Shown here: positions 1-64,000 of the stretch, piece after piece | Layout of the letters: every line of letters starts with the position of its first letter | How positions within the stretch are numbered: the first letter of the stretch is position 1 | From: a virus | Strand: one strand, 5' to 3' | DNA: 64,000 nucleotides | Virus record (IMG/VR): IMGVR_UViG_3300026484_000351 | Coordinates: 32,769-96,768 of that record | Notes under the pieces: model-generated | What the model saw: the letters and a program-made list of their open reading frames with translations, nothing else | What the model was told of the DNA's origin: nothing | Databases searched by the model: none | Program-made: the position numbers and the translations under genes

Positions 1-227
1 ATAGTTTAATTAATGTAGGATTAGCACTCGTTTCAAAAACGGGTTACTATAAAACACTTACAGGAATAGCAGACTCCACTAATGAAAAATTGGATGAGGT
101 CACATCACTTGAAGTTCTTGATGAAGATGGAGATAAACCAGTTTCTAAAAAGGCAAGTAAAAAGGCAAAAGCTCAAGAAGCAGAAGCACCGGCTAAAAAA
201 CCAGCATCAAGTTGGGATGCTTTTTAA
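1..227 (+). CDS. 3' end of a gene truncated by the window edge; low-complexity tail ending ...KKPASSWDAF
   Basis: Open frame from position 3 to TAA at 225-227, translated by hand. Confidence 0.7.
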   Translation, partial: SLINVGLALVSKTGYYKTLTGIADSTNEKLDEVTSLEVLDEDGDKPVSKKASKKAKAQEAEAPAKKPASSWDAF

Positions 228-250
228 AAAACTCTAGATTTTATCTTTCT

Positions 251-271
251 TTAAGGTTATTATGTTATAAT
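251..271 (+). promoter_or_regulatory. Early-type sigma70 promoter, TTAAG-N7-TGnTATAAT
   Basis: TTAAGGTTATTATGTTATAAT; AAGGA RBS and ATG at 299 follow; motif recurs about 18 times. Confidence 0.85.
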
Positions 272-298
272 TATACTATTTAAAAAGAAGGATAGAAA

Positions 299-517
299 AT
301 GTCAGAATTAATAAAAACAACAACACCAGAATTACAAGAATTAGAAAAAGATTATAAAGAAACAATGAGTAGTCCTTGGGATATGTATAATAATTTATCT
401 TGGAATGAGGTAATTTGTACATTTAATAAAAAAGGTTACGAAGTAGCAAAAGAATTAATTAGAAGAAGTGATATAACTGCTTATAGAAGAGAAGAAGCTG
501 CCTGTGGGTGTATATAA
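299..517 (+). CDS. hypothetical protein
   Basis: ORF with promoter and AAGGA RBS. Confidence 0.7.
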   Translation: MSELIKTTTPELQELEKDYKETMSSPWDMYNNLSWNEVICTFNKKGYEVAKELIRRSDITAYRREEAACGCI

Positions 518-671
518 TGGAAATAACAAAAAGCTTTATAGCACTTATGAATATTAGGAACAAAGTTGTTAATGCTGGCATTTTGAATAGAAATTTATCA
601 GACGGCGGAATTGAATGTATGGTTGAAGATTATGGATATACTTATACTAAAAATTATTTGAAAGGACTTTT

Positions 672-1025
672 ATGATATTATATTTACCAGGTGTAGAAAA
701 TATAGAAACGAATACCTTTGGTGAATATTTATGGCAAGTTGATAGTACAGATATTGTTGAAATAAAATGTACAGATAGACTTAGACAAGGTCCACCTAAA
801 ATTGTAAATGGATATTTTGGTGATGATGATGGATATAGAACTGGTTGGAATATTGATATAATGCACTATATTATGGAAGTATATACTTCAAAAGGCAAAA
901 AAGAAATATATTTTAATGAACCATTTGCGAGAAGCCAAGCAATTAATGAAATAGCAGACCGCATGCAAAATAAAAATTTAAATGATAAAAATAATGATTT
1001 TTATTTAAAAAATAAAAAAAATTAG
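672..1025 (+). CDS. hypothetical protein
   Basis: ORF with AAGGA RBS. Confidence 0.7.
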   Translation: MILYLPGVENIETNTFGEYLWQVDSTDIVEIKCTDRLRQGPPKIVNGYFGDDDGYRTGWNIDIMHYIMEVYTSKGKKEIYFNEPFARSQAINEIADRMQNKNLNDKNNDFYLKNKKN

Positions 1026-1050
1026 CTGAGGCTTTTTAAAAAGGAATATA

Positions 1051-1290
1051 ATGGAAAATTTAGGAGAAGATTTAAGAGATTATTTTTATGATGAAAATAA
1101 TGTAGATTTACAAGTTGAAACTGATGAAGATGAAATTACTGTTTATTTGGATTTACCAAGTACAGACAATTATGATAATCATATAACTGAAATAGAAAGA
1201 TTTTTTAAATTTAGTGAATATGATGTTGAAGATTATGAAATTGACGGAGATTATGAAGGTATAATCACTGTAACATATATAGGAGAATAA
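1051..1290 (+). CDS. small highly acidic hypothetical protein
   Basis: D/E-rich 79 aa ORF with AAGGA RBS. Confidence 0.7.
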   Translation: MENLGEDLRDYFYDENNVDLQVETDEDEITVYLDLPSTDNYDNHITEIERFFKFSEYDVEDYEIDGDYEGIITVTYIGE

Positions 1291-1291
1291 A

Positions 1292-1600
1292 ATGATAATT
1301 GATTATTTAATTATGGGATTTATTCTTATATTGGGAACTTTATTTGTTGGTTTTTTGCTTGGACTTAAAAAACCAATTGATTCAGATAAGTATTTTCAAG
1401 CAATGTTTACAGGATATGAAGAATCAAAATTAAGATGGCTTTGGAAAACTTTAATATTTGGTGTTGAATATATTGTGGGTGTTCTTATATTATTCATTAT
1501 CAATACTACTTTTTATCCTGCAGATTTAATTAGAACAATTATTAAATATTTATTCGTTAGTTCAAATGACACAGAATCAAAAACGCCAAAAGCTAATTAG
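1292..1600 (+). CDS. putative membrane protein
   Basis: Two hydrophobic segments. Confidence 0.7.
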   Translation: MIIDYLIMGFILILGTLFVGFLLGLKKPIDSDKYFQAMFTGYEESKLRWLWKTLIFGVEYIVGVLILFIINTTFYPADLIRTIIKYLFVSSNDTESKTPKAN

Positions 1601-1850
1601 TTTAATTTTTGGTGGTAAAAATCTTCTCAACCAAAGTCAAATTGATATTTTAGTTCAAGAAATTACAGTCAATAAAAGCAAAGATTACTCGGATAAAATT
1701 TATTTGACTTATAATGATTTGGCAGAACAATTTAAATATTTTGGGCCTGAAATAAGTTTATCAAGAATGAAAAAAAGACAACACCTCGTTCTTAATTATG
1801 AAACACTTATTAAAAATGTTGAGACAAAGTTGCCGGAATTTTTTATTTAA
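1566..1850 (+). CDS. PE-tag family protein (ends KLPEFFI)
   Basis: C-terminal P-E-x-F-I. Confidence 0.75.
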   Translation: MTQNQKRQKLISLIFGGKNLLNQSQIDILVQEITVNKSKDYSDKIYLTYNDLAEQFKYFGPEISLSRMKKRQHLVLNYETLIKNVETKLPEFFI

Positions 1851-2059
1851 AGAAGAATAGACTTTTCACACAATGAAAATGTTTAAACAGCAAATGTGGT
1901 ACAAAAATTAGATTAAATTACGAGAAAAACTTATAAGTTAAACTGACTTAGAAATGTATTAGAAACAAGAATAAAAAAGAGAACCAGAATATGTCTTAAG
2001 TAAAAAAGATAGATATATTGAAACTAAAAATTAAAGATACAATATAAAAGGAAAGAAAA

Positions 2060-2494
2060 ATGTCACTTTTAGAAGATATTAAGAAAGCACAATTACAAGC
2101 AAGAAAAGAAAAAGATAAATTTAGAGCAGGCGTATTGACTTGTTTATACGGTGAAGTAAGTATTATAGGCAAAAATGAGGGTAATAGAGAAACTACTGAC
2201 GAAGAATGTATTAGGATTGTTACCAAATTTAAAAAAGGTGTTGAAGAAAACATTAGATTAAAAAGAGATTCTGGGTGTAATGCAAGAGACCTTGCTAAAT
2301 TTTTTCAAGAAATAGAATTTTATAATACTTTTCTTCCACAGCAAATGACTAAAGATGAATTAACAGAATACATTAAAAAAACTATTGCACTTGGTGCTAA
2401 TAATATTGGAGCGGTAATGAAAGTTATGAAAGCTGAAATTAATGGATTATATGATGGGAAAATGGCTTCAGAGTTAATCAAAAAGTTACTATAA
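2060..2494 (+). CDS. GatB/YqeY domain protein
   Basis: A.K.KDK.R..VL, EI...FLP.Q, IGAVMK...G..DGK..S patterns typical of YqeY. Confidence 0.85.
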   Translation: MSLLEDIKKAQLQARKEKDKFRAGVLTCLYGEVSIIGKNEGNRETTDEECIRIVTKFKKGVEENIRLKRDSGCNARDLAKFFQEIEFYNTFLPQQMTKDELTEYIKKTIALGANNIGAVMKVMKAEINGLYDGKMASELIKKLL

Positions 2495-2534
2495 ATTTAA
2501 GTAAGATTACTATATAATAAATAAAAGGAAATTA

Positions 2535-3398
2535 ATGGAAACAGTTTACGGAATAGATTACACAAAACCAGAAGTTATGTTACTTCAAGAAACAGGATTG
2601 GGTGTACCTGAAATGGCCGCAAGGACTTGTTATGACTCTTTTAATGCATCAGAAAATGAATGTATACCGAGATTAAATAATGCCATTAAAGCTCAGGATC
2701 TGACAGCGGCAACTCATTATTTAACCGAAGTTAATAATATTGAACACTCAGAATTACTTGATACTTTAGCTTGGACTCACTTCCATCACAGCATACTAGA
2801 ACATACAAATTTATCATTTTTAATTAAAGGCACTTCTAGAGGGGTTCTTCAGGAGCATGCTAGACACAGAATCCAAAATATATCTGTAAGAAGTACAAGA
2901 TACACAATGAGCGGAATTATTAATGCATTTGCTGCAACAGTTAAAGAATCTTCAGGAAAAAATGCTTTTATTAGTTTGGTTTTGCCAATGAATATGTTTG
3001 TGACTTCGGATGATAGTTATAACAGAATAGAAATTGGTGGAATATTTGACAAATTGATGTATCAATATAGATTACTTGGTAGAGAAAAATTTATGGAGAT
3101 AGCAGTAGCAAAATCTAGTTTAGATTATGTTAATAGTACAGAGCCTTATGCAATTAAATTTCAATTACTTCAAGATGGTAAGAAAAAAAGAAATGTTGGA
3201 GATGCGCTTAAGCACATCGTCACGGATAACTGGAAGGTTGATATGATTGTTACCATGAACCTAAGAGGATTAAAAAATTATTTCAATTTAAGAGATAGTG
3301 GAGCAGCATTTTTTCAAATAAGATGGTTAGCAAAAGCAATGAAAGAAGTTACACCTTCAAAGTATTTGGATCTGATAGTAAGAAACAAAGGTAAATAA
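2535..3398 (+). CDS. thyX: FAD-dependent thymidylate synthase
   Basis: HHSILEH, SRGVLQEHARHR...SVRSTRY ThyX signature, MNLR...F.LR. Confidence 0.95.
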   Translation: METVYGIDYTKPEVMLLQETGLGVPEMAARTCYDSFNASENECIPRLNNAIKAQDLTAATHYLTEVNNIEHSELLDTLAWTHFHHSILEHTNLSFLIKGTSRGVLQEHARHRIQNISVRSTRYTMSGIINAFAATVKESSGKNAFISLVLPMNMFVTSDDSYNRIEIGGIFDKLMYQYRLLGREKFMEIAVAKSSLDYVNSTEPYAIKFQLLQDGKKKRNVGDALKHIVTDNWKVDMIVTMNLRGLKNYFNLRDSGAAFFQIRWLAKAMKEVTPSKYLDLIVRNKGK

Positions 3399-3615
3399 TG
3401 TAAGATAATAAAATCGTCTGTTAAAAAGTGAATGAAAGTGTTGTGTAGATGCAAACATCAAATAACAATAGGTAACATCCAAGCAATAAAGATGATTTCT
3501 ATTATGGATTTTTTGGGATATGTTTGTCATATAAATGGCAAAAATAGGGTAATTTTCACAGACAGAAAACATAGTTTTTGTGAAGAATCTGAAAGAAAAG
3601 ATAAAAGGGAAAATA

Positions 3616-4311
3616 ATGAAATATAAAACATTTGAAAGTTTGTTAAATACTTGTAAAAAATTATATGAAGATGGTAGCAAAAAAGATGAACAATTAACTA
3701 AAGCATTTGGTGGTGATACTACTATATTACAAGACTGGTGGGATAATTCAATAGTAGATATTCTTAATTCAATATCAAATGAATTTGGATTAGACACAGA
3801 AAATGATAATACAATCGATTGGTTATTCTGGGATAGTATGTGCGGATATGATATGAACAATAGATATTTAAGTTTTAATGTAGATGGAATTGAATATGTT
3901 GGCTCTCCCAAAAATGTTTACTTAGATTTGAATAATATGTTAGATGAAAGATTAGGGATAACAAAAGTAAATAGTGAACCGAAAAAATACGAAATTGATA
4001 AAGATTATAAAGAAGAAAAAATTGAAACTCATTTTATACAGACAAAAGAAATAAAAGATGTTTTAAACGGTGAAACTGTTAAAGAAACCCCAAGAGAAAG
4101 AATTATTAGATATTTTATATCGGCCGGGATAGAAGTATTACAAAAAATAACAGATTTTCCTAAAGAGACTGTCTTAAGTGCTGAGATAAATGTAGATAAT
4201 TTGTATGACGAAATTAAAGAGTTAGGTTACGATAAACAACTTTTTAGAATTAATCTTTTAGATGTAAAGACTTTAAATAACAAATATAATATAGATTATA
4301 TAAAGCTTTAA
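3616..4311 (+). CDS. hypothetical protein
   Basis: ORF; start moved to the ATG at 3616 behind an AAAAGGGA RBS. Confidence 0.7.
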   Translation: MKYKTFESLLNTCKKLYEDGSKKDEQLTKAFGGDTTILQDWWDNSIVDILNSISNEFGLDTENDNTIDWLFWDSMCGYDMNNRYLSFNVDGIEYVGSPKNVYLDLNNMLDERLGITKVNSEPKKYEIDKDYKEEKIETHFIQTKEIKDVLNGETVKETPRERIIRYFISAGIEVLQKITDFPKETVLSAEINVDNLYDEIKELGYDKQLFRINLLDVKTLNNKYNIDYIKL

Positions 4312-4312
4312 A

Positions 4313-4693
4313 ATGATAATAGAAAAGAAAGAAGTTAAAACAGTATGTGATTGCTGTTTAAAAGAATTAACAGATATTGATATATGGGCAAATAACGAAA
4401 GTTTTCGAGAACTGTACTTAAAACGAACACAAGATAATATTGATTTATGCTATACTTGTGCTGGTAAAATATTTTATAGAGAAGTTCAACAAAAAGTTCC
4501 AACTGAAAAAATGCGGGAATGGATAAAAAGTCTTAGAAAAGTGGAAGGCTCAAACTTAGTTGAAAGTGCTGGTGAAACGGGAAATAGGGAGAATGACAAT
4601 TGTTCAAAGGAAATATTAGTTAAATCTAGTCCAAACAGTTCAAGTAATTCATTAAAGTCAATTGATGACCCGAAAAGTATAAAGGATTTATAA
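4313..4693 (+). CDS. hypothetical protein with CxxC...CxxC zinc-binding motif
   Basis: CDCC and DLCYTC. Confidence 0.65.
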   Translation: MIIEKKEVKTVCDCCLKELTDIDIWANNESFRELYLKRTQDNIDLCYTCAGKIFYREVQQKVPTEKMREWIKSLRKVEGSNLVESAGETGNRENDNCSKEILVKSSPNSSSNSLKSIDDPKSIKDL

Positions 4694-5166
4694 TGGGGAT
4701 AGAAATAGAAAGAAAATTTTTAGTTAAAATGAAAAAAGGGCCAATGATAAGTAATAGAAAATATGAAATAACTCAAGGTTACATTTTAAATTTACCTGAA
4801 AAAGTTATAAGAATTAGAATATTTGATAATAGTACAGCTTATATAACTATTAAAGGTAAAAATGAAAATATGACAAGACCAGAATATGAGTATAATATTC
4901 CCTGCGCAGAGGGTGCAGAACTTATAAAAGTAATGTGTACAGATATTATCACTAAAACGAGATATATATGCAATGTGAAAAATAGTAAATGGGAAGTTGA
5001 TTTTTTCCACGGAGATAATGAAGGTTTAATTGTCGCAGAAATTGAGTTAAAAGATGAAGATGATCCTATAGATTACCCAGAGTGGATAGGAAAAGAAGTA
5101 ACTGGCAAGAAGAAATATTATAACAATAATTTAATTAAAAATCCTTATAAAGATTGGAGTAAATAA
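4693..5166 (+). CDS. CYTH-domain (triphosphate tunnel metalloenzyme) protein
   Basis: EIERKFLV, R.EYEY, WEVD.F, AEIEL motifs. Confidence 0.92.
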   Translation: MGIEIERKFLVKMKKGPMISNRKYEITQGYILNLPEKVIRIRIFDNSTAYITIKGKNENMTRPEYEYNIPCAEGAELIKVMCTDIITKTRYICNVKNSKWEVDFFHGDNEGLIVAEIELKDEDDPIDYPEWIGKEVTGKKKYYNNNLIKNPYKDWSK

Positions 5167-5408
5167 TGGAAGTTTATGCAGATAAACTAGGCATTCCACT
5201 AAATGTCGGAGATAGAGTTATAATAGCCAGTGGTGAAACACAAGATTCTTCTATTTATTTAGGAACAGTTAGTGAATTATCTGTATCAAGATATGGTTCA
5301 AAACAAGTTAAAGTAAAAAAAGATGGTGGTTCAATAAATAAAAGAGAACCTGAAGATGTTTTAAGTTTAGTTATTTATGGGAATAATTGTCCCGAAGTTT
5401 TTATATAG
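5166..5408 (+). CDS. PE-tag family protein (ends NCPEVFI), KOW/SH3-like start
   Basis: LNVGDRV motif; C-terminal tag. Confidence 0.75.
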   Translation: MEVYADKLGIPLNVGDRVIIASGETQDSSIYLGTVSELSVSRYGSKQVKVKKDGGSINKREPEDVLSLVIYGNNCPEVFI

Positions 5409-5416
5409 GAGATAAT

Positions 5417-5758
5417 ATGGCAGATATTTTAAGTCAAGATGAAATTAATGCTCTTTTAGATATTCCTGATGAAAACTCAGGTGAACCAGATTTTGGTTCA
5501 CCTGAGTTTAAAAAATTATCAGATGCTTTTAACAAAGCATTTCACAAAGTATTTAAGAGAACAGATTTTTATAGAGAAAAAGTGGAACAGAGTGGTTATA
5601 TTCCTAGAATCCGGGGAACAAATCCTAAAGATATGATGGACAGTTTAAAGTGCGAAGAAGAATATTTTCAGAGTACATTAAAGAATTATAAAAAATTTAA
5701 AGAATTTCACAAGAAATTTAAGAAGATAGCAGATGAACAACCTGAAATTTTTATTTAG
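5417..5758 (+). CDS. PE-tag family protein with N-terminal FliM-like CheY-binding peptide
   Basis: AGGAG RBS, then MADILSQDEINALL; ends EQPEIFI. Confidence 0.8.
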   Translation: MADILSQDEINALLDIPDENSGEPDFGSPEFKKLSDAFNKAFHKVFKRTDFYREKVEQSGYIPRIRGTNPKDMMDSLKCEEEYFQSTLKNYKKFKEFHKKFKKIADEQPEIFI

Positions 5759-5852
5759 GAAAATAACCACAAGATATTTATAACTATATAAAAGAGACAT
5801 TTAAAATAAAAACTAGAGATTTGTATCTAAAAGTTAGTAATTTAATATTAAA

Positions 5853-5873
5853 TTAAGATTAATATGTTATAAT
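5853..5873 (+). promoter_or_regulatory. Early-type promoter
   Basis: TTAAGATTAATATGTTATAAT. Confidence 0.85.
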
Positions 5874-5898
5874 TATATAAACAAAAAAAGGATATAAT

Positions 5899-6096
5899 AT
5901 GGCATTTAGTTACAAAGATTTAATGAGAAGCATCAAAGCAACACAAGCAAACATTGATGAGATTCAAGAACAAATTAGTTTATGTGATAGTGAATACGAA
6001 TTGGCTCAATTAACAGCAGAGTTAGACCATTATGAAACTCAATTAAAGGTAACTGAAGATTATATTGATCGAATAGTGGCTAGAGGAAGATATTAG
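5899..6096 (+). CDS. small coiled-coil hypothetical protein
   Basis: ORF after promoter and RBS. Confidence 0.7.
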   Translation: MAFSYKDLMRSIKATQANIDEIQEQISLCDSEYELAQLTAELDHYETQLKVTEDYIDRIVARGRY

Positions 6097-6423
6097 TGTT
6101 TCTCTTCCACTTGAAATTACCTAAATTGAGAAAATCGGTTATAATCGGAAAAACATGGATAAGGTTTTTTGAAACCTTAAAAGAAGAACAAATATATCAG
6201 AACTGAAGTAATATTATCGGTAGAACTATTTAATAGAAGATTATTCAAGAGATATACCACACAGCATTACGAGGAGATTTATACAAAAATAATGTTACTT
6301 AAACTTTTGTATTAGCACAAGATGCTAAAGTTGTAATTGAGTGTGTATTGGTTAGAGGAACAAATGAAAATTTGCAACTTTAATAAGCAATTCGATTAAT
6401 ACTCCAAAATAGAAAGGAAAAAT

Positions 6424-6696
6424 ATGTCTAAAAACTCATGGGTAGTAATTATTGGTGGAGGTTTAATAGGGTTAGGTTTGGGTGTAATGGGAATAACTTT
6501 TAATATGCCATTATGGTGGTTTTTAAATTTACCATTAATTATGTTATTAAATCAGTTTAGCGGAGAAATAGGTGACTTTTTCTCAGATTGGTACAACGAT
6601 ATCATAAAAGGTGAGGTAGTAAATATAATTATTCCCAGAGAAGAGATTAAAGAAAAGCGAAAAGAACAAGCAAAATCTAAGAAAAAATATATTTAA
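6424..6696 (+). CDS. membrane protein ending KKKYI
   Basis: Two hydrophobic segments, basic tail. Confidence 0.7.
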   Translation: MSKNSWVVIIGGGLIGLGLGVMGITFNMPLWWFLNLPLIMLLNQFSGEIGDFFSDWYNDIIKGEVVNIIIPREEIKEKRKEQAKSKKKYI

Positions 6697-6714
6697 CAGA
6701 AAAGGAAAGAAAGA

Positions 6715-8007
6715 ATGAACATAACACAAGTATTACCTATAATGGCGGCAAGTAAAAAGACGGGCGATGTTGTACTAATGAGAGGACTGCATGGAATAGG
6801 TAAAAGCGCTATAACAGTACAATATGCAGATCAGTATAATCTTGGTCTAGAGATATTAATATTATCTCTAATGGAACAAGGCGATTTAATCGGAATACCA
6901 AACATTACTAATAATACAACTACTTGGGCAGCACCTGACTGGTTAAATAATTTAAGAGATAAAGCATGGCCTAAAAGATTTAATTTTGAAGATTTAGAAT
7001 TTAAAGATAAAAATTTTGAAGAAGAAGTCAACAAACATTCAAAAAATGCAATACTTAGAGAAAATTTAAATAAATTATATAACGAGTTTTATAATGTTAA
7101 TTTAATTGAGCCTGTTTTAACAAAACAGGATAATGTTTCTTGTAGATTGTCTAAAGAAACTGTATTATTTGTTGATGAATATTCAAGAGCTGGTGCAGAC
7201 ATACATAACAGCACAATGCAATTAATATTAGACAAAAGACTTCATAATCATGTATTGCCTTATGTTAATGGTGTACAAACACAGATAATTGCTGCAGATA
7301 ATCCCGCTGACGGTGATTACCATGTAACTGAATTAGACCCAGCCAAATTAGATAGATTTTTAATTATTGATGTAGAAGTTGATGCAAAAGCGTGGTTGGC
7401 TTGGGCAAGAGAAAATGAGGTTAATTCTATTGTAAGAGATTTTATTATGAATAACCTAACAAAAATCCATTATGTTCCGGAAGACCAAAGTCAAACAGGA
7501 GCAACACCGAGGTCTTGGACTATGCTAGGAAAATTTGTAAACCTTTTTGAAACTATTCCTGAAGAAAGTATTTTTCCAATTATTAGAGGTAAAGTGGGTA
7601 GCTCATTAGGAGCACAATTCTATACATATTACAATGATTATAATAAAAATGTAAGTATTGAAGACATTCAAAAGATTATAGACCAAGAATTCTTTAAACA
7701 AGGCGATAATATTGACTTAGAGAAAATTGGAAAAGTTGTTAAGGAACTAACAAAAGAAATGGAAGGCGTAACTAAAATGGAGTATGCAGAAGAATTATTT
7801 TCGGCCATTAAAACTGAAATTAACGATGCTAAAGGGGTTGAAAATGTAATCCATGTTCTTGGCTTTTTATACTCACTTGATTTGGAAATCCTAACTTCAT
7901 TACTTAAAGAATGGAAAAACAATGAAAAAGAAGCATTTTATGGATTAATGAAACTTGATCCTAAGAAGGCACTTGCCTTAAAAATTAAAAGTAAAGTTCA
8001 AAAATAA
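6715..8007 (+). CDS. MoxR-like AAA+ ATPase
   Basis: Walker A GLHGIGKS, Walker B LFVDE, A.NP...LDPA..DRF, TPRSW sensor. Confidence 0.9.
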   Translation: MNITQVLPIMAASKKTGDVVLMRGLHGIGKSAITVQYADQYNLGLEILILSLMEQGDLIGIPNITNNTTTWAAPDWLNNLRDKAWPKRFNFEDLEFKDKNFEEEVNKHSKNAILRENLNKLYNEFYNVNLIEPVLTKQDNVSCRLSKETVLFVDEYSRAGADIHNSTMQLILDKRLHNHVLPYVNGVQTQIIAADNPADGDYHVTELDPAKLDRFLIIDVEVDAKAWLAWARENEVNSIVRDFIMNNLTKIHYVPEDQSQTGATPRSWTMLGKFVNLFETIPEESIFPIIRGKVGSSLGAQFYTYYNDYNKNVSIEDIQKIIDQEFFKQGDNIDLEKIGKVVKELTKEMEGVTKMEYAEELFSAIKTEINDAKGVENVIHVLGFLYSLDLEILTSLLKEWKNNEKEAFYGLMKLDPKKALALKIKSKVQK

Positions 8008-8255
8008 TGAATAAAATACTTTTAAATGATGTTTTAAAAGTTAAAAATGATTTTTGGGAGGGAAGGAACCCAGAAATTATAGGTTTAGTATCAGAAGTTC
8101 ATACCGATTCTAAAGTATATTTTATGAATTTTATAAATGGTATAGATGCACTCCCAACTGTTTCTAATGGGTTTTATATTAAAGAAAATGATATAATTGA
8201 AAATTTTGGAAATATCAAAGTTTTTAAAGATAAGTATCCAGAATATTTTTTATAA
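8007..8255 (+). CDS. PE-tag family protein (ends KYPEYFL)
   Basis: Coupled to the AAA stop codon (TAATG); C-terminal tag. Confidence 0.8.
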   Translation: MNKILLNDVLKVKNDFWEGRNPEIIGLVSEVHTDSKVYFMNFINGIDALPTVSNGFYIKENDIIENFGNIKVFKDKYPEYFL

Positions 8256-8434
8256 TTTTTCTTATGAGCATAAGTTAGATAGTTATGGAAAAATAAATAA
8301 TAAAAATATGTTGGTCGATTATGGCAACTAAAACAAGTCCGGGTATAGGTGATTTTCTACTACACTCAAGTAAATCTGGTAGAAATATGATAGTTGAGAT
8401 TATGGAAATTTTTATAACGGATTCTTGTAGTGTT

Positions 8435-8596
8435 ATAATAGCAAAGAAATATAAATTTATATAAAGAATATAAATCTATATAATAGTATAAAAAGTTATA
8501 CTATCCTTATTTACTGCTTCTAAGTAACTTCTATAGAACAATTTCTATAGTGGTATAAGAACTCCACAGTCATTAATTTTTTATACTGGTTAGGTA
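8435..8596 (-). ncRNA. putative TnpB omegaRNA/right-end region
   Basis: Non-coding IS end downstream of tnpB with several hairpins; nearly identical at 53121-53284. Assignment rests on known TnpB biology. Confidence 0.5.
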
Positions 8597-9775
8597 CTAT
8601 TCTATCCTAGCCAGTCTTAATGCTTCATTTAGTATGTTTATAGAAGCATTTATATCTCTATCTTCTTCAAAACTGCATTCAGAACATGAGTATATTCGCT
8701 CTTCGAGCGATAAACTCTCTTTTACTGAACCACATCTTGAACAGGTTTTAGAGGAAGGATAATAAGTATCTATTCTAGATATACTAACTTGGTTTTCGTT
8801 AGCTTTATACTCTATTTTAGATACTAAATCACTCCATGCTATATTAGATATAGCTTTAGACAATCTTCTATTTTTAATCATATTTTTTACTTGAAGACTT
8901 TCTAAACCTATAAAATCATATAGATTGATTAGTTTTTTGGATACCTGATGATTTATAGTGTTTCTTGAATTCTTTATTTTATTATGCACCCTAGCTACTT
9001 TTAATCTAGCTTTATTTCTATTTTTGCTTCCTTTCTTCTTTTTACTTAGTTTTCTTTGTTCTAATTTAAGTTTTCTTTGGTACTTATATGTTAATTTATG
9101 ATTTTCTATAGTATATCCATCAGAACATATTATCATATCTTTAAGACCTAAATCTATACCTACTTTCTTATTGGTTTTCTTTCTATTATTCTTTACTTCT
9201 ATCTTATGTGTTATGGTTATTCAGTACTTATCTAGGTTATCTTTTTCTATAGTAAAACCTGTTATTTTACCTATATTATGGTTTGTTTTATGTTTCTTAA
9301 ATTTTATTTTATGGTCTTCTTTAGTATAAGATGACTTATTGCTTTTATTTAATTGTATATGGTTATCTTCTATTTTAACTCTAGAACCAGCCTTCATACC
9401 TATAGTCTTTTTAGATGTCTTTTTACTCTTAAATTTAGGATATCCTCTATCTGGTTGTTTTATAAATTCCTTCATACCAAGATATAAATTAGATAAACTA
9501 GATTGTATAAAATCATTAGGTAATTTATTAATAAAAGAATATTCTTCTTTTAATTTAGTACTAAAACCTACTATACCAGTTTGATTAGGTATCTTAGGTC
9601 TCACTTGACCTTTATTTTTGCCTTTTTCTATAGTGTACACACCAAAATAATTATCTTGTATCTTACCTAAAACATTATTATAGGTAAATCTATAGAGGTT
9701 AAATTGTTTATCTAATAATGCTTTTTGTTTAGCATTAGGATATAGTCTATATTTGTTTGTTCTTACTAATTCCAT
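8597..9775 (-). pseudogene. tnpB: TnpB RNA-guided nuclease with one in-frame TGA at 9221-9223
   Basis: KYRLYPN N-terminus; reading through the TGA gives KY*ITIT...VGIDLGLKD (RuvC-I), then E.L.V, SSKTCS.CG, C..C...DRD.NAS.NI. Confidence 0.9.
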
Positions 9776-9808
9776 ATTTAACCCCTTTATATTTATTTAT
9801 ACAATTAT

Positions 9809-10408
9809 TTATATAATATTATTTTTAAGATTTTCTTGTACAGATTTTAACATCTTTCTTCTATTACTATACATTTTCATACTAAAATGATGTATTATAG
9901 ATATTAAATCCTGTGTTAATTCAGTTTGAAAATCTTCTTCTTTGGTAAAATTTATATATACTATATCTGTTCCATAACTACTAAACCATTTTTCTATATA
10001 ATTATAGCCAAATCTAGTAAGTCTATCTTTATAAGAAATATATATAGTATCTATATTACCATTTTGTACTTCTTTAATAAGAGCATTAAAACCCTTCCTA
10101 TCTTCATTCATTCCAGAAGCTATATCTTTATATACCTTATCTACTATAATACCTTTAGAAGCAATAAATTCCCTTAATATTTTTTCTTGCTTTTCTAAGT
10201 CTTCTTTTTGTTTAGTATTACTTACTCTACAATATATAACTTGATTTTTATCTTTGGGTTTTGTGAGCATTAAACTATCTATATCATATAAGAAATTCCT
10301 ACTATTTAATTCTTTGTATTTAACCTTTCCTTGTCTTCTATAATTATTTAAAGTTTGACTTGTAATGCCCAAAATCTCTTTTATTTTCTTAGCGTTTATA
10401 TAACTCAT
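9809..10408 (-). CDS. tnpA: IS607 transposase (N-terminal HTH + serine recombinase)
   Basis: YCRVS, D.ASG, DRLTRFG, EL.QDLISII..FS.KMY. Confidence 0.95.
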   Translation of the reverse strand: MSYINAKKIKEILGITSQTLNNYRRQGKVKYKELNSRNFLYDIDSLMLTKPKDKNQVIYCRVSNTKQKEDLEKQEKILREFIASKGIIVDKVYKDIASGMNEDRKGFNALIKEVQNGNIDTIYISYKDRLTRFGYNYIEKWFSSYGTDIVYINFTKEEDFQTELTQDLISIIHHFSMKMYSNRRKMLKSVQENLKNNII

Positions 10409-10622
10409 TTATTTCCTTTTATATTTATTTATATATTAAGTAATTTTATTATATAATTTATTATAGATAGAAAGTTATTAATTATAGGTGCAAAATAATG
10501 TTTATTATTGGAGAAAAAGGTCCGGCACCTCTTAAAGGTACTATTGCTTATGTTACTAATTATGATTTATGGATAAATTGCAATTTAGAAGAAATCCCTA
10601 GTAAATATCCGGAGGTATATAT

Positions 10623-11102
10623 TTGAAAATAAATGAATTAAAAATAACTCACACCAATGGAGATTTATATTCCGGATATACGATTGAACTTAACAATATT
10701 ACTAAATATTTTGAACACAATGAGAAATTTCAAGAAGCAGGAATGTTCACAACTAGAAAAATGAAACAACTTTTAGAGGACCCAGAATTCCTAGACTTTG
10801 TAATAAGTAATTACAAGTCTTCAGAACCAGTTGTTGATTTTGATTCTCTAATAGTAGAAAAGGGAGTATCAAAATCAATGCAGGTGCTATTTTATCGTTC
10901 TAGAATAGCAATGAATTATTTTGGAGTGATAACCGAAATGTTAATGAAACTCCGAAATCGAAAAACGATTTTAATTAAACTAGAAGACCCCTTAAAAAAC
11001 TTTAATATAGAAACAATCGTAAAACTACAAAATAAAGAAGAAATGAAGGAGTTTTTTGATTATCAATATATTGAAAACAAATACCCGGAGATGTATATAT
11101 GA
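10623..11102 (+). CDS. PE-tag family protein (ends KYPEMYI)
   Basis: TTG start overlapping upstream stop; C-terminal tag. Confidence 0.75.
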   Translation: MKINELKITHTNGDLYSGYTIELNNITKYFEHNEKFQEAGMFTTRKMKQLLEDPEFLDFVISNYKSSEPVVDFDSLIVEKGVSKSMQVLFYRSRIAMNYFGVITEMLMKLRNRKTILIKLEDPLKNFNIETIVKLQNKEEMKEFFDYQYIENKYPEMYI

Positions 11103-11365
11103 AAAAAAGAGAAGTATTAAAAGGTGATTATGTTTTAATAAAAGACCGTAATGATATTCAGCATGTTGTAAGAGTAGATGCTGTTGTAAAAATAGATACG
11201 ATAAAACCTTCAAAAAAAGTCCAAGCGTATGCAAGTACTATTATTAAAAGTATAGATAAAAGTAATCTTAATACCACCACATTTTATGATAAAGATGTAC
11301 AACTAATATTAGGAGCTATAAATGCTCGAACACTAGAAACAGAATATCCTGAGATATTTCTATGA
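11099..11365 (+). CDS. PE-tag family protein (ends EYPEIFL)
   Basis: ATGA coupling; LKGDYVLIK start; tag. Confidence 0.8.
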   Translation: MKKREVLKGDYVLIKDRNDIQHVVRVDAVVKIDTIKPSKKVQAYASTIIKSIDKSNLNTTTFYDKDVQLILGAINARTLETEYPEIFL

Positions 11366-11631
11366 TTGGTAAATTTGTATTAATAAAAACAGATAATATT
11401 ATTGAAAAAGGTTCGAAGCACTCAGAAGATCAACCTTGTTATTTTGTGGTAAATATAATAGAAAAGAGTAAAATTGGCAGAGATTGGAAATCAAAAGTTC
11501 TTTGGTTTTATGATGTTGCATATAATGAATTACATTTTTTTAAAAAAGATATATTGTTTGAATTTGAAAAAGAACCATCTTGGAGAGAGATGGAAAACAT
11601 GGAAGGAACACATCCAGAGTACTGGTTATAA
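11362..11631 (+). CDS. PE-tag family protein (ends THPEYWL)
   Basis: ATGA coupling; tag. Confidence 0.8.
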   Translation: MIGKFVLIKTDNIIEKGSKHSEDQPCYFVVNIIEKSKIGRDWKSKVLWFYDVAYNELHFFKKDILFEFEKEPSWREMENMEGTHPEYWL

Positions 11632-11974
11632 AGGATTAAAAATAGTTTATGCAATGGTAGATGACCAACTGAATATTTTAAAAATATATTCAGAAAAGGG
11701 TTTAGATGACATTAGAAAATTAAGAACTATCCATGTAAGTAAATTTGAAAAATTAAAATTTAATGGAAATTATGGAAGTTCAACTGTTTTTCCGTTTTAT
11801 GATATTAATGAGGCAAAAATAGTTACTGCTATTAAACAGGTTCAGGGATTAAAGGAACAAGCAATTAATTATGAGAATAACGACTGGAAAATTAATGAAA
11901 ATTTCAAAAGTATAGATAAAACTCAAGAGTGGTTGAAAAAGAAGGAAAAAATTTATCCAGAGTACTTCGTTTAA
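11474..11974 (+). CDS. PE-tag family protein (ends IYPEYFV); true start probably near 11640-11655
   Basis: AAGGA at about 11630; tag. Confidence 0.7.
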   Translation: MAEIGNQKFFGFMMLHIMNYIFLKKIYCLNLKKNHLGERWKTWKEHIQSTGYKGLKIVYAMVDDQLNILKIYSEKGLDDIRKLRTIHVSKFEKLKFNGNYGSSTVFPFYDINEAKIVTAIKQVQGLKEQAINYENNDWKINENFKSIDKTQEWLKKKEKIYPEYFV

Positions 11975-11981
11975 TCTTATT

Positions 11982-12003
11982 TTAATATTTATTATGTTAT
12001 AAT
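11982..12003 (+). promoter_or_regulatory. Early-type promoter
   Basis: TTAATATTTATTATGTTATAAT. Confidence 0.75.
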
Positions 12004-12254
12004 TATTATAGAAAAACACATAAAGGTTATATAATGACAAAAGCGATAAACAACTACAGAATAAGTATTAATTCAAATGACAGATTAACTGGAGAGTTTA
12101 CAGGTGGAAAAGAATATTTTGAAACTGAAGCAGAAGCAGTGATAGTTTTTAATAAATTTGTTTTATAAGAATTAGCACCAAATAATAACTTTCTATTTAT
12201 AGAGAAATATATAAAAATGAAATTTTAGCAAGTTTTGATACAACAGGAATATAA

Positions 12255-12875
12255 ATGATACATAATTTTTTAATAGAGTCTTTGAATGATATTGAAGGTA
12301 TTAATAAAATACAGCATAAACTACAAGATACTTTGTTAAGACCAGCAAAAATCCCTAAGGGAACAGCGGCATTATATTTTAGTGCAAGTGAACTTTCTCG
12401 AATAGTTACTAAATTTTTAGATATTAAAAAGAAGTTTATTGAATTAGATTTATTTAAAGATGAGTTTGATAGATGTAATTATTTTAAAGTTTCTGAATTA
12501 GATACACTTACTTTAATAGAACATAATTTGATGCTTTGGGATTTAAATTATGAAAGTTTATTTGCCACTTTAAAGTATGAAATAAACGATTTAACAGAAA
12601 GAATAAAAAGAGCACCATTAAATTGGTATAATAAGCATGCTTATTTAATAAATAATGAGACTTATATTGACAAAAAATATTTTAGTATTTACAGAATAGT
12701 TGATAAAAATTGGGATACTTTAACAATCACCTTAGAATGTTGTAAGTATAGTACCCATTCGAAAAGTCTTTCAATAGATATAGTTAAAATTAAATGTGAT
12801 AGTATTAGAGATATATATCAAGAACAGTTTTTAAGTGAAGAAATAGGGAAGATTTACCCCGAATGGTTTTTATAA
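12255..12875 (+). CDS. PE-tag family protein (ends IYPEWFL)
   Basis: ORF directly upstream of the vWA gene; tag. Confidence 0.8.
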   Translation: MIHNFLIESLNDIEGINKIQHKLQDTLLRPAKIPKGTAALYFSASELSRIVTKFLDIKKKFIELDLFKDEFDRCNYFKVSELDTLTLIEHNLMLWDLNYESLFATLKYEINDLTERIKRAPLNWYNKHAYLINNETYIDKKYFSIYRIVDKNWDTLTITLECCKYSTHSKSLSIDIVKIKCDSIRDIYQEQFLSEEIGKIYPEWFL

Positions 12876-12884
12876 GGAGAAATA

Positions 12885-14228
12885 GTGGAAAAAGCAACAG
12901 TAGAGAAATTATATAACGAGCAGGATAGGGAATGTATAGATTCCACCTTTGCTAATATGTTTTCTAGTCCAGCATACAGAGAAGATTATGTTTTTTATGC
13001 TCATATATTGGCGCAATGTAAAGTAATTATGACAAGCGATGTTGATTTAGCAGGAGTAAATTTTACAATTAACAAGTATAACCTTTTTATTAATCCAGAA
13101 AGATTTCTTGAATTACCCCTTTTGGAAAGAATGTCAGTACTTAAACACGAATCGCTTCATATTCTTTATGGGCATATTTCAAGAAAGGGAGACAGAAACC
13201 ATAAATTATTCAATAACTCTTCAGATGTTGCAATTAACCAGCTTATCACGAGAGAACATTTACCTGAAGGCTGTCTTTACCCTGATACTCTTGAAAAGGC
13301 TCTAAAGGAACAAGGTTATAAAATAAAAGTACCTGAAATGCTTTCAGCAGAACATTATTATGATTTACTTCCTTCAGAAATAAAAGATAATGCCGAGAAT
13401 GGACAATGTAATAGTGGAGAAGGAAATCCTCAAAATTGTGAAAAATGTGGTGGAGCTGGTAAAGAAGAAGACGGAAAACCTTGTAAACATTGTAATGGAA
13501 CGGGTAAAGAATTCTACAAAGGTTTATTTAAAGATAATCCACTTGATGACCATAGCAAATGGAATGAGTCAGAAGGAGAATCTGACTTACAACAGGACAT
13601 CACAAAAAGAATGATTGATAAAAGTATTGAAAAATCAAGAGGAAACACGCCTTCTCATTTAGAGTATTTTATGGAATTATGGGGGAAAAAAGCACAAATT
13701 AGTTGGAAAAAAGTTCTTAGAAATATCGCAAGTAATAAAAAAGCAAATAAAGTAACAACTATTATGAGAAAATCAAGACGGTTCCCAAATAGACTTGAAA
13801 TTAGAGGCCATAAGAAAGACAAAATCTTTGATATTGTAGTTATATTAGATGTTTCGGGGAGTATGTCAGATAAAGAAATTATTACTGGACTGGCAGAAAT
13901 TCGTGAAGTAGCAAAACTTACGGCAAGTACTGTTAAAATTATTCAAGTTGATACAGAAGTGCATGCAGTAGAGGATTTTACGCCAGGCAAATTTAATAGA
14001 AGTGCAGGTGGTGGAACAGAAATGCTACCAGGATTTAGATACATTAAGGAGAATAAGGTATCGCATGATGCTATTATTTTAATTACAGATGGATGGATAG
14101 AGGATATTTCATACTGGGCAAAAGAAGGTGTAGCACCAAAATGTCCTTTAATGATTCTTAGCACTGAAGCAGATATTGATGTTTCAGGATACAGAAATTA
14201 TAGATTTTTCAAACTAGATCAAGCGTAG
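12885..14228 (+). CDS. DUF2201-type metallopeptidase + vWA protein with inserted CxxCxGxG zinc finger
   Basis: HESLH (HExxH), D.AINQ, CEKCGGAG/CKHCNGTG, MIDAS DVSGS, GGT, ITDG. Confidence 0.9.
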   Translation: MEKATVEKLYNEQDRECIDSTFANMFSSPAYREDYVFYAHILAQCKVIMTSDVDLAGVNFTINKYNLFINPERFLELPLLERMSVLKHESLHILYGHISRKGDRNHKLFNNSSDVAINQLITREHLPEGCLYPDTLEKALKEQGYKIKVPEMLSAEHYYDLLPSEIKDNAENGQCNSGEGNPQNCEKCGGAGKEEDGKPCKHCNGTGKEFYKGLFKDNPLDDHSKWNESEGESDLQQDITKRMIDKSIEKSRGNTPSHLEYFMELWGKKAQISWKKVLRNIASNKKANKVTTIMRKSRRFPNRLEIRGHKKDKIFDIVVILDVSGSMSDKEIITGLAEIREVAKLTASTVKIIQVDTEVHAVEDFTPGKFNRSAGGGTEMLPGFRYIKENKVSHDAIILITDGWIEDISYWAKEGVAPKCPLMILSTEADIDVSGYRNYRFFKLDQA

Positions 14229-14238
14229 GAAAAACATT

Positions 14239-14502
14239 ATGAATTATTATGAAAATGCTAATATGCAATTTGAAAAAAGAGAACCAATTAGATATTATTT
14301 TGATGGTAAAGATCTCAAAGGAATTTATAATATAGATTCTGGAAAAAATCTAAAAAAATCTATTTTAAAAAGAAAATTCAAGATAGGCTCATTAAAAAGT
14401 GTTGATATAGCCGAATATAGAGAACTAGGATTATTTCATAGTTATCATAAAAGTATTTCAAAAGAAAAGGCAGAAAAATTATATCCAGAATTTTTTATAT
14501 AA
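14239..14502 (+). CDS. PE-tag family protein (ends LYPEFFI)
   Basis: C-terminal tag. Confidence 0.8.
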   Translation: MNYYENANMQFEKREPIRYYFDGKDLKGIYNIDSGKNLKKSILKRKFKIGSLKSVDIAEYRELGLFHSYHKSISKEKAEKLYPEFFI

Positions 14503-14511
14503 GGAAAAAAT

Positions 14512-14793
14512 ATGAGTTTAAAGAATATTAAAGTATTTAATCAAAATGAATATATTGGTAAAATTATCAAACTTCAAATGAAAGGTACTAACAATATAGG
14601 TTTTTATGAAGTTGTTAAATTTAACAGTTATATATCTTGTAGATTAATTTATACTATTGAGAAAGGAACAATAAGAAAACAATTTAAAACTAATAGATGT
14701 GTCTTATTTGACATTAAAGATTTTTTTAATAGTGAATTCTTAAATTGTAAACCAGAGGAATTTGAAATTAAATACCCTGAATATTTTATATAG
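14512..14793 (+). CDS. PE-tag family protein (ends KYPEYFI)
   Basis: C-terminal tag. Confidence 0.8.
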   Translation: MSLKNIKVFNQNEYIGKIIKLQMKGTNNIGFYEVVKFNSYISCRLIYTIEKGTIRKQFKTNRCVLFDIKDFFNSEFLNCKPEEFEIKYPEYFI

Positions 14794-14801
14794 GAGAGAA
14801 A

Positions 14802-15017
14802 ATGAATGAATTAGATAAATATTTTAATAAAAAAATGTCATTCAAAGACATATTTACTAAAGATGGAAGTGGTTCTTTTAGTGAAGATTTTGATGTCCGT
14901 ACTATAAAGGACAGAAAAATGGAAAATATAAAAAATTATATCAAAGAACATTATGATATGAGTTTGGATGAATTAGATGAATTTATAATGAAATATGAAC
15001 CTGAAAGGACTGTATAA
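14802..15017 (+). CDS. PE-tag family protein, variant (ends YEPERTV)
   Basis: P-E at -5/-4. Confidence 0.7.
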   Translation: MNELDKYFNKKMSFKDIFTKDGSGSFSEDFDVRTIKDRKMENIKNYIKEHYDMSLDELDEFIMKYEPERTV

Positions 15018-15460
15018 TGGGTAAAATCTTATACGCAATTAAACCAATAGGTGTCACAAAGGGGTTTGGGCGAGTATATAACAAACAGTTATATATTGGT
15101 AAGTATGAAGTTATTAATGGTACTGACATTAAATTAGTAGAAGTGCAGGACTTTAATAAAAATATAATTAAAAGACATTCATTTCCAGCGTCACTAAAAT
15201 ATGGCTCATACAATGGAATACAAACAGAAGATGTTGGTAGTGAAAATATCTATTCTGGAATGCCCAACACCAATTCGGTAATATTATTTGTAACATTAGT
15301 CGAAGCCAAATTACAAAAATTAATAGATATAAAATATATTAAGATATATTTTGAAAAGGAACTAAGAAAACTTCAAGAAAGAGCAGAAAATAATCTACCT
15401 AAAAATATTGAAGAAATTTTTGAGGAATATAGTGGTAAATACCCGGAATATTTAATATGA
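15017..15460 (+). CDS. PE-tag family protein (ends KYPEYLI)
   Basis: C-terminal tag. Confidence 0.8.
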   Translation: MGKILYAIKPIGVTKGFGRVYNKQLYIGKYEVINGTDIKLVEVQDFNKNIIKRHSFPASLKYGSYNGIQTEDVGSENIYSGMPNTNSVILFVTLVEAKLQKLIDIKYIKIYFEKELRKLQERAENNLPKNIEEIFEEYSGKYPEYLI

Positions 15461-16020
15461 TTAATTCAGGTGAGCATTTTGAAAATTATATTAGTCACAA
15501 AGATATTAAAATTTATTTTGATAACAATAAAGATAAAACCCAAATGAAATTATTTACCTCTTATTATGGATATATAACTGTTAATGGCAGAAAAACATCC
15601 CTTCAAGAAGATTATAAAGTTGAACCAGTTGAAATTGTATTATCTGTAGAAAATAAAGAACTTTGTGACCCGTTCAGAAATATGGATAATCTTATGAATG
15701 GATTAGATGAAAAACATAATACAGGTTTAAGCTCAGATAGTTTTAAAAACCCCGAGTTGACAGAATGGCAACCTTTACCCAAAGATACATTAACCTATTT
15801 TGATTGGCATGTAACTTTAACAACTCAAAATTCAGATATAGAAATTGATAAAGGAATTATAGAAAGACTTAAATTTTTTCATACAATGGAACAGGCAGAA
15901 ATGAATTATATTAAAATGATGGAATATAAATTTAAAGAATTAGGAATATTTGAAGCATTTGATAAATATAATGAATTATATAATTCATTAAGTAATAAAT
16001 ATCCTGAAGAATTTATATAA
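15457..16020 (+). CDS. PE-tag family protein (ends KYPEEFI)
   Basis: C-terminal tag. Confidence 0.8.
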   Translation: MINSGEHFENYISHKDIKIYFDNNKDKTQMKLFTSYYGYITVNGRKTSLQEDYKVEPVEIVLSVENKELCDPFRNMDNLMNGLDEKHNTGLSSDSFKNPELTEWQPLPKDTLTYFDWHVTLTTQNSDIEIDKGIIERLKFFHTMEQAEMNYIKMMEYKFKELGIFEAFDKYNELYNSLSNKYPEEFI

Positions 16021-16060
16021 AAATGAACAATTACTTAAAAAACTTTATTTAAGGAACTAT

Positions 16061-16258
16061 ATGAATACAGAAATAATTATTGAACCTTTAAATTTTCAAA
16101 GCAATTATTTTATTTGTGAAGTAAGATATAAAGTTGGTAAAAGTATAGTCGTTGCCGAAGGAATTGTAATGCTTACATTAAAAGACTTAACTAAAACAGT
16201 TCCTTTGCATTGTACTTTAAAGAACTTTGAGGAAGAGCATCCAGAGTTTTTCTTATAA
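16061..16258 (+). CDS. PE-tag family protein (ends EHPEFFL)
   Basis: C-terminal tag. Confidence 0.75.
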   Translation: MNTEIIIEPLNFQSNYFICEVRYKVGKSIVVAEGIVMLTLKDLTKTVPLHCTLKNFEEEHPEFFL

Positions 16259-16432
16259 CTGGATACAATTATCAGAGAATAAGTGGCATTTTTGAAGATA
16301 GAGAAATATATTATAATGTAGAAATTCTTAGGGAAGAGAATGGATGCAATATTTGAAAATCAATTTGAATCCTAAAACTCTATAATTAAATTAATGAAAA
16401 GGGCTGTCCGGAATGTTCTATCTAAAGTTATT

Positions 16433-16453
16433 TTAAGGTTATTGTGTTATAAT
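16433..16453 (+). promoter_or_regulatory. Early-type promoter
   Basis: TTAAGGTTATTGTGTTATAAT. Confidence 0.85.
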
Positions 16454-16473
16454 TATATTTACAAAGGACAAAA

Positions 16474-17043
16474 ATGAAACAATATTTTGTAGACATAGAC
16501 GAAACTTTAATTTTTACTAAAGCTAAAATACATATTATTAAAAACAATAAAATTATTAGAAAGTTATCTAATCGAGAATATAATGCATATTCTCTACAGC
16601 AAGGCGAGAGTTATGACTTTGTAGAATTTACTTCTACAAAAATTTTCACTGAGACTTCTCAACCCAATCTAACAATGATAAAAGTCCTTGAAAAAATTAG
16701 CAAGGAAACTAAAAATATAGCTTTACTTACAGCGAGAAGAGATTTTGATGATAAAAAATCTCTTCTTAAGTACCTTAGGACTCATAAGATAAATGTAGGG
16801 CATTATAGGGATGGTCAAATTCATATAATCAGATCAGGCAATATTACTAATAAACGCACTAACACTGCACAAGCGAAGATTAAAATGATAGACAACATAG
16901 TTAAGAAAAACCCTAAAATAACTGAAATTGTTATATATGATGACTGTATTAAGAATCTTAACGCCGTTAAACAATATGCTTTAGAAAAAGGTTTGAAGTC
17001 TTCAACTTTCAAAGTAAAAGAGGGAAACATAAATTTGGTTTAA
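16474..17043 (+). CDS. HAD-superfamily phosphatase
   Basis: DIDETL motif I, LLTAR motif II, K, YDD motif IV. Confidence 0.85.
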   Translation: MKQYFVDIDETLIFTKAKIHIIKNNKIIRKLSNREYNAYSLQQGESYDFVEFTSTKIFTETSQPNLTMIKVLEKISKETKNIALLTARRDFDDKKSLLKYLRTHKINVGHYRDGQIHIIRSGNITNKRTNTAQAKIKMIDNIVKKNPKITEIVIYDDCIKNLNAVKQYALEKGLKSSTFKVKEGNINLV

Positions 17044-17210
17044 AGTTAATATGTTGCATTTATACAAAAGGGAAAAAATGGAAAAGACAACACCGGTATC
17101 TTTAAATCAAGAGACAAACAAAGTGTTTAATGAAACAATAGAAAATAATTTAGATACAAGAAGCAATTCTTCTAAAACTTTATAATAGAAAAAATGAAAA
17201 GGAAGTATTA

Positions 17211-17537
17211 ATGGAAACATTTACATCATCAACGGTATTTACTTTATCACTAAGTAATCCTTTAATGGTATTAGGTATGGTAGCAGTATTATGGTCAAAA
17301 TCATTTAGGAATTTTGTAGAAAATTGGGGATTCTTATTTATGATTTTGTGTTGGTATTTTTATGGAATTATAGGATGGTTATTGCTTTGGATATTTTATG
17401 AATTAGTAGTTTTTATGCATAACAATACTAAAGCAAAAACTAAAAAAGTTAAGAAAAAGACAAAAGATACTAATGACCAGTTTTTTGATGATTTGAAAAA
17501 CAAGAAAAGAAAACAAGAAGCAAAAAAATATATTTAA
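17211..17537 (+). CDS. membrane protein ending EAKKYI
   Basis: Hydrophobic N-half, basic tail. Confidence 0.7.
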   Translation: METFTSSTVFTLSLSNPLMVLGMVAVLWSKSFRNFVENWGFLFMILCWYFYGIIGWLLLWIFYELVVFMHNNTKAKTKKVKKKTKDTNDQFFDDLKNKKRKQEAKKYI

Positions 17538-17546
17538 GGAAATAGA

Positions 17547-17822
17547 ATGAGTAAAATAATTAAAGGTTTAAGAATAAACCAAGTACCTTCGAAAAATTAT
17601 ATTAATAAAGATGAATATACAAAAGAGTTTAATAATGATATAATTCCTGAATATGAATTTTTATATTTGGAAAATGGGAAATTATATAGTGAATGCTTTG
17701 CATTAGAATATGGAGAATGTAGTTCGGGATATTGTGGCGCAGAATGGATTAAAAAAGGAAATAAAAAACAAGTATCAAGTTTAGGAACATTGCATTATAT
17801 ACTAAAGGAAAATTGGAAATAG
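17547..17822 (+). CDS. hypothetical protein
   Basis: ORF with RBS. Confidence 0.6.
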   Translation: MSKIIKGLRINQVPSKNYINKDEYTKEFNNDIIPEYEFLYLENGKLYSECFALEYGECSSGYCGAEWIKKGNKKQVSSLGTLHYILKENWK

Positions 17823-18193
17823 ATCATTTTATTACAAGTAATTATGATGGTAATGATTATTTCATTATTTATGAAAATGACTGTCGATGGTATCCAAATG
17901 CCAATATTCAGATAAAATTTGATAATTGGATAGATACAAAACGAGGCAAAGACAAAAAACAAATTTATATATTTAAGGGACCGAGTGCAATAGGAAAGTC
18001 TTATATAGCAAATTCAACTAATTTGGAGGTTTTTGAAACAGATGGACGACCGTTAAATGAATTAAATATTTCTTTTGATATTATAGTTGTAGGAAACAAA
18101 CACGGATATACAACAAGAAATATTATATCTGAGTTTAAGGAGGATAATTTAAAAAATATAGAGTTTATATTAGTTGGATTCAAGAAAATCTAG
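17813..18193 (+). CDS. hypothetical protein with P-loop-like motif
   Basis: IFKGPSAIGKS. Confidence 0.55.
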   Translation: MEIDHFITSNYDGNDYFIIYENDCRWYPNANIQIKFDNWIDTKRGKDKKQIYIFKGPSAIGKSYIANSTNLEVFETDGRPLNELNISFDIIVVGNKHGYTTRNIISEFKEDNLKNIEFILVGFKKI

Positions 18194-18245
18194 ATTACTA
18201 GGTTATTAAGTTAAACAAAGTTATAATATATTATAAAGGAATATA

Positions 18246-18671
18246 ATGGTAAGAGAAAAATTAAATCAAGTACCATATTTTAAAAATGTTGAAGAAAGCG
18301 ACAGCATTTTTGGATTAGTATTTGGTAAAGGCAAAGTAGCAAATGTATGGGAAAATAGTCATTATACATTTGAAATTGAATTTGAAAATGGATTTACTGT
18401 TCCATATACATCAGATGGAATTCCTGGATGGAGCGGAAAATTGGATTATCAAACAGTGTTTTATTCAGAAGATATAGATTTAACAGATGTTGATTTTAGT
18501 CCAAGTGAAGAAGTTCTTAATGTTAAGAAAATTATTAAATTAAGAGATAAGGGAAAACTGGATGCTAGGTGTCCTAGTGGAGTTTGGATAAATATTAAAC
18601 AATGTCCTAATTATATTATAGAAGAATATCTTGAAAATAACAAATTACATTTATTTAGAAAAGCAAGGTAA
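18246..18671 (+). CDS. hypothetical protein
   Basis: ORF with promoter-like upstream region and RBS. Confidence 0.75.
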   Translation: MVREKLNQVPYFKNVEESDSIFGLVFGKGKVANVWENSHYTFEIEFENGFTVPYTSDGIPGWSGKLDYQTVFYSEDIDLTDVDFSPSEEVLNVKKIIKLRDKGKLDARCPSGVWINIKQCPNYIIEEYLENNKLHLFRKAR

Positions 18672-18683
18672 TTTAACTTTGTT

Positions 18684-18704
18684 TTAAGGAAATTATGTTA
18701 TAAT
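18684..18704 (+). promoter_or_regulatory. Early-type promoter
   Basis: TTAAGGAAATTATGTTATAAT. Confidence 0.85.
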
Positions 18705-18731
18705 ATATTATATAAAAAGAAGGATTACAAT

Positions 18732-19031
18732 ATGTTGGAACATTATTTTAATATAGTAGAACTTACATTTGAAGAAGTGAAATTAAGAATTAAACAATTA
18801 TATAAAGATAGAAAATTTTATGGTGAAACTCCTCAAGAATATCTTAAGGCAGTTGTTTATGAAACTAAAATTAAGGATACTATAATTGTAATGAAAATGG
18901 ACGGTTTTACAAAAGAAGATAAAGAAAATTTTTATTGGGACGATTGGAAAGAGATTCAACTAAATGTTTTTAAATGGTTGAATCCCAATACAGGTAATAT
19001 ATTTATAATTGATGGAAGTGAAATAAAATAA
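18732..19031 (+). CDS. hypothetical protein
   Basis: ORF after promoter. Confidence 0.7.
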   Translation: MLEHYFNIVELTFEEVKLRIKQLYKDRKFYGETPQEYLKAVVYETKIKDTIIVMKMDGFTKEDKENFYWDDWKEIQLNVFKWLNPNTGNIFIIDGSEIK

Positions 19032-19258
19032 TGGGTACTGCTATTCAAGTTCAAGAAATTATGGAAATAATGAATGAAAGACTTAACAATTTTGAAGTTA
19101 ATGTTTTTTTCAATAGAGGAAAAGAATACGCAAGTTGTTATTTAGCAGACTTTAGTGATTATGAAAAAGATCAAGTTCCAGGTGTCCCACCAGCAGGAAG
19201 AACACTTAAACAACATAACCTTATTTTAAGTTTAAACAAAAAAGGAAGGAAATATTGA
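19031..19258 (+). CDS. hypothetical protein
   Basis: TAATG-coupled ORF. Confidence 0.6.
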   Translation: MGTAIQVQEIMEIMNERLNNFEVNVFFNRGKEYASCYLADFSDYEKDQVPGVPPAGRTLKQHNLILSLNKKGRKY

Positions 19259-19636
19259 ATAGTTTATTAAAACCGGTAAATATGATTATGTTACATCCAG
19301 TATCAATTTTTATTAATATTATGGGTGTTATAGCATCTGTTTCAGTATTTCCAATATGGGTGAATTTAATATTAATTCTATTAATACTTCCAAATTTTGT
19401 AGAACAATACAATAAATTAAGTAGGGTTAGATAAGAATAATATTTATTATCTAGTATCCAGAGAAGAATTCAAAAACAATTCTAATTTATTTGGAATAAG
19501 CACAAGTCACAAAAATCCAAATAATAAAGGAAAGGTTACGGTAGTTATTGATGGTGAATATTATCAAATAACCAAAGAAGAATTTGATAATAATAAAACA
19601 TTATATCAAGGAATACAGAAGGGAAGGAAGGTAAAT

Positions 19637-20308
19637 ATGGAAAAAAGAAATGCTAATTCAAAAAAATATAATATATTAAAAAATGGCATAATAATTGAAA
19701 ATAATATTTATGCCAAGGATGTAAGAAAAATATCTCAAGCGTTAATTAAAACATCTAAAGAATTACCATTAGGAAATTCTAAAATTAATCTTATAGCGTT
19801 AGACATTGATGATTGCATTCTTCCTAGTAATCAAAATTATTTTGGGAAAACAACAGACGCTTTAGAAATTTTTGAAATCAATCTTAAAAGACTTGTAATG
19901 ATTTTAGAAAAATACAATTTAAAATTATTTATGACATCTAGTTGGTATCATTTATATGAAATTGAAGCAGTTTCAAAAGGTAATTTAAAACCAAAAGACT
20001 CTACTTTAAAACAATTTCAGTATGATAAAGAAATTAAAAGTGCTCATAATCTAATGGTAAAATATATTGAAAAATATTTTATTGGTATGAGTTCTGGAGA
20101 TAGGAGCCAAGATATTATAAATCTTTTACAAAATGAAAAATATGATAAAATTATTGTTATGGATGATTGGGACTTACAAAAAGAATGTAATTTATCAGAC
20201 AGAGCATTGTATATTCCAATGTACGGTTATATAGATGGAAATGTTGGATTTATGATACACAAACTAATAACAGAAAATAAGAAAGTGGCAAGAAGAAGTT
20301 ATTACTAA
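19637..20308 (+). CDS. HAD-domain protein, N-terminally fused to an endonuclease-like remnant
   Basis: LDIDDCIL, TSSW, VMDD; frame is open back to 19421. Confidence 0.7.
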   Translation: MEKRNANSKKYNILKNGIIIENNIYAKDVRKISQALIKTSKELPLGNSKINLIALDIDDCILPSNQNYFGKTTDALEIFEINLKRLVMILEKYNLKLFMTSSWYHLYEIEAVSKGNLKPKDSTLKQFQYDKEIKSAHNLMVKYIEKYFIGMSSGDRSQDIINLLQNEKYDKIIVMDDWDLQKECNLSDRALYIPMYGYIDGNVGFMIHKLITENKKVARRSYY

Positions 20309-20487
20309 TGAAACAGCGAAATTTTACAAGATAAAGCAGAAGTTTTAATATTTGTTATTGAGGACTATGAGGTTAGTAAATAACCAAGTGAAAATATTAA
20401 ATGCCGGGAGTGAAAGCATTTGTTGAGAATGTTAGAGAAAATGTATTCCCATAACCATCTGTTGTGGAGATGTAAAAAGGAAATATA

Positions 20488-20880
20488 ATGGATTTTTGGT
20501 TAGAAATACTTGGATTAGTAGGATTTGCAATAGGATATAGCGTTCCTTTTACTTGGGCTATAATTGCTTTAGTTTGTTTTATACTTATGTTATTTAGGAT
20601 TAAAGATGAAATGGCAAAAGCAATAATCGCCGAATTAGGCAAGTATTTGTTTATAGGTATAGCACTCGGAAATGGTTGGACTTATTATCAGACAGAACCA
20701 GAATTAGTCTTAACTAATTCTGGTACGGCTCAAGAGCACCCAAAACATTACAAAGTTATTGATGGTGTTGTTTATGTTAAAGCAACAGATATTTCAGAAA
20801 CAGTAGAAATTAAAAAAATAGAAAAGAGCACTTGGGAAAATTTAAAAACTTGGAAACCATTTGCAAAAGAAGGAGAATAA
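20488..20880 (+). CDS. membrane protein
   Basis: Hydrophobic N-terminal helices. Confidence 0.7.
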   Translation: MDFWLEILGLVGFAIGYSVPFTWAIIALVCFILMLFRIKDEMAKAIIAELGKYLFIGIALGNGWTYYQTEPELVLTNSGTAQEHPKHYKVIDGVVYVKATDISETVEIKKIEKSTWENLKTWKPFAKEGE

Positions 20881-21179
20881 GATGGATAAAATCTCAACTA
20901 GAAGAAAGATCTGTACAACTATAATTTTAAAATTAGATAGCAGCGAAATAGGAACTTTGCCAGGTGTAAAAACATTAGATAATTATTACTGCAATTAAGG
21001 ATTGAGTTCAAGGATGTGGTGTTCTCAGACCACGGAAGAATTTGTGAGGTTAAGGATAAAGATTTTAAAGACTAATTTTTATAACAGAAATTCTCACTAA
21101 TTAGCAAAAACGAGCAGTTAAATATAGATAGAACGCTTAATAGGATATTATTTAGAAAAAATTAATTAAGGAAAAAGAA

Positions 21180-21857
21180 ATGAACAAGGATATATTAGAT
21201 AGAATAGATGAAAATACTTGGATAATTTCAGATACGCATATAGGTCACGGTAAAGAGGGAACGGGTATTTTGTCCTTTGAACCTGGTAGATTAACTCAAA
21301 TGAGGGTTGATGGATATAAAGCAAATGAGCATGATAAATGGGTAATTGACAATTGGAATGCTAAAGTAAAGCCAGGAGAAACTGTTCTGCATTTAGGAGA
21401 TTTTAGTTTTAAGGCGGTTGCTGATAACATCCAAAAATTAAATGGAAACATTATCTTAATTCTCGGGAATCACGACGGGAAAGGAACAGAACAAAAATAT
21501 CAAGGAGTTGAAGCAATTAAAGGTTTTTACTTTGAAGATGAAGTAGGGTTATTAAATAAAATTTATAATCCAATTCCGAATGATAGAATGCTATCAGGAT
21601 TAATTAAAGAGATTAATGGCGAAAAATTATTATTTTGTCATTATGAAATTCATACTACTGATCCTTGGGATTATCAAAACAAAAGAATAGCACCGAGAAT
21701 AGAGGTCCTTAAAAATATTTTTGAAAATCATAAATGCAAATATAATATTCATGGACATACACATTCTAGTCCTAGTAGTACTAATTTTTCAAAAAATGTT
21801 TCGTTTGAGCAAATAGGATTTGCTCCAATTAGATTAGGAGAATTACTTAGCAAATAG
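21180..21857 (+). CDS. calcineurin-like metallophosphoesterase
   Basis: SDTH, LGDF, GNHD, CHY, HGHTH. Confidence 0.92.
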   Translation: MNKDILDRIDENTWIISDTHIGHGKEGTGILSFEPGRLTQMRVDGYKANEHDKWVIDNWNAKVKPGETVLHLGDFSFKAVADNIQKLNGNIILILGNHDGKGTEQKYQGVEAIKGFYFEDEVGLLNKIYNPIPNDRMLSGLIKEINGEKLLFCHYEIHTTDPWDYQNKRIAPRIEVLKNIFENHKCKYNIHGHTHSSPSSTNFSKNVSFEQIGFAPIRLGELLSK

Positions 21858-21905
21858 TTAAGTAATTTTTTAGTATAATAATTAATATAATATAAAAGGA
21901 AGAAA

Positions 21906-22412
21906 ATGAAAGACTTATTAACTTTTGAAGTAAAAGAAGTAATGAGAGAAAATGCACATTCTCTAGTGGAAACGTTAATACTGGAGGAAGTACCATTTAG
22001 GATAGTACTTTGGAATAACGACAATTGGGATTCTCCATTACCCAAGAAAATAATGGAAACATTTCCTAAACAATTAGTTTTAGATATTAAAGAAATGGCA
22101 CTAAGAACTTCCTACTTAAATGAATCAACAGGTGAAATAATTCTAAGTACAGCTTTTGAAAGTAGAGAATACAGTAAAATTTTACACTATGATGAAATAA
22201 TTGCTGTTTTAGACCTTAAAGGGCAACCATATCTATTAAACAATTTTCCTCAAGATACTGTTAAAGACATTAAAACCCTTTTTAGAGAACCTGCAAGTAA
22301 AAAAGAATGGATAGAAATAGCAACTAGCGGCGGGATAACTGCAGAAGCTGCAGAGAGAAGTATTAGTGCTTTTATTAAACATAACCCTAATCTTAGCTAT
22401 TTGGACAAATAA
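21906..22412 (+). CDS. hypothetical protein, possible SspB-like fold
   Basis: LP..I...FP..LVL.I ... I.LS..F ... I....I..V.D pattern, weak similarity by eye. Confidence 0.4.
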   Translation: MKDLLTFEVKEVMRENAHSLVETLILEEVPFRIVLWNNDNWDSPLPKKIMETFPKQLVLDIKEMALRTSYLNESTGEIILSTAFESREYSKILHYDEIIAVLDLKGQPYLLNNFPQDTVKDIKTLFREPASKKEWIEIATSGGITAEAAERSISAFIKHNPNLSYLDK

Positions 22413-22626
22413 TAGGAACTTTCGGTTAAGCACCAGATTTAGTTGACATTTTAAATATAGTAAATGAATCAAATTTTACATTAGGTAAAGAACTAGAAAC
22501 TGTTATCCTTTGAAACTACCTAAAATAACAGAACTAAACAAAGAAGAAATATAAGTGTTCTTTTACACTCTTGTAATGTAAAAACTTAAGAAAGTAATCT
22601 TAGTGAAATACTAATTTAATATAATA

Positions 22627-22647
22627 TTAAAGTTAATATGTTATAAT
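22627..22647 (+). promoter_or_regulatory. Early-type promoter
   Basis: TTAAAGTTAATATGTTATAAT. Confidence 0.8.
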
Positions 22648-22766
22648 TATATAAGTAAATAGATTTGATACAAATAATAAGATCGAAACATTTTTCTTAT
22701 GTTTGTTAAAAATCATATTTAGAGCGGTAGTAAGTTACCGATATACAAAGACAATAAAGGAAAAGA

Positions 22767-23651
22767 ATGAAAATTAAATTTTTAGGAAGTGGCTCTGCAT
22801 TTACATTAGCAGAAGAAAATTATCAAAGTAATATTTTAATTAGTAAAAATATTGAGAATTTTAAAGTATCTGAACAATGTATAAATGGTGGGCCGACTAT
22901 TTTAGAAGATAGAAAACAAACAAAAAGACTCCTTTATGATGCAGGGAGCTCAATAGCAGAAGCACTAAATGCTTATGATTTAAAACCCCAGGACTTGGAT
23001 TCAATTTATATTTCTCATTTACACGACGATCATGCTGGTGGTATTGAATATATTGGCTTCAAAACTTATTTCGAAGTACATCAGTTTGGAGAAACAGTAT
23101 TTGGATCTATGAAACCTAAATTAATTGGACATTCTGATATTCTTAGAGAAGGTTGGGACACTTGCTGGAAAGGCGGACTTCAGTCAATTCAAGGTCAAAC
23201 AAATTCTTTAGAAACATATTTTGATACAAATTATATGCCGAATAATGGCACTTTTGATTTTTATGGTGCAACAATGATGCCTATTCAAACAGTGCATGCG
23301 GTTGATAGCCGAAGAATAGTGCCAAGTTATGGTTTAATGTTTATTGAAAATAATACAAAAGTTTTTATCACTGGAGATACACAATTTGCGCTAAATTTAA
23401 TGATTACATATTATATTCAAAGTGATATTATATTCCATGATTGTGAATTAATATTTGAAGAAAAAGATGGATATAAAAATGGAGTTCATGCTCAATATTG
23501 GCAGTTAAATACTCTAAGTAAAGATATTAAGAAAAAGATGTGGTTATACCATTATTCTCTTAATGGTAGAACTTATGAAGAATGCGAGGATAGAGTTATA
23601 ACTGATGGTTTTGCAGGTTTAGTAAAAAGAGGACAGGAGTTTGAAATATAA
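22767..23651 (+). CDS. MBL-fold cyclic nucleotide phosphodiesterase, Apyc1 (anti-Pycsar)-like
   Basis: LGSGSAF, SHLHDDHAGG.E, W....KGG, L..YF, GDTQF, IFHDC, VHA, KMWLYHY. Confidence 0.8.
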   Translation: MKIKFLGSGSAFTLAEENYQSNILISKNIENFKVSEQCINGGPTILEDRKQTKRLLYDAGSSIAEALNAYDLKPQDLDSIYISHLHDDHAGGIEYIGFKTYFEVHQFGETVFGSMKPKLIGHSDILREGWDTCWKGGLQSIQGQTNSLETYFDTNYMPNNGTFDFYGATMMPIQTVHAVDSRRIVPSYGLMFIENNTKVFITGDTQFALNLMITYYIQSDIIFHDCELIFEEKDGYKNGVHAQYWQLNTLSKDIKKKMWLYHYSLNGRTYEECEDRVITDGFAGLVKRGQEFEI

Positions 23652-23743
23652 GATAACTAAAGGAAAAAGTTAAAAAATATTTACAAATAAGTTGATAAAA
23701 ATTATCCAGAAATACTAATATAATCTCACTTTTTAATCTTGTT

Positions 23744-23764
23744 TTAAGATTAATATGTTATAAT
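23744..23764 (+). promoter_or_regulatory. Early-type promoter
   Basis: TTAAGATTAATATGTTATAAT. Confidence 0.85.
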
Positions 23765-23921
23765 ATATTATAACAAAGGATTAAAATGTCAGATTTTATT
23801 ATAGATATAACTAATTATATATCAAGTTTAGAGGATATTAGTTCTGAAAATGCACAAAATATTGTGTTTAATATAAGTGAACCAGAAATAAAAAATATAT
23901 TAAATATAAAGGTTTTAGAAA

Positions 23922-24170
23922 ATGTTTAATAAATCACAAGATAAAAGAAACTTAGTGATTGCATTAGCAAAGTTTAATAGGATGTATGCACAAGTTACAG
24001 TTCAAGAACGAACAACAGATGAGCTTGAAACAGTTGCTAATTATGGCAAAAATATGTTAAAATTATTTTTTGATTTCTTTAAGAATGAAGACGAAATATT
24101 AAGTAAGGTTAAGACTTTACAAAAAGCATTACAAACAAGAAAAAATAAAGGCCAAGAAGGAATTAAATAA
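23922..24170 (+). CDS. hypothetical protein
   Basis: ORF. Confidence 0.65.
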   Translation: MFNKSQDKRNLVIALAKFNRMYAQVTVQERTTDELETVANYGKNMLKLFFDFFKNEDEILSKVKTLQKALQTRKNKGQEGIK

Positions 24171-24355
24171 TGAAAGTAGCAAATACTACAACTTTAGGAA
24201 CGGAAACAAATCCAAATATATCTATGAGTTATGGAGAAATAGCGAAAGAATTAGGTATTACAGTTAAAGAAGTTAAAGACGCAGAAGCAAGTGCTTTTAA
24301 AAAAATAAGACACCCAAAAATTGGGAAAGCTTTTAAACAATACTTAGGTTTATAA
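24170..24355 (+). CDS. stand-alone sigma70 region 4-like protein
   Basis: SYGEIAKELGIT..EV...EASAFKKIRHPKIG resembles the RpoD C-terminal HTH. Confidence 0.75.
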   Translation: MKVANTTTLGTETNPNISMSYGEIAKELGITVKEVKDAEASAFKKIRHPKIGKAFKQYLGL

Positions 24356-24564
24356 ACAGCTGTAAAGGAGAGAAAATGAAAAAAGGCAATATGGTCATTT
24401 ATATAGATATTTCTAATAACACTTTAGAAAATGGAAAAGAATATAAAATTAATAAAGTGCTTAAAGACGGGGCACTTCAAGTTGAAATTGTTACTGGTTT
24501 TGCGGGATTAACTTCTGATAGATTTAAATTAGTAAAATAGTAATTTTATTATTTTAACTTTGTT

Positions 24565-24585
24565 TTAAGATTATTATGTTATAAT
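24565..24585 (+). promoter_or_regulatory. Early-type promoter
   Basis: TTAAGATTATTATGTTATAAT. Confidence 0.85.
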
Positions 24586-24608
24586 TAAGTATACAAAAAG
24601 GATATAAA

Positions 24609-25568
24609 ATGTTTATCAGAACACAATTAATGAACCAATTTAAAAATGAAGTATTTAAAAGAAAATTACAAGGCAAAGTAAATACATTTATTAATATTTC
24701 AGCACAGAACTTAAATGAAACTATATTATATGCAACAAAAAGTCAATTAATTGAATTAGAAAATGATGAAACTCAATTATGTAAATTATTAGAAGATCTA
24801 ATTATTACTTTTAAAAATAGAAAAACATCAGTACAAAATTTTAATAGTAATATGGGTCGAGATTTAAAAAATACTCAGGTTATTGCAGATACAACAGTTC
24901 AGAGAATAATTAAAAATTCAACAGAAGTCACAAAAGAATTAGCAGGTATCCTAAAAACAATTAGTTCAAATTCAGTTATTGTTGGTGGCTGTGTTAGAGA
25001 TGCAATTCTTGGAAGAGAAGCAAAAGATATTGACTTTGCTACAGATGCTCATTATGATAATGTAGAAAAAGCTGTTTCGTCAAATGGTTTTAAAGTAAAA
25101 GAAGCAGGAAAACAATTTTTAGTTATGATTGTTAGCAAAACAAATACAGAAGGCAAAACAGAAGATTTTGAAATTGCAATGTTTCGTAAAGATGGAAATT
25201 ATACAGATGGTCGAAGACCAGACAGTGTTGAAATTGGTACAATCTATGACGATTCTAGGAGAAGGGATTTCACGATCAATTCCCTTTATTTTAACCTTAC
25301 TACTCAAGTAGTACAAGACCCAAACGGAACTGGACTACAAGATTTAAGTGATAAAGTCCTTAGATTTGTTGGAAAAGCAGATGATAGAATCAAAGAAGAT
25401 AAGTTGCGTGTAATGAGGTTTTATAGATTTTTAGGAAGATATAAAGACCTTGAAATGACGGCTGATAACAAAAGTCTTAAAGCATGTAGAGCTAATTTTG
25501 CAGCAATGCAATCAAGTGTAGCACCTGAAAGACTTAAAATGGAAATAGAAAAAATGGTGGGATTTTAA
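24609..25568 (+). CDS. tRNA nucleotidyltransferase (CCA-adding)/poly(A) polymerase family, short C-terminus
   Basis: VGGCVRD, DIDFAT, RRDFTINS, EDKLRVMR, ERL..E..K. Confidence 0.9.
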   Translation: MFIRTQLMNQFKNEVFKRKLQGKVNTFINISAQNLNETILYATKSQLIELENDETQLCKLLEDLIITFKNRKTSVQNFNSNMGRDLKNTQVIADTTVQRIIKNSTEVTKELAGILKTISSNSVIVGGCVRDAILGREAKDIDFATDAHYDNVEKAVSSNGFKVKEAGKQFLVMIVSKTNTEGKTEDFEIAMFRKDGNYTDGRRPDSVEIGTIYDDSRRRDFTINSLYFNLTTQVVQDPNGTGLQDLSDKVLRFVGKADDRIKEDKLRVMRFYRFLGRYKDLEMTADNKSLKACRANFAAMQSSVAPERLKMEIEKMVGF

Positions 25569-25569
25569 A

Positions 25570-26271
25570 ATGAATTTAGATACAGCACAAATGGAAACAA
25601 GAATATTAGTAAAAATACTTACTACCCCAACAAGTGATTATAATAGTGTTAAAATTATTAAAGATGAAATTTTAGGATTATATGTTTACGGTTCAAAATT
25701 ATGGGGAACTAATAATGAAAATTCCGACTCAGATTATGCAGTTGTTTTAAGTGATACAGCATCTGTTTGGAAATTTTATGAAAAACAATATGTTCAAAGT
25801 GAATCTGAGGATGTTGATATTCATATTATGTCCGAAAGTTATTATAAAAATTTGGTTATAGAATGTGATGAATTTGGTTTAAGTTTATTTGTACAAGAAT
25901 ATCCTTTAATTAAATATGAAACTGATATTGAATACAAAGATCTAAGTTTGCAGAATCTTAGAAAATCATTTAGTTCAAAAGCAAATAATAGTTATGTAAA
26001 GGCAAAGAAGAAACTGATAGACGGCGAAATAAATATTGCTTATAAAAGTATGTATCACAGCCTAAGAATTTTAGATTTAGGAAAAGATATTGCTACTGCA
26101 ATAAAAGAAGAAGGAAAGATATATGATTTAACAAGTTATGGTGAAAATATCGAATACATAGCAGACTTATTCGAACAGCAATATGAAAATTGGGATTATA
26201 TTCACAAGATATGCAAACCTTTATTTAATGCTTATGCAACAGAGTTTAGAAAAATGGCTCCAAAAGCTTAG
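25570..26271 (+). CDS. Pol-beta superfamily nucleotidyltransferase
   Basis: YGS.LWG.....SDSD motif. Confidence 0.8.
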   Translation: MNLDTAQMETRILVKILTTPTSDYNSVKIIKDEILGLYVYGSKLWGTNNENSDSDYAVVLSDTASVWKFYEKQYVQSESEDVDIHIMSESYYKNLVIECDEFGLSLFVQEYPLIKYETDIEYKDLSLQNLRKSFSSKANNSYVKAKKKLIDGEINIAYKSMYHSLRILDLGKDIATAIKEEGKIYDLTSYGENIEYIADLFEQQYENWDYIHKICKPLFNAYATEFRKMAPKA

Positions 26272-26281
26272 GGAGGATAGA

Positions 26282-27004
26282 ATGAAAGAAATATTTAATG
26301 TTATAATGGGCTTTTTTTACATTATAGGCGATTTACTTAAGCAATTAGTCTTAATTATTGTCGGTTCAGTGACAATGTTTTTCACAGAGAATAGAAAAAA
26401 TAATGCGTTTTTACGAATGTTGGGACAGAATTGTTTTCTGAATTTATTCGTAACAGGTTTTATATTATTTTGGCTAATAGGGCATATATCTGTAATAGCG
26501 GGGTTAGTGGCAGTTATCCTTTGGTTCTTTATATTTACAGAAATAAGAAAATATTTATATTTTAAGTATGTTAATGAGAATGAATATACTGACGAATATG
26601 ATATATTGGGTCGTTTTTCCTTAGGTGTAACATTATTTTTAACAATACTCGTAAGTAATATTAACAGTGCCTATAAATACCAAGAAGTTGGTAGTTACGC
26701 ATTCAAGAAATCAGATTTTGTTGGAAAGAAAACAGAACAATTTACTGTAGAAGAAGAAAGTGGTGAGAGTGTTAAAAAAAGTAGAACTGTTCCTTATTAT
26801 TATATAAAGAATACAATGGTATTAGACGGACAAGAGAAAAAGGTATATGTCAAAGGTTGTAAGGATGCAGGCAAATATAAAATACTTGAAGAAACGCTAC
26901 CAGTAACTTATATACCAGGTGTTAAGTATGCATATACAAGTTTTTATGCTGAATGTTCATCTATGTATCAAAAATATAAAAATATTGAAAAGAAGATTAA
27001 ATAA
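26282..27004 (+). CDS. membrane protein
   Basis: Several TM segments; start moved to ATG behind GGAGG. Confidence 0.7.
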   Translation: MKEIFNVIMGFFYIIGDLLKQLVLIIVGSVTMFFTENRKNNAFLRMLGQNCFLNLFVTGFILFWLIGHISVIAGLVAVILWFFIFTEIRKYLYFKYVNENEYTDEYDILGRFSLGVTLFLTILVSNINSAYKYQEVGSYAFKKSDFVGKKTEQFTVEEESGESVKKSRTVPYYYIKNTMVLDGQEKKVYVKGCKDAGKYKILEETLPVTYIPGVKYAYTSFYAECSSMYQKYKNIEKKIK

Positions 27005-27588
27005 TGAAAGCGTTTTTAGGATTATTTTTAGTAGTATTTGATTTATTAAAAGGATTGGGGATACCAAATTTAGGAAAGAAAATTAAACATTTTTTTCTTG
27101 TTCAATCCTGGTGGAGATTGTTAATTATATTAATATCTGCAGGTTGCATAGGGTTTGGTTATAATATATTTGGTGCAGGTATTTTAATTGGTGTTACTAT
27201 TTGGTATTTAACAGAAAAACAAGAACAATATGCCAAAAAAAGAGGTAATTGGAATACTGTAGAAAGAAATGACCATTTTATTATTCCCAGTATTTTATCA
27301 TTAGTTACTATGATAATCATACAAAGTGTTTTGGTTTATAAAGCGGTTCCTAAATATGAGGTTATTAAAAATATTACTTTAAATGAAAAAACAGTAACAG
27401 AAAAATCTTATGTTTATTTAAATGTAAAAGGCACATCTGTAAAATTAGACACCGGAAGTAAATGTAAATGGGGTCAGTCAACTGAACTTTATAAGGAAAC
27501 AAAAGATGTTTTTTGGTTTAACCCAAATATTATAGGCAAATATTATTTAAATTGCAATAGACCAATGAAAAAATATACAAAGATTTAG
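27004..27588 (+). CDS. membrane protein
   Basis: TM segments plus C-terminal Cys-containing domain; layout similar to the upstream gene and to 30871-31392. Confidence 0.7.
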   Translation: MKAFLGLFLVVFDLLKGLGIPNLGKKIKHFFLVQSWWRLLIILISAGCIGFGYNIFGAGILIGVTIWYLTEKQEQYAKKRGNWNTVERNDHFIIPSILSLVTMIIIQSVLVYKAVPKYEVIKNITLNEKTVTEKSYVYLNVKGTSVKLDTGSKCKWGQSTELYKETKDVFWFNPNIIGKYYLNCNRPMKKYTKI

Positions 27589-27590
27589 AA

Positions 27591-27803
27591 ATGATATATA
27601 AAGTTAGAAAATTTGATACAGATGAATTGCTTCTTGAATTTCTTGAGAAAAACATAGGAAAAATAGATATTATTTCAACTCATAATACACCTTTTCAAGA
27701 AGACAGAAGATTTGGTGGTAGTTACCGAGACATATACACCGAGAGTGTAAGAGTTTCGGTGATATATAAAGAAATTTCAGAAATTAAAAGAAAGGAAATA
27801 TAA
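27591..27803 (+). CDS. hypothetical protein
   Basis: ORF in operon. Confidence 0.65.
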   Translation: MIYKVRKFDTDELLLEFLEKNIGKIDIISTHNTPFQEDRRFGGSYRDIYTESVRVSVIYKEISEIKRKEI

Positions 27804-28165
27804 TGCAAGAGTTTGGATTTAGCACAATTGAGGCTTTTCCAGAGCCAAAAGCTAAACTAACAAAAAGGACTATTATTGGATATTCTTCGCCAAAAATGTT
27901 TTATACACCAGATGAAATAGAGCAGGACATCCCAGTTATTAAATTAGCATTTACGAATAACAATGTTATAAAACTGTTTTTAAGGGAGTTTTATAAACCA
28001 ACTGATATTCAAATTATACAATACTTGTTGACTTATAAAAAAGTTATCTTAACAAACTGTGAATATGAGTTTGTGTATGTACAAGAAGGCCAAGAGGAAT
28101 TATTCCTGGAAATGTATATGGGAATAAAACACGAAGAAAAACAAAAATTTAAAAAATATATTTAA
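27803..28165 (+). CDS. hypothetical protein ending KFKKYI
   Basis: ORF in operon. Confidence 0.7.
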   Translation: MQEFGFSTIEAFPEPKAKLTKRTIIGYSSPKMFYTPDEIEQDIPVIKLAFTNNNVIKLFLREFYKPTDIQIIQYLLTYKKVILTNCEYEFVYVQEGQEELFLEMYMGIKHEEKQKFKKYI

Positions 28166-28174
28166 GGAAAAGAA

Positions 28175-28429
28175 ATGACAGCAGAAAATTTTACATATTG
28201 GTTACAAGGGTTTATGGAAGTACAAAATCCAGAAAATCTTAATAAAACGCAAGTTCAGATTATCAAAGACCATTTGGCTTTAGTTATGACTAAAGTTACA
28301 CCAGATAGATATAAGTCAGAAGAAAATGACAATGTAGATGAAATAGGGGAAGAAGCAGGTCAGTATGCAGAAGATTCTTCACTTCAACCTGACATTATTC
28401 CTGATTGTTTTCCGGATACAATTTGCTAA
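28175..28429 (+). CDS. hypothetical phage protein
   Basis: ORF with RBS; F.YWLQGF.E start. Confidence 0.7.
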   Translation: MTAENFTYWLQGFMEVQNPENLNKTQVQIIKDHLALVMTKVTPDRYKSEENDNVDEIGEEAGQYAEDSSLQPDIIPDCFPDTIC

Positions 28430-28528
28430 GCACGAGGTAAAAACAACAAATGGGAGAGGTGCAGTTTCAGGAATTGCTTAAGAAAAAAACATAATAAAGT
28501 AAGATTAAATAATACAAAGGATTAAAAA

Positions 28529-29014
28529 ATGACAGAGTCAAGCAGAATAGTAGATTGGAATGAAAAAAGAGGGTTAATCAAAACACCAGAAGATATGGTA
28601 ATTGAAAACGAAATGAGTTACGTTGTTGAGGAAGTTATAGAGTCTATGACAGCAATGACATCTAAAGAAGCAAGACCATTTGCAAGAGCAATCTGTTTAG
28701 CAATTAGAAATGGTAATATAAAAATATTAGGGCACTTAATTGATGAAAATGAACTAACAGTTTCTCAAGATGGGAGTGATGAAGTTATTGAACCTACAGG
28801 AGAACAAATTGCTGATGCTTGTGGAGATATTAAAGTATTCGCAACTGGTACAATTAGAAAAGCGGGCTATAACCCAGACATTGTAATGGATGAAGTACAA
28901 AGAGAAATAGATTCAAGAATAGGCAGAATCGAAGATGGTAAATTTATAAAAGACTCTTCACCTGAAGCACAAGCAAATTGGTATAAAGCTGATTTTACAA
29001 AAGCAAAAATATAA
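28529..29014 (+). CDS. MazG-like NTP pyrophosphohydrolase
   Basis: EEVIE and IADACGDI acidic motifs, W...RG start. Confidence 0.7.
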   Translation: MTESSRIVDWNEKRGLIKTPEDMVIENEMSYVVEEVIESMTAMTSKEARPFARAICLAIRNGNIKILGHLIDENELTVSQDGSDEVIEPTGEQIADACGDIKVFATGTIRKAGYNPDIVMDEVQREIDSRIGRIEDGKFIKDSSPEAQANWYKADFTKAKI

Positions 29015-29025
29015 GGATTGTTTAA

Positions 29026-30171
29026 ATGGGAATAAAATTTGCAACAATAGGAAATCAAGTAAATGTTTATGACTTAAATGAGGAAACATTTTCTGACTTT
29101 TTAAAACCAAGAGTTTACACACTAGAATATAGCCCAAGTTCAGGATTTTATTTAAGAATTTTTAAAGCAAAATTTGATACTCCAAAGAGGTTATATGGTA
29201 GTATTAAAAAAAGAGCAAGGAAGGTAATAGACACTTATAAGTCAAGAGTAAATAGCACGGGAGTTTTACTAACTGGGAATAAAGGTTCAGGTAAAACAAT
29301 GGTATCAGAATATATTGCAAACCAAATGATAAATGATGGCAAAGCAGTTATTTTAATAAATCAAAACTTTAATGGACAAAGTTTTACTAACTTTATTAAT
29401 ATGCTGGGTGAATGTGTTTTGTTTTTTGATGAGTTCGGAAAAACTTTTGAAACTCAAAATAACCCTAACTCTAATAGAAAAAATAACGACCAAAATGAGT
29501 TGCTAACTTTAATGGATGGAACATCTAGCCTTAAAAGAATGTTTCTTTTAACTGAAAATGAAAAAAGAAATATTAATGAGTACATGATTGATAGACCTAG
29601 TAGAATTTATTATCATTTTAAATATAATACATTAGAAGAATCTATTGTACATGAATATTGTGATGATTTTAAGATACCTGATGATAAAAAATATGAAATA
29701 ATTGAGGTTTCAAGACAAATAAGTCAATTTAGTTTTGATATTCTTAAGTGTATTGTTGATGAATACTTAAGATATGGTGGAACTATTACAAATATTGTTC
29801 AAGACTTAAATATCACTTATAAAGAAACAAAATTTGAATTAGTTCTTGAGAAATTTATTGAGAAAGAAACTAATAAAGAATTAAAAACAAAAACAAAAAC
29901 AATTGATTACGAAGATGATAAAACTTTTGAATTTAATGTAATATATTATCCACAGCCAAACCAACAAGAGGATCTTTTGCCAGAGTCAGATATGGAAGGG
30001 ATATTTGACAGAATAGATGAACCAGTAGAAGAAGGTTGTGATAGCACTTGGTTTAGAAGAGTTAATCTAACTTATAATATGAGAGATAATATGGTATTTG
30101 ATAATAAACATTATATAGTAATAGGCAGTCTTCAAGAGAAGACTGTTAAGTTTGACTATAAGTCTTTATAA
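29026..30171 (+). CDS. AAA family ATPase
   Basis: GNKGSGKT, FFDEFGK, LL.LMDG, RPSRI. Confidence 0.88.
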   Translation: MGIKFATIGNQVNVYDLNEETFSDFLKPRVYTLEYSPSSGFYLRIFKAKFDTPKRLYGSIKKRARKVIDTYKSRVNSTGVLLTGNKGSGKTMVSEYIANQMINDGKAVILINQNFNGQSFTNFINMLGECVLFFDEFGKTFETQNNPNSNRKNNDQNELLTLMDGTSSLKRMFLLTENEKRNINEYMIDRPSRIYYHFKYNTLEESIVHEYCDDFKIPDDKKYEIIEVSRQISQFSFDILKCIVDEYLRYGGTITNIVQDLNITYKETKFELVLEKFIEKETNKELKTKTKTIDYEDDKTFEFNVIYYPQPNQQEDLLPESDMEGIFDRIDEPVEEGCDSTWFRRVNLTYNMRDNMVFDNKHYIVIGSLQEKTVKFDYKSL

Positions 30172-30207
30172 TACGATTACACTCTTTAACCCACAGTTAA
30201 TCTTATT

Positions 30208-30228
30208 TTAAGGTTGTTATGTTATAAT
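30208..30228 (+). promoter_or_regulatory. Early-type promoter
   Basis: TTAAGGTTGTTATGTTATAAT. Confidence 0.85.
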
Positions 30229-30252
30229 TATATAAACAAAAAGGATAATATA

Positions 30253-30507
30253 ATGAAAAGAGCAACAGCTTGTAAAGTAAAACAATCAAATGGATTTGAA
30301 TTTGACTATGGCATTAAATTAAAAATTAATAGATTTTTTATTACTTGTGTTCATGTTCAACCATCGTGTGGAGTGACTCAGAAAAAGTTAAGAGAAGCTT
30401 ATATTAATAGTATTAACGCTTTTAATAAGAAAAATGATGCAATCGATTATATTAACAAAGAGATTGAAATGGGTTATTTAACTACAGAAGGGTTAATAGC
30501 TTTATAA
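30253..30507 (+). CDS. hypothetical protein
   Basis: Start moved to ATG behind AAGGA. Confidence 0.7.
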   Translation: MKRATACKVKQSNGFEFDYGIKLKINRFFITCVHVQPSCGVTQKKLREAYINSINAFNKKNDAIDYINKEIEMGYLTTEGLIAL

Positions 30508-30649
30508 AGGAAAGATTTTTTATATAACCGAGATAATAAATGGCAACAGAAAATATTGGGTTCAATTAAAATGCAGGAGACTTTTAAAGAAGCCTGTAAT
30601 GCATCTTTTGATAAGTATAAAATTAATAGACAGTTAGAGGAGAAAAGGA

Positions 30650-30871
30650 ATGAGTAATACAGATGTTATAAGATTTGAGGCAAAATTTAATTTAAAGTAC
30701 ATGAACGGCAATTATTTGTTAAGCGGTTTCACTCATATAAAAGGTATTCAGATGAATGAAAAAGAATTTGATATTGTTATGAGTTCTGGTATAGAACGAA
30801 TGAATGAAAAAGAGTGGAACGATTTTGTTGAAGATTATCCAGATTTACAAGAAACTATGAGGAAGTATTAA
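30650..30871 (+). CDS. hypothetical protein
   Basis: ORF. Confidence 0.6.
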   Translation: MSNTDVIRFEAKFNLKYMNGNYLLSGFTHIKGIQMNEKEFDIVMSSGIERMNEKEWNDFVEDYPDLQETMRKY

Positions 30872-31392
30872 TGAAATATTTAATGATTATAGTTGTTCCT
30901 TTTAGGGAACTTTTTAAAAAAATACCTAAACCTAGAAACTTAGGAAATTTGTTTTTTATGTTTATTTTTCCACCTGCACTTTTGTTGTTTATTGGTTGGA
31001 TTAGTTTAGCTGTCTTGCAAATTATATTGGCTATAACATTTATAGTTATAGTTATAGTTATTTTAGTATTACCCACAATTGGAGACAGTTGGAATAAAGA
31101 ATTTATAATGATGATAGTTATGTATATTATATCAGGAGTTGTTTTTTTAAATTCAGTTCAAATAAAAACTATTTCAGAATCAAAAAATGTTAATTTAACA
31201 GAAAATACAATAGAGTATAAAGGCTTTACAAAAGATGTAACATATAAAAGAGAAAATTGTAAAACTAAAAAATATAATTTAAAACATTATAGTTTAAATT
31301 TATATGGTATTTCTCAAGAAAGTATTAGTGTTACTTGTGTTAAAGCACCTAAAAAAATTCAAGAAATTAAAGAAATTAAAGAAATAAATTAA
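30871..31392 (+). CDS. membrane protein
   Basis: Three hydrophobic segments. Confidence 0.7.
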   Translation: MKYLMIIVVPFRELFKKIPKPRNLGNLFFMFIFPPALLLFIGWISLAVLQIILAITFIVIVIVILVLPTIGDSWNKEFIMMIVMYIISGVVFLNSVQIKTISESKNVNLTENTIEYKGFTKDVTYKRENCKTKKYNLKHYSLNLYGISQESISVTCVKAPKKIQEIKEIKEIN

Positions 31393-31402
31393 AAGGAAAA
31401 TA

Positions 31403-31978
31403 ATGAAAAAAATTAATACAGTAGAAACTCTTTGGGAATCACCAGGAAAAAATCACGAAGGGAAGCCTTTCTTTTCAGTAAAACAGTCAAGAGATTATTA
31501 CACCTATGGGGAAAGAGTGGGAAAAGATTCAATAGCATTTATTCTATATGATGACAAAATCAAGAAATTTGCCTTAATCCTAGAAAGTAAACCACCACTT
31601 GACACTGAAACAGAACTTTGTAAAATGACAACTGCATTTGGTGGAAGTATTGATATGGGTGAAAATACAACTTATCAAGAAATATGCCAAACAGAGGTAA
31701 AAGAGGAGGCAGGATATATAGTACCACTTGATAAAATTTATGATTGTGGAAAAACTCTTGTAAGTACTCAAATGTCACAAATGTGCTATACATATCTTGT
31801 AGATGTTACTGGAATTCAGAAAACAGAAATAGCTGAATATGAAACTAAAGATGAAAATAATGAATTTAACGGAAATGAAGTAAGATGGATGAATATAAAT
31901 GAAATGATGGATAATGGAGATTGGAAATCTATATATATTTGGACACAAGCTGTATATAAAGAAATAATTAAAAAATAG
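31403..31978 (+). CDS. Nudix hydrolase
   Basis: GGSID...EICQTEVKEEAGY Nudix-box variant. Confidence 0.8.
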   Translation: MKKINTVETLWESPGKNHEGKPFFSVKQSRDYYTYGERVGKDSIAFILYDDKIKKFALILESKPPLDTETELCKMTTAFGGSIDMGENTTYQEICQTEVKEEAGYIVPLDKIYDCGKTLVSTQMSQMCYTYLVDVTGIQKTEIAEYETKDENNEFNGNEVRWMNINEMMDNGDWKSIYIWTQAVYKEIIKK

Positions 31979-32067
31979 TTTGCTATTATATTCCAATTTA
32001 TTATTACTAATATCTAAAATTTGGAACTTTTGCCTTAGGGAGAAAATCTTAAAAAAGGAAAAATAAA

Positions 32068-32616
32068 ATGAGAAAAAATTTAATAGAATTTATTGGTTTA
32101 GTAATATTATATTTGGTAGTATTACTTTTTATAGTATTTGAAGAATTGCTATGGAAAAAAATAGGTTTACCAGTTCACTTAAAAATCAAATCACTAAAAA
32201 TTATGATGAGATTTGAAGAATGGGTTAAAGATGTAAACAATAGATATGTTCTTTTGACGGTATTTTTAGCACCTTTTGTGCTTATGGAAATTGTTGGTAC
32301 ACTTGGGATAATGGCAATAGGTAGTGGTGCTATTATCACCGGTCTTGGTTTTTATGTTATCAAGGGATTATTGACTATTCCAGTTGTAAGTATTTTTAAC
32401 ACAGGGAAAAAAGAACTTACATCTTTTCAGCTTATTAGACAAGGTTATTATGTGATTATTTGGTTTAAAAGAGACAGAACATACCGAAAAGCAAAAAGGG
32501 CAATTAAAGTTATTATAAAGAATTTATCAGAATTTTCAGAAGAAGTTTTTGATGGAGATGCCAGAATAAAAAATAGTTTTATAAAAATTTATAAAAATAT
32601 AAAGAAAGAATTATAA
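32068..32616 (+). CDS. membrane protein
   Basis: Multiple TM segments. Confidence 0.7.
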   Translation: MRKNLIEFIGLVILYLVVLLFIVFEELLWKKIGLPVHLKIKSLKIMMRFEEWVKDVNNRYVLLTVFLAPFVLMEIVGTLGIMAIGSGAIITGLGFYVIKGLLTIPVVSIFNTGKKELTSFQLIRQGYYVIIWFKRDRTYRKAKRAIKVIIKNLSEFSEEVFDGDARIKNSFIKIYKNIKKEL

Positions 32617-32627
32617 TTAATATTATT

Positions 32628-32648
32628 TTAAGGTCATTATGTTATAAT
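32628..32648 (+). promoter_or_regulatory. Early-type promoter
   Basis: TTAAGGTCATTATGTTATAAT. Confidence 0.85.
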
Positions 32649-32675
32649 TATACTATAACAAAGAAGGACTTTAAA

Positions 32676-33281
32676 ATGAGAGTAATAGAAATAGAAATAG
32701 AAATTGGTACTTATATGGAATGGAAAGCAGTAAATGATAGTGTTGCAGAAAAAATTTTAGAAATAAACAGAGATATTAATACTGACTATGATTGGTATTC
32801 TTGTTCTATAGAAAAATTTTGTGAAAATATTAAAAAAATTGGTTTTGAAACAGATTTTGAAGAAGTTCAATTTACAGGTTTTTACTCTCAAGGTGACGGT
32901 GCAAGTTTTACAAGTTCGATTGACATATTAGAATACTTAAAAGGAACAAAACAACTCACAAAGTATTCAGCTTTAAGAAGAGCAATAGATAATGATAAAA
33001 TTGAAAACCGTGTTTGTATTGTAAGAGACTCTTATCATTATAGTCACGAAAATACCTGCTCTGTAGAACAAATCGATGTTTATACTGATAATATTACAGA
33101 TTTAGTTGACTCACAAATTGCTGAATTAGAATGCGAATTAGAGGAAAAAAGATTAGAATTAAGCACAGAACTATATAGAGAACTTTATAATGAATATGAA
33201 TATTTATGTTCAGATAAAGCGTTAATTGAAACCTTTGTTACAAATGAGTATGAATTCGATAAAGATGGTGATATGGTTTGA
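32676..33281 (+). CDS. acidic hypothetical phage protein
   Basis: ORF after promoter; FTGFYSQGDGASF motif. Confidence 0.75.
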   Translation: MRVIEIEIEIGTYMEWKAVNDSVAEKILEINRDINTDYDWYSCSIEKFCENIKKIGFETDFEEVQFTGFYSQGDGASFTSSIDILEYLKGTKQLTKYSALRRAIDNDKIENRVCIVRDSYHYSHENTCSVEQIDVYTDNITDLVDSQIAELECELEEKRLELSTELYRELYNEYEYLCSDKALIETFVTNEYEFDKDGDMV

Positions 33282-33305
33282 ATAAATATATATAAAGGAA
33301 TTAAT

Positions 33306-33968
33306 ATGGAAAAGTTTAAAGAATATTTAGAAAATAATGAATATGGTAAAATAGATGAATCTGGAGCAGGTATAGCAAGAGTATTATCTAAATTAGAATC
33401 GGGAGATGACTTTTTAATAATTACAGCTTTTAGAGGTAATTTAACAAAAAAAGAGAATCAGTCAAATAATAATAAATTGATTAAAGATTTAAGAACGCAA
33501 GTAGGCAAAAAAATTGGTGCTTATAAATTAGTTGGCCATTGGAAAGAGTGTTCAGAACCACTAAAAGATGACGAAAAAATAAACGATTGTAAAGGTTTAA
33601 TAAAAGATTCATTAGAGGAAAGTTGGCTAATAATAAGACCTTCTACTATTAGCCAAGAAATCTTTATAAAAGTTGCGAATAATATAGCCAGAAAATTTGA
33701 ACAGGACGCTTATGTTATTAGAATTAATAATAAATTAACCCTTAATGGTAAAGATGGAACAGAATGGGGAGATTTGGGTAAAGCAGATAAAAAATCTATT
33801 TCTAATGGTTTTGGCAGAATATTAGGTATTCAAGGATATTCTGAATTAAAGAAAAATAGAAGTAAGGGCAAAAATATTAATATAATATTTGAAGATATTA
33901 ATATAAAAGTTCCTGATAATACAATCTCTTCAAAAAGACTATTTGATTATGCTAAAATACTATATTAA
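33306..33968 (+). CDS. putative capsid-packaged internal protein
   Basis: N-terminus MEKFKEYLE...IDE-S resembles the T4 capsid targeting sequence; AATAAATA upstream. Confidence 0.5.
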   Translation: MEKFKEYLENNEYGKIDESGAGIARVLSKLESGDDFLIITAFRGNLTKKENQSNNNKLIKDLRTQVGKKIGAYKLVGHWKECSEPLKDDEKINDCKGLIKDSLEESWLIIRPSTISQEIFIKVANNIARKFEQDAYVIRINNKLTLNGKDGTEWGDLGKADKKSISNGFGRILGIQGYSELKKNRSKGKNINIIFEDINIKVPDNTISSKRLFDYAKILY

Positions 33969-34182
33969 GGAGAATAAAATGACATATATAAACACGATTA
34001 TAATTAACTTATATTTAAATTGGATATATCCTATATGTAGTACAATAGGATTAAAATAATTAAGTAAAGTTAGGATATTATATCCTATAAGAAATGAAAG
34101 AATGACAGTGTCTAAACAGGGTTTTAGGCTTATATTTTATGACAGGGTTCATAGCAAAAAATATAAAAAGAAGGATTCAAAA

Positions 34183-35670
34183 ATGAATACAAACAACAGA
34201 AAAACAAACAACACAGTAACAGGTTCTCCAAGAATTACGGATTTCACACCATATATGAATAGAGAAAACAGAGTTATGTACGCAGACTCTTACAAATACT
34301 CACACGCATTTCAATATCCAACAATGAGTTCGATGTTTGACTATATGTCAAGTAGAGGCGGAGTATATCCAGCAACGATATTCGTAGGTGGACAAATAAT
34401 TTCTAAAAAATTTACAGCACCAATAGAACAATGGGAAGTAGATGAAGCATTTGCTGATGCACAAGCTCATGGAGTTTCCTTTGATGTTGAAGGTTGGGAT
34501 TATATAGTTCAAACACTTAAAGGTAAAATTCCAGTAAGAATTAAATCAGTTGAAGAAGGAAAACTTATTCCAGTAAATATGGTACTTATGACTTTTGAAA
34601 GTACAGATCCAAAAGTAGCATGGATTGCAGGTTGGATGGAAACAGTATATATGAAAGTATGGTACCCAACGACAGTAGCAACAAAATCTTACTTTGTAAG
34701 AGAAATGCTTGAGGAATTTGGTTCACCAGAATGGGCTCAATTTGCTTTTCACAATTTTGGGGATAGAAGTTCAAGTTCAGTAGAATCAGCAGCAATAGGT
34801 GGGTTTGCACATAGTTCAATTTTTATGGGAACAGATAACTTTAACAGTCTTAGATTTTGTAGAAATATGTACGGAATGAAAAATATAGCAAGTTACTCAG
34901 TATTTGCAACAGAACACAGCACTACAACTGCAAATGCGGATGGCTCAACAAAGAAAGAAATCGTATTTATTGAAAGAATGCTTATTGAAAATCCAGATGC
35001 TCCAATAATGAGTTTTGTTGCGGATAGTTACGATGTGTTTAATTTTACAGATAAAGTAACAGCACCTAGTTCTTGGATTAGAGAAACAATAGAGTCAAGA
35101 CCAAACCAAAAATTTATAATTAGACCAGATTCAGGAAAAGCAAAAAAAGTTATTAAACAAATGATTGAGATTATGGACTCTAATGGAGTATTCGATATTG
35201 AGATTATGGGCCAAGATGGTATAATGAGAAAAGCATCAAGTAATTATGGTATTCTTTGGGGAGATGGTATTACACCAAAAACAATTAAAAAAATCCTTAA
35301 AATGGTAATCAAAATGGGATATGCAGCAGAGAATATGGTTTTTGGTTCTGGTGGTGATATTATGCAAAATCTAAATCGTGATTCTCAAAGATTCGCCATC
35401 AAATGTTCAAGTATTACAAGACCAGATGGAACAGAACAAGATGTATTTAAAAACCCAATTACAGACCCATCAAAAGCGTCTAAGAAAGGTAGGATTACAA
35501 CAGTATATGATGTAATTTCTAAACAATACAGAGTTGATAGAATTGAAAACTCAGATGGAAATGGTGTATTCGGTGGAAATGAAATAGATGCACTTGTAAC
35601 AGTATTTGAAAATGGTGCTATGGTAAGAGAATTTACTATGGATGAAATTAGAAAAAATACGAGAGGTTAA
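34183..35670 (+). CDS. nadV: nicotinamide phosphoribosyltransferase (Nampt)
   Basis: DSYKYSH, HNFGDR, ATEHS, VADSYD, IRPDSG, GDGI, FGSGG, RD..RFA.KCS, K.SKKG; start at ATG behind AAGGA. Confidence 0.92.
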   Translation: MNTNNRKTNNTVTGSPRITDFTPYMNRENRVMYADSYKYSHAFQYPTMSSMFDYMSSRGGVYPATIFVGGQIISKKFTAPIEQWEVDEAFADAQAHGVSFDVEGWDYIVQTLKGKIPVRIKSVEEGKLIPVNMVLMTFESTDPKVAWIAGWMETVYMKVWYPTTVATKSYFVREMLEEFGSPEWAQFAFHNFGDRSSSSVESAAIGGFAHSSIFMGTDNFNSLRFCRNMYGMKNIASYSVFATEHSTTTANADGSTKKEIVFIERMLIENPDAPIMSFVADSYDVFNFTDKVTAPSSWIRETIESRPNQKFIIRPDSGKAKKVIKQMIEIMDSNGVFDIEIMGQDGIMRKASSNYGILWGDGITPKTIKKILKMVIKMGYAAENMVFGSGGDIMQNLNRDSQRFAIKCSSITRPDGTEQDVFKNPITDPSKASKKGRITTVYDVISKQYRVDRIENSDGNGVFGGNEIDALVTVFENGAMVREFTMDEIRKNTRG

Positions 35671-35672
35671 TT

Positions 35673-36080
35673 ATGGGATTTTTTGGTAACTTTAATAGTT
35701 TTAGTAATACGATATCACATAGTAATACTTCTGGTACAGTTTTTAGTACCGGGAGTGCAATACAAATCAATGGACAAGATTTTAGCGGTGGAAATGTATC
35801 AATTATAAACGGAAAAGTAATAATTGATGGAGAAGAAGTTCAATATGAAAATAATTCTTCACAAATTAATATAGTTGTACAGGGAAATTGTGGAGATATT
35901 ACTTCAGACAATGGGAATATAACAGTTAATCAAAATACTAATAATGTTGAAAGCAAAAATGGTACGATTAATATTAAAGGTTCTGTTGGTGGAAGCGTTG
36001 AAAATAAAAACGGTAATATCAAAGTTTATGGAAATGTACAAGGAAATTGTACAACTAAGAATGGTAATATTTCAAAATAA
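35673..36080 (+). CDS. beta-solenoid repeat protein (DUF4097-like)
   Basis: Repeated (S/T)xNGxI.(V/I).G units. Confidence 0.6.
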   Translation: MGFFGNFNSFSNTISHSNTSGTVFSTGSAIQINGQDFSGGNVSIINGKVIIDGEEVQYENNSSQINIVVQGNCGDITSDNGNITVNQNTNNVESKNGTINIKGSVGGSVENKNGNIKVYGNVQGNCTTKNGNISK

Positions 36081-36094
36081 AATTAAGGAGACAA

Positions 36095-36361
36095 ATGTTT
36101 ATAGTTATTAAAAATACAGAATTGGGTGATATGCCCTTAATGATACCTGATGATGTTACCTTTTGGGTTAATTCTAATTTAACAAATAAAACATTAAAAG
36201 TTTATATTTACTTTACAAATATAACTACTAAAGAATTAAAATATGAGTTTGAAACACTTGATTTTCTAAAGGAAGCAGCAAATGATGTTTCAAGACAAGT
36301 CCTGGAAATTCAAAAAAGAATAAATAATAAGACTTTTTTTGAAGGTAGGAAAGCAATTTAA
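36095..36361 (+). CDS. hypothetical protein
   Basis: ORF with RBS. Confidence 0.65.
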   Translation: MFIVIKNTELGDMPLMIPDDVTFWVNSNLTNKTLKVYIYFTNITTKELKYEFETLDFLKEAANDVSRQVLEIQKRINNKTFFEGRKAI

Positions 36362-36380
36362 GTAATCTAAGGAGATTATT

Positions 36381-37205
36381 ATGGGATACAATATAAGGCA
36401 AAGAGTAAATGCACTTTCAAAAGAATTTAAATATTCTGCAGAACAAGAAAAAGAACTCGAATATTTTGTAAATATTCACTGTGAACTTTATGGTAAAAGT
36501 GTTGCAAATAAATATGAAGATATTTTTTCTGATTTTAAACAGAACAGAAAACTAAAATACACAAATGAACAAGATTATTCAGCAATGGATTATATTGATT
36601 ATTACTTTAGAAAATACTTTGAAAATAAAAAGGAATATGGTGTATTTGTGGGACGATGCATGCCATTTACAAATGGGCATAATGCAATTATTCAAGATAT
36701 TATCAGAGATGGGAAGATTCCCATTATGATACTTGGTGGTAAGGGCAAAAATGATGAAAGGCACCCACTTTCATATGAAGATCGTGTAAGAATAATTAAA
36801 AAAGTTTATGCGATGGATGGAATAGTCTTTATTGGACTTGAAGATAAAAATAATTGGACTGATTGGTATAATTCTGTAAAACAGGGTTTTATTGATAAAG
36901 GAATCCAAAAAGAACAGATAACGCTTTATAGTCACAATAAAGAAGTAGATAGAACAGATTTTGAATACAGAGGAAAACACTATAAATCAGAACATTATAC
37001 AATAATGTTCAAAGAAAATGGGGTAAAAATAAAAGAACTTTCAGAAGTTCTTTGTTCTGAAGGTAGGGTAATTCATGCTAGTGATGTCAGAAAAGAAGAA
37101 GAAGTGGCAAAAAGAAACTTAGATGCTAGAATATATAGAATTCTAAAGGAAAAATATGAATGGTGGTCAGGTGCCAATAACAGAAACAATAGTGAAAGGA
37201 TATAA
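36381..37205 (+). CDS. NMN adenylyltransferase-like (cytidylyltransferase fold)
   Basis: GVFVGR.MPFTNGH, PLSYEDR..II, W, IHASDVR; close to Nampt. Confidence 0.8.
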   Translation: MGYNIRQRVNALSKEFKYSAEQEKELEYFVNIHCELYGKSVANKYEDIFSDFKQNRKLKYTNEQDYSAMDYIDYYFRKYFENKKEYGVFVGRCMPFTNGHNAIIQDIIRDGKIPIMILGGKGKNDERHPLSYEDRVRIIKKVYAMDGIVFIGLEDKNNWTDWYNSVKQGFIDKGIQKEQITLYSHNKEVDRTDFEYRGKHYKSEHYTIMFKENGVKIKELSEVLCSEGRVIHASDVRKEEEVAKRNLDARIYRILKEKYEWWSGANNRNNSERI

Positions 37206-37460
37206 ATGGTAATGGGTAAACAAATAAGAACAATAGGGTTAGTATTAAGTGATTATTGGTTATTGGTATTAATCGGATTTTATTTAATTATATTTTTAAG
37301 TTTTCCTACTATCAATTACAAATATTCCGTAGCAGCACCCGGTTTCTCAATGAGAGGTGTTGATACCTTTGTAGAAGATAACGAAAGTAAAACACTTGAT
37401 TTTAATAAAAATGGAAAGCATTATAAATTTGTAGGAACTTACGAAATTAGAACCAATTAA
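37206..37460 (+). CDS. small membrane protein
   Basis: One TM segment. Confidence 0.6.
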   Translation: MVMGKQIRTIGLVLSDYWLLVLIGFYLIIFLSFPTINYKYSVAAPGFSMRGVDTFVEDNESKTLDFNKNGKHYKFVGTYEIRTN

Positions 37461-37467
37461 TTTCGTC

Positions 37468-37488
37468 TTAAGGTTATTATGTTATAAT
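37468..37488 (+). promoter_or_regulatory. Early-type promoter
   Basis: TTAAGGTTATTATGTTATAAT, identical to 251-271. Confidence 0.88.
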
Positions 37489-37517
37489 TATATTATATAA
37501 AAAGACGGATAATAAAA

Positions 37518-37889
37518 ATGATAATTAAAATAACAAATGAAAAAGAGCGAATAAACGCACAAGAGATGGTGGATTTATTAGGAATAACATTATTTGATGA
37601 ATTACAAATAGCAGAGTTTATACTAGATAAAGAAAATACTTTAAGATTAGTTAAACAAGATAACAACACTATGACGCCTTCAGAAGTAATAGAAGAAGTA
37701 AAAAGAATGGCAGACTTAATTACTGAAAATGACAAAGCAGAAAGAAAAGCAATTAAAAATAAAAATTGGGATTTGGCTTTACCATTAGAAGAGAGTAAAT
37801 TAGCACTTAAATACAAAGATGATTTTTCATTTAAATACAATGTTTTTTATGCAGAAGTATTAGATAGAATGTACAAAAGGGAAATATAA
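37518..37889 (+). CDS. hypothetical protein
   Basis: ORF after promoter. Confidence 0.7.
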   Translation: MIIKITNEKERINAQEMVDLLGITLFDELQIAEFILDKENTLRLVKQDNNTMTPSEVIEEVKRMADLITENDKAERKAIKNKNWDLALPLEESKLALKYKDDFSFKYNVFYAEVLDRMYKREI

Positions 37890-37961
37890 GAAGTTCCAGA
37901 TTTTGACAGAAATATAGCCCAACAATATAAACAATATAAAATGAAAGTCTAAAAGGAAATT

Positions 37962-38465
37962 ATGATGGATAATATAATTATTAATAATCTATTAATAAAT
38001 AAAGAACAAATAACAAAAATAGAATATAAGATGGAATATAATAAAATTTCAGGTATTTTATATACTATTAGTCCTTTCTTATGTTATTATAAAGATGATG
38101 AAGGTTATAACCATAAAAGATATATTCGCTCAAATAGTGTATGGCATGAAGAATATATAGAAGGCGAAGAAGTTAATAAAATGTATAATGAAATTCAGAA
38201 GTTCCAAGCACAAACAAATTTTATCGAGTCATCCGGAAGTGTTTACGCTTGGATTGAACTTTCTTCGGGTGCAGAAATAAAGACAAATATTTTTAAATTT
38301 AAAAACGAAAGATGGTTTGATAGATTTAGAACACATGAAAGCGTTTTTCCTATAACAGAAAAACGTGAAGGTATAGAATTTAAATCTGAAGATATTAATA
38401 TTGAATATATAAGTGATTTAATATTTAAGAACAAAAAGCATAAAGTAACAAAAAGGGAAATATAA
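37962..38465 (+). CDS. hypothetical protein
   Basis: ORF with RBS. Confidence 0.7.
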   Translation: MMDNIIINNLLINKEQITKIEYKMEYNKISGILYTISPFLCYYKDDEGYNHKRYIRSNSVWHEEYIEGEEVNKMYNEIQKFQAQTNFIESSGSVYAWIELSSGAEIKTNIFKFKNERWFDRFRTHESVFPITEKREGIEFKSEDINIEYISDLIFKNKKHKVTKREI

Positions 38466-39307
38466 TGGGAAAAATAAAAAAATGTCCAAAATGTGGAAAT
38501 ACAACAGATTTAGGAATGGATAGAAGCCCTTGGGGAAAGAGTTACTGTAATGTTTGTGGTTTTTCTGGACCTCATGCTTTATTATATACTAAGGAAATAA
38601 AAGATAACCTTTATATTAAAGACGAATATGATAAAAATAAATATATTAATGCCAATGAATCAATTATCATTGCTCAAGGCGGAGATGGTACAATGCTTAA
38701 AGCAATTAATAAGTTCCGGCATTTAAATAAACCATTTTATGGGATTGGAGTGGGCACAGAAAACTTTCTTATGAACCCTGCAAGTGATACTGATATTTGC
38801 GAAACAGCAAAATATAAAAAATTTAATCTAATTAAAATTAAGGTATATTATAAATCCTCCCATAGATTTCATGACGGAACTCATTCTGAAATAATTAAGG
38901 AGTTTCAAGCATTTAATGAAGTTATGATGGGCGGAGACATGAACACTTGGGCAGAATACAATGTTCATGATAAAGATAAGATTATAGGTAAGTTTAAAGG
39001 TGGAGGGGTTTCAATTTGTACAGCTCAGGGTAGTACAGGATTTAATATGGGGAACGGTGGTTCAGTTCTTCCATTAAGTTCAGACCAATGGTTTGTAACT
39101 TCAGCATTTTCAAAAAGAAATATTAAAGTTCCAATTGAACCAAAAAGAACCTCAATAACAGTGGAAAGTAGGAGCCCAATAACAGTATGGGTAGATGGAC
39201 AAAATCATATTATTGAAAATGTACAAAAGATAGAAATTTCTAAAGGTGATATTGTTACTGTTATCTTTAATGATTATGAAGCATTTAAGAGAAAAAGGAG
39301 AGTATAA
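38465..39307 (+). CDS. nadK: NAD kinase with N-terminal zinc ribbon
   Basis: GGDGTML, GI..GT.NFL, AFNEV, G.GV.I.T..GSTGFN...GG, VDG; CPKC...CNVC. Confidence 0.85.
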   Translation: MGKIKKCPKCGNTTDLGMDRSPWGKSYCNVCGFSGPHALLYTKEIKDNLYIKDEYDKNKYINANESIIIAQGGDGTMLKAINKFRHLNKPFYGIGVGTENFLMNPASDTDICETAKYKKFNLIKIKVYYKSSHRFHDGTHSEIIKEFQAFNEVMMGGDMNTWAEYNVHDKDKIIGKFKGGGVSICTAQGSTGFNMGNGGSVLPLSSDQWFVTSAFSKRNIKVPIEPKRTSITVESRSPITVWVDGQNHIIENVQKIEISKGDIVTVIFNDYEAFKRKRRV

Positions 39308-39480
39308 ATGAAAAAATTGCCATATATAGTTGATAATGAAACAGAAATAAATATAGTGTTGGAAAAGGGAATAGAATCAATTCAAATGAACGCCATTATG
39401 AAGGATAAACAATATAAAAAACATTTTATTTTTCCTGAGAAAAATTCAGAAGATTTTGAAATAGTTATAAGGAAAATAAA

Positions 39481-39945
39481 ATGATTAGAGTAATTTACGC
39501 ACAAGAGGAACTAGATGCTCTTGATAATTGTAATTTAATTTTATTCCTTGCTGGACCAACACCAAGAGATGAAAACACTAAAAGCTGGAGACAAGAATTT
39601 TTAAAAGTTCTTGAGGATTCCGATTTTCATGGAACAGTCCTTATTCCGGAAATGAGAAACCCTAAAGATTGGAAAGAAAATTTTGCTTATGATAAACAAA
39701 TTGAATGGGAACATAATGCAATGGGAATAGCAACTGATATAATCTTTTGGATACCTAGAGAGTTAAAAAAGATGCCCGCATTCACTACTAACATAGAGTT
39801 TGGGTATTGGTTAGCGAAAGACTATAATAAAATGATAGTTGGTTTTCCTGAAGGAACTCCTAAGAATGATTATATTAAATACCAATGCATAAAAAATAGA
39901 ATTCCATTATTTAAAGATATGAAATCTCTTGCAGAGTATTTATGA
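39481..39945 (+). CDS. nucleoside 2-deoxyribosyltransferase-like protein
   Basis: FLAGP, WR, QIEWE, I.FW, TTNIEFG. Confidence 0.8.
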   Translation: MIRVIYAQEELDALDNCNLILFLAGPTPRDENTKSWRQEFLKVLEDSDFHGTVLIPEMRNPKDWKENFAYDKQIEWEHNAMGIATDIIFWIPRELKKMPAFTTNIEFGYWLAKDYNKMIVGFPEGTPKNDYIKYQCIKNRIPLFKDMKSLAEYL

Positions 39946-40124
39946 AACTGAATAAAAACAGGGAGCTGTTTTTAAGCGTTTTAAACTAGATGTTTTCAAA
40001 ACTATGAAATATAATAAAGGCAAAAGTTACTCTATTGAAAGTATTTTAAGAATGTTTAAAGTCAATAATAGTAGATGTGTTAGGAGAGAAAACTTTTTGA
40101 AGAACAGTATTCGGAGCATTTTAT

Positions 40125-40298
40125 ATGAAGCAAAAAACAATTGATGAAGGATTAAATGAATTTATGAAAATAACAAATGGTATGAGATTAGACAAAGCCA
40201 TAAAACTTGTTATGATTGAAGTACTTTCTTTAAAACAAGAAATCCAAAAACTAAAGGAACATACACTTGAGCCTAAAACTGTTAGGAAATATATTTAA
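40125..40298 (+). CDS. 57-aa hypothetical protein ending VRKYI (below the ORF-track cutoff)
   Basis: Hand translation MKQKTIDEG...PKTVRKYI*. Confidence 0.55.
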   Translation: MKQKTIDEGLNEFMKITNGMRLDKAIKLVMIEVLSLKQEIQKLKEHTLEPKTVRKYI

Positions 40299-40328
40299 GT
40301 AGAATATGTTAATCTGCAAAGGAAAAAG

Positions 40329-40877
40329 ATGACAAAAGAATTAAAAGCACTTGAAAATTTAAGAGAATATAATTCAAAAATCAAAAAACTTGATAAACAA
40401 TTAATTTATAATTATGATTATACTTATTATAATTTGGTTGGTGAAGATATAGTACCAAATGAAGATTTTAATGAAAAATATGGTAGTACAAGAAAAGGTT
40501 ATGAGTTATTTGGTAAAGATAATTCTAATTTACTTGGTGTAGGATATTCAGGTTTAGTATCTTTGCGAGAAGTTTATGTAAGAGATACTTTGGATTTGGT
40601 CGGATATATTACTGAAGCAAAAAGACCAATGAGACCTTATTTAAAAGAGGCAGAAGATTTATATGAAAGTACACTTGAAGATTTTAAGGTTGCACTTAAT
40701 GTAAAGGATGAAGAATCGTTTAAATATTATATCAATGAAAATGGGCCAGGTTATGATTTATATAATAAAGACAGGGTTCAAAATGAGTCAAGGAAAATTG
40801 GATATTTAGTAGATTTAATGGAACAGTATTTTGAAGATGACGATTTTAAAAAATTCTTTGATAAAATTATAAAGTAG
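40329..40877 (+). CDS. hypothetical protein
   Basis: ORF with RBS. Confidence 0.7.
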   Translation: MTKELKALENLREYNSKIKKLDKQLIYNYDYTYYNLVGEDIVPNEDFNEKYGSTRKGYELFGKDNSNLLGVGYSGLVSLREVYVRDTLDLVGYITEAKRPMRPYLKEAEDLYESTLEDFKVALNVKDEESFKYYINENGPGYDLYNKDRVQNESRKIGYLVDLMEQYFEDDDFKKFFDKIIK

Positions 40878-40915
40878 GATATTATAGAAAAGATAAATAA
40901 GATAAAGGAAAAATA

Positions 40916-41197
40916 ATGTATATACCAAGAGCAAATTTTACAGGAGATAGTAAAAGAATACCCGAGAAAAAGATTATAATATTTTCTGGAGCTGGGTTAG
41001 ACGCCCCATCAGGAATCCAGACTTTTCGAGGTACAGATGGTTTATGGAATAACCATAAAATAGAAGATATATGTGATGAAAGAACTTGGAAAAAGAATTT
41101 TCAAAAAGTGCATAATTTTTATAACGAGCGTAGAGTGCAATTAAAAGATGTAAAACCAAATGAGGCTCATAAAGTGGTATATTATTTGGTTATGTAG
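40916..41197 (+). pseudogene. cobB: N-terminal fragment of a Sir2/CobB sirtuin
   Basis: FSGAGL.A.SGI.TFRG.DGLW...PN.AH; ends before the catalytic TQN.D/HG region. Confidence 0.85.
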
Positions 41198-41349
41198 TTT
41201 TTAATTAATTTAGCAATACGGTCATATTCTTCGGAATTGGTGGTATTTTTTAATTTTTCTATTTCATTTTCAAATATAAAAATATTTATATTTAAAGACA
41301 TAGTATATAAAATTCTTTAAATAAATTATCAACATTCAAATTTTAATTT

Positions 41350-41357
41350 TATAAATA
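41350..41357 (+). promoter_or_regulatory. T4-late-like promoter TATAAATA
   Basis: Exact octamer 18 nt before the endonuclease ATG; chance matches are plausible in AT-rich DNA. Confidence 0.5.
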
Positions 41358-41375
41358 ATATAAAAGGAAAATACT

Positions 41376-42443
41376 ATGGGACTAATTTATAAACATACTT
41401 TCAATAACTCAAATAAATCATATATAGGTTTAACAAAATACACAATGGAAGAAAGATTGAAGGGCCACCTAAAAGCTGTCAAAAATGGTTCAGCTTTGCA
41501 TTTTCATAATGCAATTAGAAAATATGGAGTAGAAAATATTATTTCAGAAATACTAGAAGATAATATTGAAATAAAAAATTTGACAGACAAGGAAATCTTT
41601 TATATAGATAAATTTGATACTTTTTTAAATGGTTATAATATGACTTTAGGAGGGGAAGGTAATTTTGGTTTGGAACATTCAAACGAAGCCAAACAAAAAA
41701 TTTCCGAAGCAAATAAAGGATATAAAGTGGTGGTGAATAAAATAACTAGAAAAACTTTGAAAATAAAAGTGGAAGATTTTGATAATGAGTTATATGATAC
41801 TTTTATGAAAGGTAAAATTAATGTTTATAATAAAAAAGCAGGTGAACATATAATAGTTTCATTAAACTATTTCAATAATAATAGAAAGGATTTTATCACT
41901 AATTATGAAAATAAGGTAGTTGTTAGAGATGGTTTAGAAATTAAAGTTGTTTCTACCGAAGATTTTAAATCTGGTGATTTTGAAAGTATTCATAAGAATA
42001 AATCAACTTTTAAGGATAAAAACGGCAAAACTTATAATATAGATAAGGATAGCAAATTAATTTCCGAATTAGGATTGGTTGGAATTAATGATGGAATAGG
42101 TAATTATATTGATGAATGTGGTAATAAAATTAGACTTTCTACAAAAGAGGCCAAATTAAGAAATCTGAAAGGTATTAATACTGGTACATTTCATAAAGAA
42201 TGTGCTAAAAATATACTAATTTATGATGAAAAGGGAATTATTAGATACAAATGTTTTGGGAATTTCGCGACAGTTTGTAAAGAGAATGGTTTACCTCCAA
42301 CAGCTTTTGGTGATTCTTATAGAGCAAAAGGAGAGAAATTATATGAAAATTTGACACACAACTCGAGTATATCTAGATTAAAAAATAAAAATTACTGGCG
42401 ATTTAAAGGATGGTCAGCAAAATTAAGCGAAGATGTTAAATAA
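41376..42443 (+). CDS. GIY-YIG homing endonuclease (Seg-like) with NUMOD3
   Basis: GLIYK...YIGLT, R...H, E..YI, GYNMT.GG, HSNEAKQKIS. Confidence 0.9.
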   Translation: MGLIYKHTFNNSNKSYIGLTKYTMEERLKGHLKAVKNGSALHFHNAIRKYGVENIISEILEDNIEIKNLTDKEIFYIDKFDTFLNGYNMTLGGEGNFGLEHSNEAKQKISEANKGYKVVVNKITRKTLKIKVEDFDNELYDTFMKGKINVYNKKAGEHIIVSLNYFNNNRKDFITNYENKVVVRDGLEIKVVSTEDFKSGDFESIHKNKSTFKDKNGKTYNIDKDSKLISELGLVGINDGIGNYIDECGNKIRLSTKEAKLRNLKGINTGTFHKECAKNILIYDEKGIIRYKCFGNFATVCKENGLPPTAFGDSYRAKGEKLYENLTHNSSISRLKNKNYWRFKGWSAKLSEDVK

Positions 42444-42717
42444 TATGAATGAATCAGTTGATTTGCCTGAAAAGTTATTTGATAAAATATATTATGAAAG
42501 TTGTGAAACAGCAATGCAAAAAATTGAAAAAGATATTGATGAATTATGGAATAAATAGTGTTACTTTTTGTAACATTAGTAGTAATTTTTTTTAAAAAAT
42601 CAAATATTTTTTAAGTAAAAATATATATAATAATAAATAGCGAATATTAAATAAAGATTAAAAGCGTTCGACCGAAAAGTCAAAAAACTAAACAATTTTA
42701 CTTAAATAAGGAGATTA

Positions 42718-43155
42718 ATGTTTTTAACTAAATTAGACAGACCAAATTTGTATCCGATGGGAACAAGTTTAGAAAAGGTTTTCGATGAGTTTTTTGAAAA
42801 CTCATTTAAAGAAATGGGAAATAATAAATATCCGATGACAGATATTTATACCGAAAATGGTGTTACTCACATTAGGGTAGCAGTAACAGGTTTTTTCGAT
42901 AAGGAAATAGAAATATTTTTAGAAAACAATCTACTAACAATTAAAGCTTCTCATGAAGACAAATCCGGAAGAGATTCAAGAATTTACCATATTAAAAATA
43001 TAGCAACAAGAAGCTTTATTAGGAAATTTGCAGTATCAAATATAGTAGAAGATATCAAAGCAGAAATAAAAAATGGTGTATTACATCTTGAGTTAATAGA
43101 AAAAGAAAAAGAAATAACTAAAAAAGTTATTCAAATAGATACAATTAAAAAATAA
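42718..43155 (+). CDS. small heat shock protein (Hsp20)
   Basis: P.TDI, AV.GF, R.F.RKF, A...NGVL. Confidence 0.9.
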   Translation: MFLTKLDRPNLYPMGTSLEKVFDEFFENSFKEMGNNKYPMTDIYTENGVTHIRVAVTGFFDKEIEIFLENNLLTIKASHEDKSGRDSRIYHIKNIATRSFIRKFAVSNIVEDIKAEIKNGVLHLELIEKEKEITKKVIQIDTIKK

Positions 43156-43185
43156 AACTAACTTAAAATATAAGGAGATTTAAAA

Positions 43186-45045
43186 ATGGCAACAATAGGA
43201 ATAGATTTAGGAACTACAAATAGTGCGGTAGCAGTATATGAAGCAGGGGAAGCAAAAATCATCCCAAATGCAGAGGGCAAAAATACAACACCATCAATAG
43301 TAGCGTTTACAAATAAAGGTGATGTTTTAGTTGGTGAACCAGCAAAAAGACAGGCCGTAACAAACCCAACAGGAACAATTGAAGCGGTAAAAAGAATTAT
43401 GGGTATGCAATTTAATGAACCAAAATGCAAAGAAGCTCAAGAAAAAGTACAGTATAAGATTGTAAATAAAAATGGACTGGCTGCAGTTGAAATTGATGGC
43501 AAATCATACACCCCACAAGAAATTTCGGCTAAGATTTTATCGAAATTAAAAGACGATGCAGAAAGTTATTTAGGTACAACTGTAACAGATGCAGTTATTA
43601 CAGTACCAGCATACTTTAATGATGCTCAAAGAAAAGCGACACAAGAAGCAGGGACAATTGCAGGACTTAATGTATTAAGAATTATAAATGAACCAACATC
43701 TGCTTCACTAGCTTATGGACTTGATAAAAAAGGTGAAGAAAAAGTAGCCATTGTAGATTTAGGCGGCGGCACATATGATGTTTCTGTAATGGAAATAGGT
43801 GATGGGACTTTTGAAGTTTTATCGACAGATGGAAATGCTTTTTTTGGTGGAAAAGATTATGATCAAGATATTGTTAATTATTTAGCTGGAGATTTTAAGT
43901 CTAATAATGGGGTAGATTTAAGAAATGATAGTATGGCAATGCAAAGATTATTTGATGCAGCTGAAAATGCTAAGAAAGAGTTAAGTTCAACAATGGAAAC
44001 AGAGATAAACTTACCATTTATTACAGCAGATGCAACAGGACCAAAACATTTAGTCGTATCTTTAACAAAAGCAAAATTTGAAGAGTTAATTAGTGAAAGA
44101 ACAAAAGAGGTTACAACTCACTTAGAAACTGCTTTAACTGATGCAGGTTTAACACCAAATGATATTAACGAAGTTATTATGGTTGGGGGTTCAACAAGGA
44201 TTCCGTTAGTGCAAGAGAAAGTCCAAAAATTCTTTGGTGGTAAAACATTAAATAATTCAGTTAATCCCGATGAAGTTGTTGCTGCTGGTGCAGCAATACA
44301 AGCAGGGGTATTAAGTGGAGATGTTAAAGATGTTCTTTTACTTGATGTTACACCATTAAGTCTTGGTATTGAAACAATGGGTGGTATTATGACTACTCTT
44401 ATTGAAAAAGGTACAACAATTCCAGTTAAAAAATCTCAAGTATTTAGTACAGCAGAAGATAATCAACCAGCAGTATCTGTAAGAATAGCACAGGGTGAAG
44501 CAAAATTATTTGAAGATAATAAAATGTTAGGTAATTTTGAATTAGGTGATATTGCTCCAGCTCCAAGAGGAACTCCTCAAATAGAAATCACACTTGATGT
44601 AGATGCTAATGGTGTATTAAATGTTTCAGCAAAAGATAAAGCGACAGGAAAAGAAAATAGTGTAACTATTACTGGTAGTACGGGTTTATCTGATAATGAA
44701 ATTGCTAAAATGGTGGCTGATGCCGAAAAAGCAAATGCTGATAAAAAAGATAAAGTTGAAGCAATTGAAGCAAGAAATGCGTTAGATAGTTTAATTTCAC
44801 AAGCAAGAAAAACTAATGATGAAGTTAAAGATGAAAGTCTTACGACGGCAATTAGTACAGCAGAAGAAAAATCAAAAAATGAGGTTTTAACTAAAAGTGA
44901 CTTAGAAACAGCTAAATCTGATTTAGAAAAAGTGCTTATGGAAGTAATGCAAAAACAAGCACAACACGGAACATCAAATGAAGCATCTGAACAAGCCGAA
45001 AAGGTTAATGATAGTAGCACCATTATTGATGCGGAGGTAGAGTAG
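43186..45045 (+). CDS. dnaK: chaperone DnaK (Hsp70)
   Basis: [39 protein letters not shown]. Confidence 0.98.
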
Positions 45046-45061
45046 GTTTATCCTACTCTAC
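45037..45061 (+). other. perfect 10-bp hairpin over the dnaK stop codon
   Basis: GTAGAGTAGG-TTTAT-CCTACTCTAC, no U-tract. Confidence 0.7.
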
Positions 45062-45074
45062 AAAAGAGTTAGAA

Positions 45075-45587
45075 ATGGCTACAAAAATTCACGAAGATTT
45101 AACTGAAAACGAAAAATTGGACACGGCTGAAGTAGAAGAAAGAGAGCAATCAGATGTTCCCTATGAAAATACAAAACTTAAAGATAAAATTAAAGCATTA
45201 GAAAGCGAAAATCTCAGAACTCATGCTGATTTCCAGAATGTAAAGAAAAGACTAGAAAAAGAAAAATTAAATTCTATAAAATTTGCACAAGAACAATTTT
45301 CTCTAGACTTATTAGAAGTATTGGATTCTTTATATATCGCAGTACAAGTTATACAAGATGCAAAAGAAAAGGAAGGTATAACAAACACAATTAAAAAACT
45401 AACAGATATTTTTAGTAAATATCATATTTCTGAAGTTACATATGAAGTATTTAACCCTAACTTACATCAAGCAGTACAGACAATTAAATCAGAAAAAGCT
45501 TCAGGAGAAATTGTTCAAGTTCTAAGGAAAGGTTATACAATCCATGATAAAATACTAAGACCAGCAATGGTGAGTATATCTCAATAA
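45075..45587 (+). CDS. grpE: nucleotide exchange factor GrpE
   Basis: [29 protein letters not shown]. Confidence 0.95.
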
Positions 45588-45597
45588 AAGGAAGAAT

Positions 45598-46353
45598 ATG
45601 AAAGATTTATATAAGACATTAGAGATAAGTGAAAATGCAACCGAACAGGAAATTAAAAAAGCTTATAGAAAATTAGCAAAGAATTATCATCCTGATGTCA
45701 ATAAAACCAAAGAAGCCGAAGAAAAATTTAAAGAGATAAATGCAGCTTATGAAGTCTTAAGCGATAAAAATAAAAAAGCACAGTATGATAGATATGGTGA
45801 TCAAATGTTTAACCAAAACAATTATGCCGGCCATCAACAACATTCTGAAGATATTTTTGAACAGATGTTTAGAGCTAGCTTTGGGTTTAATAATCAAATT
45901 AATCTCGATAGAACCGTAAGGGTAAGAGTACCATTAGATAAAGCTATAAAAGGCGGCAAGATAACTATTGAAGGCAATACTATATCATTTCCTAAAAATA
46001 TTAGTAATGGCACAAAACTAAGAGTAAAAGGAAAAGGCAAAACTTTTCAAGGGCAAACTGGAGATTTATATGTACAGTTAGTTGTTGTCGGGGATAATAA
46101 CTTTGAAGTAAATTATAACACTATACATACAAGCGTTGAATTAAATCTAAAAGAAGCTATTTTTGGAACACATAAAGAAATAAATTTATATGGAGATATA
46201 ATAAAAATAAAAATTCCTAAAGATATTAAATATGGACAACAACTACGAATTAGAGGAAAAGGTCTACATAATGATAATATGATAGTTCATTGTATTTATG
46301 TTTTACCAAAGTCAGACGAAATAAAAGAAAGTGATTTAAACTTTGTAAAATAA
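45598..46353 (+). CDS. dnaJ: DnaJ/CbpA-type co-chaperone without zinc finger
   Basis: J-domain with HPD, LRV.GKG, GDLYV. Confidence 0.92.
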
Positions 46354-46362
46354 AGGAAATAT

Positions 46363-46824
46363 ATGAAATTCTTCTCTAGTTATTATGCCCAAATACCAAA
46401 TATCCCAAAAGATTATATTCTTGTTAGCATATCTGGGGATATACCAGATTATATTAAAGATCAAATAAATATTTGGGACTGTCGATTAGCGCCAAATAGA
46501 GATTTATTCAGGGAGTATAAAAATTCCCCTAAAGGTCGACAAAGAGAGAATTTATTTGTCCAAAGATTTAAAAATGAAGTGCTTACCAAATATGATATAA
46601 CTGAAATATTAAAATCTTGGAGTGATAAATGTGGTCTTGAACAAAAATATGTTTTATTATGTTATGAAATGCCTAATTGTTTTTGTCACCGTCATATTGT
46701 CGCCGAAGCACTTGAAAAAAAGTACGGCATAGAAATTCCCGAATTTGGCATAGATAATTTAATTTATGAGAGAAGGGATTATAAAATCCAACTAAAAGAT
46801 ACTTTAAATGAAGAGGAATGGTAG
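46363..46824 (+). CDS. DUF488-like protein
   Basis: LAP, LLCYE....CHR.IVA. Confidence 0.75.
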   Translation: MKFFSSYYAQIPNIPKDYILVSISGDIPDYIKDQINIWDCRLAPNRDLFREYKNSPKGRQRENLFVQRFKNEVLTKYDITEILKSWSDKCGLEQKYVLLCYEMPNCFCHRHIVAEALEKKYGIEIPEFGIDNLIYERRDYKIQLKDTLNEEEW

Positions 46825-46970
46825 CATTTAATACCTATTTAAAGTATTGTGATAAAGTAGATCTATAAAAGAATAACTTTGTACTACAAATTGACTAATA
46901 ATTTTTATTTCTTTCAATGTAAAGATACTAAATCAGCAGTTCAATAGACAACAAATAGGAAAGAGGAATA

Positions 46971-47195
46971 ATGAAAATACTAAAACATACAGAAAAAATT
47001 CTTTATTTAGAGGCTCATGGAGATATAATTAGCATTGGCTTACAAACAAACTTTAATATAAGTCTCATTAAAAATTTAATTAACATAAATGGAATTGAAA
47101 TTCCTTATTTTTCAAGAGAAATGGCGAAGGAAGATTATGAAATGTTAGAATCTTCAATACTTGAAGGGCCCAAACAGAAAAGGAAAGTAATATAA
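46971..47195 (+). CDS. hypothetical protein
   Basis: ORF with RBS. Confidence 0.6.
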   Translation: MKILKHTEKILYLEAHGDIISIGLQTNFNISLIKNLININGIEIPYFSREMAKEDYEMLESSILEGPKQKRKVI

Positions 47196-47398
47196 AATCA
47201 AGCACAGATTGTTATAAGGAAATGAAGGGCAGCAAGTTCTATTACTAAATCTTTTAAAATTGGTTTAAATAATAAGAGCATCAGATTTATAAAATGGGGA
47301 TTCTTTATTACAGCCACAAATAAAATAGTGATTAAGAACTTGGATATAGTCTTTAATAATAGAATTTCTTTCTATTAACCCTCTAATTTAAACCTAGT

Positions 47399-47419
47399 TT
47401 AATAATAATTTGTTATAAT
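47399..47419 (+). promoter_or_regulatory. Early-type promoter
   Basis: TTAATAATAATTTGTTATAAT. Confidence 0.7.
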
Positions 47420-47690
47420 TATATTAATAAAAACATAAAGGTTATAAGATGACAAATTCAACAGAGTCAAATTATGAAAGAAATTTAGAGAATACTTAAG
47501 ATACAACAATGAAAGTAGAAGTTTAACTTAGACTTTAGATGAAGATACTTACTCTGTTTGGGCAACTTTTTATACTAGTGCTGATGAAAATACTGAAGAA
47601 TTTGAAGTTTTAAAAGAAAATGTAAGGTTTTAATAATGTATCTTTATTTAGTAAATTTAAAACAATTACTATTAGATTAAGGAAAGAAAG

Positions 47691-47948
47691 ATGAAATCTA
47701 TTAAAAATTTAGAATTAATACAAAGAGTAACAGCACAAAATTCATTTAAAAAAACGGCGTCTGATGTTAAAAGTTCTTCGCCAGTTTCTTTTGTTGGTTA
47801 TAGTTTAGGCGAACCAGTATATGAATTTAATAAAGAGGACAAATTTATAATTTTTGGTATTAGGGACGATAGAATTGCTACTGGTTATATGCAATATAAC
47901 CAGGTGTTTAAAATTATTATGCAAATTGAAGAAGGTTATCAACTATGA
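47691..47948 (+). CDS. hypothetical protein
   Basis: ORF with RBS. Confidence 0.65.
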   Translation: MKSIKNLELIQRVTAQNSFKKTASDVKSSSPVSFVGYSLGEPVYEFNKEDKFIIFGIRDDRIATGYMQYNQVFKIIMQIEEGYQL

Positions 47949-48595
47949 ATAATGCTACGAAAGAACTCATAATTACCGGGAATATTGGTACAGGTAAAAG
48001 TACTGTAACTAAAATTTTTGAAGAAAGAGGTTACAAAATCATTTCAGCAGATGAGATATCTGCGGCAATTCTTAAAGAAAATCATAAAGAAATTTCAAAA
48101 ATGTTTAGTATGCCCCCTCAAAAATTTAATTCTTTTAAAAAAAGATTATCAAATATGGTTTTTAGTAAACAATGTACATTAGTAAATTATAAAGAAGAAC
48201 TTGAAAAATTTATGGTCCCAAAAATTCAAGAAGAAATCGAACATGAAAAACTTGCTTTATCTATGGCTGGGAGAAAATATGTTATAGAAATGCCTACATA
48301 TTTTGAAACAAGGGGCCTTAAAAAAGATAATGAAAGTTTAGTTATTATGGTGCAGGCGGATAAAGATATAAGACTTAAAAGGATTATGGAAAGAAATAAA
48401 CACTTAAGTATTCAAGATGTTTTGAACCGAATGAGAACACAAATTCAGCCATCAGAAAAAGTACAATATTGTGACGAAATTATTTGGAATAATGGAACTT
48501 ATGAAGAATTAAAAAATGAAACCCTAAGAGTAAAAAGAATTATAGAGAATGAATATTCTTATCCCATGAAGGAATATCATAAAAGTTCTAAATAG
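47945..48595 (+). CDS. coaE: dephospho-CoA kinase
   Basis: ITGNIGTGKSTV, ISAD.I, E.P..FE, R..R...R, EK....D.II.N.G. Confidence 0.88.
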   Translation: MNNATKELIITGNIGTGKSTVTKIFEERGYKIISADEISAAILKENHKEISKMFSMPPQKFNSFKKRLSNMVFSKQCTLVNYKEELEKFMVPKIQEEIEHEKLALSMAGRKYVIEMPTYFETRGLKKDNESLVIMVQADKDIRLKRIMERNKHLSIQDVLNRMRTQIQPSEKVQYCDEIIWNNGTYEELKNETLRVKRIIENEYSYPMKEYHKSSK

Positions 48596-48731
48596 TTTTT
48601 AGATTGGATTATATGTTATTTAATTTTTATACTTTATGTCTTTTAGCGCTTATTGGTTAATTTGTAACTTCTAGTTATGTTATAATCTTCATAATCAGTT
48701 ATTTTATATACAGAATGCTTTAAGGAAAATA

Positions 48732-49005
48732 ATGAAAACAGAAAACAAAAAAATATTTTTTATAAAAAAAGGATATAAAAGGATTTAAAGCTTATATTTT
48801 TAAGAAACCAAATAGCAGGATTTATAGAACAAAAGATGAATTTTCTAAAATTGGTCTAGAAATAGAACCAGGCGATATGTTTTTTGAGAAAGAAGATTAT
48901 TGGGATAAAGTAGAATATAGAGCAATGCAAGCATTTATAAATGCTTTTGGTGATTTAAGACTATATGCTTTTGAATATAGTCCTTTAGAAAGAATGGAAA
49001 TTTAT
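48732..49005 (+). repeat. direct repeat copy 1 (decayed small gene); copy 2 at 52302-52576
   Basis: About 270 nt of near-identical sequence, e.g. GTAGAATATAGAGCAATGCAAGCATTTATAAATGCTTTTGGTGATTTAAGACTATATGCTTTTGAATATAG in both. Confidence 0.9.
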
Positions 49006-49251
49006 GCTCTATTTTAGATGCTAAATCACTCCATGCTATATTAGGTATAGCTTTAGACAATCTTCTATTTTTAAGCATATTTTTTACTTGAAGACTTTCT
49101 AAACTTATAAAATCATATAGATTAATTAATTTTTAGATGCTTTATGATTTATAGTGTTTCTTGTATTCTTTATTTTATTATGTACCTTAGCCACTTTTAA
49201 TCTAGCTTTATTTCTATTTTTACTTAGTTTTCTTTGGTACTTATATGTTAA
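49001..49251 (-). mobile_element. internal fragment of IS607 tnpB
   Basis: Aligns to 8804-9094 with substitutions and short deletions. Confidence 0.9.
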
Positions 49252-49285
49252 GTAGTTTTATATGGATAAAAAGATTCGATAAATG

Positions 49286-49333
49286 TATAAATAATTTTAT
49301 TGAAACAAAATGTTTAGTGTTCCAATAAAATTA
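49286..49333 (+). promoter_or_regulatory. T4-late-like TATAAATA followed by a leader hairpin
   Basis: TATAAATA 49286-49293; TAATTTTATTG (49292-49302) pairs with CAATAAAATTA (49323-49333). Confidence 0.5.
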
Positions 49334-49352
49334 CTAATAGGACGGAAATAAT

Positions 49353-52124
49353 ATGAATAAATTCTTAATAGATTTTTATGGTTTTGGAGATATACACAAC
49401 CCAAAAGAGGTACCTTTTTTGCCCAAAACAATTATTAATGATATAGATAAGTTAAAAGATAAAAAAGGAAATGACAACCAAATTATATATGTTTATGATA
49501 GTCTAAGAAGTGGTTTCTTTAGATATAATAAGGACCTTGCAAATTATGATGATAATTGTACTATAATAAAGGGATGGGAACGGATTTATGATGGCCATAT
49601 TAATATTGAATGGAGATTAGGTTATAATAATGAGGATTTAGGTTTAGCAGTCACTAAAATGGCTAGATTAATGCGAATGCACTCTGAGTATTATCGTTCA
49701 AAAACTATATATATTCCTAAAGGGGATTATCTACTAACTTACCCAATAACTTTGAGTCAAGGTGTTTCTCTACAAGGTGAGGGATATTTTACTAAATTAA
49801 TATGCGATTTTAGCGATGAGTTTATAAATGACCCGTCTTTATTCTATAAGAATTACGGAAATTTGTTTGGTACTTTTGATAATAAGCATGTTCACTATAC
49901 TTGTAGTTTAGATAACCCACCTATGATTTCAAACTGGTGGATGACTAATTACCAAAGCATTAAAGATATTCGCTTAGATGGCAATAATAAAAATGTTAAG
50001 GCTATATGGCTGAACGAAGTCTATTACTCTCAATTTGAAAATATAAACATTAGAAACTTTAAAGATTCAGGATTTACCATAATAAGAGGCCAGTTTAATT
50101 CTATAGAAAATTTAAGTGTAATCAACTCTTCAGCTGTTAGGTTTATATGTTGTTGTACTTTAAGTGTAGATGGTTTAGATATTGAAGGTTCTATTAGTCC
50201 CCAAAACCAATTAGAAATAGTGCATGACTCTAAATGGAAACAAGCTATTTCTTTAACAAACTTTCACCTCGAAGAGGCTTCTAGTGGAGTTTATAACGAT
50301 GGAGACGCTTTTTTAATATCGCAAGAAGGAGTATCTATATATTCTATGTTTGCTACTTATAATAATCATAACAAAGATAATAGGAATTTTCATATTTCAG
50401 CAGGCATGGAATATACCTTTGATAACTGTACAATTAATACTGTTGATGCCAATAACTTTTTAATTAACGATGGAAGTACAGGTTCGGGTATGGACTTTTT
50501 AGTGGATAATGGACTTAAAAAAGTTTTTATAAATGGGACTGCTTCAGAAAGGGTTAAATATTCTAATATAAGTAGAAATACAGAAGTATCACTAAATAAT
50601 AAAATGTTAAGTTCGGGATTCAAAGTTATATCAAATTCAAGTCCTAAGCTAAAAACTTTATGGTGTAGCTCTGATACCAAGATAAATCTTGGTAACAACC
50701 CTAATAGATATTTAGATTTTGGAAACGGATCATCTTTAGATGTCGTAAATTCATATGGTAGATTAAATATTAAAGCTGGTTCAGTTTTACCTGACATAAA
50801 TTTAGAAGCAAATACTCACACATTCAAAGATATAGATTCTAATACTATTATGAAGATAGGGAAAGAAACTATTGAACATAGCGGCATAATAGATTATCAA
50901 CATAAAGAAAAGCAAGTTTCTGAACAATTTTTGTCTTTTAAAAACAAAGATAATATAACATTAAAAAACCTCAAATTAACAACGTCTCACAAATACAATA
51001 CGATTGTTTTCAAAAATTGTTCTAATATTACTATTGATAATGTAGAAATATCTACAATTTATGAAAATGTATGGAGAGATACATTTTTGAAAGAGGGCAG
51101 TAAAGATGAGAATCGATTTATGAGAACTACTGCTATTTTAATAATAAATTCATTTAACATTAGAATAAAAAATTCTAAATTTAATAAAATACCAGGAGTT
51201 GGAATAGTAGTAGATAATTGCAGCAATGTTAATGTAGATTCTTGTACTTTTAGAGATATGGGAGGTAATTGTTTTAACTCTATTAATAATGGAGAGAAGG
51301 ATTTAAGCTTTACTAATAATTTTGTTTACGGTTGTTATGATTCATTTGTCGGGGTACATTTGGCAGATAATGTAATAATAAGTAATAATGTTTTACATAA
51401 AACAAGTGACTTAAGAAAAGTAAATACGGGTTATGGAATAGATATTCCTGGGGCTTCCAATGTTATTGTGTCTAATAACACAATAACAGGCAACGGAACG
51501 CAGAGTAATATACATACCGGAATTGGCATACACATTCACGGATATCTTAAAAAAAGTGGCGAAAACATAATAGTTTCTAATAATATTATTTCTGGGGTTA
51601 ATATAGGCTTACAAGTAGGGGAAGGAACTTCTATAATAAAAGTCCAAAGTAACATATTTACTAAAAATAACATAGGCATTAGAGTAGGGGATTCTAAAAA
51701 CCTAGATATTAGTAGTAATATTATAAATGAAAGCAATGTTAGTATAGATGCTTGGAGTAATACAAGGGTAGTAAATCTTAAAATACACGATAACACTTTA
51801 GAAACCAAAAAAGGGTTAAGTGTAGGACCCAACACAATTAATACAAAAGTGTATAATAACGATATTATTGAATTGGAAGAATCTGGAAGTATCTCTAAAA
51901 GTAAAGAAGTTTACTTGAGAAATAACAAAAACGGAGAATTGAATGAGACAATTTATTTAGAAGCCAAAGAAGAATTAGAAAAATGCCCTATTAATGCTAA
52001 ACGATACATAGTTAAAAATACTGATGAAGAGCTGGAATATATTTTCGATAGTGAACTTACTGAAGACGATGATGATGGTGATAATTATATTTTTAATAAT
52101 TCGGGCTGTTTTAAGAAAGTTTAA
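49353..52124 (+). CDS. right-handed beta-helix protein (tailspike/polysaccharide depolymerase-like), two beta-helix blocks
   Basis: IYIPKGDY, V.L.GEG..T.L, many N.I.I.NN.I repeats. Confidence 0.8.
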   Translation: MNKFLIDFYGFGDIHNPKEVPFLPKTIINDIDKLKDKKGNDNQIIYVYDSLRSGFFRYNKDLANYDDNCTIIKGWERIYDGHINIEWRLGYNNEDLGLAVTKMARLMRMHSEYYRSKTIYIPKGDYLLTYPITLSQGVSLQGEGYFTKLICDFSDEFINDPSLFYKNYGNLFGTFDNKHVHYTCSLDNPPMISNWWMTNYQSIKDIRLDGNNKNVKAIWLNEVYYSQFENINIRNFKDSGFTIIRGQFNSIENLSVINSSAVRFICCCTLSVDGLDIEGSISPQNQLEIVHDSKWKQAISLTNFHLEEASSGVYNDGDAFLISQEGVSIYSMFATYNNHNKDNRNFHISAGMEYTFDNCTINTVDANNFLINDGSTGSGMDFLVDNGLKKVFINGTASERVKYSNISRNTEVSLNNKMLSSGFKVISNSSPKLKTLWCSSDTKINLGNNPNRYLDFGNGSSLDVVNSYGRLNIKAGSVLPDINLEANTHTFKDIDSNTIMKIGKETIEHSGIIDYQHKEKQVSEQFLSFKNKDNITLKNLKLTTSHKYNTIVFKNCSNITIDNVEISTIYENVWRDTFLKEGSKDENRFMRTTAILIINSFNIRIKNSKFNKIPGVGIVVDNCSNVNVDSCTFRDMGGNCFNSINNGEKDLSFTNNFVYGCYDSFVGVHLADNVIISNNVLHKTSDLRKVNTGYGIDIPGASNVIVSNNTITGNGTQSNIHTGIGIHIHGYLKKSGENIIVSNNIISGVNIGLQVGEGTSIIKVQSNIFTKNNIGIRVGDSKNLDISSNIINESNVSIDAWSNTRVVNLKIHDNTLETKKGLSVGPNTINTKVYNNDIIELEESGSISKSKEVYLRNNKNGELNETIYLEAKEELEKCPINAKRYIVKNTDEELEYIFDSELTEDDDDGDNYIFNNSGCFKKV

Positions 52125-52301
52125 GTAAGTTGTTGAATGCCTATAAAAACTGAAATGGAGTTAAGGTGTTAGGCATAGAAGTTAAAATAAGGTGTAAGAA
52201 CGGGTTCAAGAGAAGAAGTGGAAAATATCCACTTCAATAAAGACTATATCTGTCTCCACTTGAAGTAATTGACAAATGCGGCAGTATCATAGTGAAATAT
52301 A

Positions 52302-52576
52302 ATGAAAACAAAAAATATTTTTTATAAAAAAGGTTTTAAAGCTTATATTTTTAAGAAATTAAATAGCAGGATTTATAGAACAAAAGGCGAATCTTCTAAA
52401 ATTGGTTTAGAAATAGAACTGGGCGATATGTTTTTTGAGAAAGAAGATTATTGAGATGAAGTAGAATATAGAGCAATGCAAGCATTTATAAATGCTTTTG
52501 GTGATTTAAGACTATATGCTTTTGAATATAGGCCTATAGGAGAATAGAAACTTACACCCCTGAATTGTTTATTTAA
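52302..52576 (+). pseudogene. direct repeat copy 2; decayed PE-tag gene (ancestral end ETYTPELFI)
   Basis: TGA where copy 1 has TGG, plus a 1-nt loss near 52540. Confidence 0.8.
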
Positions 52577-52586
52577 AGGAATATAA

Positions 52587-52865
52587 ATGAATATTAAAAT
52601 ATTTAGAGAAGACTTTAGTGCATTTAATTTATTAGAACAAAATGAATTACTTTTATATTGTAAATTTTTTCTTAAATTGAAAATAAAATCTGCTGTTGCT
52701 AAAAAAGATTTTAATTCTATTTATTTTGACATAATGAGGGAACTATCTGAATTTGAAAATAAACTAATTCATAAGTTCAGAAAAGAAAAACTTCAATATA
52801 TAAAAATACAGAATAATATAAATTATAATTACATTAGAGATAAATACCCTGAAGTTTTTATTTAA
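52587..52865 (+). CDS. PE-tag family protein (ends KYPEVFI)
   Basis: AAGGA RBS; C-terminal tag. Confidence 0.8.
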   Translation: MNIKIFREDFSAFNLLEQNELLLYCKFFLKLKIKSAVAKKDFNSIYFDIMRELSEFENKLIHKFRKEKLQYIKIQNNINYNYIRDKYPEVFI

Positions 52866-52873
52866 AAGGTTAT

Positions 52874-53284
52874 TATAGCATGGAGTGATTTGGTATCTAA
52901 AATAGGGCATAAAGCTAACGAAAACCAAGTTAGTACATCTAAAATAGATACTTATTATCCTTCCTCTAAAACCTGTTCAAATTGTAGTTCAGTAAAAGAG
53001 AGATTATTGCTCGAAGAGCGAATATTCTCGTGTTCTAAATGCAGTTTTGAAGAAGATAGAGGCATAAATGCTTCTATAAACGTACTAAATGAAGCATTAA
53101 GACTGGCTAGGATAGAATAGTACCAAACCAGTATAAAAAATTAATGACTGTGGGAGTTCTTATACCACTATAGAAATTGTTCTATAGAAGTTACTTAGAA
53201 GCAGTAAATAAGGATAGTATAACTTTTTATACTATTATATAGATTTATATTCTTTATATATATTTATATTTCTTTGCTATTATA
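52874..53284 (+). mobile_element. IS607 right-end remnant (3' tnpB plus complete right end)
   Basis: Reverse complement of about 8434-8843; includes ORF 52890-53120. Confidence 0.92.
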
Positions 53285-53520
53285 TTAAAATAAAAAGCCC
53301 TGGAATAAGTTTAATTTCTTTTAAGCTTATGAATAATGTTTCAGAAAATAAACTTAAACAAACAGCAAAAAGACAACTTCACAGAACAAATTCTGATGTG
53401 GTTATTTGCAATGATTTAAAAGTTATTAAAGAAGGAATTCATAAAGCATTTGCTGTTACTCAACATTCAACAAGAGAATTAAAAGGCAAACAAGATATTG
53501 CTAATTATATTGTAAGATAA
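53285..53520 (+). pseudogene. C-terminal remnant of a phosphopantothenate-cysteine ligase (CoaB-like)
   Basis: ...LISFKLMNN...A...L.....D.VICNDL...K..IA; 5' part replaced by the IS end. Confidence 0.6.
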
Positions 53521-53539
53521 ACTGAAAATTAAACTTATT

Positions 53540-53560
53540 TTAAGGTTAATGTGTTATAAT
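53540..53560 (+). promoter_or_regulatory. Early-type promoter
   Basis: TTAAGGTTAATGTGTTATAAT. Confidence 0.85.
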
Positions 53561-53589
53561 TATACTAAGAAAATACAAAAGGATAAAAA

Positions 53590-53802
53590 ATGTTAAAAGC
53601 TGGAAGTAAAGTAAAAGTAATTTCAATAAATAAAGATAATCAAGGTCGTTTAAAGTTATATTCACCTAATATGGAAGACCTCATTGGAGAAACTGGTGTT
53701 GTAACTAAACGTAAAAATAAAAATGGATATGTTGAAGTTGACTTAGATGATTATGGACCTCATTGGTCATTTGAAAGAAGTGATTTAGAAGTAATTTCAT
53801 AA
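53590..53802 (+). CDS. small KOW/SH3-like protein
   Basis: LKAGSKVKV...IGETGVV...W.F...DLE. Confidence 0.6.
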   Translation: MLKAGSKVKVISINKDNQGRLKLYSPNMEDLIGETGVVTKRKNKNGYVEVDLDDYGPHWSFERSDLEVIS

Positions 53803-53837
53803 TAATATTAAAAGATTTTTAGAATAAAATTAGCGAA

Positions 53838-53866
53838 ACCTATTTTTTGTTTTCCAAAAAATAGGT
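53838..53866. other. 12-bp intergenic hairpin
   Basis: ACCTATTTTTTG-TTTTC-CAAAAAATAGGT. Confidence 0.55.
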
Positions 53867-53897
53867 AAAAGTATATAGATAATTAAGGGATAGAAAA

Positions 53898-54668
53898 ATG
53901 ACATTAACAGTAAATGGAAACAAATTAACATTACATTATTTAACAGTAGTTGGAAGCACTTTACACGGTTTACACGGTGTAGATAGTGATACGGATGTTA
54001 AAGGAGTTTTTACTTGGGAACAAGATGTCCAAATGGGGTTATCGGATGCGCCAGAACAACTTGATAAAAGTATGAATAAAGAAGACAGAGCCGATTTAAT
54101 GAAACAATTATCAGAAAATTTTGGAAGAGAATTTGATAATGATTTGGATTTATTTGAAGCAAAGAAATTTTTTAAAAATGCGATGAAAACAGATCCTAAT
54201 ATGTTGGATATGTTAAATGCTGATAAAGTTCAAGGTATGGTTATGTACTGCACAAGAGAATTTAAAGCTGTTCTTGATAATAGACATTTATTTCTTAATT
54301 ATGAACTGGCCCATAAAAGGTTTACTGGAATGAGCTTCAATTGTCTTAAACTAGGCAAAAAAGAAAACAATAAAAATAAATTTAAAGACCTAGCAAAAAG
54401 CCTTCAAAGTTTATTTAGTTTTTGGAATTTGGTTAAAAATGGTTCATTTAATCCAAGATTAAATGAAACTCAAACTTTAACAGTTCTTGATGTTAAAATG
54501 AATTTAAGAGAAAAAAGTCATCAAGATTTATTTGAAGAAGTACAAGACTTTAGAAGTGCTTTTGAAGAAGAATGTAATGAACTTAATTTACCCAAATTAA
54601 CAGAAGAAAAGAAAAAAGAGAATTTCAAAAAAATAAATACAATGTTATTAAATTTGAGAAAAGTCTAA
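53898..54668 (+). CDS. predicted nucleotidyltransferase (Pol-beta superfamily)
   Basis: VGS.LHG....SDTDVKGVF, E..KF......PN.L..L. Confidence 0.85.
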   Translation: MTLTVNGNKLTLHYLTVVGSTLHGLHGVDSDTDVKGVFTWEQDVQMGLSDAPEQLDKSMNKEDRADLMKQLSENFGREFDNDLDLFEAKKFFKNAMKTDPNMLDMLNADKVQGMVMYCTREFKAVLDNRHLFLNYELAHKRFTGMSFNCLKLGKKENNKNKFKDLAKSLQSLFSFWNLVKNGSFNPRLNETQTLTVLDVKMNLREKSHQDLFEEVQDFRSAFEEECNELNLPKLTEEKKKENFKKINTMLLNLRKV

Positions 54669-54683
54669 TAATTTAACTTTGTT

Positions 54684-54704
54684 TTAAGGTCGATGTGTTA
54701 TAAT
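54684..54704 (+). promoter_or_regulatory. Early-type promoter
   Basis: TTAAGGTCGATGTGTTATAAT. Confidence 0.85.
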
Positions 54705-54729
54705 TATATAAGACAGAAAGGAAGACAAT

Positions 54730-54924
54730 ATGAAAGACAATTACAGAATATACGGTAAATATGAAAGTATGAAACGATTTAGTCCATTAGATTTAACTGA
54801 AGGACAGTTTGTAACTAATTTAATTTACGCGAGTGTTTGGGCTGACTTAGATATTGTAACCAAAAAATGTAAGGAATTAAATGACATGAATAAAACGATG
54901 ACTTTTGAAGTGAGAAAAGTCTAA
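54730..54924 (+). CDS. hypothetical protein
   Basis: ORF after promoter. Confidence 0.7.
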   Translation: MKDNYRIYGKYESMKRFSPLDLTEGQFVTNLIYASVWADLDIVTKKCKELNDMNKTMTFEVRKV

Positions 54925-55018
54925 AACAAGCAAAAAGTACGAGAAAAGTTGTTTAGTTACTAAAAACATTAAATAAATGTTATAATACATTATAAAATAC
55001 ATTACAAAAGGAAATAAA

Positions 55019-55231
55019 ATGGCAAAGCAAAAAGGCGAAAGTATTCACAAAGAAAACGATAGAATGACATCATTGGGAAGTTCAGCAGTTTACAAAGAAT
55101 ACAAATTGAGAGATGCAATTTCTAAAGAGATGGAAAAAGATGGTGTAAGAGAAGCGGTTCTTGATTTTATATTTAGTGGAGACCCAGAAGCGGTGACACC
55201 GCTTCAAGAGATAAGAGACGCCCATAAATGA
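55019..55231 (+). CDS. hypothetical protein
   Basis: ORF after TGTTATAAT and AAGGA. Confidence 0.7.
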   Translation: MAKQKGESIHKENDRMTSLGSSAVYKEYKLRDAISKEMEKDGVREAVLDFIFSGDPEAVTPLQEIRDAHK

Positions 55232-55464
55232 TATTAAGTAGTAAACTGAGAACTATATCTTATATAAAAAAACTACTTAGTAAAAGATATGGTATTTATC
55301 ACTTAAGGTGGCAAGTAAGCGCCTGGGTGATGCTTCCATTTATGATGTTATTAGAAGCGCACTTACCTTTATGGGGTAATTTAATGTTGGGACAATTTAT
55401 TGGAGCACTAATATTTTATCCGATAGACACTTATATCTTCAAAAGTGAATCAACTACTTCTTGA
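55228..55464 (+). CDS. small membrane protein
   Basis: Hydrophobic segments; ATGA coupling. Confidence 0.65.
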   Translation: MILSSKLRTISYIKKLLSKRYGIYHLRWQVSAWVMLPFMMLLEAHLPLWGNLMLGQFIGALIFYPIDTYIFKSESTTS

Positions 55465-55819
55465 AATATAAATATTATAAAAGCGGTATTAAAATAACGA
55501 AACGATATAGTATTATCGTAAAAAGTTGAAAGATTAAGTTCTGACCCAGACAGTGGAGAACACCTTGTTTAATCATTGTTTATACAAAGTGTAAAAAGAA
55601 ATACAATAGTTCAGAAGTAATAGACTCATAAAACTATAAAGTAATTATTAAAAATAAAAGTTTTCAATAACCCAGCAGATACAATGTTTATAAAACAGCC
55701 TTACTTCGATATTTTTAAGTTAAGCAATAAGTTTTGAAATAAACTAAATTTGGAAGAATATATTGAATAGAAATTAAGTAAGATTAATATAGTATAAAGC
55801 GATAGACTAAAGGAAAATA

Positions 55820-57613
55820 ATGAATAAAACAGAGAAAATAATTGAAGAAACACAACGAGAAGCAATAATTAACAGGCCTTATAATTTGGCCGGATCTATT
55901 AAAAGAGTAAAAAAAGATAGATTTAATATTACACAAGATAAAATTGAATTTTCAACATCAAATACCGTTCCTGCACTTATGAAATTATTTATGGAAGCTT
56001 TAGATAATCCTATTGATGTAGCGATTAAGGGCGGATGTGATACAATTGATATAAAAGTGGATAATAAATCAATAAGAATTAAAGATAATGGTTACGGTGT
56101 AAGTACAGAAATGCAAGGTGGCGAAAGTATATTATATAAAGCATTTTGTAAGTATAATACAAGTGCCAATTATCAAGAAAAAAAAGGTCAAGGTCAAAAA
56201 GGCGTAAATGGTATTGGTATTAAATTATGTACAACATTAAGTACATTATTTGAAGTAATCTCAGAAGATACAAATGGAAAGTTAAAAATAATAGCAACTG
56301 AAAATAATCTTAATCATAAAATAAAAGAACTTAAACCAACTGGAAAAACAGGTGTTGAGGTTTATTTTGAACCAGATTTTAATATTTTTGAAGTACAAGA
56401 AATAGATCAAGAACACATTAATAAAATGTATGAATATACATTGATGCAATCTTTAACATATTCAAATATAAATTTTAGATTTAATGGTAAAAATGTTAAA
56501 ATTAAGCCAAAACAATTTATAAAATTGCTTAGTGAAGATTCTGTTATTATAGAAGAAGAAAAATATTTTATTGCAGTATTACCATCTGAATCAGGTGAAT
56601 TTAGACAATTATCTTATATAAATGGTCTCGAAATCTCGAAAGGTGGATCACATATTGATTATATAGCCGATAATATTGTAAAATCATTAAGAAGTAAAAT
56701 AGTAAAAAAATATAAATCTATTAAACCTTCAGATATTAAGAATAAATTAAATTTTGTTATTATTGGTAAAGATATGAAAAATATTGATTGGGAAGGTCAA
56801 GTTAAAGATACTATTGCTTCTACACCAGCAAATATTAGAAAATATTTTGAAGACTTAGATTTAGATAAATTTGCAGAAAAAGTTTACAAAAATAAAAATA
56901 TCACAAATAGTATTATTGATTATTTTAGAATTGCTGAAGAGTTTAAGAAAAAACAAGAGATGGATAAACTTGGTAAAGTTAAGAAAAAAATTAAATCTGA
57001 AAAATATACTAGAGCAGTAGGAGAAAATATAATCCTTATAGTTTGTGAAGGTGCTTCAGCAAAAGGAGGGTTGATGCCAATTCTTGGTAGAGATGGAATT
57101 GCTTATTACGAATTAAAAGGCAAACCTTTAAATGCACTTGTAGCAACACAACAAAAATTTACAGGAAATAAAGAACTTACAGAATTATTTCAAATTATAA
57201 GACAAGAAGGTTTTAAATATGTTGTAACAGGAACAGATCAAGATTTAGACGGCATTCATATTGCTGCTTTAATTACCGGTTTTTATAAAAAATATTTTCC
57301 TAATGAATTAAAGAATGGAATGCTGGGTAGACTCCAAACGCCAGTGTTTTTTACAAGAGGAAAAGATAAAAATCCAAAAGAATGGTTTTATAATCTTAGA
57401 GATATACCAGATGAAAGAGGTGAATATATGAAAGGTCTTGGTTCTTGGGAACCCGAAGACTTAGAATACATTATCCAAAAAGATGGTCTTGAGTCCATGA
57501 TAAATATTTTTGAAGATACTTGTAATTTAACAATAGATGAATGGCTCGGAAAAGATAGTGAACCTCGGAAAAAATATATTCAAGCAAATGATTTCGAATT
57601 AATTAAACTATAG
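55820..57613 (+). CDS. DNA topoisomerase II large subunit (T4 gp39+gp60-like)
   Basis: E..DN..D, DNG.G, G.NG.G.K, EGASA, L.GKPLN, DQDLDG.HI, KGLGS. Confidence 0.95.
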   Translation: MNKTEKIIEETQREAIINRPYNLAGSIKRVKKDRFNITQDKIEFSTSNTVPALMKLFMEALDNPIDVAIKGGCDTIDIKVDNKSIRIKDNGYGVSTEMQGGESILYKAFCKYNTSANYQEKKGQGQKGVNGIGIKLCTTLSTLFEVISEDTNGKLKIIATENNLNHKIKELKPTGKTGVEVYFEPDFNIFEVQEIDQEHINKMYEYTLMQSLTYSNINFRFNGKNVKIKPKQFIKLLSEDSVIIEEEKYFIAVLPSESGEFRQLSYINGLEISKGGSHIDYIADNIVKSLRSKIVKKYKSIKPSDIKNKLNFVIIGKDMKNIDWEGQVKDTIASTPANIRKYFEDLDLDKFAEKVYKNKNITNSIIDYFRIAEEFKKKQEMDKLGKVKKKIKSEKYTRAVGENIILIVCEGASAKGGLMPILGRDGIAYYELKGKPLNALVATQQKFTGNKELTELFQIIRQEGFKYVVTGTDQDLDGIHIAALITGFYKKYFPNELKNGMLGRLQTPVFFTRGKDKNPKEWFYNLRDIPDERGEYMKGLGSWEPEDLEYIIQKDGLESMINIFEDTCNLTIDEWLGKDSEPRKKYIQANDFELIKL

Positions 57614-57625
57614 TTTAATTAATTC

Positions 57626-57647
57626 TTAATAGTTAATATGTTATAAT
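57626..57647 (+). promoter_or_regulatory. Early-type promoter
   Basis: TTAATAGTTAATATGTTATAAT. Confidence 0.75.
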
Positions 57648-57663
57648 TATAAAAAGGAAATAA

Positions 57664-59016
57664 ATGAATATCGATACACACAAATTTAGAAAGACTGAAA
57701 TTAAAGATTTTATGGAAACAGAATTAGTTGATTATGCTAGCTATTCTACTTTAAGGGCAATTGCATCTTTAGCTGATGGCCTTAAAAATTCAGGGAGAAA
57801 AATAATTCATACAGTCCAAAAAAAGAATATTATCAATAAAACAAAAGTTACTAACCTAAATAGTATTGCTTCACTTGAAACGGAATATTTACACGGCGAC
57901 CAAGTTTTAAATGGAGTAATTACAGGCTTAGCAAGAAATTTTGTGGGGACAAATAATATAAATGTGCTATATCCAAGCGGTAATTTTGGAACAAGATTTG
58001 AACCTGAAGCGTCTGCACCAAGATATATTTTTACATATAAAAATAATAACTTTGATAATATATTTAATAAAGAAGATTCAAATATTATTCTTCATCAAAC
58101 ATTTGAGGGAACTGACATTGAACCCAGATTTTTTGTACCAAGTTTACCGATGATTTTAGTTAATGGTGCTGAAGGAATAGCAACAGGTTTTGCACAAAAA
58201 ATTCTTCCAAGAAAAGTCGAAACATTAAAAGAATTTATTAATTGCTCACTTAATAATAATCCACTACCAGATTTGCCACCATTTTACAATGGTTTTAAAG
58301 GAGTTATTACAAAAGGTACCAACCCTAATCAATGGGAAATTGAGGGTGTTTTTGAAAGAAAAGGAAAATCTAAAATAACAATTATTGAGTTACCTATTGG
58401 CTATAATCTTGCGTCTTATACAAAAGTATTAGATGATTTAGAAGATAAAAAACTTATAAAAAGTTTTACAGATAAGTCAAATGCCAAAAAGGGAACTTTT
58501 GAATTCGATGTTACATTAGATTCTAAAATCCTTAAAGAAACTGATGCTGTAATTAGAGCAAGATTAAAATTAGTAAAAACAGTTACGGAAAATTTTACTG
58601 TTATTGATGAAAATAATAAAGTAGTAGTTTATAATTCACCTGAAGAGGTGGTTAATCATTATATTAGAATTAAAAATCATTTTTTACAAAAAAGAAAAAA
58701 TCATCTTGTTCAAAAGCTAAAAAATGATTTATTAATTCTTGCAAGCAAGTATATTTTTGTTCTAGGTGTAACTGATGGCCACATTAAAGTAAATAAAGTT
58801 AAAAAAGTAGATATTATTGCACAACTTAAGACTTATCCAAAACTAATTACTGTTGATGATTCTTATGACTACCTCCTTGCGATGAAAATTTATAATTTAA
58901 CTGAGGAAAAACTTAGTGAACTACTTCAACAAATTAAGAATAAAAAAATTGATTTAAATGAAATTCAAATAAAAGATATAAAAGAAATCTGGAGTGAGGA
59001 AATAAAGAAATGTTAA
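57664..59016 (+). CDS. DNA topoisomerase II medium subunit (T4 gp52-like)
   Basis: RAI....DGLK...RK, YLHGD, G.FG.R....ASAPRY, NGAEGIATGF. Confidence 0.95.
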   Translation: MNIDTHKFRKTEIKDFMETELVDYASYSTLRAIASLADGLKNSGRKIIHTVQKKNIINKTKVTNLNSIASLETEYLHGDQVLNGVITGLARNFVGTNNINVLYPSGNFGTRFEPEASAPRYIFTYKNNNFDNIFNKEDSNIILHQTFEGTDIEPRFFVPSLPMILVNGAEGIATGFAQKILPRKVETLKEFINCSLNNNPLPDLPPFYNGFKGVITKGTNPNQWEIEGVFERKGKSKITIIELPIGYNLASYTKVLDDLEDKKLIKSFTDKSNAKKGTFEFDVTLDSKILKETDAVIRARLKLVKTVTENFTVIDENNKVVVYNSPEEVVNHYIRIKNHFLQKRKNHLVQKLKNDLLILASKYIFVLGVTDGHIKVNKVKKVDIIAQLKTYPKLITVDDSYDYLLAMKIYNLTEEKLSELLQQIKNKKIDLNEIQIKDIKEIWSEEIKKC

Positions 59017-59318
59017 TTGAAAATGTATATAAGGAAAAAGAAAAAATAAATTATATTATTTCAAATAGCATACAAGAGATTTTAAAAAAGGGGTTGAGAG
59101 TAGCAGAGAAATCACTTGGTTCTTTGGAAGATGATATAGGCATTATGTTAAGAGCGTTGCAGTTAAAAAATAAGATTTATGACTATGTGGTTTTTATTAA
59201 ATACAACGAATTATTTAAACGCTTTGAAGGTAAAGTTGTATATAGTCTTATTAATACAGAAAAAATGGATGCAAAAGAAGCTAAACAATGGGAAATTGAA
59301 TTAGAATTCTTTTTTTAG
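59010..59318 (+). CDS. hypothetical protein
   Basis: ORF in operon. Confidence 0.65.
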   Translation: MLIENVYKEKEKINYIISNSIQEILKKGLRVAEKSLGSLEDDIGIMLRALQLKNKIYDYVVFIKYNELFKRFEGKVVYSLINTEKMDAKEAKQWEIELEFFF

Positions 59319-59327
59319 GAGAGCGAC

Positions 59328-59663
59328 ATGAATGATAAAATAACTAGAATAACTGCAGTAAAGTATTCAAAAAATTCTGAAGACAATAGATATAAGTTAT
59401 TTATGAATTTAGTTAATAAAGAGGAATTTGAAAAATTCCTCACTAATGAAGCAATAGATGTAGATATAACAGACAAAATTATTTGTGATTTTGTTATCGA
59501 TAGCCACAAAAATTTTGTAAAGAAACTCAAAAAAACATTAAAAACATTAGATGGTATTAATGCGTCAGTTAAAATCAAACAAGATATAATTAATATTTTT
59601 TTAAGTGAAAACGCACTTTTAGAAACAGACATTTCAATTAATAATAACAAGAGATATATATGA
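59328..59663 (+). CDS. hypothetical protein ending NKRYI
   Basis: ORF with AGGAG RBS. Confidence 0.7.
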   Translation: MNDKITRITAVKYSKNSEDNRYKLFMNLVNKEEFEKFLTNEAIDVDITDKIICDFVIDSHKNFVKKLKKTLKTLDGINASVKIKQDIINIFLSENALLETDISINNNKRYI

Positions 59664-60034
59664 AAATAATAGTGGCTGGTTCAAGAGATTTTAACGATAA
59701 AAAGTTGCTGTTTTCAAAAGTTGATAAAATTAAAATTTCATTAAATATTTCTGAAATAGTATCAGGAACAGCAAGAGGTGCAGATACATTAGGAGAACAA
59801 TACGCTGTAGAAAATGGTCTTAAGTGCACTAAATTTTCAGCAGAATGGAATTTATATGGCAAAAGCGCTGGTCATAAGAGAAATTCGTTAATGGGTGAGT
59901 ACACTGATTATGCCTTAGTTTTTTGGGATGGAAAATCTAGAGGATCTAAAAATATGATTGACACCATGAAAAAATTTAAAAAACCAGTTATTACTATTAA
60001 ATATACTGAAATAGATATGTTTGAAGATTTCTAA
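59660..60034 (+). CDS. SLOG family protein (YspA/DUF2493-like)
   Basis: IIVAGSRDF, IVSG.ARGAD, AG..RN..M, FWDG.SRG. Confidence 0.88.
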   Translation: MKIIVAGSRDFNDKKLLFSKVDKIKISLNISEIVSGTARGADTLGEQYAVENGLKCTKFSAEWNLYGKSAGHKRNSLMGEYTDYALVFWDGKSRGSKNMIDTMKKFKKPVITIKYTEIDMFEDF

Positions 60035-60077
60035 AAAGGATTAAAAATGATAGAAAAAAAGTTACAGGCAGCACAAA

Positions 60078-60914
60078 ATGGTTCATTTTAACTTTAAGAG
60101 TTTTAAGAAACCCGAACATACACTTGTGGTAAAAGAGGGGGAAAAATACTTATGGCCTCTTTTCCACAACCATCACTATATGACAAGTAATCAAAGTATT
60201 ATAGATTCTTTACCTCGTTCGTCTAAGTTCTTCACATTTTATTGGATTAGAGAAAATAAAGAAATACTCATAGGCTGCTTAGGTGTGCTCAATCAAATTT
60301 CAAAAAAACCAGCTAGGCGAGTTACCAGAATGGTAATATTACCAGAATATCAAGGATTGGGGTTCGCTCCAATAATGTTAAATAATATATCTGAGCTATA
60401 CTTAAAAGAAAATATTACAATGTATATTTCCACTTTTCATCCCAGGTTAGGAAATTATTTTGAAAACTCAAATTCTTGGGTAGCTTCAAATAATAATATG
60501 ACAACTTTTAGAACAGCAACTGTTGAAGAAGGCCCTCTTAAAGATACTTTAAGAGATGGCGTGGCAATGTACAGATATCACTATATTGGAGGAACTGGAT
60601 ATAAACTAAATTTTAATCCATTAACTATAACTAAATATGAAGCTGAGCTTAAGAAAATGGACAATAATAATAAGGAATATAAAAATCTAAAGAGAAAATT
60701 ACAATCTTTAAAAAAGATAGCAGAAACAGATTATAAAGAAACAACTCCTGAAGAGTTAAAGACTAGTTACCCTGAACATATCAAATCTAAAAAAGAGCAT
60801 AAGCAACTCTTTAAGAAAAATAAACGAAAAACGCTAACTACAGCAGAGAGAAAAGCCAAAAAATTAGAACTTAAAATTAAAAAAGAGCAAACAGATGCTT
60901 TTGATGATTTTTAA
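60078..60914 (+). CDS. GNAT-family acetyltransferase
   Basis: F..HHY, R.VILPEYQGLG. Confidence 0.75.
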   Translation: MVHFNFKSFKKPEHTLVVKEGEKYLWPLFHNHHYMTSNQSIIDSLPRSSKFFTFYWIRENKEILIGCLGVLNQISKKPARRVTRMVILPEYQGLGFAPIMLNNISELYLKENITMYISTFHPRLGNYFENSNSWVASNNNMTTFRTATVEEGPLKDTLRDGVAMYRYHYIGGTGYKLNFNPLTITKYEAELKKMDNNNKEYKNLKRKLQSLKKIAETDYKETTPEELKTSYPEHIKSKKEHKQLFKKNKRKTLTTAERKAKKLELKIKKEQTDAFDDF

Positions 60915-60923
60915 AAAGGAAAT

Positions 60924-61565
60924 ATTATTAAAACAAAAATACAAGAAGATAAAATTACTAAGCAAATCTGTGAAAATTTTACTATTGAACATAATGGTGA
61001 AATAGAGTTTAAAGAGCATAAAATACCTAAAGATATGATTCCCAATGATTTTAATATTGGGTTAATTGTAGGTAAATCTGGAAGTGGCAAAACAACTCTT
61101 TTGTCTACTTTTGGAGATTGTAAGAAAGCAGTATGGGAAGAACATAAAGCGATAGCATCCCATTTTGAAGACTATAATGAAGCCGAAGAAAGATTACTAG
61201 GTGCAGGAATAGCAAGTATCCCAACTTGGTTAAAACCTTATAGTATTCTTAGTAATGGAGAAAAGCATAGAGCAGATTTGGCATTTACAATTGGTTCAGA
61301 TATGGTTATTGATGAGTTTGTTTCTTATGTTGATGATAATGCTGCAATGGGTGTTTCCAATAGTATTCAAAAATTTATAAGAAAACAAAATTTTACAGGT
61401 ATTGTATTTGCTTCACTTAATAAAAATCTTATTGAATATCTTCAACCAGATTGGGTATATGATGCAGATATTAAAACGCTAACAGTTAATTCTGAAATTT
61501 ATGATATAGAATCTCTAAGTCCGATGAAATACACCAAACGAAAAGCATTTATGGAAATTAAGTAA
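60924..61565 (+). CDS. ABC-type ATPase (probable ATT start)
   Basis: GKSGSGKTT, LSNGEKHRA signature, VIDEF; frame open from ATT at 60924 behind AAGGA. Confidence 0.8.
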   Translation: MIKTKIQEDKITKQICENFTIEHNGEIEFKEHKIPKDMIPNDFNIGLIVGKSGSGKTTLLSTFGDCKKAVWEEHKAIASHFEDYNEAEERLLGAGIASIPTWLKPYSILSNGEKHRADLAFTIGSDMVIDEFVSYVDDNAAMGVSNSIQKFIRKQNFTGIVFASLNKNLIEYLQPDWVYDADIKTLTVNSEIYDIESLSPMKYTKRKAFMEIK

Positions 61566-61594
61566 TGTTTAAGTACAATTAAGAAAGGAATACT

Positions 61595-63361
61595 ATGATA
61601 TATAGAATATATGATATAAATGAAAGTTATTGTCAATTAGAATCTGATGATATACAATTTAAAAAGAAAGTAATAGAAACTCTTTCTGTTTTTGAAGAAG
61701 GTTACAAATTTAGTGCTCTTTTTAGGGCTGGCGTTTGGGACGGCAAAAAACATTTTTACACCATTGAATCTAATACTAATATCCAGTTTCCTAAAGGGCT
61801 AGTTCCTTATATAATTAAAGATCTCCACAAACATAACTATCAATATGAATATGCTCCTATTAGTACTAGCTACGAACTCGATTTTGAAGTATTCACGGAT
61901 TTTGTTAAAACATTAGGGTTACCTTTTGAGCCATATGATTACCAATTGAAGGCGGCACACGATATGCTTACACTCAGAAGATTAACTTTAAGAAGTGCTA
62001 CATCAAGTGGGAAATCTTTAATAGCGTATTTATTTTTTAGATATATGCTAGCGAATAATATGAATTCTCTTTTAGTAGTTCCATCAATTAATCTTGTAGA
62101 TCAAATGTTTACAGATTTTGAGGATTATGGTTTTAAAGACGCAGGGAAATATATTAAACAGATTGGTGGAGATCACAAAGGTTCAAAAGATTTATCAGAA
62201 AAGCCTATAGTGGTAAGTACTTGGCAATCTTTAATACGAATGAGTGCAAATGAATTCGAAATATTTGACGGAATCGTTATCGATGAAGCGCATTCTGTTA
62301 AGAGTAATTGTTTGGACAATATTATTAAAAGAGCCACTAAAGCAAAATGGAAATTAGGAATGACTGGGACTATACCAAGAACAAGGGTGGACAAGTTACA
62401 GCTGTTGGGTACCCTAGGTAGAGTACACCAGGTTATAAGCCCTCAAGGCTTAATAGACAGAGGGTTAGCTACCCCTATTAGAATAAATGCTTTGTATCTT
62501 AATTATAGTACAGGTGATAGGGATATGCTTAATAAAGGCAAAAAACCTGATTATACCAAAGAAACTAAATTTATTACTGAACACTATTATAGAAATCTTA
62601 AAGTAGCACAAATCCTTATAAAGTTAGCTAAGACTGGTAATGTTCTAGGTACTTTTGCGCATATAGCACATGGTGAAAAACTTTTAAAAATGTGTATTGA
62701 ATTAAGGACAGGAAAAACAAATGTAGAACTTCTTCATAAGATAACCCCGAAGCCGTTACAAGAGGCTTTTGAAAAATGGGAAAGAAATTCTGATTTAAAT
62801 TTTTATATGAATGCCCCTATAACCTTACTTGATAAGAAAAAGATTTTAAAAAATTTAGGGAAGATATCTACTATAGAAAGAGCTCACTTATTTTTAGAAA
62901 GAGTTCATTCTTTAGATGAGATAGGGATATTTCTTATAACGGGTGCAGTTTCGGGTTCTTCTAGGGAATATATCAGAAAGAATTTAGAGACAATTGATAA
63001 TAGCAAAACAAATGAAGGTGCCATTATTCTAGGAGGCTGGGCAGTTGTATCGACAGGAGTAAACTTCAAGAACTTGCATTCTATAGTATATTGCTCTAGC
63101 TTAAAATCTTATACAAAGATAATCCAATCAATTGGCCGTGGAATGAGATTGCATAAATCTAAATCTATGGTACAAATTTATGATATGGTTGATATTCTAA
63201 CAAGTAATAATCAGAGTGAAAGACCAAATTATGTTCTGAAACATTTTTATGAACGATTAGAATATTATCGTGAGGACGGCTACCCCATAGTAGAGAAAGA
63301 AATTATATTAGAAGGAGATACAAAAAGTCACGAAATCAAAAATTTTATGGAAGAATGGTAG
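61595..63361 (+). CDS. uvsW: UvsW-like SF2 helicase
   Basis: YDYQ, ATSSGKS, DEAH, GMTGT, STGVN, QSIGRG.R. Confidence 0.92.
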   Translation: MIYRIYDINESYCQLESDDIQFKKKVIETLSVFEEGYKFSALFRAGVWDGKKHFYTIESNTNIQFPKGLVPYIIKDLHKHNYQYEYAPISTSYELDFEVFTDFVKTLGLPFEPYDYQLKAAHDMLTLRRLTLRSATSSGKSLIAYLFFRYMLANNMNSLLVVPSINLVDQMFTDFEDYGFKDAGKYIKQIGGDHKGSKDLSEKPIVVSTWQSLIRMSANEFEIFDGIVIDEAHSVKSNCLDNIIKRATKAKWKLGMTGTIPRTRVDKLQLLGTLGRVHQVISPQGLIDRGLATPIRINALYLNYSTGDRDMLNKGKKPDYTKETKFITEHYYRNLKVAQILIKLAKTGNVLGTFAHIAHGEKLLKMCIELRTGKTNVELLHKITPKPLQEAFEKWERNSDLNFYMNAPITLLDKKKILKNLGKISTIERAHLFLERVHSLDEIGIFLITGAVSGSSREYIRKNLETIDNSKTNEGAIILGGWAVVSTGVNFKNLHSIVYCSSLKSYTKIIQSIGRGMRLHKSKSMVQIYDMVDILTSNNQSERPNYVLKHFYERLEYYREDGYPIVEKEIILEGDTKSHEIKNFMEEW

Positions 63362-63375
63362 TTATTAAGATTGTT

Positions 63376-63396
63376 CTAAGATTGTTATGTTATAAT
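63376..63396 (+). promoter_or_regulatory. Early-type promoter
   Basis: CTAAGATTGTTATGTTATAAT. Confidence 0.8.
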
Positions 63397-63430
63397 TATA
63401 CAAACAAATTAGAACAACAAGGAAATTAAA

Positions 63431-63721
63431 ATGAGAAAAGCAACAGGAACAACTACAGTAAGTGTAGAGTTAGTGACAGAGTTTAAAAGAAAAATAGTAA
63501 ATTACATAACATTAATGAACAAAGCATTAAGTGGTGAAACATTATTTGGAAATAAAATACAGATGCCAACAAGAAACCTAAATGATATTAAAGCAGATTT
63601 CATTGTTAAAAGTACTATCATTTTAAACAAAGCAGGTTTAAATAAAAGTAGAGCTAAATCAATTTCTAAATATGTAATGGATAAAACTCTAGAAGAAACA
63701 ATGGTTGAAATCGGTTTGTAA
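63431..63721 (+). CDS. hypothetical protein
   Basis: ORF after promoter and RBS. Confidence 0.7.
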   Translation: MRKATGTTTVSVELVTEFKRKIVNYITLMNKALSGETLFGNKIQMPTRNLNDIKADFIVKSTIILNKAGLNKSRAKSISKYVMDKTLEETMVEIGL

Positions 63722-63829
63722 GTATAACTAATTATAAATATTAGTATATAAGAGGAAACTTTTATATACTAACTCTTTGCGGTCTTTAGTACATAAAAGT
63801 TTTAAACCGCAATTACTCTTATAAATTAA

Positions 63830-64000
63830 TTTATAAGAAACTACAATGAAAATTCCCCAAATAAAACAATATTTAAAATAAGGGCCTTTCAATTAGGTAG
63901 AGTAACTTCAGAGATGACAAAAATTAAACTACGCAATAAACTCACGGGCCAAAAACGAACTCAAGAAGCTAAAGATAATAATAGTAGAGCCCAAACAGGC
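63830..64000 (+). other. NUMOD3-like repeats of a truncated or decayed endonuclease frame
   Basis: GRVTSEMTKIKLRNKLTGQKRTQEAKDNNSRAQTG running off the window edge. Confidence 0.5.

Follow-up and report, generated by a model that had tools for sequence, protein, structure and literature searches.

The window analysed here, a stretch of 64,000 nucleotides of viral DNA (positions 32,769 to 96,768 of the IMG/VR record IMGVR_UViG_3300026484_000351), carries genes for a MoxR-type AAA+ ATPase (6715..8007) and a DUF2201 protein (12885..14228), both on the plus strand, together with many small plus-strand ORFs whose products share a C-terminal tag. The initial annotation had listed 17 termini of the form P-E-x-x-x-stop with Pro exactly at position -5, and every one of them is present in the window. 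Upstream of the ATPase gene lie 1566..1850 (94 aa, ending in LPEFFI), 5166..5408 (80 aa, CPEVFI; tagged homologue in the genome G002; phrog_2251) and 5417..5758 (113 aa, QPEIFI). A word-based homologue search with 5166-5405 returned the query as sole match; by eye, the initial 'LNVGD' segment of this body resembles a small β-barrel. The start of 8007..8255 (82 aa, YPEYFL) overlaps the stop of the ATPase gene. An IS607-like insertion on the minus strand (8597..10408), consisting of a serine recombinase (9809-10408) and a TnpB split into two ORFs (9221-9775 and 8597-9136), then separates 8321..8464, possibly the N-terminal piece of an interrupted tagged gene, from the C-terminal piece at 10498..10626, which ends in YPEVYI. 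It is followed by 10623..11102 (YPEMYI; 119-159 aa, with a start at TTG 10623 or ATG 10743), 11099..11365 (88 aa, YPEIFL; weak OB-like match and weak homologue of 8007), 11362..11631 (89 aa, HPEYWL) and 11474..11974 (YPEYFV). The last of these overlaps 11362-11631, and an in-frame Met at about 11650, just past the stop of that ORF, looks the likelier start when read by eye. Immediately upstream of the DUF2201 gene is 12255..12875 (206 aa, YPEWFL), and downstream are 14239..14502 (87 aa, YPEFFI), 14512..14793 (93 aa, with the consensus tag YPEYFI), 14802..15017 (71 aa, EPERTV, a degenerate or doubtful member), 15017..15460 (147 aa, YPEYLI), 15457..16020 (187 aa, YPEEFI) and 16061..16258 (65 aa, HPEFFL). 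In total, the stretch 6715-16258 holds 20 genes, 12 of them tagged. An outlying tagged ORF, 52587..52865 (92 aa, YPEVFI), adjoins a TnpB fragment (52890-53120). BLASTN of the region against cultured phages gave no match.

Over the whole 96.8-kb contig the number of such plus-strand ORFs rises from 17 to 18, the additional terminus, FPEYTL, lying upstream of the window. The motif is far above background, as a crude gene call of the contig finds PE with Pro at -5 in 17 of 180 genes against 0.34 expected (Poisson p 2.3e-23) and none at offsets -2 to -4 and -6 to -12; a scan of all minus-strand ORFs yielded a single chance match. Across four phage genomes the corresponding counts are 17/180, 37/381, 51/175 and 17/115 genes, with 0.3-0.8 expected and 0-4 at other offsets, and up to 51 different tagged proteins are encoded by one genome of 103.5 kb. 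The register is equally strict in about 155,000 residues, where the core motif was found 76 times at the terminus, once internally and never elsewhere within 10 aa of the end. Pro and Glu are the invariant residues of the tag, and hydrophobic positions recur at -13, -10 and -6. All tagged proteins are at most 294 aa long, and their genes are clustered in series of small ORFs that belong to no known family, mostly on one strand. The cultured Vibrio phage phiKT1024 bears the tag, as probably do the Vibrio phages Va1, pv27 and phiTY18; searching with a second DNA pattern, for K-Y-P-E-L-F-I, gained few extra loci. Among 185,579 cellular genomes tag arrays are essentially absent, the exception being two small low-GC scaffolds in one Thermoplasmata MAG, which are taken to be mis-binned phage DNA.

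The initial annotation had concluded from codon usage that selection acts on the peptide, and the codon tally agrees. Pro of the tag is encoded by CCG (5), CCC (2), CCT (6) and CCA (4-5), and both Glu codons, both Tyr codons and all three stop codons are in use. This variation speaks against an element acting at the DNA level at the gene end (a signal for recombination or coupling, say, or a promoter). CCG is indeed commoner in the tags than elsewhere (5/17 vs 43/691 Pro codons), and in four or five tags CCG-GAG at the same time provides the GGAG ribosome-binding site of an overlapping start downstream. This double use does not explain the motif, which is kept across tag-bearing genomes of GC 20-45% while the sequence downstream of the tags is unconserved. 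With the synonymous variation, an explanation at the DNA level is effectively refuted, and we give it next to no weight.

That the bodies lack obvious end-to-end similarity, as first noted, was likewise upheld. All-vs-all BLASTP of the tagged bodies of the window gave only a few weak pairs (8007 with 11099, E 5e-4; 14512 with 16061, E 2e-4), and Pfam and PHROGs searches returned nothing useful for these proteins. Among 120 tagged proteins from four phages, Pfam recognizes 8 different families, each in one or two proteins. Portability is seen in DUF7448, a widespread family in which 109 of 120 homologues end directly after the domain and the other 11 have an extension of 20-27 aa ending in the tag. 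A single paralogous family was rejected on these grounds, namely the weak BLASTP pairs, the differing Pfam families and the DUF7448 homologues mostly without the module. It is thus well supported by sequence comparison that the tag is a portable constant handle on dissimilar bodies. Such a handle could in principle do without any common receptor, if the module were a self-contained structural cap, a last helix with a hydrophobic plug that stabilizes small fast-evolving domains and has spread by duplication and exon-like shuffling in hyperplastic early regions. In an AF2 model of one tagged protein the module is an ordered helix (residues 121-140, pLDDT 92-96), so that on this model it may lie against its own body instead of extending freely; the hydrophobic positions -13, -10 and -6 would suit a packing helix, and some bodies are weakly paralogous or form local paralogue families, e.g., in L008. 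However, nothing obliges a cap to end precisely at the carboxylate, whereas the register of the tag admits no exception, and the module is found on unrelated folds. A cap also leaves its association with the ATPase and the DUF2201 protein, described below, unexplained in co-occurrence, adjacency and co-variation alike, and we consider it improbable.

The two proteins in question have recognizable sequence motifs. The MoxR protein matches Pfam AAA_5 over residues 20-215 (32.1 bits, above the cut-off of 22), and its Walker A motif (GLHGIGKS), Walker B D154-E155, sensor-1 N196 and Arg finger R214 are invariant or nearly so in an alignment of 25 sequences; residues 197-213 form the post-sensor-1 loop. 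A PDB sequence search with this protein gave no match. The DUF2201 protein matches DUF2201_N (66.0 bits) and DUF2201 (44.2 bits), both above the Pfam cut-off, and combines an N-terminal metallopeptidase-like domain, with an HExxH zinc motif (H88-E89-x-x-H92 and H97), with a vWA domain bearing a MIDAS (D322-x-S324-x-S326, T378 and D402). An alignment of 55 sequences shows no variation at H88, H92, H97, D322, S324, S326 and D402 and hardly any at E89 and T378. When its structural model was compared by Foldseek, the vWA half matched integrin I domains and the peptidase half had no clear match; for the putative proteolytic activity the profile match, to the minimal gluzincin MJ1213, is weak (E 0.014).

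Several observations connect the tag with these two genes. First, they are the only two families common to all four tag-bearing genomes; G000/G001 have just 5-6 families in common with G002/G004. Second, tagged ORFs directly flank both genes in the window, in G001, G002 and G004 and in Vibrio phage phiKT1024. Third, in 80 IMG/VR loci (DUF2201 with 10 kb on either side, found with a 14-sequence alignment), of which 61 have MoxR within 10 kb of DUF2201, tagged ORFs occur in 23 of the 31 loci whose DUF2201 is at least 34% identical to that of the window but in 1 of the 49 at 32% or less. Fourth, two lineages have P-H-L-F-L or P-Q-Y-F-I in place of the P-E tag, and both carry two changes in DUF2201, P382A and, within the DxSxS of the MIDAS, V323T, and two in the post-sensor-1 loop of MoxR, V204T and P209D; these states are absent from every other sequence compared. 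The overlap of DUF2201 columns with the tag variants has p ~0.01, with 4 of 105 control pairs scoring as high, and the two lineages are sisters in the MoxR tree, so that the changes in MoxR may have arisen only once. DUF2201 K241 was rejected as the partner of the tag Glu, as the locus L076 has Glu at this position yet PE tags. The direction from tag to pair rests on five genomes of adequate completeness; in ten further contigs with the tag pattern DUF2201 was not found, but these are fragments only 6-25% complete. In the other direction, Alteromonas phage AD45-P1 (34.5% identity) and Bacillus phage AR9 carry the pair with no tags nearby, and the pair therefore has some tag-independent role.

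The initial annotation had proposed an address signal read by one receptor. Its constant handle on dissimilar bodies stands, and for the receptor there is now one candidate: DUF7448 portability, the terminal register, the sole shared genes and the lineage-specific tag variants point to the phage's own MoxR ATPase with the HExxH-peptidase/vWA protein as the best candidate reader. On balance we lean towards a portable C-terminal address module read by this pair. The competing idea that a conserved host factor (for example ClpXP/ClpAP, FtsH, Lon, the tail-specific protease Prc, a PDZ protease, the β clamp or DnaK) recognizes the tag for degradation or docking, the MoxR/vWA pair being a mere fellow traveller of the same accessory region, draws on the non-polar, strictly terminal form of the tag, which is similar to that of class II PDZ ligands and of established C-terminal degrons, and on the existence of the pair without tags. 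The contig also carries genes for a ClpP-like protein and an Hsp70, and these could be counted in its favor, but they are not common to all tag-bearing genomes and were rejected as universal readers. A universal host reader would, moreover, not confine the tags to phages with one lineage of the pair, and the GC range of 20-45% suggests diverse hosts, the known one being Vibrio for phiKT1024. The residue at -4 also changes along with residues of the phage pair, and the Q-x-x-L-x-F clamp motif is absent. We regard a host reader as doubtful.

Short peptides at the free C-terminus are familiar as degrons or address tags, as in ssrA for ClpXP and SspB, the PTS1 'SKL' for Pex5, HbYX of proteasome activators and EEVD for TPR domains. 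The phage tag resembles these in being common to unrelated proteins and having one receptor, here a candidate, and differs from them in its sequence, in being private to phages and in that its candidate reader belongs to another family. A degron of the ssrA type, which is added co-translationally by tmRNA and ends in LAA, was rejected, since the phage tag is gene-encoded before its own stop and ends in [F/L/Y]-[I/L/V]. In T4, the gp45 sliding clamp binds hydrophobic C-terminal tails of gp43, gp33 and gp55. There, too, several proteins of one phage have a common docking tail, but T4 has three or four functional partners, as compared with 10-30% of all genes here, and the tag contains no clamp-type motif; a sliding-clamp motif (QL[SD]LF or PIP-like) was rejected because at none of the last 11 positions does Gln rank with the commonest residues. 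Known MIDAS ligands supply Glu, Asp or a carboxylate, as for integrin I domains and for the Rea1-MIDAS with the Ytm1-UBL (e.g., 6qtb). The DUF2201 vWA domain has a complete MIDAS and an integrin-I-like fold, and the tag offers a free carboxylate and a Glu that is invariant in the P-E tags. Some lineages, however, have His or Gln there, and the Glu is therefore no obligatory metal ligand.

The closest precedent for reading by a MoxR ring is NorQD, in which NorD, the vWA partner, docks by its extreme, hydrophobic C-terminus on the post-sensor-1 loops of NorQ and removal of two residues abolishes the complex (PMC13036017). By analogy, a MoxR ring would read an extreme hydrophobic C-terminus in the phage system as well, and the residues changed in the variant-tag lineages fall, by alignment position, in the same loop. 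In NorQD, in contrast, the C-terminus belongs to a single vWA partner and not to dozens of clients, and there is no peptidase domain. The proposed scheme is as follows. The last 20 or so residues would constitute an address module in which [Y/F/H]-P-E-hydrophobic-[F/L/Y]-[I/L/V]-COOH comes after a short amphipathic helix. This module would have to occupy the free C-terminus, and many small phage proteins, non-structural and apparently unrelated to one another, carry it. For its hydrophobic end, the docking site may be the post-sensor-1 loops of the MoxR ring, as those of NorQ are for NorD, or alternatively the MIDAS face of the vWA domain; the vWA protein, with its fused HExxH metallopeptidase domain, would act as the partner of the ring. 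A complex prediction with the DUF2201 protein, tag 40-mers, Zn and Mg, run without controls, scored 0.00 and tips the balance neither way.

Three consequences of such reading are conceivable. That the tagged proteins are themselves turned over or clipped in an ATP-dependent manner, with the tag as a phage-private degron, would be the first choice; it is followed by a use as adaptors, delivering to the machine the host targets they bind, and, well behind, by chaperoned assembly. Against the proposed scheme it counts that MoxR ATPases are generally remodellers and are not known to unfold proteins for proteolysis. As a rival idea, the tag could serve in packaging or assembly, with a MoxR/vWA-peptidase chaperone that would put tagged proteins together or load them into the virion; the C-terminal cargo-loading peptides of encapsulins would be a parallel. 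For a MoxR AAA+ ATPase with a metallopeptidase-vWA partner in group 2.2 jumbo phages, a chaperone role in virion assembly that includes proteolytic processing has been proposed (Iyer et al., 2021; PMC7824862). The pair of the window is phage-encoded as well and shares the architecture, AAA_5 in 6715-8007 and DUF2201_N HExxH with DUF2201 vWA in 12885-14228. That report, however, names no shared tag or client set, whereas the pair of the window sits in arrays of tagged small genes, and tags accompany only one lineage of the pair. Up to 51 tagged proteins in a single genome are implausible as capsid cargo, and the limit of 294 aa means that no large capsid or tail component is tagged, which makes packaging very unlikely.

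The initial annotation knew of no description of the motif, and literature searches likewise found none; an address label read by the MoxR/DUF2201 pair looks like a previously undescribed system. While the notion of a short address tag at the C-terminus is familiar, a phage-private tag common to dozens of unrelated proteins is not known to have been described, and the MoxR/peptidase-vWA pair of large phages has had no known client so far. If the link is true, a common fate would be assigned to between a tenth and almost a third of the genes that otherwise defy annotation in many marine and other uncultured phages, and MoxR biology would gain its first multi-client recognition code. The tag would also provide a six-residue handle with which phage accessory proteins can be found, sorted and manipulated, and the cultured Vibrio phages, phiKT1024 among them, make the hypothesis directly testable. 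A more speculative reading, which we hold only tentatively, takes the tagged proteins as a fast-evolving adaptor library, in which each variable body would grab a different host protein and the tail would plug into the MoxR/peptidase-vWA machine that remodels or cleaves the captive. This would amount to programmable targeted protein destruction, by a system filling 10-30% of the genes in some phages. A possible example of such an adaptor is 5417..5758, the N-terminus of which, ILSQDEINALL, resembles the CheY-binding N-terminal peptide of FliM (LSQAEIDALL in E. coli FliM_N).

The tag resides in the protein rather than in the DNA that encodes it. A six-frame scan of the window recovered exactly the 17 plus-strand ORFs that the initial annotation had listed as ending in P-E-x-x-x-stop, together with a single minus-strand match, taken as chance; an 18th tagged ORF lies upstream of the window on the same contig. 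In a crude gene call, 17 of the 180 contig genes end with PE placed so that Pro is at -5, against 0.34 expected (Poisson p 2e-23); at offsets -2 to -4 and -6 to -12, PE is absent from every gene. Within 6715-16258, 12 of 20 genes are tagged. The tag is written with all four Pro codons, both Glu codons, both Tyr codons and all three stops, and no DNA conservation was found downstream of the tags. Because codons and stops vary synonymously and the downstream DNA is unconserved, the conservation is in the peptide, as the initial annotation had held, which argues against the conserved gene end being a DNA-level element. The enrichment of CCG among the Pro codons is slight and arises because CCG-GAG sometimes also acts as ribosome-binding site where the next gene overlaps, which speaks for that alternative.

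A degenerate DNA pattern encoding K-Y-P-E-[Y/F]-F-I-stop detected arrays of small tagged ORFs in other IMG/VR contigs (15 in 12 kb at L018, 11 at L015 and 10 at L008). Three matched records were analyzed at full length: G001 (224 kb, 85% complete), G002 (103.5 kb with terminal repeats, 100% complete) and G004 (83 kb, 79% complete), in which 37/381, 51/175 (29%) and 17/115 genes are tagged, respectively, with Pro at -5 in every case. When pooled (n=122), the logo reads Y/F/H at -6, P at -5, E at -4, L/Y/I/F at -3, F/L/Y at -2 and I (84%), L or V at -1; the hydrophobic positions -10 and -13 point to an amphipathic helix ahead of the tag. The strict six-residue motif occurs 76 times at termini, never shifted by 1-10 residues, and once internally in ~155,000 residues, and a register this strict suggests that recognition involves the free C-terminus. 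The tagged proteins are short, with medians of 85-100 aa and a maximum of 294 aa, and their genes are clustered, mostly on one strand. The highest density seen was at L068 (IMG/VR 3300002026_000071; 14 kb, GC 45%), where 13 of 25 called genes (52%) are tagged. Among 185,579 prokaryotes, one genome per species, the same pattern found arrays only on two low-GC, 4-kb scaffolds of the "Thermoplasmata archaeon M9B1D" MAG, which carry 6 and 8 small tagged ORFs and almost nothing else, and are probably mis-binned phage DNA.

The bodies of the tagged proteins differ. All-vs-all BLASTP within the window gave few weak links, bearing out the earlier statement that they lack end-to-end similarity, and 120 tagged proteins matched eight Pfam families, none of them in more than two proteins, including DUF7448, DnaJ zinc-finger, Pol-beta-type nucleotidyltransferase, AAA_14, ProQ-C-like, PolB fragment and OB-like. 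The tag is thus portable, rather than being the terminus of a single paralogous fold. DUF7448 shows this best: its 104-position domain is matched essentially whole, with the tag in a 27-residue extension; 109 of 120 database homologues stop no more than a few residues from the final conserved motif of the domain, and the other 11 carry a 20-27-residue extension ending in [Y/H]-P-E-x-x-[I/L]. An AF2 model of the tagged extension has a 10-residue helix and then a helical turn at P-E-L, with confidence holding to the last residue or two. The tag might alternatively be a purely structural cap.

The window array is interleaved with genes for a MoxR-type AAA+ ATPase (6715-8007) and a DUF2201 protein (12885-14228, true start GTG at 12885) consisting of an HExxH metallopeptidase-like domain and a vWA domain with complete MIDAS. 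With a confidence slightly above even, we predict from sequence that this pair reads the tag. The four tag-bearing genomes fall into two almost unrelated groups with only 5-6 families in common, and MoxR and DUF2201 are the only families found in all four; both genes are directly flanked by tagged ORFs in G001, G002 and G004. In cultured Vibrio phage phiKT1024, a "putative metal-dependent peptidase" is followed by ~15 small ORFs ending in P-E-x-[F/L]-I, and the MoxR gene is found in another part of the genome. At a few phiKT1024 ends, Pro is replaced by Cys or Ala (HCEWFI, FAEYLI, LAEYFI). Across 80 IMG/VR loci, each a DUF2201 relative with 10 kb on either side, tagged ORFs occur at 23 of the 31 whose relative is at least 34% identical to the window's protein and at 1 of 49 more distant loci, as a single ORF; the latter serve as internal control and include a 251,042-bp record matching Bacillus phage AR9. 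Since tag-free examples of the pair exist, in AD45-P1, AR9 and many distant lineages, the tag system is an elaboration within one lineage of the pair; that the tag implies the pair is based on five genomes, with fragmentary contigs left out of account. The same pair in group 2.2 jumbo phages was proposed as a virion-assembly chaperone (Iyer et al., PMC7824862), where a client tag is not mentioned, whereas here tagged arrays surround it. No description of the tag was found in literature on the pair, DUF2201 or phiKT1024.

A precedent is the NorQ-NorD structure: the vWA partner is docked through its extreme, hydrophobic C-terminus onto the MoxR ring's post-sensor-1 loops, and the complex is lost when two residues are deleted (PMC13036017). 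A MoxR ring can therefore read a hydrophobic C-terminus at this loop. The -4 residue differs in two close lineages, L073 (P-H-L-F-L on about 11-16 ORFs) and L079/L100 (P-Q-Y-F-I or P-H-x-L-I), both of which have MoxR V204T and P209D, in the post-sensor-1 loop between sensor-1 N196 and Arg finger R214. These lineages are sisters in the MoxR tree (92/93), so the two changes may be one event. They are not sisters in the DUF2201 tree, and share V323T, the middle residue of D-x-S in the MIDAS motif, and P382A, four residues past the MIDAS Thr. Their changed conserved DUF2201 columns overlap at 5/74 (hypergeometric p 0.01), a value that 4 of 105 control pairs also reach. Co-variation of the -4 residue with the pair is suggestive only.

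If the pair recognizes the tagged proteins through the tag, its AAA+ plus HExxH combination, for which a functional likeness to FtsH is proposed, may turn them over or clip them; this is rated slightly more probable than a role of the tagged proteins as adaptors. An adaptor role is hinted at by the protein of 5417-5758, which starts with MADILSQDEINALL, an 8/10 match to the N-terminal FliM peptide that binds CheY (LSQAEIDALL in E. coli), and carries the tag at its C-terminus. The protein may serve as a CheY-P decoy or adaptor, and its start hints at a flagellated host. Two other readings are a degron read by a host factor and a packaging signal. Contig positions 15365-16111, upstream of the window, encode a ClpP-like protein (49 bits) with relatives in G002 and G004 and none in G001; it is probably a prohead protease, not a tag reader.

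The 96.8-kb IMG/VR virus contig (GC 27-28%), of which the window covers bases 32769-96768, is estimated at 37% completeness, and the phage is therefore probably large, around 260 kb; no nucleotide-level relative was found among cultured phages. Among its gene products are Hsp70, type II topoisomerase subunits, a UvsW-like helicase, Nampt and ThyX. After the Hsp70 gene (619 aa, HSP70 766 bits; region 43186-46353) come two ORFs, of 170 and 251 aa, whose products may be co-chaperones of the GrpE and DnaJ kinds. A minus-strand IS607-like element (8597-10408), with a serine recombinase and TnpB split into HTH and RuvC/TNB pieces, separates what may be the two halves of one tagged gene. A plus-strand 76-aa TnpB C-terminal fragment (52890-53120), its end nearly identical to that of this element's TnpB, adjoins the outlying tagged gene at 52587. 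Over the whole contig, at least a dozen untagged genes (e.g., 6424-6696, 17211-17537, 27803-28165, 40125-40298 and 59328-59663) share a different ending, [K/R]-[K/R]-Y-I or K-R-E-I just ahead of the stop, which may be a DNA-level signal, such as the next gene's ribosome-binding site or promoter, or another peptide end.

Follow-up and report, generated by a model that had tools for sequence, protein, structure and literature searches.

The window analysed here, the whole 64,000-nucleotide stretch spanning positions 32,769 to 96,768 of IMG/VR record IMGVR_UViG_3300026484_000351, comes from a 96.8-kb viral record with a GC content of about 27% and an estimated completeness of 37%. At 5417-5758 of the window (stop included), the forward strand encodes P0001, an orphan protein of 113 residues that begins MADILSQDEINALLD and ends QPEIFI, and whose translation reads MADILSQDEINALLDIPDENSGEPDFGSPEF...KKIADEQPEIFI. 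The gene, its parts and its upstream neighbor are as follows.

5166..5408, + strand: upstream gene of 80 codons' worth of protein (80 aa), likewise PE-tailed (…NCPEVFI)
5407..5411, + strand: AGGAG ribosome-binding site of P0001, 5 nt 5' of the ATG and overlapping the TAG stop of the upstream gene; read directly
5417..5758, + strand: CDS of P0001; translation, and 11 relatives by exhaustive hmmsearch
5417..5461, + strand: copy of the FliM N-terminal (EIDAL) peptide, MADILSQDEINALLD, residues 1-15; conservation, PDB match and vent FliM match
5429..5458, + strand: core of this head, LSQDEINALL, residues 5-14
5459..5506, + strand: acidic, Pro-rich flexible linker, residues 15-30; composition, and mean pLDDT of 64 for residues 11-20
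5489..5518, + strand: second conserved motif, D-[YFL]-G-S-P-E-F-[EK]-K-L, residues 25-34; family alignment
5624..5737, + strand: long Lys-rich helix carrying the tail, residues 70-107; AF2 pLDDT 88-97
5741..5755, + strand: C-terminal PE tail, P-E-I-F-I-COOH, residues 109-113, preceded by Q and not by the usual Y/F/H

The only alternative start is a TTG at 5387, which would add ten residues; this codon falls within the upstream ORF and is not preceded by a ribosome-binding site. In each of the 11 relatives of P0001, the protein starts with M-A/V/P-x-[IF]-L, that is, at the Met of the peptide. The ATG behind AGGAG that the sequence-only reading had proposed, and which exposes the peptide at the very N-terminus, is thus upheld. 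Downstream of the head, residues 15-30 include seven acidic residues and three prolines. The AF2 model of P0001, built from the family alignment (pLDDT 82), contains three helices and a hairpin: the first helix is short (residues 7-14), the second spans 29-41 and precedes the hairpin (45-56), and the third, a long one at 70-107, continues into the PE tail. In this model, the head consists of the short helix 7-14 with coil flanks at a mean pLDDT of 64-74, placed ahead of the body, and it is predicted to be exposed on a flexible segment rather than buried in the fold. Translation and model agree with the earlier description of an acidic, Pro-containing linker followed by a helical body ending QPEIFI.

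The body itself has no recognizable relationship to FliM, as had also been stated. P0001 has no Pfam match at E ≤ 10, PF02154 and FliMN_C included, and with only 113 residues it lacks both the middle domain (PF02154) and the C-terminal SpoA domain (FliMN_C); for comparison, a true FliM on contig L041 matches PF02154 at 5e-76. No fold or family was found for the body in the PDB (Foldseek), the ESM Atlas, Pfam or PHROGs. The PHROGs matches of P0001 are weak, and the head alone matches phrog_31201 (residues 1-15, E 0.015). A scan for promoters and terminators returned sites no commoner than in shuffled sequence.

Given the amino-acid composition of the record, the chance expectation for the pattern L-[ST]-Q-x-E-I-[DN]-[AES]-L-[LM] in its proteome is 1.1e-5 occurrences. 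It is found once in the six frames, at residues 5-14 of P0001, which is the FliM register. When the first 30 residues were compared with 177,635 distinct PDB sequences, the sole match was chain B of 4IGA, annotated as flagellar motor switch protein FliM, with 10/15 residues identical in an alignment that starts at Met1; we take this chain to be the T. maritima FliM peptide crystallised on CheY. An exhaustive hmmsearch of 1.84 billion cluster representatives identified 11 relatives of 83-113 residues, and scans of IMG/VR gave no relatives of the family. Across the family alignment, M1, L5, Q7, E9 and I10 do not vary, and L13 and L14 scarcely do, the head being the most conserved part of proteins whose middle diverges with insertions and deletions. 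In the second conserved motif, G27 and F31 are invariant and D25 and S28 nearly so; the P-E-F inside it recalls the PE tail.

The phage is large and T4-like, with genes for UvsW, topoisomerase II subunits and GIY-YIG nucleases, and its DNA is present in hydrothermal-vent metagenome runs; no RNA run is among the sequencing runs listed with phage DNA. Its FolE is closest to those of Campylobacter phages (47% identity), and for its topoisomerase the nearest sequences are those of the Vibrio phage Va1/pv27 group (46%), followed by Campylobacter phages (37%). Scanning the metagenomes for the head peptide yielded mostly true fliM genes among the matches listed. On low-GC contigs, the true FliM genes (PF02154 + FliMN_C) begin MADILSQEEIDALLEVVDE or MAEFLSQDEIDALLDIADEDGG, and the head variants of the phage family parallel both FliM types, represented by P0001 (MADILSQDEINALLDIPDE) and P0004 (MAEFLSQDEIDALLDICDDE); the MAEFL start occurs in P0004, P0006 and P0010. 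The first seven residues of P0001 (MADILSQ) are those of the MADIL-type vent FliM genes, and over 20 residues aligned from Met1 15-16 match. The N-terminus of P0001, in which LSQxEIxALL had been named as the FliM N-terminal motif, is a genuine, conserved and in-register copy of the EIDAL peptide.

The contigs with MADIL-type FliM carry the operon flhF-flhG-x-fliA-fliM-fliY, which is of the Campylobacterota type; adjacency of fliM and fliY has been described for C. jejuni (PMC6946799). Judging from GC content, habitat, FliM match and distant kinship with Campylobacter phages, the host is probably a flagellated vent member of the Campylobacterota. Searching for the host through the IS607-type TnpA was uninformative, the best match being an Omnitrophota MAG at 55% identity. 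This IS607-type insertion (window 8597-10408, - strand) lies inside the array of PE-tailed genes, where it is the only minus-strand block in the region; it comprises a serine-recombinase TnpA (9809-10408) and a TnpB split into two ORFs, matching HTH_OrfB_IS605 and OrfB_IS605 with a Cas12f1-like TNB domain. The phage also encodes a full Hsp70 set at window 43186-46353, with DnaK (HSP70, E 2e-230), GrpE (1e-39) and DnaJ (J domain + C-terminal domain). Neither a receiver domain nor a MinD/FlhG-like gene was found in the sequenced part of the phage (37% of the genome), so that any ligand of the head would be the host's.

A degenerate DNA pattern revealed at least four further protein bodies with a FliM-type head at their start, namely the CP21_042 family of Campylobacter phages and proteins at three loci, L015, L050 and L008:

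L015:6722-7120, - strand: head-bearing protein of 130 aa, adjoining a phage TET-associated glycosyltransferase (TAGT) gene
L050:10001-10600, + strand: head-bearing protein of 199 aa on a 54-kb low-GC vent contig
L008:4460-5840 (with the downstream gene): protein of 152 aa starting MRDILSQDEIDALLNG, on an IMG/VR contig of 152,642 bases, 51% GC, provirus class

From residue 19 to the end, these head-bearing proteins show no similarity between groups, and because the groups share nothing past residue 18, the FliM-type head behaves, at the sequence level, as a portable module. Members of the CP21_042 family start MAQILSQEEIDALLDD or MILSQEEIDALLECGS and occur in 29 Campylobacter phage records (Firehammervirus, Fletchervirus and phage DA10). 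Like P0001, they are small phage proteins (121-126 aa, annotated as hypothetical) with the start M(AQ)ILSQEEIDALL. Unlike P0001, they have an unrelated body and no PE tail, and the phages that carry them have neither tail arrays nor DUF2201. Comparing residues 19 to the end of CP21_042 with the P0001 body by BLASTP gave an E value of 0.55 over 27 aa, which does not place the two in one family by body similarity. As the same head sits on these untagged proteins, including those of all main cultured Campylobacter phage groups, it would work without the tail. The homologue in Campylobacter phage DA10 (MN530981.1, 20674-21036) has 37% identity over 99% of the query, and the 35-kb genome of this phage is far below Eucampyvirinae genomes in size.

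The L050 contig and the vent FliM contigs come from one sample series; the other genes of the L050 contig have no family match, and it carries no PE tails in 20 kb. Directly downstream of the L008 gene lies a protein of 291 aa starting MSNVLSQEEVTALL, with a PF02154 match at E 2e-12 and no FliMN_C match, and whether this locus is host flank or phage is ambiguous. No gene with a FliM head was found in Vibrio phage Va1 and four other tail-rich phages.

At its other end, P0001 shares the PE tail with many genes of the same phage:

1566-16258 and 52559-52865, + strand: PE-tail genes of the window

The tail pattern has 17 matches on the forward strand of the record, none on the reverse strand and none for a reversed control pattern. 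The consensus drawn from 123 distinct tails, taken from the present record and related contigs, reads [LIF]-K-E-x-[YF]-P-E-x-[FY]-[ILV]-COOH. The P0001 tail has the core of this pattern (P at -5, E at -4, aromatic or Leu at -2, Ile, Leu or Val at -1, then the stop) without Y/F/H/N at -6 or the Lys/Glu-rich stretch from -9 to -7. Its Q at -6 is shared by 8/12 of the aligned family sequences, two others having E, whereas Y/F/H/N occupies this position in 115/123 tails generally. By sequence, then, the P0001 family carries a variant PE tail, and QPEIFI or a close variant ([QE]-P-E-[ILM]-[FLY]-[IL]) is kept in 10 of its 12 aligned sequences.

In the tails, Pro is encoded by all four of its codons and all three stop codons occur. 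In tails whose stop shares bases with the following ATG (…ATATGA), Pro-Glu is written CCG-GAG, which doubles as a Shine-Dalgarno sequence for the next gene, and GAG is used in 38/47 cases. A DNA-level element (ribosome-binding site or recombination repeat) was considered as the origin of the motif and rejected, the amino-acid motif being equally strong in the 76 uncoupled tails, in which the stop does not overlap the next start and GAA is used in 62/76. These codon choices indicate that the PE tag noticed at the C-terminus in the sequence-only reading is real and selected as a peptide.

PE tails number 41 in a complete 103.5-kb IMG/VR phage (G005), and in the cultured Vibrio phage Va1 (MK387337.2) there are 66 on the forward strand versus 1 on the reverse; Campylobacter phages and Alteromonas phage AD45-P1 have 0-3 matches to the pattern. 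The tail is also seen at IMG/VR loci L060, L069, L070 and L081; contigs with a GC content of 25-43% contain as many as 15 within 13 kb. Ten PE-tailed proteins were scanned and gave no family above threshold, and we found no published mention of the motif. C-terminal handles read by one partner are known from ssrA/ClpX degrons, the clamp-binding tails of T4 gp43, gp33 and gp55, and the acidic tails of T7 gp2.5 and gp4. The PE tail resembles these in being a short C-terminal peptide common to many unlike proteins, and differs from them in sequence and in occurring on dozens of genes per genome. Many large phages encode ClpP. A ClpP-family protein is encoded at L033:15365-16111 (record coordinates, upstream of the window; PF00574, E 7e-13), and ClpP-family matches occur in 4/5 tail-rich records, including Va1, G005 and G009; phage ClpP is a further candidate reader of the PE tail.

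Two further genes of the record, both inside the array of tail-bearing genes, bear on how the tail may be read:

6715..8007, + strand: MoxR-type AAA+ ATPase (AAA_5; Pfam PF07728, E 1.4e-7), the candidate tail reader in the model of the sequence-only reading
12885..14228, + strand: HExxH metallopeptidase fused to a vWA-like domain (DUF2201_N + DUF2201; Pfam E 5.3e-18 and 2.6e-11)

The DUF2201 protein keeps the peptidase motif HESLH and the MIDAS-like DVSGS...TDG of the vWA domain.

In FliM, the EIDAL motif (LSQxEIDALL, also found on some FliY/FliN proteins) likewise occupies this position counted from Met1 and is followed by an acidic flexible linker. The two proteins differ in what comes after it, PF02154 and SpoA/FliMN_C in FliM and, in P0001, an orphan body of 90 aa that is helical and PE-tailed. 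CheY binds this conserved N-terminal motif of FliM (PMC6946799). We propose that P0001 acts as a decoy by which the phage imitates the docking peptide at the FliM N-terminus. Its first ~15 residues, presented on the flexible acidic linker before the small helical body, would copy the ligand-capture peptide used by FliM in the likely host group. If the infected cell produced it in quantity, P0001 would compete with the ~34-45 FliM copies per motor for phosphorylated CheY; flagellar switching would then be uncoupled from chemotaxis, and the motor would stay in its default rotation. FliM-N peptides bind CheY-P with only micromolar affinity, and for this reason such a decoy would need high expression. 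Through its ending QPEIFI, P0001 would belong with the many PE-tailed small proteins of this phage, and a common partner presumably handles the set.

From the peptide, its register and conservation, the match to local FliM genes and the recurrence on other proteins, we infer binding of CheY-P and an effect on swimming. A decoy for the ligands of the FliM N-terminus, with CheY-P as the most likely ligand, has in our estimate a somewhat better than even chance of being the correct reading and ranks first among those considered; on the same sequence comparisons, the phage probably tampers with the swimming control of its host through P0001. The earlier proposal of a FliM mimic thus stands as far as a genuine peptide copy on a non-FliM body is concerned, and it had overlooked FlhG, the second documented ligand of the EIDAL motif.

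In polar flagellates, the EIDAL motif is the docking site of the MinD-like ATPase FlhG, and it is reported to be both necessary and sufficient for this in Shewanella. If the head bound FlhG instead, P0001 would disturb the control of flagellar number, and in Campylobacterota, which have no Min system, also the placement of the septum, which would let the phage halt or misplace the division of its host. FlhG contacts FliM/N via the FliM N-terminus (PMC12826062), C. jejuni uses FlhG in place of Min and also to place the division septum (PMC6946799), and the best-matching FliM contigs encode flhG three genes upstream of fliM. Against this weigh the gel filtration in V. alginolyticus, which showed no direct FliM-FlhG complex, and the pace of flagellar number control, which acts over generations and is slow compared with a lytic cycle; no stable interaction between FlhG and the C-ring was detected in C. 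jejuni either. Sequence alone cannot separate FlhG from CheY-P as the ligand, and we rank the FlhG decoy, including its effect on the septum, second and regard it as unlikely. The same ligands could serve as an address rather than as a target, the head placing P0001 with its body and tail as cargo at the cell pole or flagellar base, through CheY-P or FlhG and without titration. The bodies do differ between phage groups, as if each delivered a different cargo. As an anchor, however, CheY-P would be poor, because it diffuses and stays at the motor only briefly, and no cargo function is recognizable in the P0001 body; we consider this reading very doubtful. Least probable of all, with barely any weight in our ranking, is that mimicry is absent; the head would then be no more than a common capped amphipathic helix, its likeness to FliM-N arising by chance or from structural causes. 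Looser [FL]TQ[DE]EIDALL strings (e.g. FTQEEIDALL) do occur inside unrelated phage proteins, in a recurring 149-codon frame (about position 50) and in a 180-aa protein, and for that reason the helix part alone is not diagnostic. The case for mimicry rests on the N-terminal register and on the MADILSQ lead-in, seven residues before the helix that are identical in local FliM genes. The low expectation of the motif per proteome, its retention in a family with a diverging middle, and its recurrence on unrelated phage proteins also argue against a fortuitous likeness.

A last reading gives the two ends of P0001 a joint function. As a bait-plus-tag adaptor, its head would catch CheY-P or another FliM-N ligand while its PE tail docked on the MoxR AAA+ / HExxH-vWA pair, which would degrade or remodel the captured protein. 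The head and the tail are both conserved in the P0001 family, the tail is selected as a peptide, and the vWA and peptidase motifs of the DUF2201 protein are intact. Moreover, and suggestively, the DUF2201 gene has tailed genes within ~2 kb in each of four tail-rich genomes: this record (G000), G005 (the complete phage), G006 and Vibrio phage Va1. The link between tail and pair nevertheless comes from gene neighborhood and from nothing physical, and the neighborhood is not constant: Alteromonas phage AD45-P1 has the MoxR/DUF2201 pair with just 3 tail-pattern matches and no tail arrays, and three tail-rich fragments have no DUF2201 match, though these are just 17-46% complete. The head does not need the tail, since Campylobacter phages bear it on untagged proteins and have no DUF2201. 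A tail on a fifth or more of the phage's genes fits a self-degron, a timer or a common assembly handle at least as well. That the tail is read by any partner we infer. Degradation through the adaptor we hold to be improbable. The bait-plus-tag layout, which the sequence-only reading had found to fit P0001 exactly, survives as a description and as a test case, both ends being conserved; with the head also present on untagged proteins, it is not evidence for the model. Extended to the whole set, the PE-tailed proteins would form a phage-encoded bait library, each catching a different host protein and handing it via its tail to the MoxR AAA+ / metallopeptidase-vWA machine to be destroyed or remodelled, and P0001 would be the first with a readable bait (FliM-N) and a predictable target (CheY-P). 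We regard this extension, too, as a long shot; if it were true, the library would constitute a targeted protein-degradation system in phages.

Viruses of eukaryotes use short-linear-motif mimicry, and the phage twitching-inhibitor Tip shuts down a host motility machine. By analogy, P0001 would be a small accessory viral protein that copies or targets a docking interface of its host. In the literature on phage proteins with FliM, CheY or EIDAL, we found no phage copy of the flagellar-switch peptide. New here are the conserved family that joins this head to a PE tail, the two head variants paralleling the two FliM types, and FlhG as an alternative ligand.

Vent phages and every main group of cultured Campylobacter phages carry the FliM-type head independently of one another. 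Campylobacter phages include ones considered for biocontrol, and their adsorption depends on motility; the phages with CP21_042 are cultured and provide a practical test system. With a bait of known specificity, P0001 may in turn offer a natural handle on the function of the widespread PE tail. Should CheY-P or FlhG prove to be bound by the head, a copied peptide of 15 residues would routinely let phages of flagellated bacteria take over the steering of their hosts, or their flagellar and division control.

Follow-up and report, generated by a model that had tools for sequence, protein, structure and literature searches.

The window, a 64-kb stretch of a viral contig (G000), raises the question of why so many of its small genes should end in the same few residues, and of whether an ATPase and a peptidase encoded among them are what reads that ending. 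By stop-to-stop ORF analysis, 17 ORFs of the window end in P-E-x-x-x-stop, and the whole 96.8-kb contig has 18 tail-bearing ORFs with Pro exactly at position -5; in both counts all are on the + strand. The consensus in the window is six residues long, [Y/H]-P-E-x-[F/Y/W/L]-[I/L/V]-COOH, and a broader form, [Y/H/F]-P-E-x-hydrophobic-[I/L/V/F]-COOH, follows a short amphipathic helix. The register is strict: Pro-Glu placed one residue nearer to or further from the end is found in 0 and 0 of 729 ORFs, and no ORF of G000, G004, or G032 has it shifted by one residue. Conservation reaches back to about -14, positions -13 and -10 being hydrophobic and -9 and -7 basic. The Pro codon varies freely at its third position, the Glu codon is GAA or GAG, all three stop codons are used, and none of the bases 3' of the tag is conserved. 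Since synonymous and stop codons vary, selection acts at the level of the protein.

An earlier note on this DNA placed 13 of the 17 tagged genes in 8007-16258, around the genes for an AAA_5 ATPase and a zincin-vWA protein, and that count holds, with 12 strict tags and one weak. The coupling of one of them to the ATPase stop codon is likewise borne out, as the start of the first tagged ORF (8007-8255, KYPEYFL) overlaps that stop as TAATG at 8007. An IS607-like insertion on the - strand follows within the array (8597-10408; Pfam Resolvase, HTH_OrfB_IS605, OrfB_IS605, and Cas12f1-like_TNB), with a serine recombinase at 9809-10408 and TnpB as two ORFs at 9221-9775 and 8597-9136; it does not belong to the tag system. 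The 42-residue ORF at 10498-10626 (KYPEVYI) is perhaps the 3' remnant of a gene that this element interrupted. Further tagged ORFs lie at 10623-11102 (KYPEMYI), 11099-11365 (EYPEIFL), 11362-11631 (THPEYWL), 11654-11974 (IYPEYFV), and 12255-12875 (IYPEWFL), the last of these encoding 206 residues directly 5' of the peptidase-vWA gene and having a homologue in G001. On the other side of that gene are 14239-14502 (LYPEFFI), 14512-14793 (KYPEYFI), 14802-15017 (the weak, degenerate tag YEPERTV, ending PERTV), 15017-15460 (KYPEYLI, 147 residues, of a family that is conserved in G032 and phiKT1024 and retains the tail at 23% identity), 15457-16020 (KYPEEFI), and 16061-16258 (EHPEFFL). Four more lie outside the array, at 1566-1850 (LPEFFI), 5166-5408 (CPEVFI), 5417-5758 (QPEIFI, with the N-terminus MADILSQDEIN), and, far away, 52587-52865 (KYPEVFI). 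One tagged protein of the window begins with a FliM-like CheY-docking peptide.

The bodies that carry the tail are unrelated to each other: blastp sorts 207 tagged proteins into 177 clusters, and only about five of 96 have any Pfam match. They are mostly ORFans of 60–200 residues and account for up to about a quarter of the genes in a genome. The form of the tail is uniform in a given genome and differs between genomes, its last residue being L in 58 of 59 tags of G039 (YPEYYL), I in 51 of 54 in G004, and F in 4 of 4 in G064, and G060 has N[YH]PELLL. Uniformity within genomes combined with difference between them is what would be expected of one co-evolving reader in each phage. A search of the literature found no description of the tag, and on balance we lean toward regarding the tail as a previously undescribed protein address label, a portable C-terminal module.

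The two larger genes of the array belong to recognizable families. The ORF at 6715-8007 (+ strand, 430 residues) encodes a MoxR-type AAA+ ATPase, matching Pfam AAA_5 over residues 20-215 (32.1 bits against a cut-off of 22; 1.4e-7) and phrog_1297 (9.7e-56), with no match in the PDB by sequence. Its Walker A (GLHGIGKS), Walker B (FVDE), sensor-1 Asn (in AADNP), and Arg finger (in DRF) are conserved across the clade. The ORF at 12885-14228 (+ strand) encodes a zincin metallopeptidase (DUF2201_N) fused to a DUF2201 vWA domain (Pfam 66 and 44 bits, the DUF2201_N cut-off being 23.2 bits; phrog_1314), with two DnaJ-type CxxCxGxG zinc knuckles in the linker. Its HExxH motif (H88, E89, and H92) and the predicted third zinc ligand, H97, do not vary among 117 homologues. 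Nor do the five MIDAS residues D322, S324, S326, T378, and D402 (DxSGS..T..D), so that the earlier description of an intact metal site stands. The AF2 model (pLDDT 84) confirms a predicted Rossmann-like I-domain fold for the vWA domain, which resembles the CMG2 vWA (Foldseek E ~5e-5; VIA Z 12.1, rmsd 2.8 over 132 residues) and the CD11b I-domain (Z 11.7). The two genes are neighbors in many relatives.

If this pair reads the tail, the two should travel together, and at the level of whole genomes they do. Both genes are present in all eight of the tag-bearing genomes searched for both (G000, phiKT1024, G004, G015, G032, G034, G039, and G043). A tag-first search of IMG/VR with a two-tag DNA pattern recovered four tag-rich contigs that are at least 54% complete, G004 (100%), G015 (85%), G043 (79%), and G032 (54%), and all four have both genes; neither gene occurs in any of the seven false positives of the pattern, which lack ORF-end tags. 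Four tag-rich fragments (G010, G080, G081, and G082) show no pair, but all are 46% complete or less. The pair occurs in 314 of 50,697 phage records counting any lineage, and in 11 counting the close lineage, a base rate low enough that four co-occurrences out of four would be hard to obtain by chance. The pair-first sample, with tags counted within 10 kb, gives the same picture: ORF-end tags are found near 27 of 39 close loci (vWA protein at least 31% identical; 124 tags) versus one of 41 distant loci (30% identical or less; Fisher p = 6e-11). Among the distant lineages, tags are at background level in PBS1, D505, RaK2, JohannBauhin, and DC4, and none were found in Vequintavirus or the Staphylococcus jumbo phages. 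At least three phage backbones that are unrelated to one another thus combine the tag with a single clade of the pair. G004 is a podophage with an AD45-like backbone and 54 tags, phiKT1024 and G000 are T4-like, and the only ORFs common to the three (blastp, 1e-5) are the ATPase and the vWA-peptidase. The hosts of tag-bearing phages differ (Vibrio, a probably Alteromonas-like host, and a low-GC host), and the core of the tail is identical. Most tag-bearing phages are marine or aquatic, so that genes drawn from a common pool could make the co-occurrence look stronger than it is.

The earlier note had tied the pair to the tag partly by its position inside the array. The tie survives for genomes; the position is a local accident, because in phiKT1024, G015, and G034 the two genes are separated by 46–100 kb and tags occur genome-wide, with both genes retained. 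The Vibrio phage phiKT1024 has ~82 tags, on about a quarter of its genes, spread over the whole genome; its ATPase and vWA genes are 46 kb apart, and five of the 82 tags lie within 10 kb of the ATPase. The link is real, but as a property of the genome and not of the locus. The co-occurrence that the note had expected across phages also holds in one direction only, and the pair without tags, which the note itself had named as a refuting case, does occur. The pair is present in each tag-rich genome that is 54% complete or more, but also in the whole genome of AD45-P1, which has no tags, and in at least four tag-less lineages nested in the same clade (G051, 92% complete, G059, G061, G065, and the G052/G066 lineage). 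The association is thus one-way, and since the pair is kept where tags are absent, its core job is independent of them.

As the tail is found only where one lineage of the pair is present, the pair is the best candidate for its reader. We marginally favor the explanation that the PE tail is an address module working only with the phage's own MoxR-type ATPase and zincin-vWA protein, with the tagged proteins as their clients, and from the distribution of sequences we infer that the pair would bind the tail physically. Two sites can be proposed within this explanation. The tail could sit on the MIDAS face of the vWA domain, with Glu -4, as the note had proposed, or the terminal carboxylate coordinating the metal and the hydrophobic triad filling an adjacent pocket, which we consider possible but not probable. 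It could instead dock on the concave side of the ATPase ring, at its post-sensor-1 loops, in the way that the NorD C-terminus docks on NorQ, which is about as good a candidate or marginally less likely. Residue covariation and decay in tag-less lineages single out no site in either protein, and the post-sensor-1 loop (YxVxELDPA) is conserved, with variants that do not track tags. The earlier note also offered two inserts as docking surfaces. Both are real, the ~60-residue ATPase insert consisting of 63 residues between Walker A and Walker B and the DnaJ-type zinc finger lying in the peptidase, but the role fails: the zinc finger is found only in G000 and G021, and the ATPase insert is absent from phiKT1024, G002, and G015, all of them tag-rich, but AD45, which has no tags, has it. 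As neither is conserved among tag-bearing phages, neither can be the docking surface. A client bound by its tail would be remodeled by the ATPase before the fused peptidase cut it, so that early proteins might be switched off or recycled, or a host protein held by the client might be acted on. The more specific proposal, that each of dozens of rapidly evolving tagged bodies binds a different host protein and its tail hands that target to the MoxR/vWA-peptidase for ATP-driven remodeling or cleavage, we regard as rather unlikely; if true, it would amount to adaptor-mediated targeted proteolysis in viral form, with adaptors taking up as much as a quarter of the genome.

Several known systems resemble parts of this arrangement. 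The pair itself matches the MoxR AAA+ and metallopeptidase-vWA co-chaperone pair of "group 2.2" jumbo phages (Iyer et al. 2021; PMC7824862) in its AAA_5 ATPase, its zincin fused to vWA, and its Pfam and PHROG families; a role in virion assembly was proposed for that pair and no client tag was mentioned (PMC7824862), whereas the clade described here comes with a proteome-wide tail. The annotation of RaK2 describes its copies of the pair as similar to N4 gp24 and gp25. In the NorQ/NorD system of denitrifiers, also a MoxR ring with a vWA partner, the hydrophobic extreme C-terminus of NorD docks on the ring, and a cryo-EM study of 2026 found that its last two residues are required for binding to the NorQ post-sensor-1 loops and that their deletion abolishes co-purification (PMC13036017). 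The NorD vWA domain resembles the phage vWA model (Z 9.5), and no match between the phage pair and NorQ or NorD was found by sequence. The docking tail of that system is on a single vWA partner, whereas dozens of unrelated proteins end in the PE tail and the phage vWA protein is not among them. MIDAS sites have been described as binding extended peptides (PMC7159879). Ligand capture of this kind (integrin-collagen, CMG2-PA, midasin-Ytm1/Rsa4, and CbbO-Rubisco) shares with the phage protein the DxSxS..T..D residues and an I-domain-like fold, and the tag has an invariant acidic residue. We know of no MIDAS ligand that is a fixed-register C-terminal hexapeptide common to many proteins; the nearest case is the C-terminal carboxylate of C3b at the MIDAS of factor B. 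Short C-terminal peptides that bring many proteins to one partner are familiar from ssrA/SspB/ClpXP degrons, SSB tails, and the tails of T4 gp43, gp55, and gp33 on the gp45 clamp, all of them different from the PE tail in sequence. To our knowledge there is no system in which a quarter of a phage's proteins bear such a tag, or in which a MoxR/vWA-peptidase pair accompanies it.

Many phages and bacteria encode MoxR/vWA pairs, but clients are known for few of these. If the PE tail is a client label, the substrates or adaptors of such a machine could be named in many phages from a single sequence rule, which would also give a first functional handle on tail-carrying phage ORFans, of which phiKT1024 by itself has about 80. 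Phages of the phiKT1024/Va1/pv27 group are in culture, so the question is directly testable, and the tail could be usable as a portable engineering tag.

The most serious competing explanation, which we nevertheless judge unlikely, is that the tail is read by something else, whether on the host side (the membrane, the sliding clamp, or a protease of the Clp, Lon, PDZ, or tail-specific type) or another phage protein that has diverged beyond detection, and that the MoxR/vWA pair is linked only indirectly, managing the consequences or traveling in the same accessory gene pool. Tag-less members of the clade are indeed common, tags are not consistently clustered at the pair (the 5 of 82 in phiKT1024), no site in either protein tracks them, and both the contig and phiKT1024 carry further proteostasis genes, phiKT1024 being annotated with a Clp-like endopeptidase. 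Such a reader would have to accommodate the restriction of the ORFs common to G004, phiKT1024, and G000 to the pair alone, the appearance of so rare a pair in every tag-first contig, and the identity of the tail core despite the different hosts.

The tail might also be the structural end of a small C-terminal helical module for self-association or folding, with the pair as its assembly chaperone, which we find doubtful. MoxR/vWA pairs are classically assembly chaperones (PMC7824862, PMC7159879), Iyer et al. (2021) proposed that this pair assists assembly, and the conservation out to about -14, with its hydrophobic and basic positions, fits this reading. The AF2 model of the protein of 15017-15460 places the tail, with good confidence (pLDDT ~83), at the end of a two-helix hairpin, where it may be partly packed rather than free. 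However, an invariant Pro-Glu kept at an exact distance from the free C-terminus is more typical of a recognized terminus than of a packing motif, the shortest tagged ORFs (42–65 residues) are too small for the hairpin, and a last residue that is I, L, or F according to the lineage suggests that a partner has a pocket for it.

It is very improbable that the motif arises from a nucleotide signal at the ends of genes (a Shine-Dalgarno sequence with ATGA translational coupling, or a recombination cassette) and is no feature of the protein: at ATGA overlaps the Pro-Glu codons are mostly CCGGAG or CCAGAG, which puts GGAG or AGAG 8 nt before the next ATG, but 58%–83% of tags have no such overlap and use CCAGAA or CCTGAA, tag-less ORFs with the overlap have neither Pro nor Glu at -5 and -4, and the free third positions and unconserved downstream bases also speak against it. 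The Shine-Dalgarno use of the Pro-Glu codons is a secondary codon choice.

The proteins that the ATPase–peptidase pair is linked to are small, mutually unrelated, and end in a common tail, [Y/H]-P-E-x-[F/Y/W/L]-[I/L/V]-COOH. The pair is already known (Iyer et al. 2021, PMC7824862), and recent work found a MoxR ATPase of coliphage Bas54 to be needed against a defence system (PMC13716836). For the tail we found no prior description: full-text literature searches with the motif strings returned nothing relevant, and the genome paper of Pv27, of the phiKT1024 group, mentions neither the tail nor MoxR. The two large genes in the window are as the earlier note described them, an AAA_5 (MoxR-type) ATPase (6715–8007) and a DUF2201_N zincin fused to a DUF2201 vWA domain (12885–14228), with HExxH and MIDAS motifs. 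The HExxH with its third His and MIDAS residues D322/S324/S326/T378/D402 show no variation among 117 homologues. In the predicted structure the C-terminal domain adopts an I-domain-like vWA fold, matching CMG2 at Z 12.1 and the vWA domain of NorD at Z 9.5; searches of NCBIfam and of PDB sequences with both proteins gave nothing useful. At ~27% GC the window is AT-rich, and almost every gene in it is on the + strand. The viral contig of which it is the right-hand 64 kb (G000; 96.8 kb, 37% complete by CheckV) has terminase, neck, topoisomerase II and helicase genes in common with the T4-like Vibrio phage phiKT1024. Among cultured phages, those whose pair is closest to this one are the Alteromonas AD45 podophages (32%–34% identity) and, in Vibrio, the phiKT1024/Va1/pv27 group (31% for the ATPase and 38% for the vWA protein).

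The proposed link between tag and pair was borne out by searches from both directions. IMG/VR was searched, blind to the pair, with a DNA pattern of two tags spaced by one small gene. Because so short a pattern falsely matches PEEP-type repeats, matches were confirmed by ORF-level counts, and those in G017, G018, G025, G031, G030, G024, G007, G023 and G087 proved to be such repeats. All four true tag-rich contigs that are at least 54% complete (G004, G015, G043 and G032) carry both pair genes; G004 is a complete genome of 103.5 kb with 54 tags. The tag-rich fragments G021, G002 and G001 have one or both genes, and four others (G010, G080, G081 and G082) have neither, all of them being no more than 46% complete and so uninformative. 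Neither ATPase nor vWA-peptidase is present in seven repeat-artefact contigs. Conversely, among 80 IMG/VR loci with vWA-peptidase relatives, each taken with 10-kb flanks, ORF-end tags occur in 27 of the 39 at 31% identity or more (124 tags) versus one of the 41 at 30% or less (Fisher p = 6e-11). Whole-genome tag-pattern counts in PBS1, D505, RaK2, JohannBauhin and DC4 are no higher than control level. As only 0.6% of deposited phage genomes carry the pair in any lineage, and 0.02% in the close lineage, these sequence counts put the co-occurrence far above chance.

Any such link must be one at the level of the genome, since the clustering seen in the window, where the pair had been read as a candidate machine lying inside its tag array, is not conserved. 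In phiKT1024 the ATPase (at 128.0 kb) and the vWA-peptidase (at 81.9 kb) are 46 kb apart, and ~82 + strand ORFs, about a quarter of all genes, end in [Y/H/F]-P-E-x-[F/L/M]-[I/V/L] and are present across all non-structural regions. The two genes are separated by 48 kb in the complete genome G034 and by 100 kb in G015. The backbone of G004 (IMGVR_UViG_3300032257_000002) is that of an AD45-like podophage: against AD45-P1 (NC_021532.1), identity is 63% for the portal and 70% for the major capsid. The only ORFs it has in common with both T4-like tag-bearers (blastp, 1e-5) are the ATPase and the vWA-peptidase; a third gene common to G004 and phiKT1024 is a homing-endonuclease-like ORF. At 1–5 kb in the complete 290-kb genome G060 (IMGVR_UViG_3300032287_004484), far from the pair, lies a run of 17 small genes that all end in N[Y/H]PEL[L/I/M]L, which may be a tandem paralogue array.

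The reverse case, a pair without tags, which the earlier note had set against its own proposal, does occur. AD45-P1 carries the pair and not a single tag in its whole genome, and tag-pattern counts are at control level in G051, G059, G061, G065 and the G052/G066 lineage. Trees of the ATPase and of the vWA protein both place tag-bearers and tag-less phages in one well-supported clade. Because the tag-less lineages are nested within it several times, the tags were probably ancestral to the clade and then lost repeatedly, with the pair retained. The dependence appears to be one-way: tags need the pair, and the pair can do without tags. Within a single family, G004 has 54 tags and AD45-P1 none, and the AD45 ATPase and vWA protein lie on long branches.

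The tagged proteins themselves have little else in common. Once stripped of their tails, 207 of them, taken from eight genomes, form 177 clusters by blastp, and about five of 96 have a Pfam match of any kind. Conservation upstream of the tail is weak (hydrophobic at −13 and −10, basic at −9 and −7). In one conserved tagged family of 147 residues, members as little as 23% identical still end in K[Y/F]PEY[L/M/F]I; the AF2 model of this family has a beta-rich body and two helices, with P-E-Y forming a short turn. Each genome has its own flavour of tail: YPEYYL in G039 (final L in 58/59), YPELFI in G004 (final I in 51/54), N[Y/H]PELLL in G060, and a final F in all four tails of G064. Tails that are alike on unrelated proteins of one genome yet differ from genome to genome are what one reader co-evolving with them would leave. 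Less probably than the pair, that reader would be a host protein or an undetected phage protein, with the pair linked to the tail only indirectly; less probably still, the tail would be a structural or assembly element and the pair its chaperone. The tagged ORF at 5417–5758, which has no Pfam match, starts MADILSQDEIN..., similar to the N-terminal CheY-P docking peptide of FliM, a start that would fit tagged proteins binding host targets.

The pair itself is the leading candidate reader, and both of its members are plausible on the strength of precedent. MIDAS sites are reported to bind extended peptides via an acidic group (PMC7159879), the role that the earlier note proposed for the tag Glu. 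The other precedent is NorQD, whose vWA partner attaches to the post-sensor-1 loops of the ATPase by its extreme, hydrophobic C-terminus; deletion of two C-terminal residues abolishes the complex (PMC13036017). The two inserts put forward as alternative docking surfaces are excluded because neither is conserved among tag-bearers. The zinc-finger insert, two DnaJ-type CxxCxGxG knuckles at residues ~175–205 of the peptidase-vWA protein, lies in an acidic Gly-rich interdomain linker that AF2 models with low confidence and is present, among the relatives examined, in G000 and G021 alone; the tag-rich phiKT1024, G002 and G015 lack the ATPase insert, which the tag-less AD45 has. Columns that partition with the residue favoured at the last position (I or L) are equal in number in the vWA protein (262, 341, 418) and the ATPase (250, 261, 290), and G060, which was out of sample, agrees with both sets, so that covariation does not tell the two apart. 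Tag-less lineages also retain the MIDAS, HExxH and Walker motifs; their conserved columns show no signal of decay, only K250 of the vWA protein being altered in three lineages, and their apparent post-sensor-1 changes are also present in the tag-rich G039. Complex prediction of the vWA-peptidase with Mg, Zn and the 147-residue tagged protein scored nil, which gives no answer either way. Directly downstream of the ATPase in G032 (L108, 7137–7988), phiKT1024 (L003, 13169–14308) and G002 (15397–16422) is a conserved tagged protein of 280–380 residues with no Pfam family match, which may be a third, constant component.

By stop-to-stop ORF analysis, P-E-x-x-x-stop ends number 17 in the window and 18 in the contig, on the + strand only, with the window consensus K-[Y/H]-P-E-[Y/F/V/I]-[F/Y/W/L]-[I/L/V]-COOH; a Pro-Glu one residue off register ends none of 729 ORFs. 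Selection on the tag acts at the protein level, because the Pro third base takes all four forms, Glu is GAA or GAG, all three stop codons are used, and the bases after the stop are not conserved. A nucleotide-level signal (Shine-Dalgarno or translational coupling) is excluded. When a tag shares an ATGA overlap with the following gene, Pro-Glu is mostly CCGGAG or CCAGAG, which places GGAG/AGAG 8 nt before the ATG as a Shine-Dalgarno sequence, but most tags have no ATGA overlap and use CCAGAA or CCTGAA, and ATGA-overlapping ORFs without a tag lack Pro-Glu (codon use compared in tags of phiKT1024, G004 and G032; window examples at 10609–10626, 11085–11102 and 15443–15460).

The array at 8007–16258 holds 12 strict tags and one weak tag, its first gene overlapping the ATPase stop codon as TAATG. 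Inside it, on the − strand, is an IS607-like element (8597–10408) with a serine recombinase (9809–10408) and a TnpB that is divided between two ORFs (9221–9775 and 8597–9136) and may be a pseudogene with a frameshift. Two short ORFs flank the element (8321–8464 and 10498–10626) and may be the halves of a single tagged gene; relatives P0002 and P0003 are 83%–85% identical. Bodiless tag-ending frames of 10–14 codons (NYPEILI, YTPELFI and CPECSI, at 23691–23723, 52532–52576 and 16390–16425) are probably relics of disrupted tagged genes.
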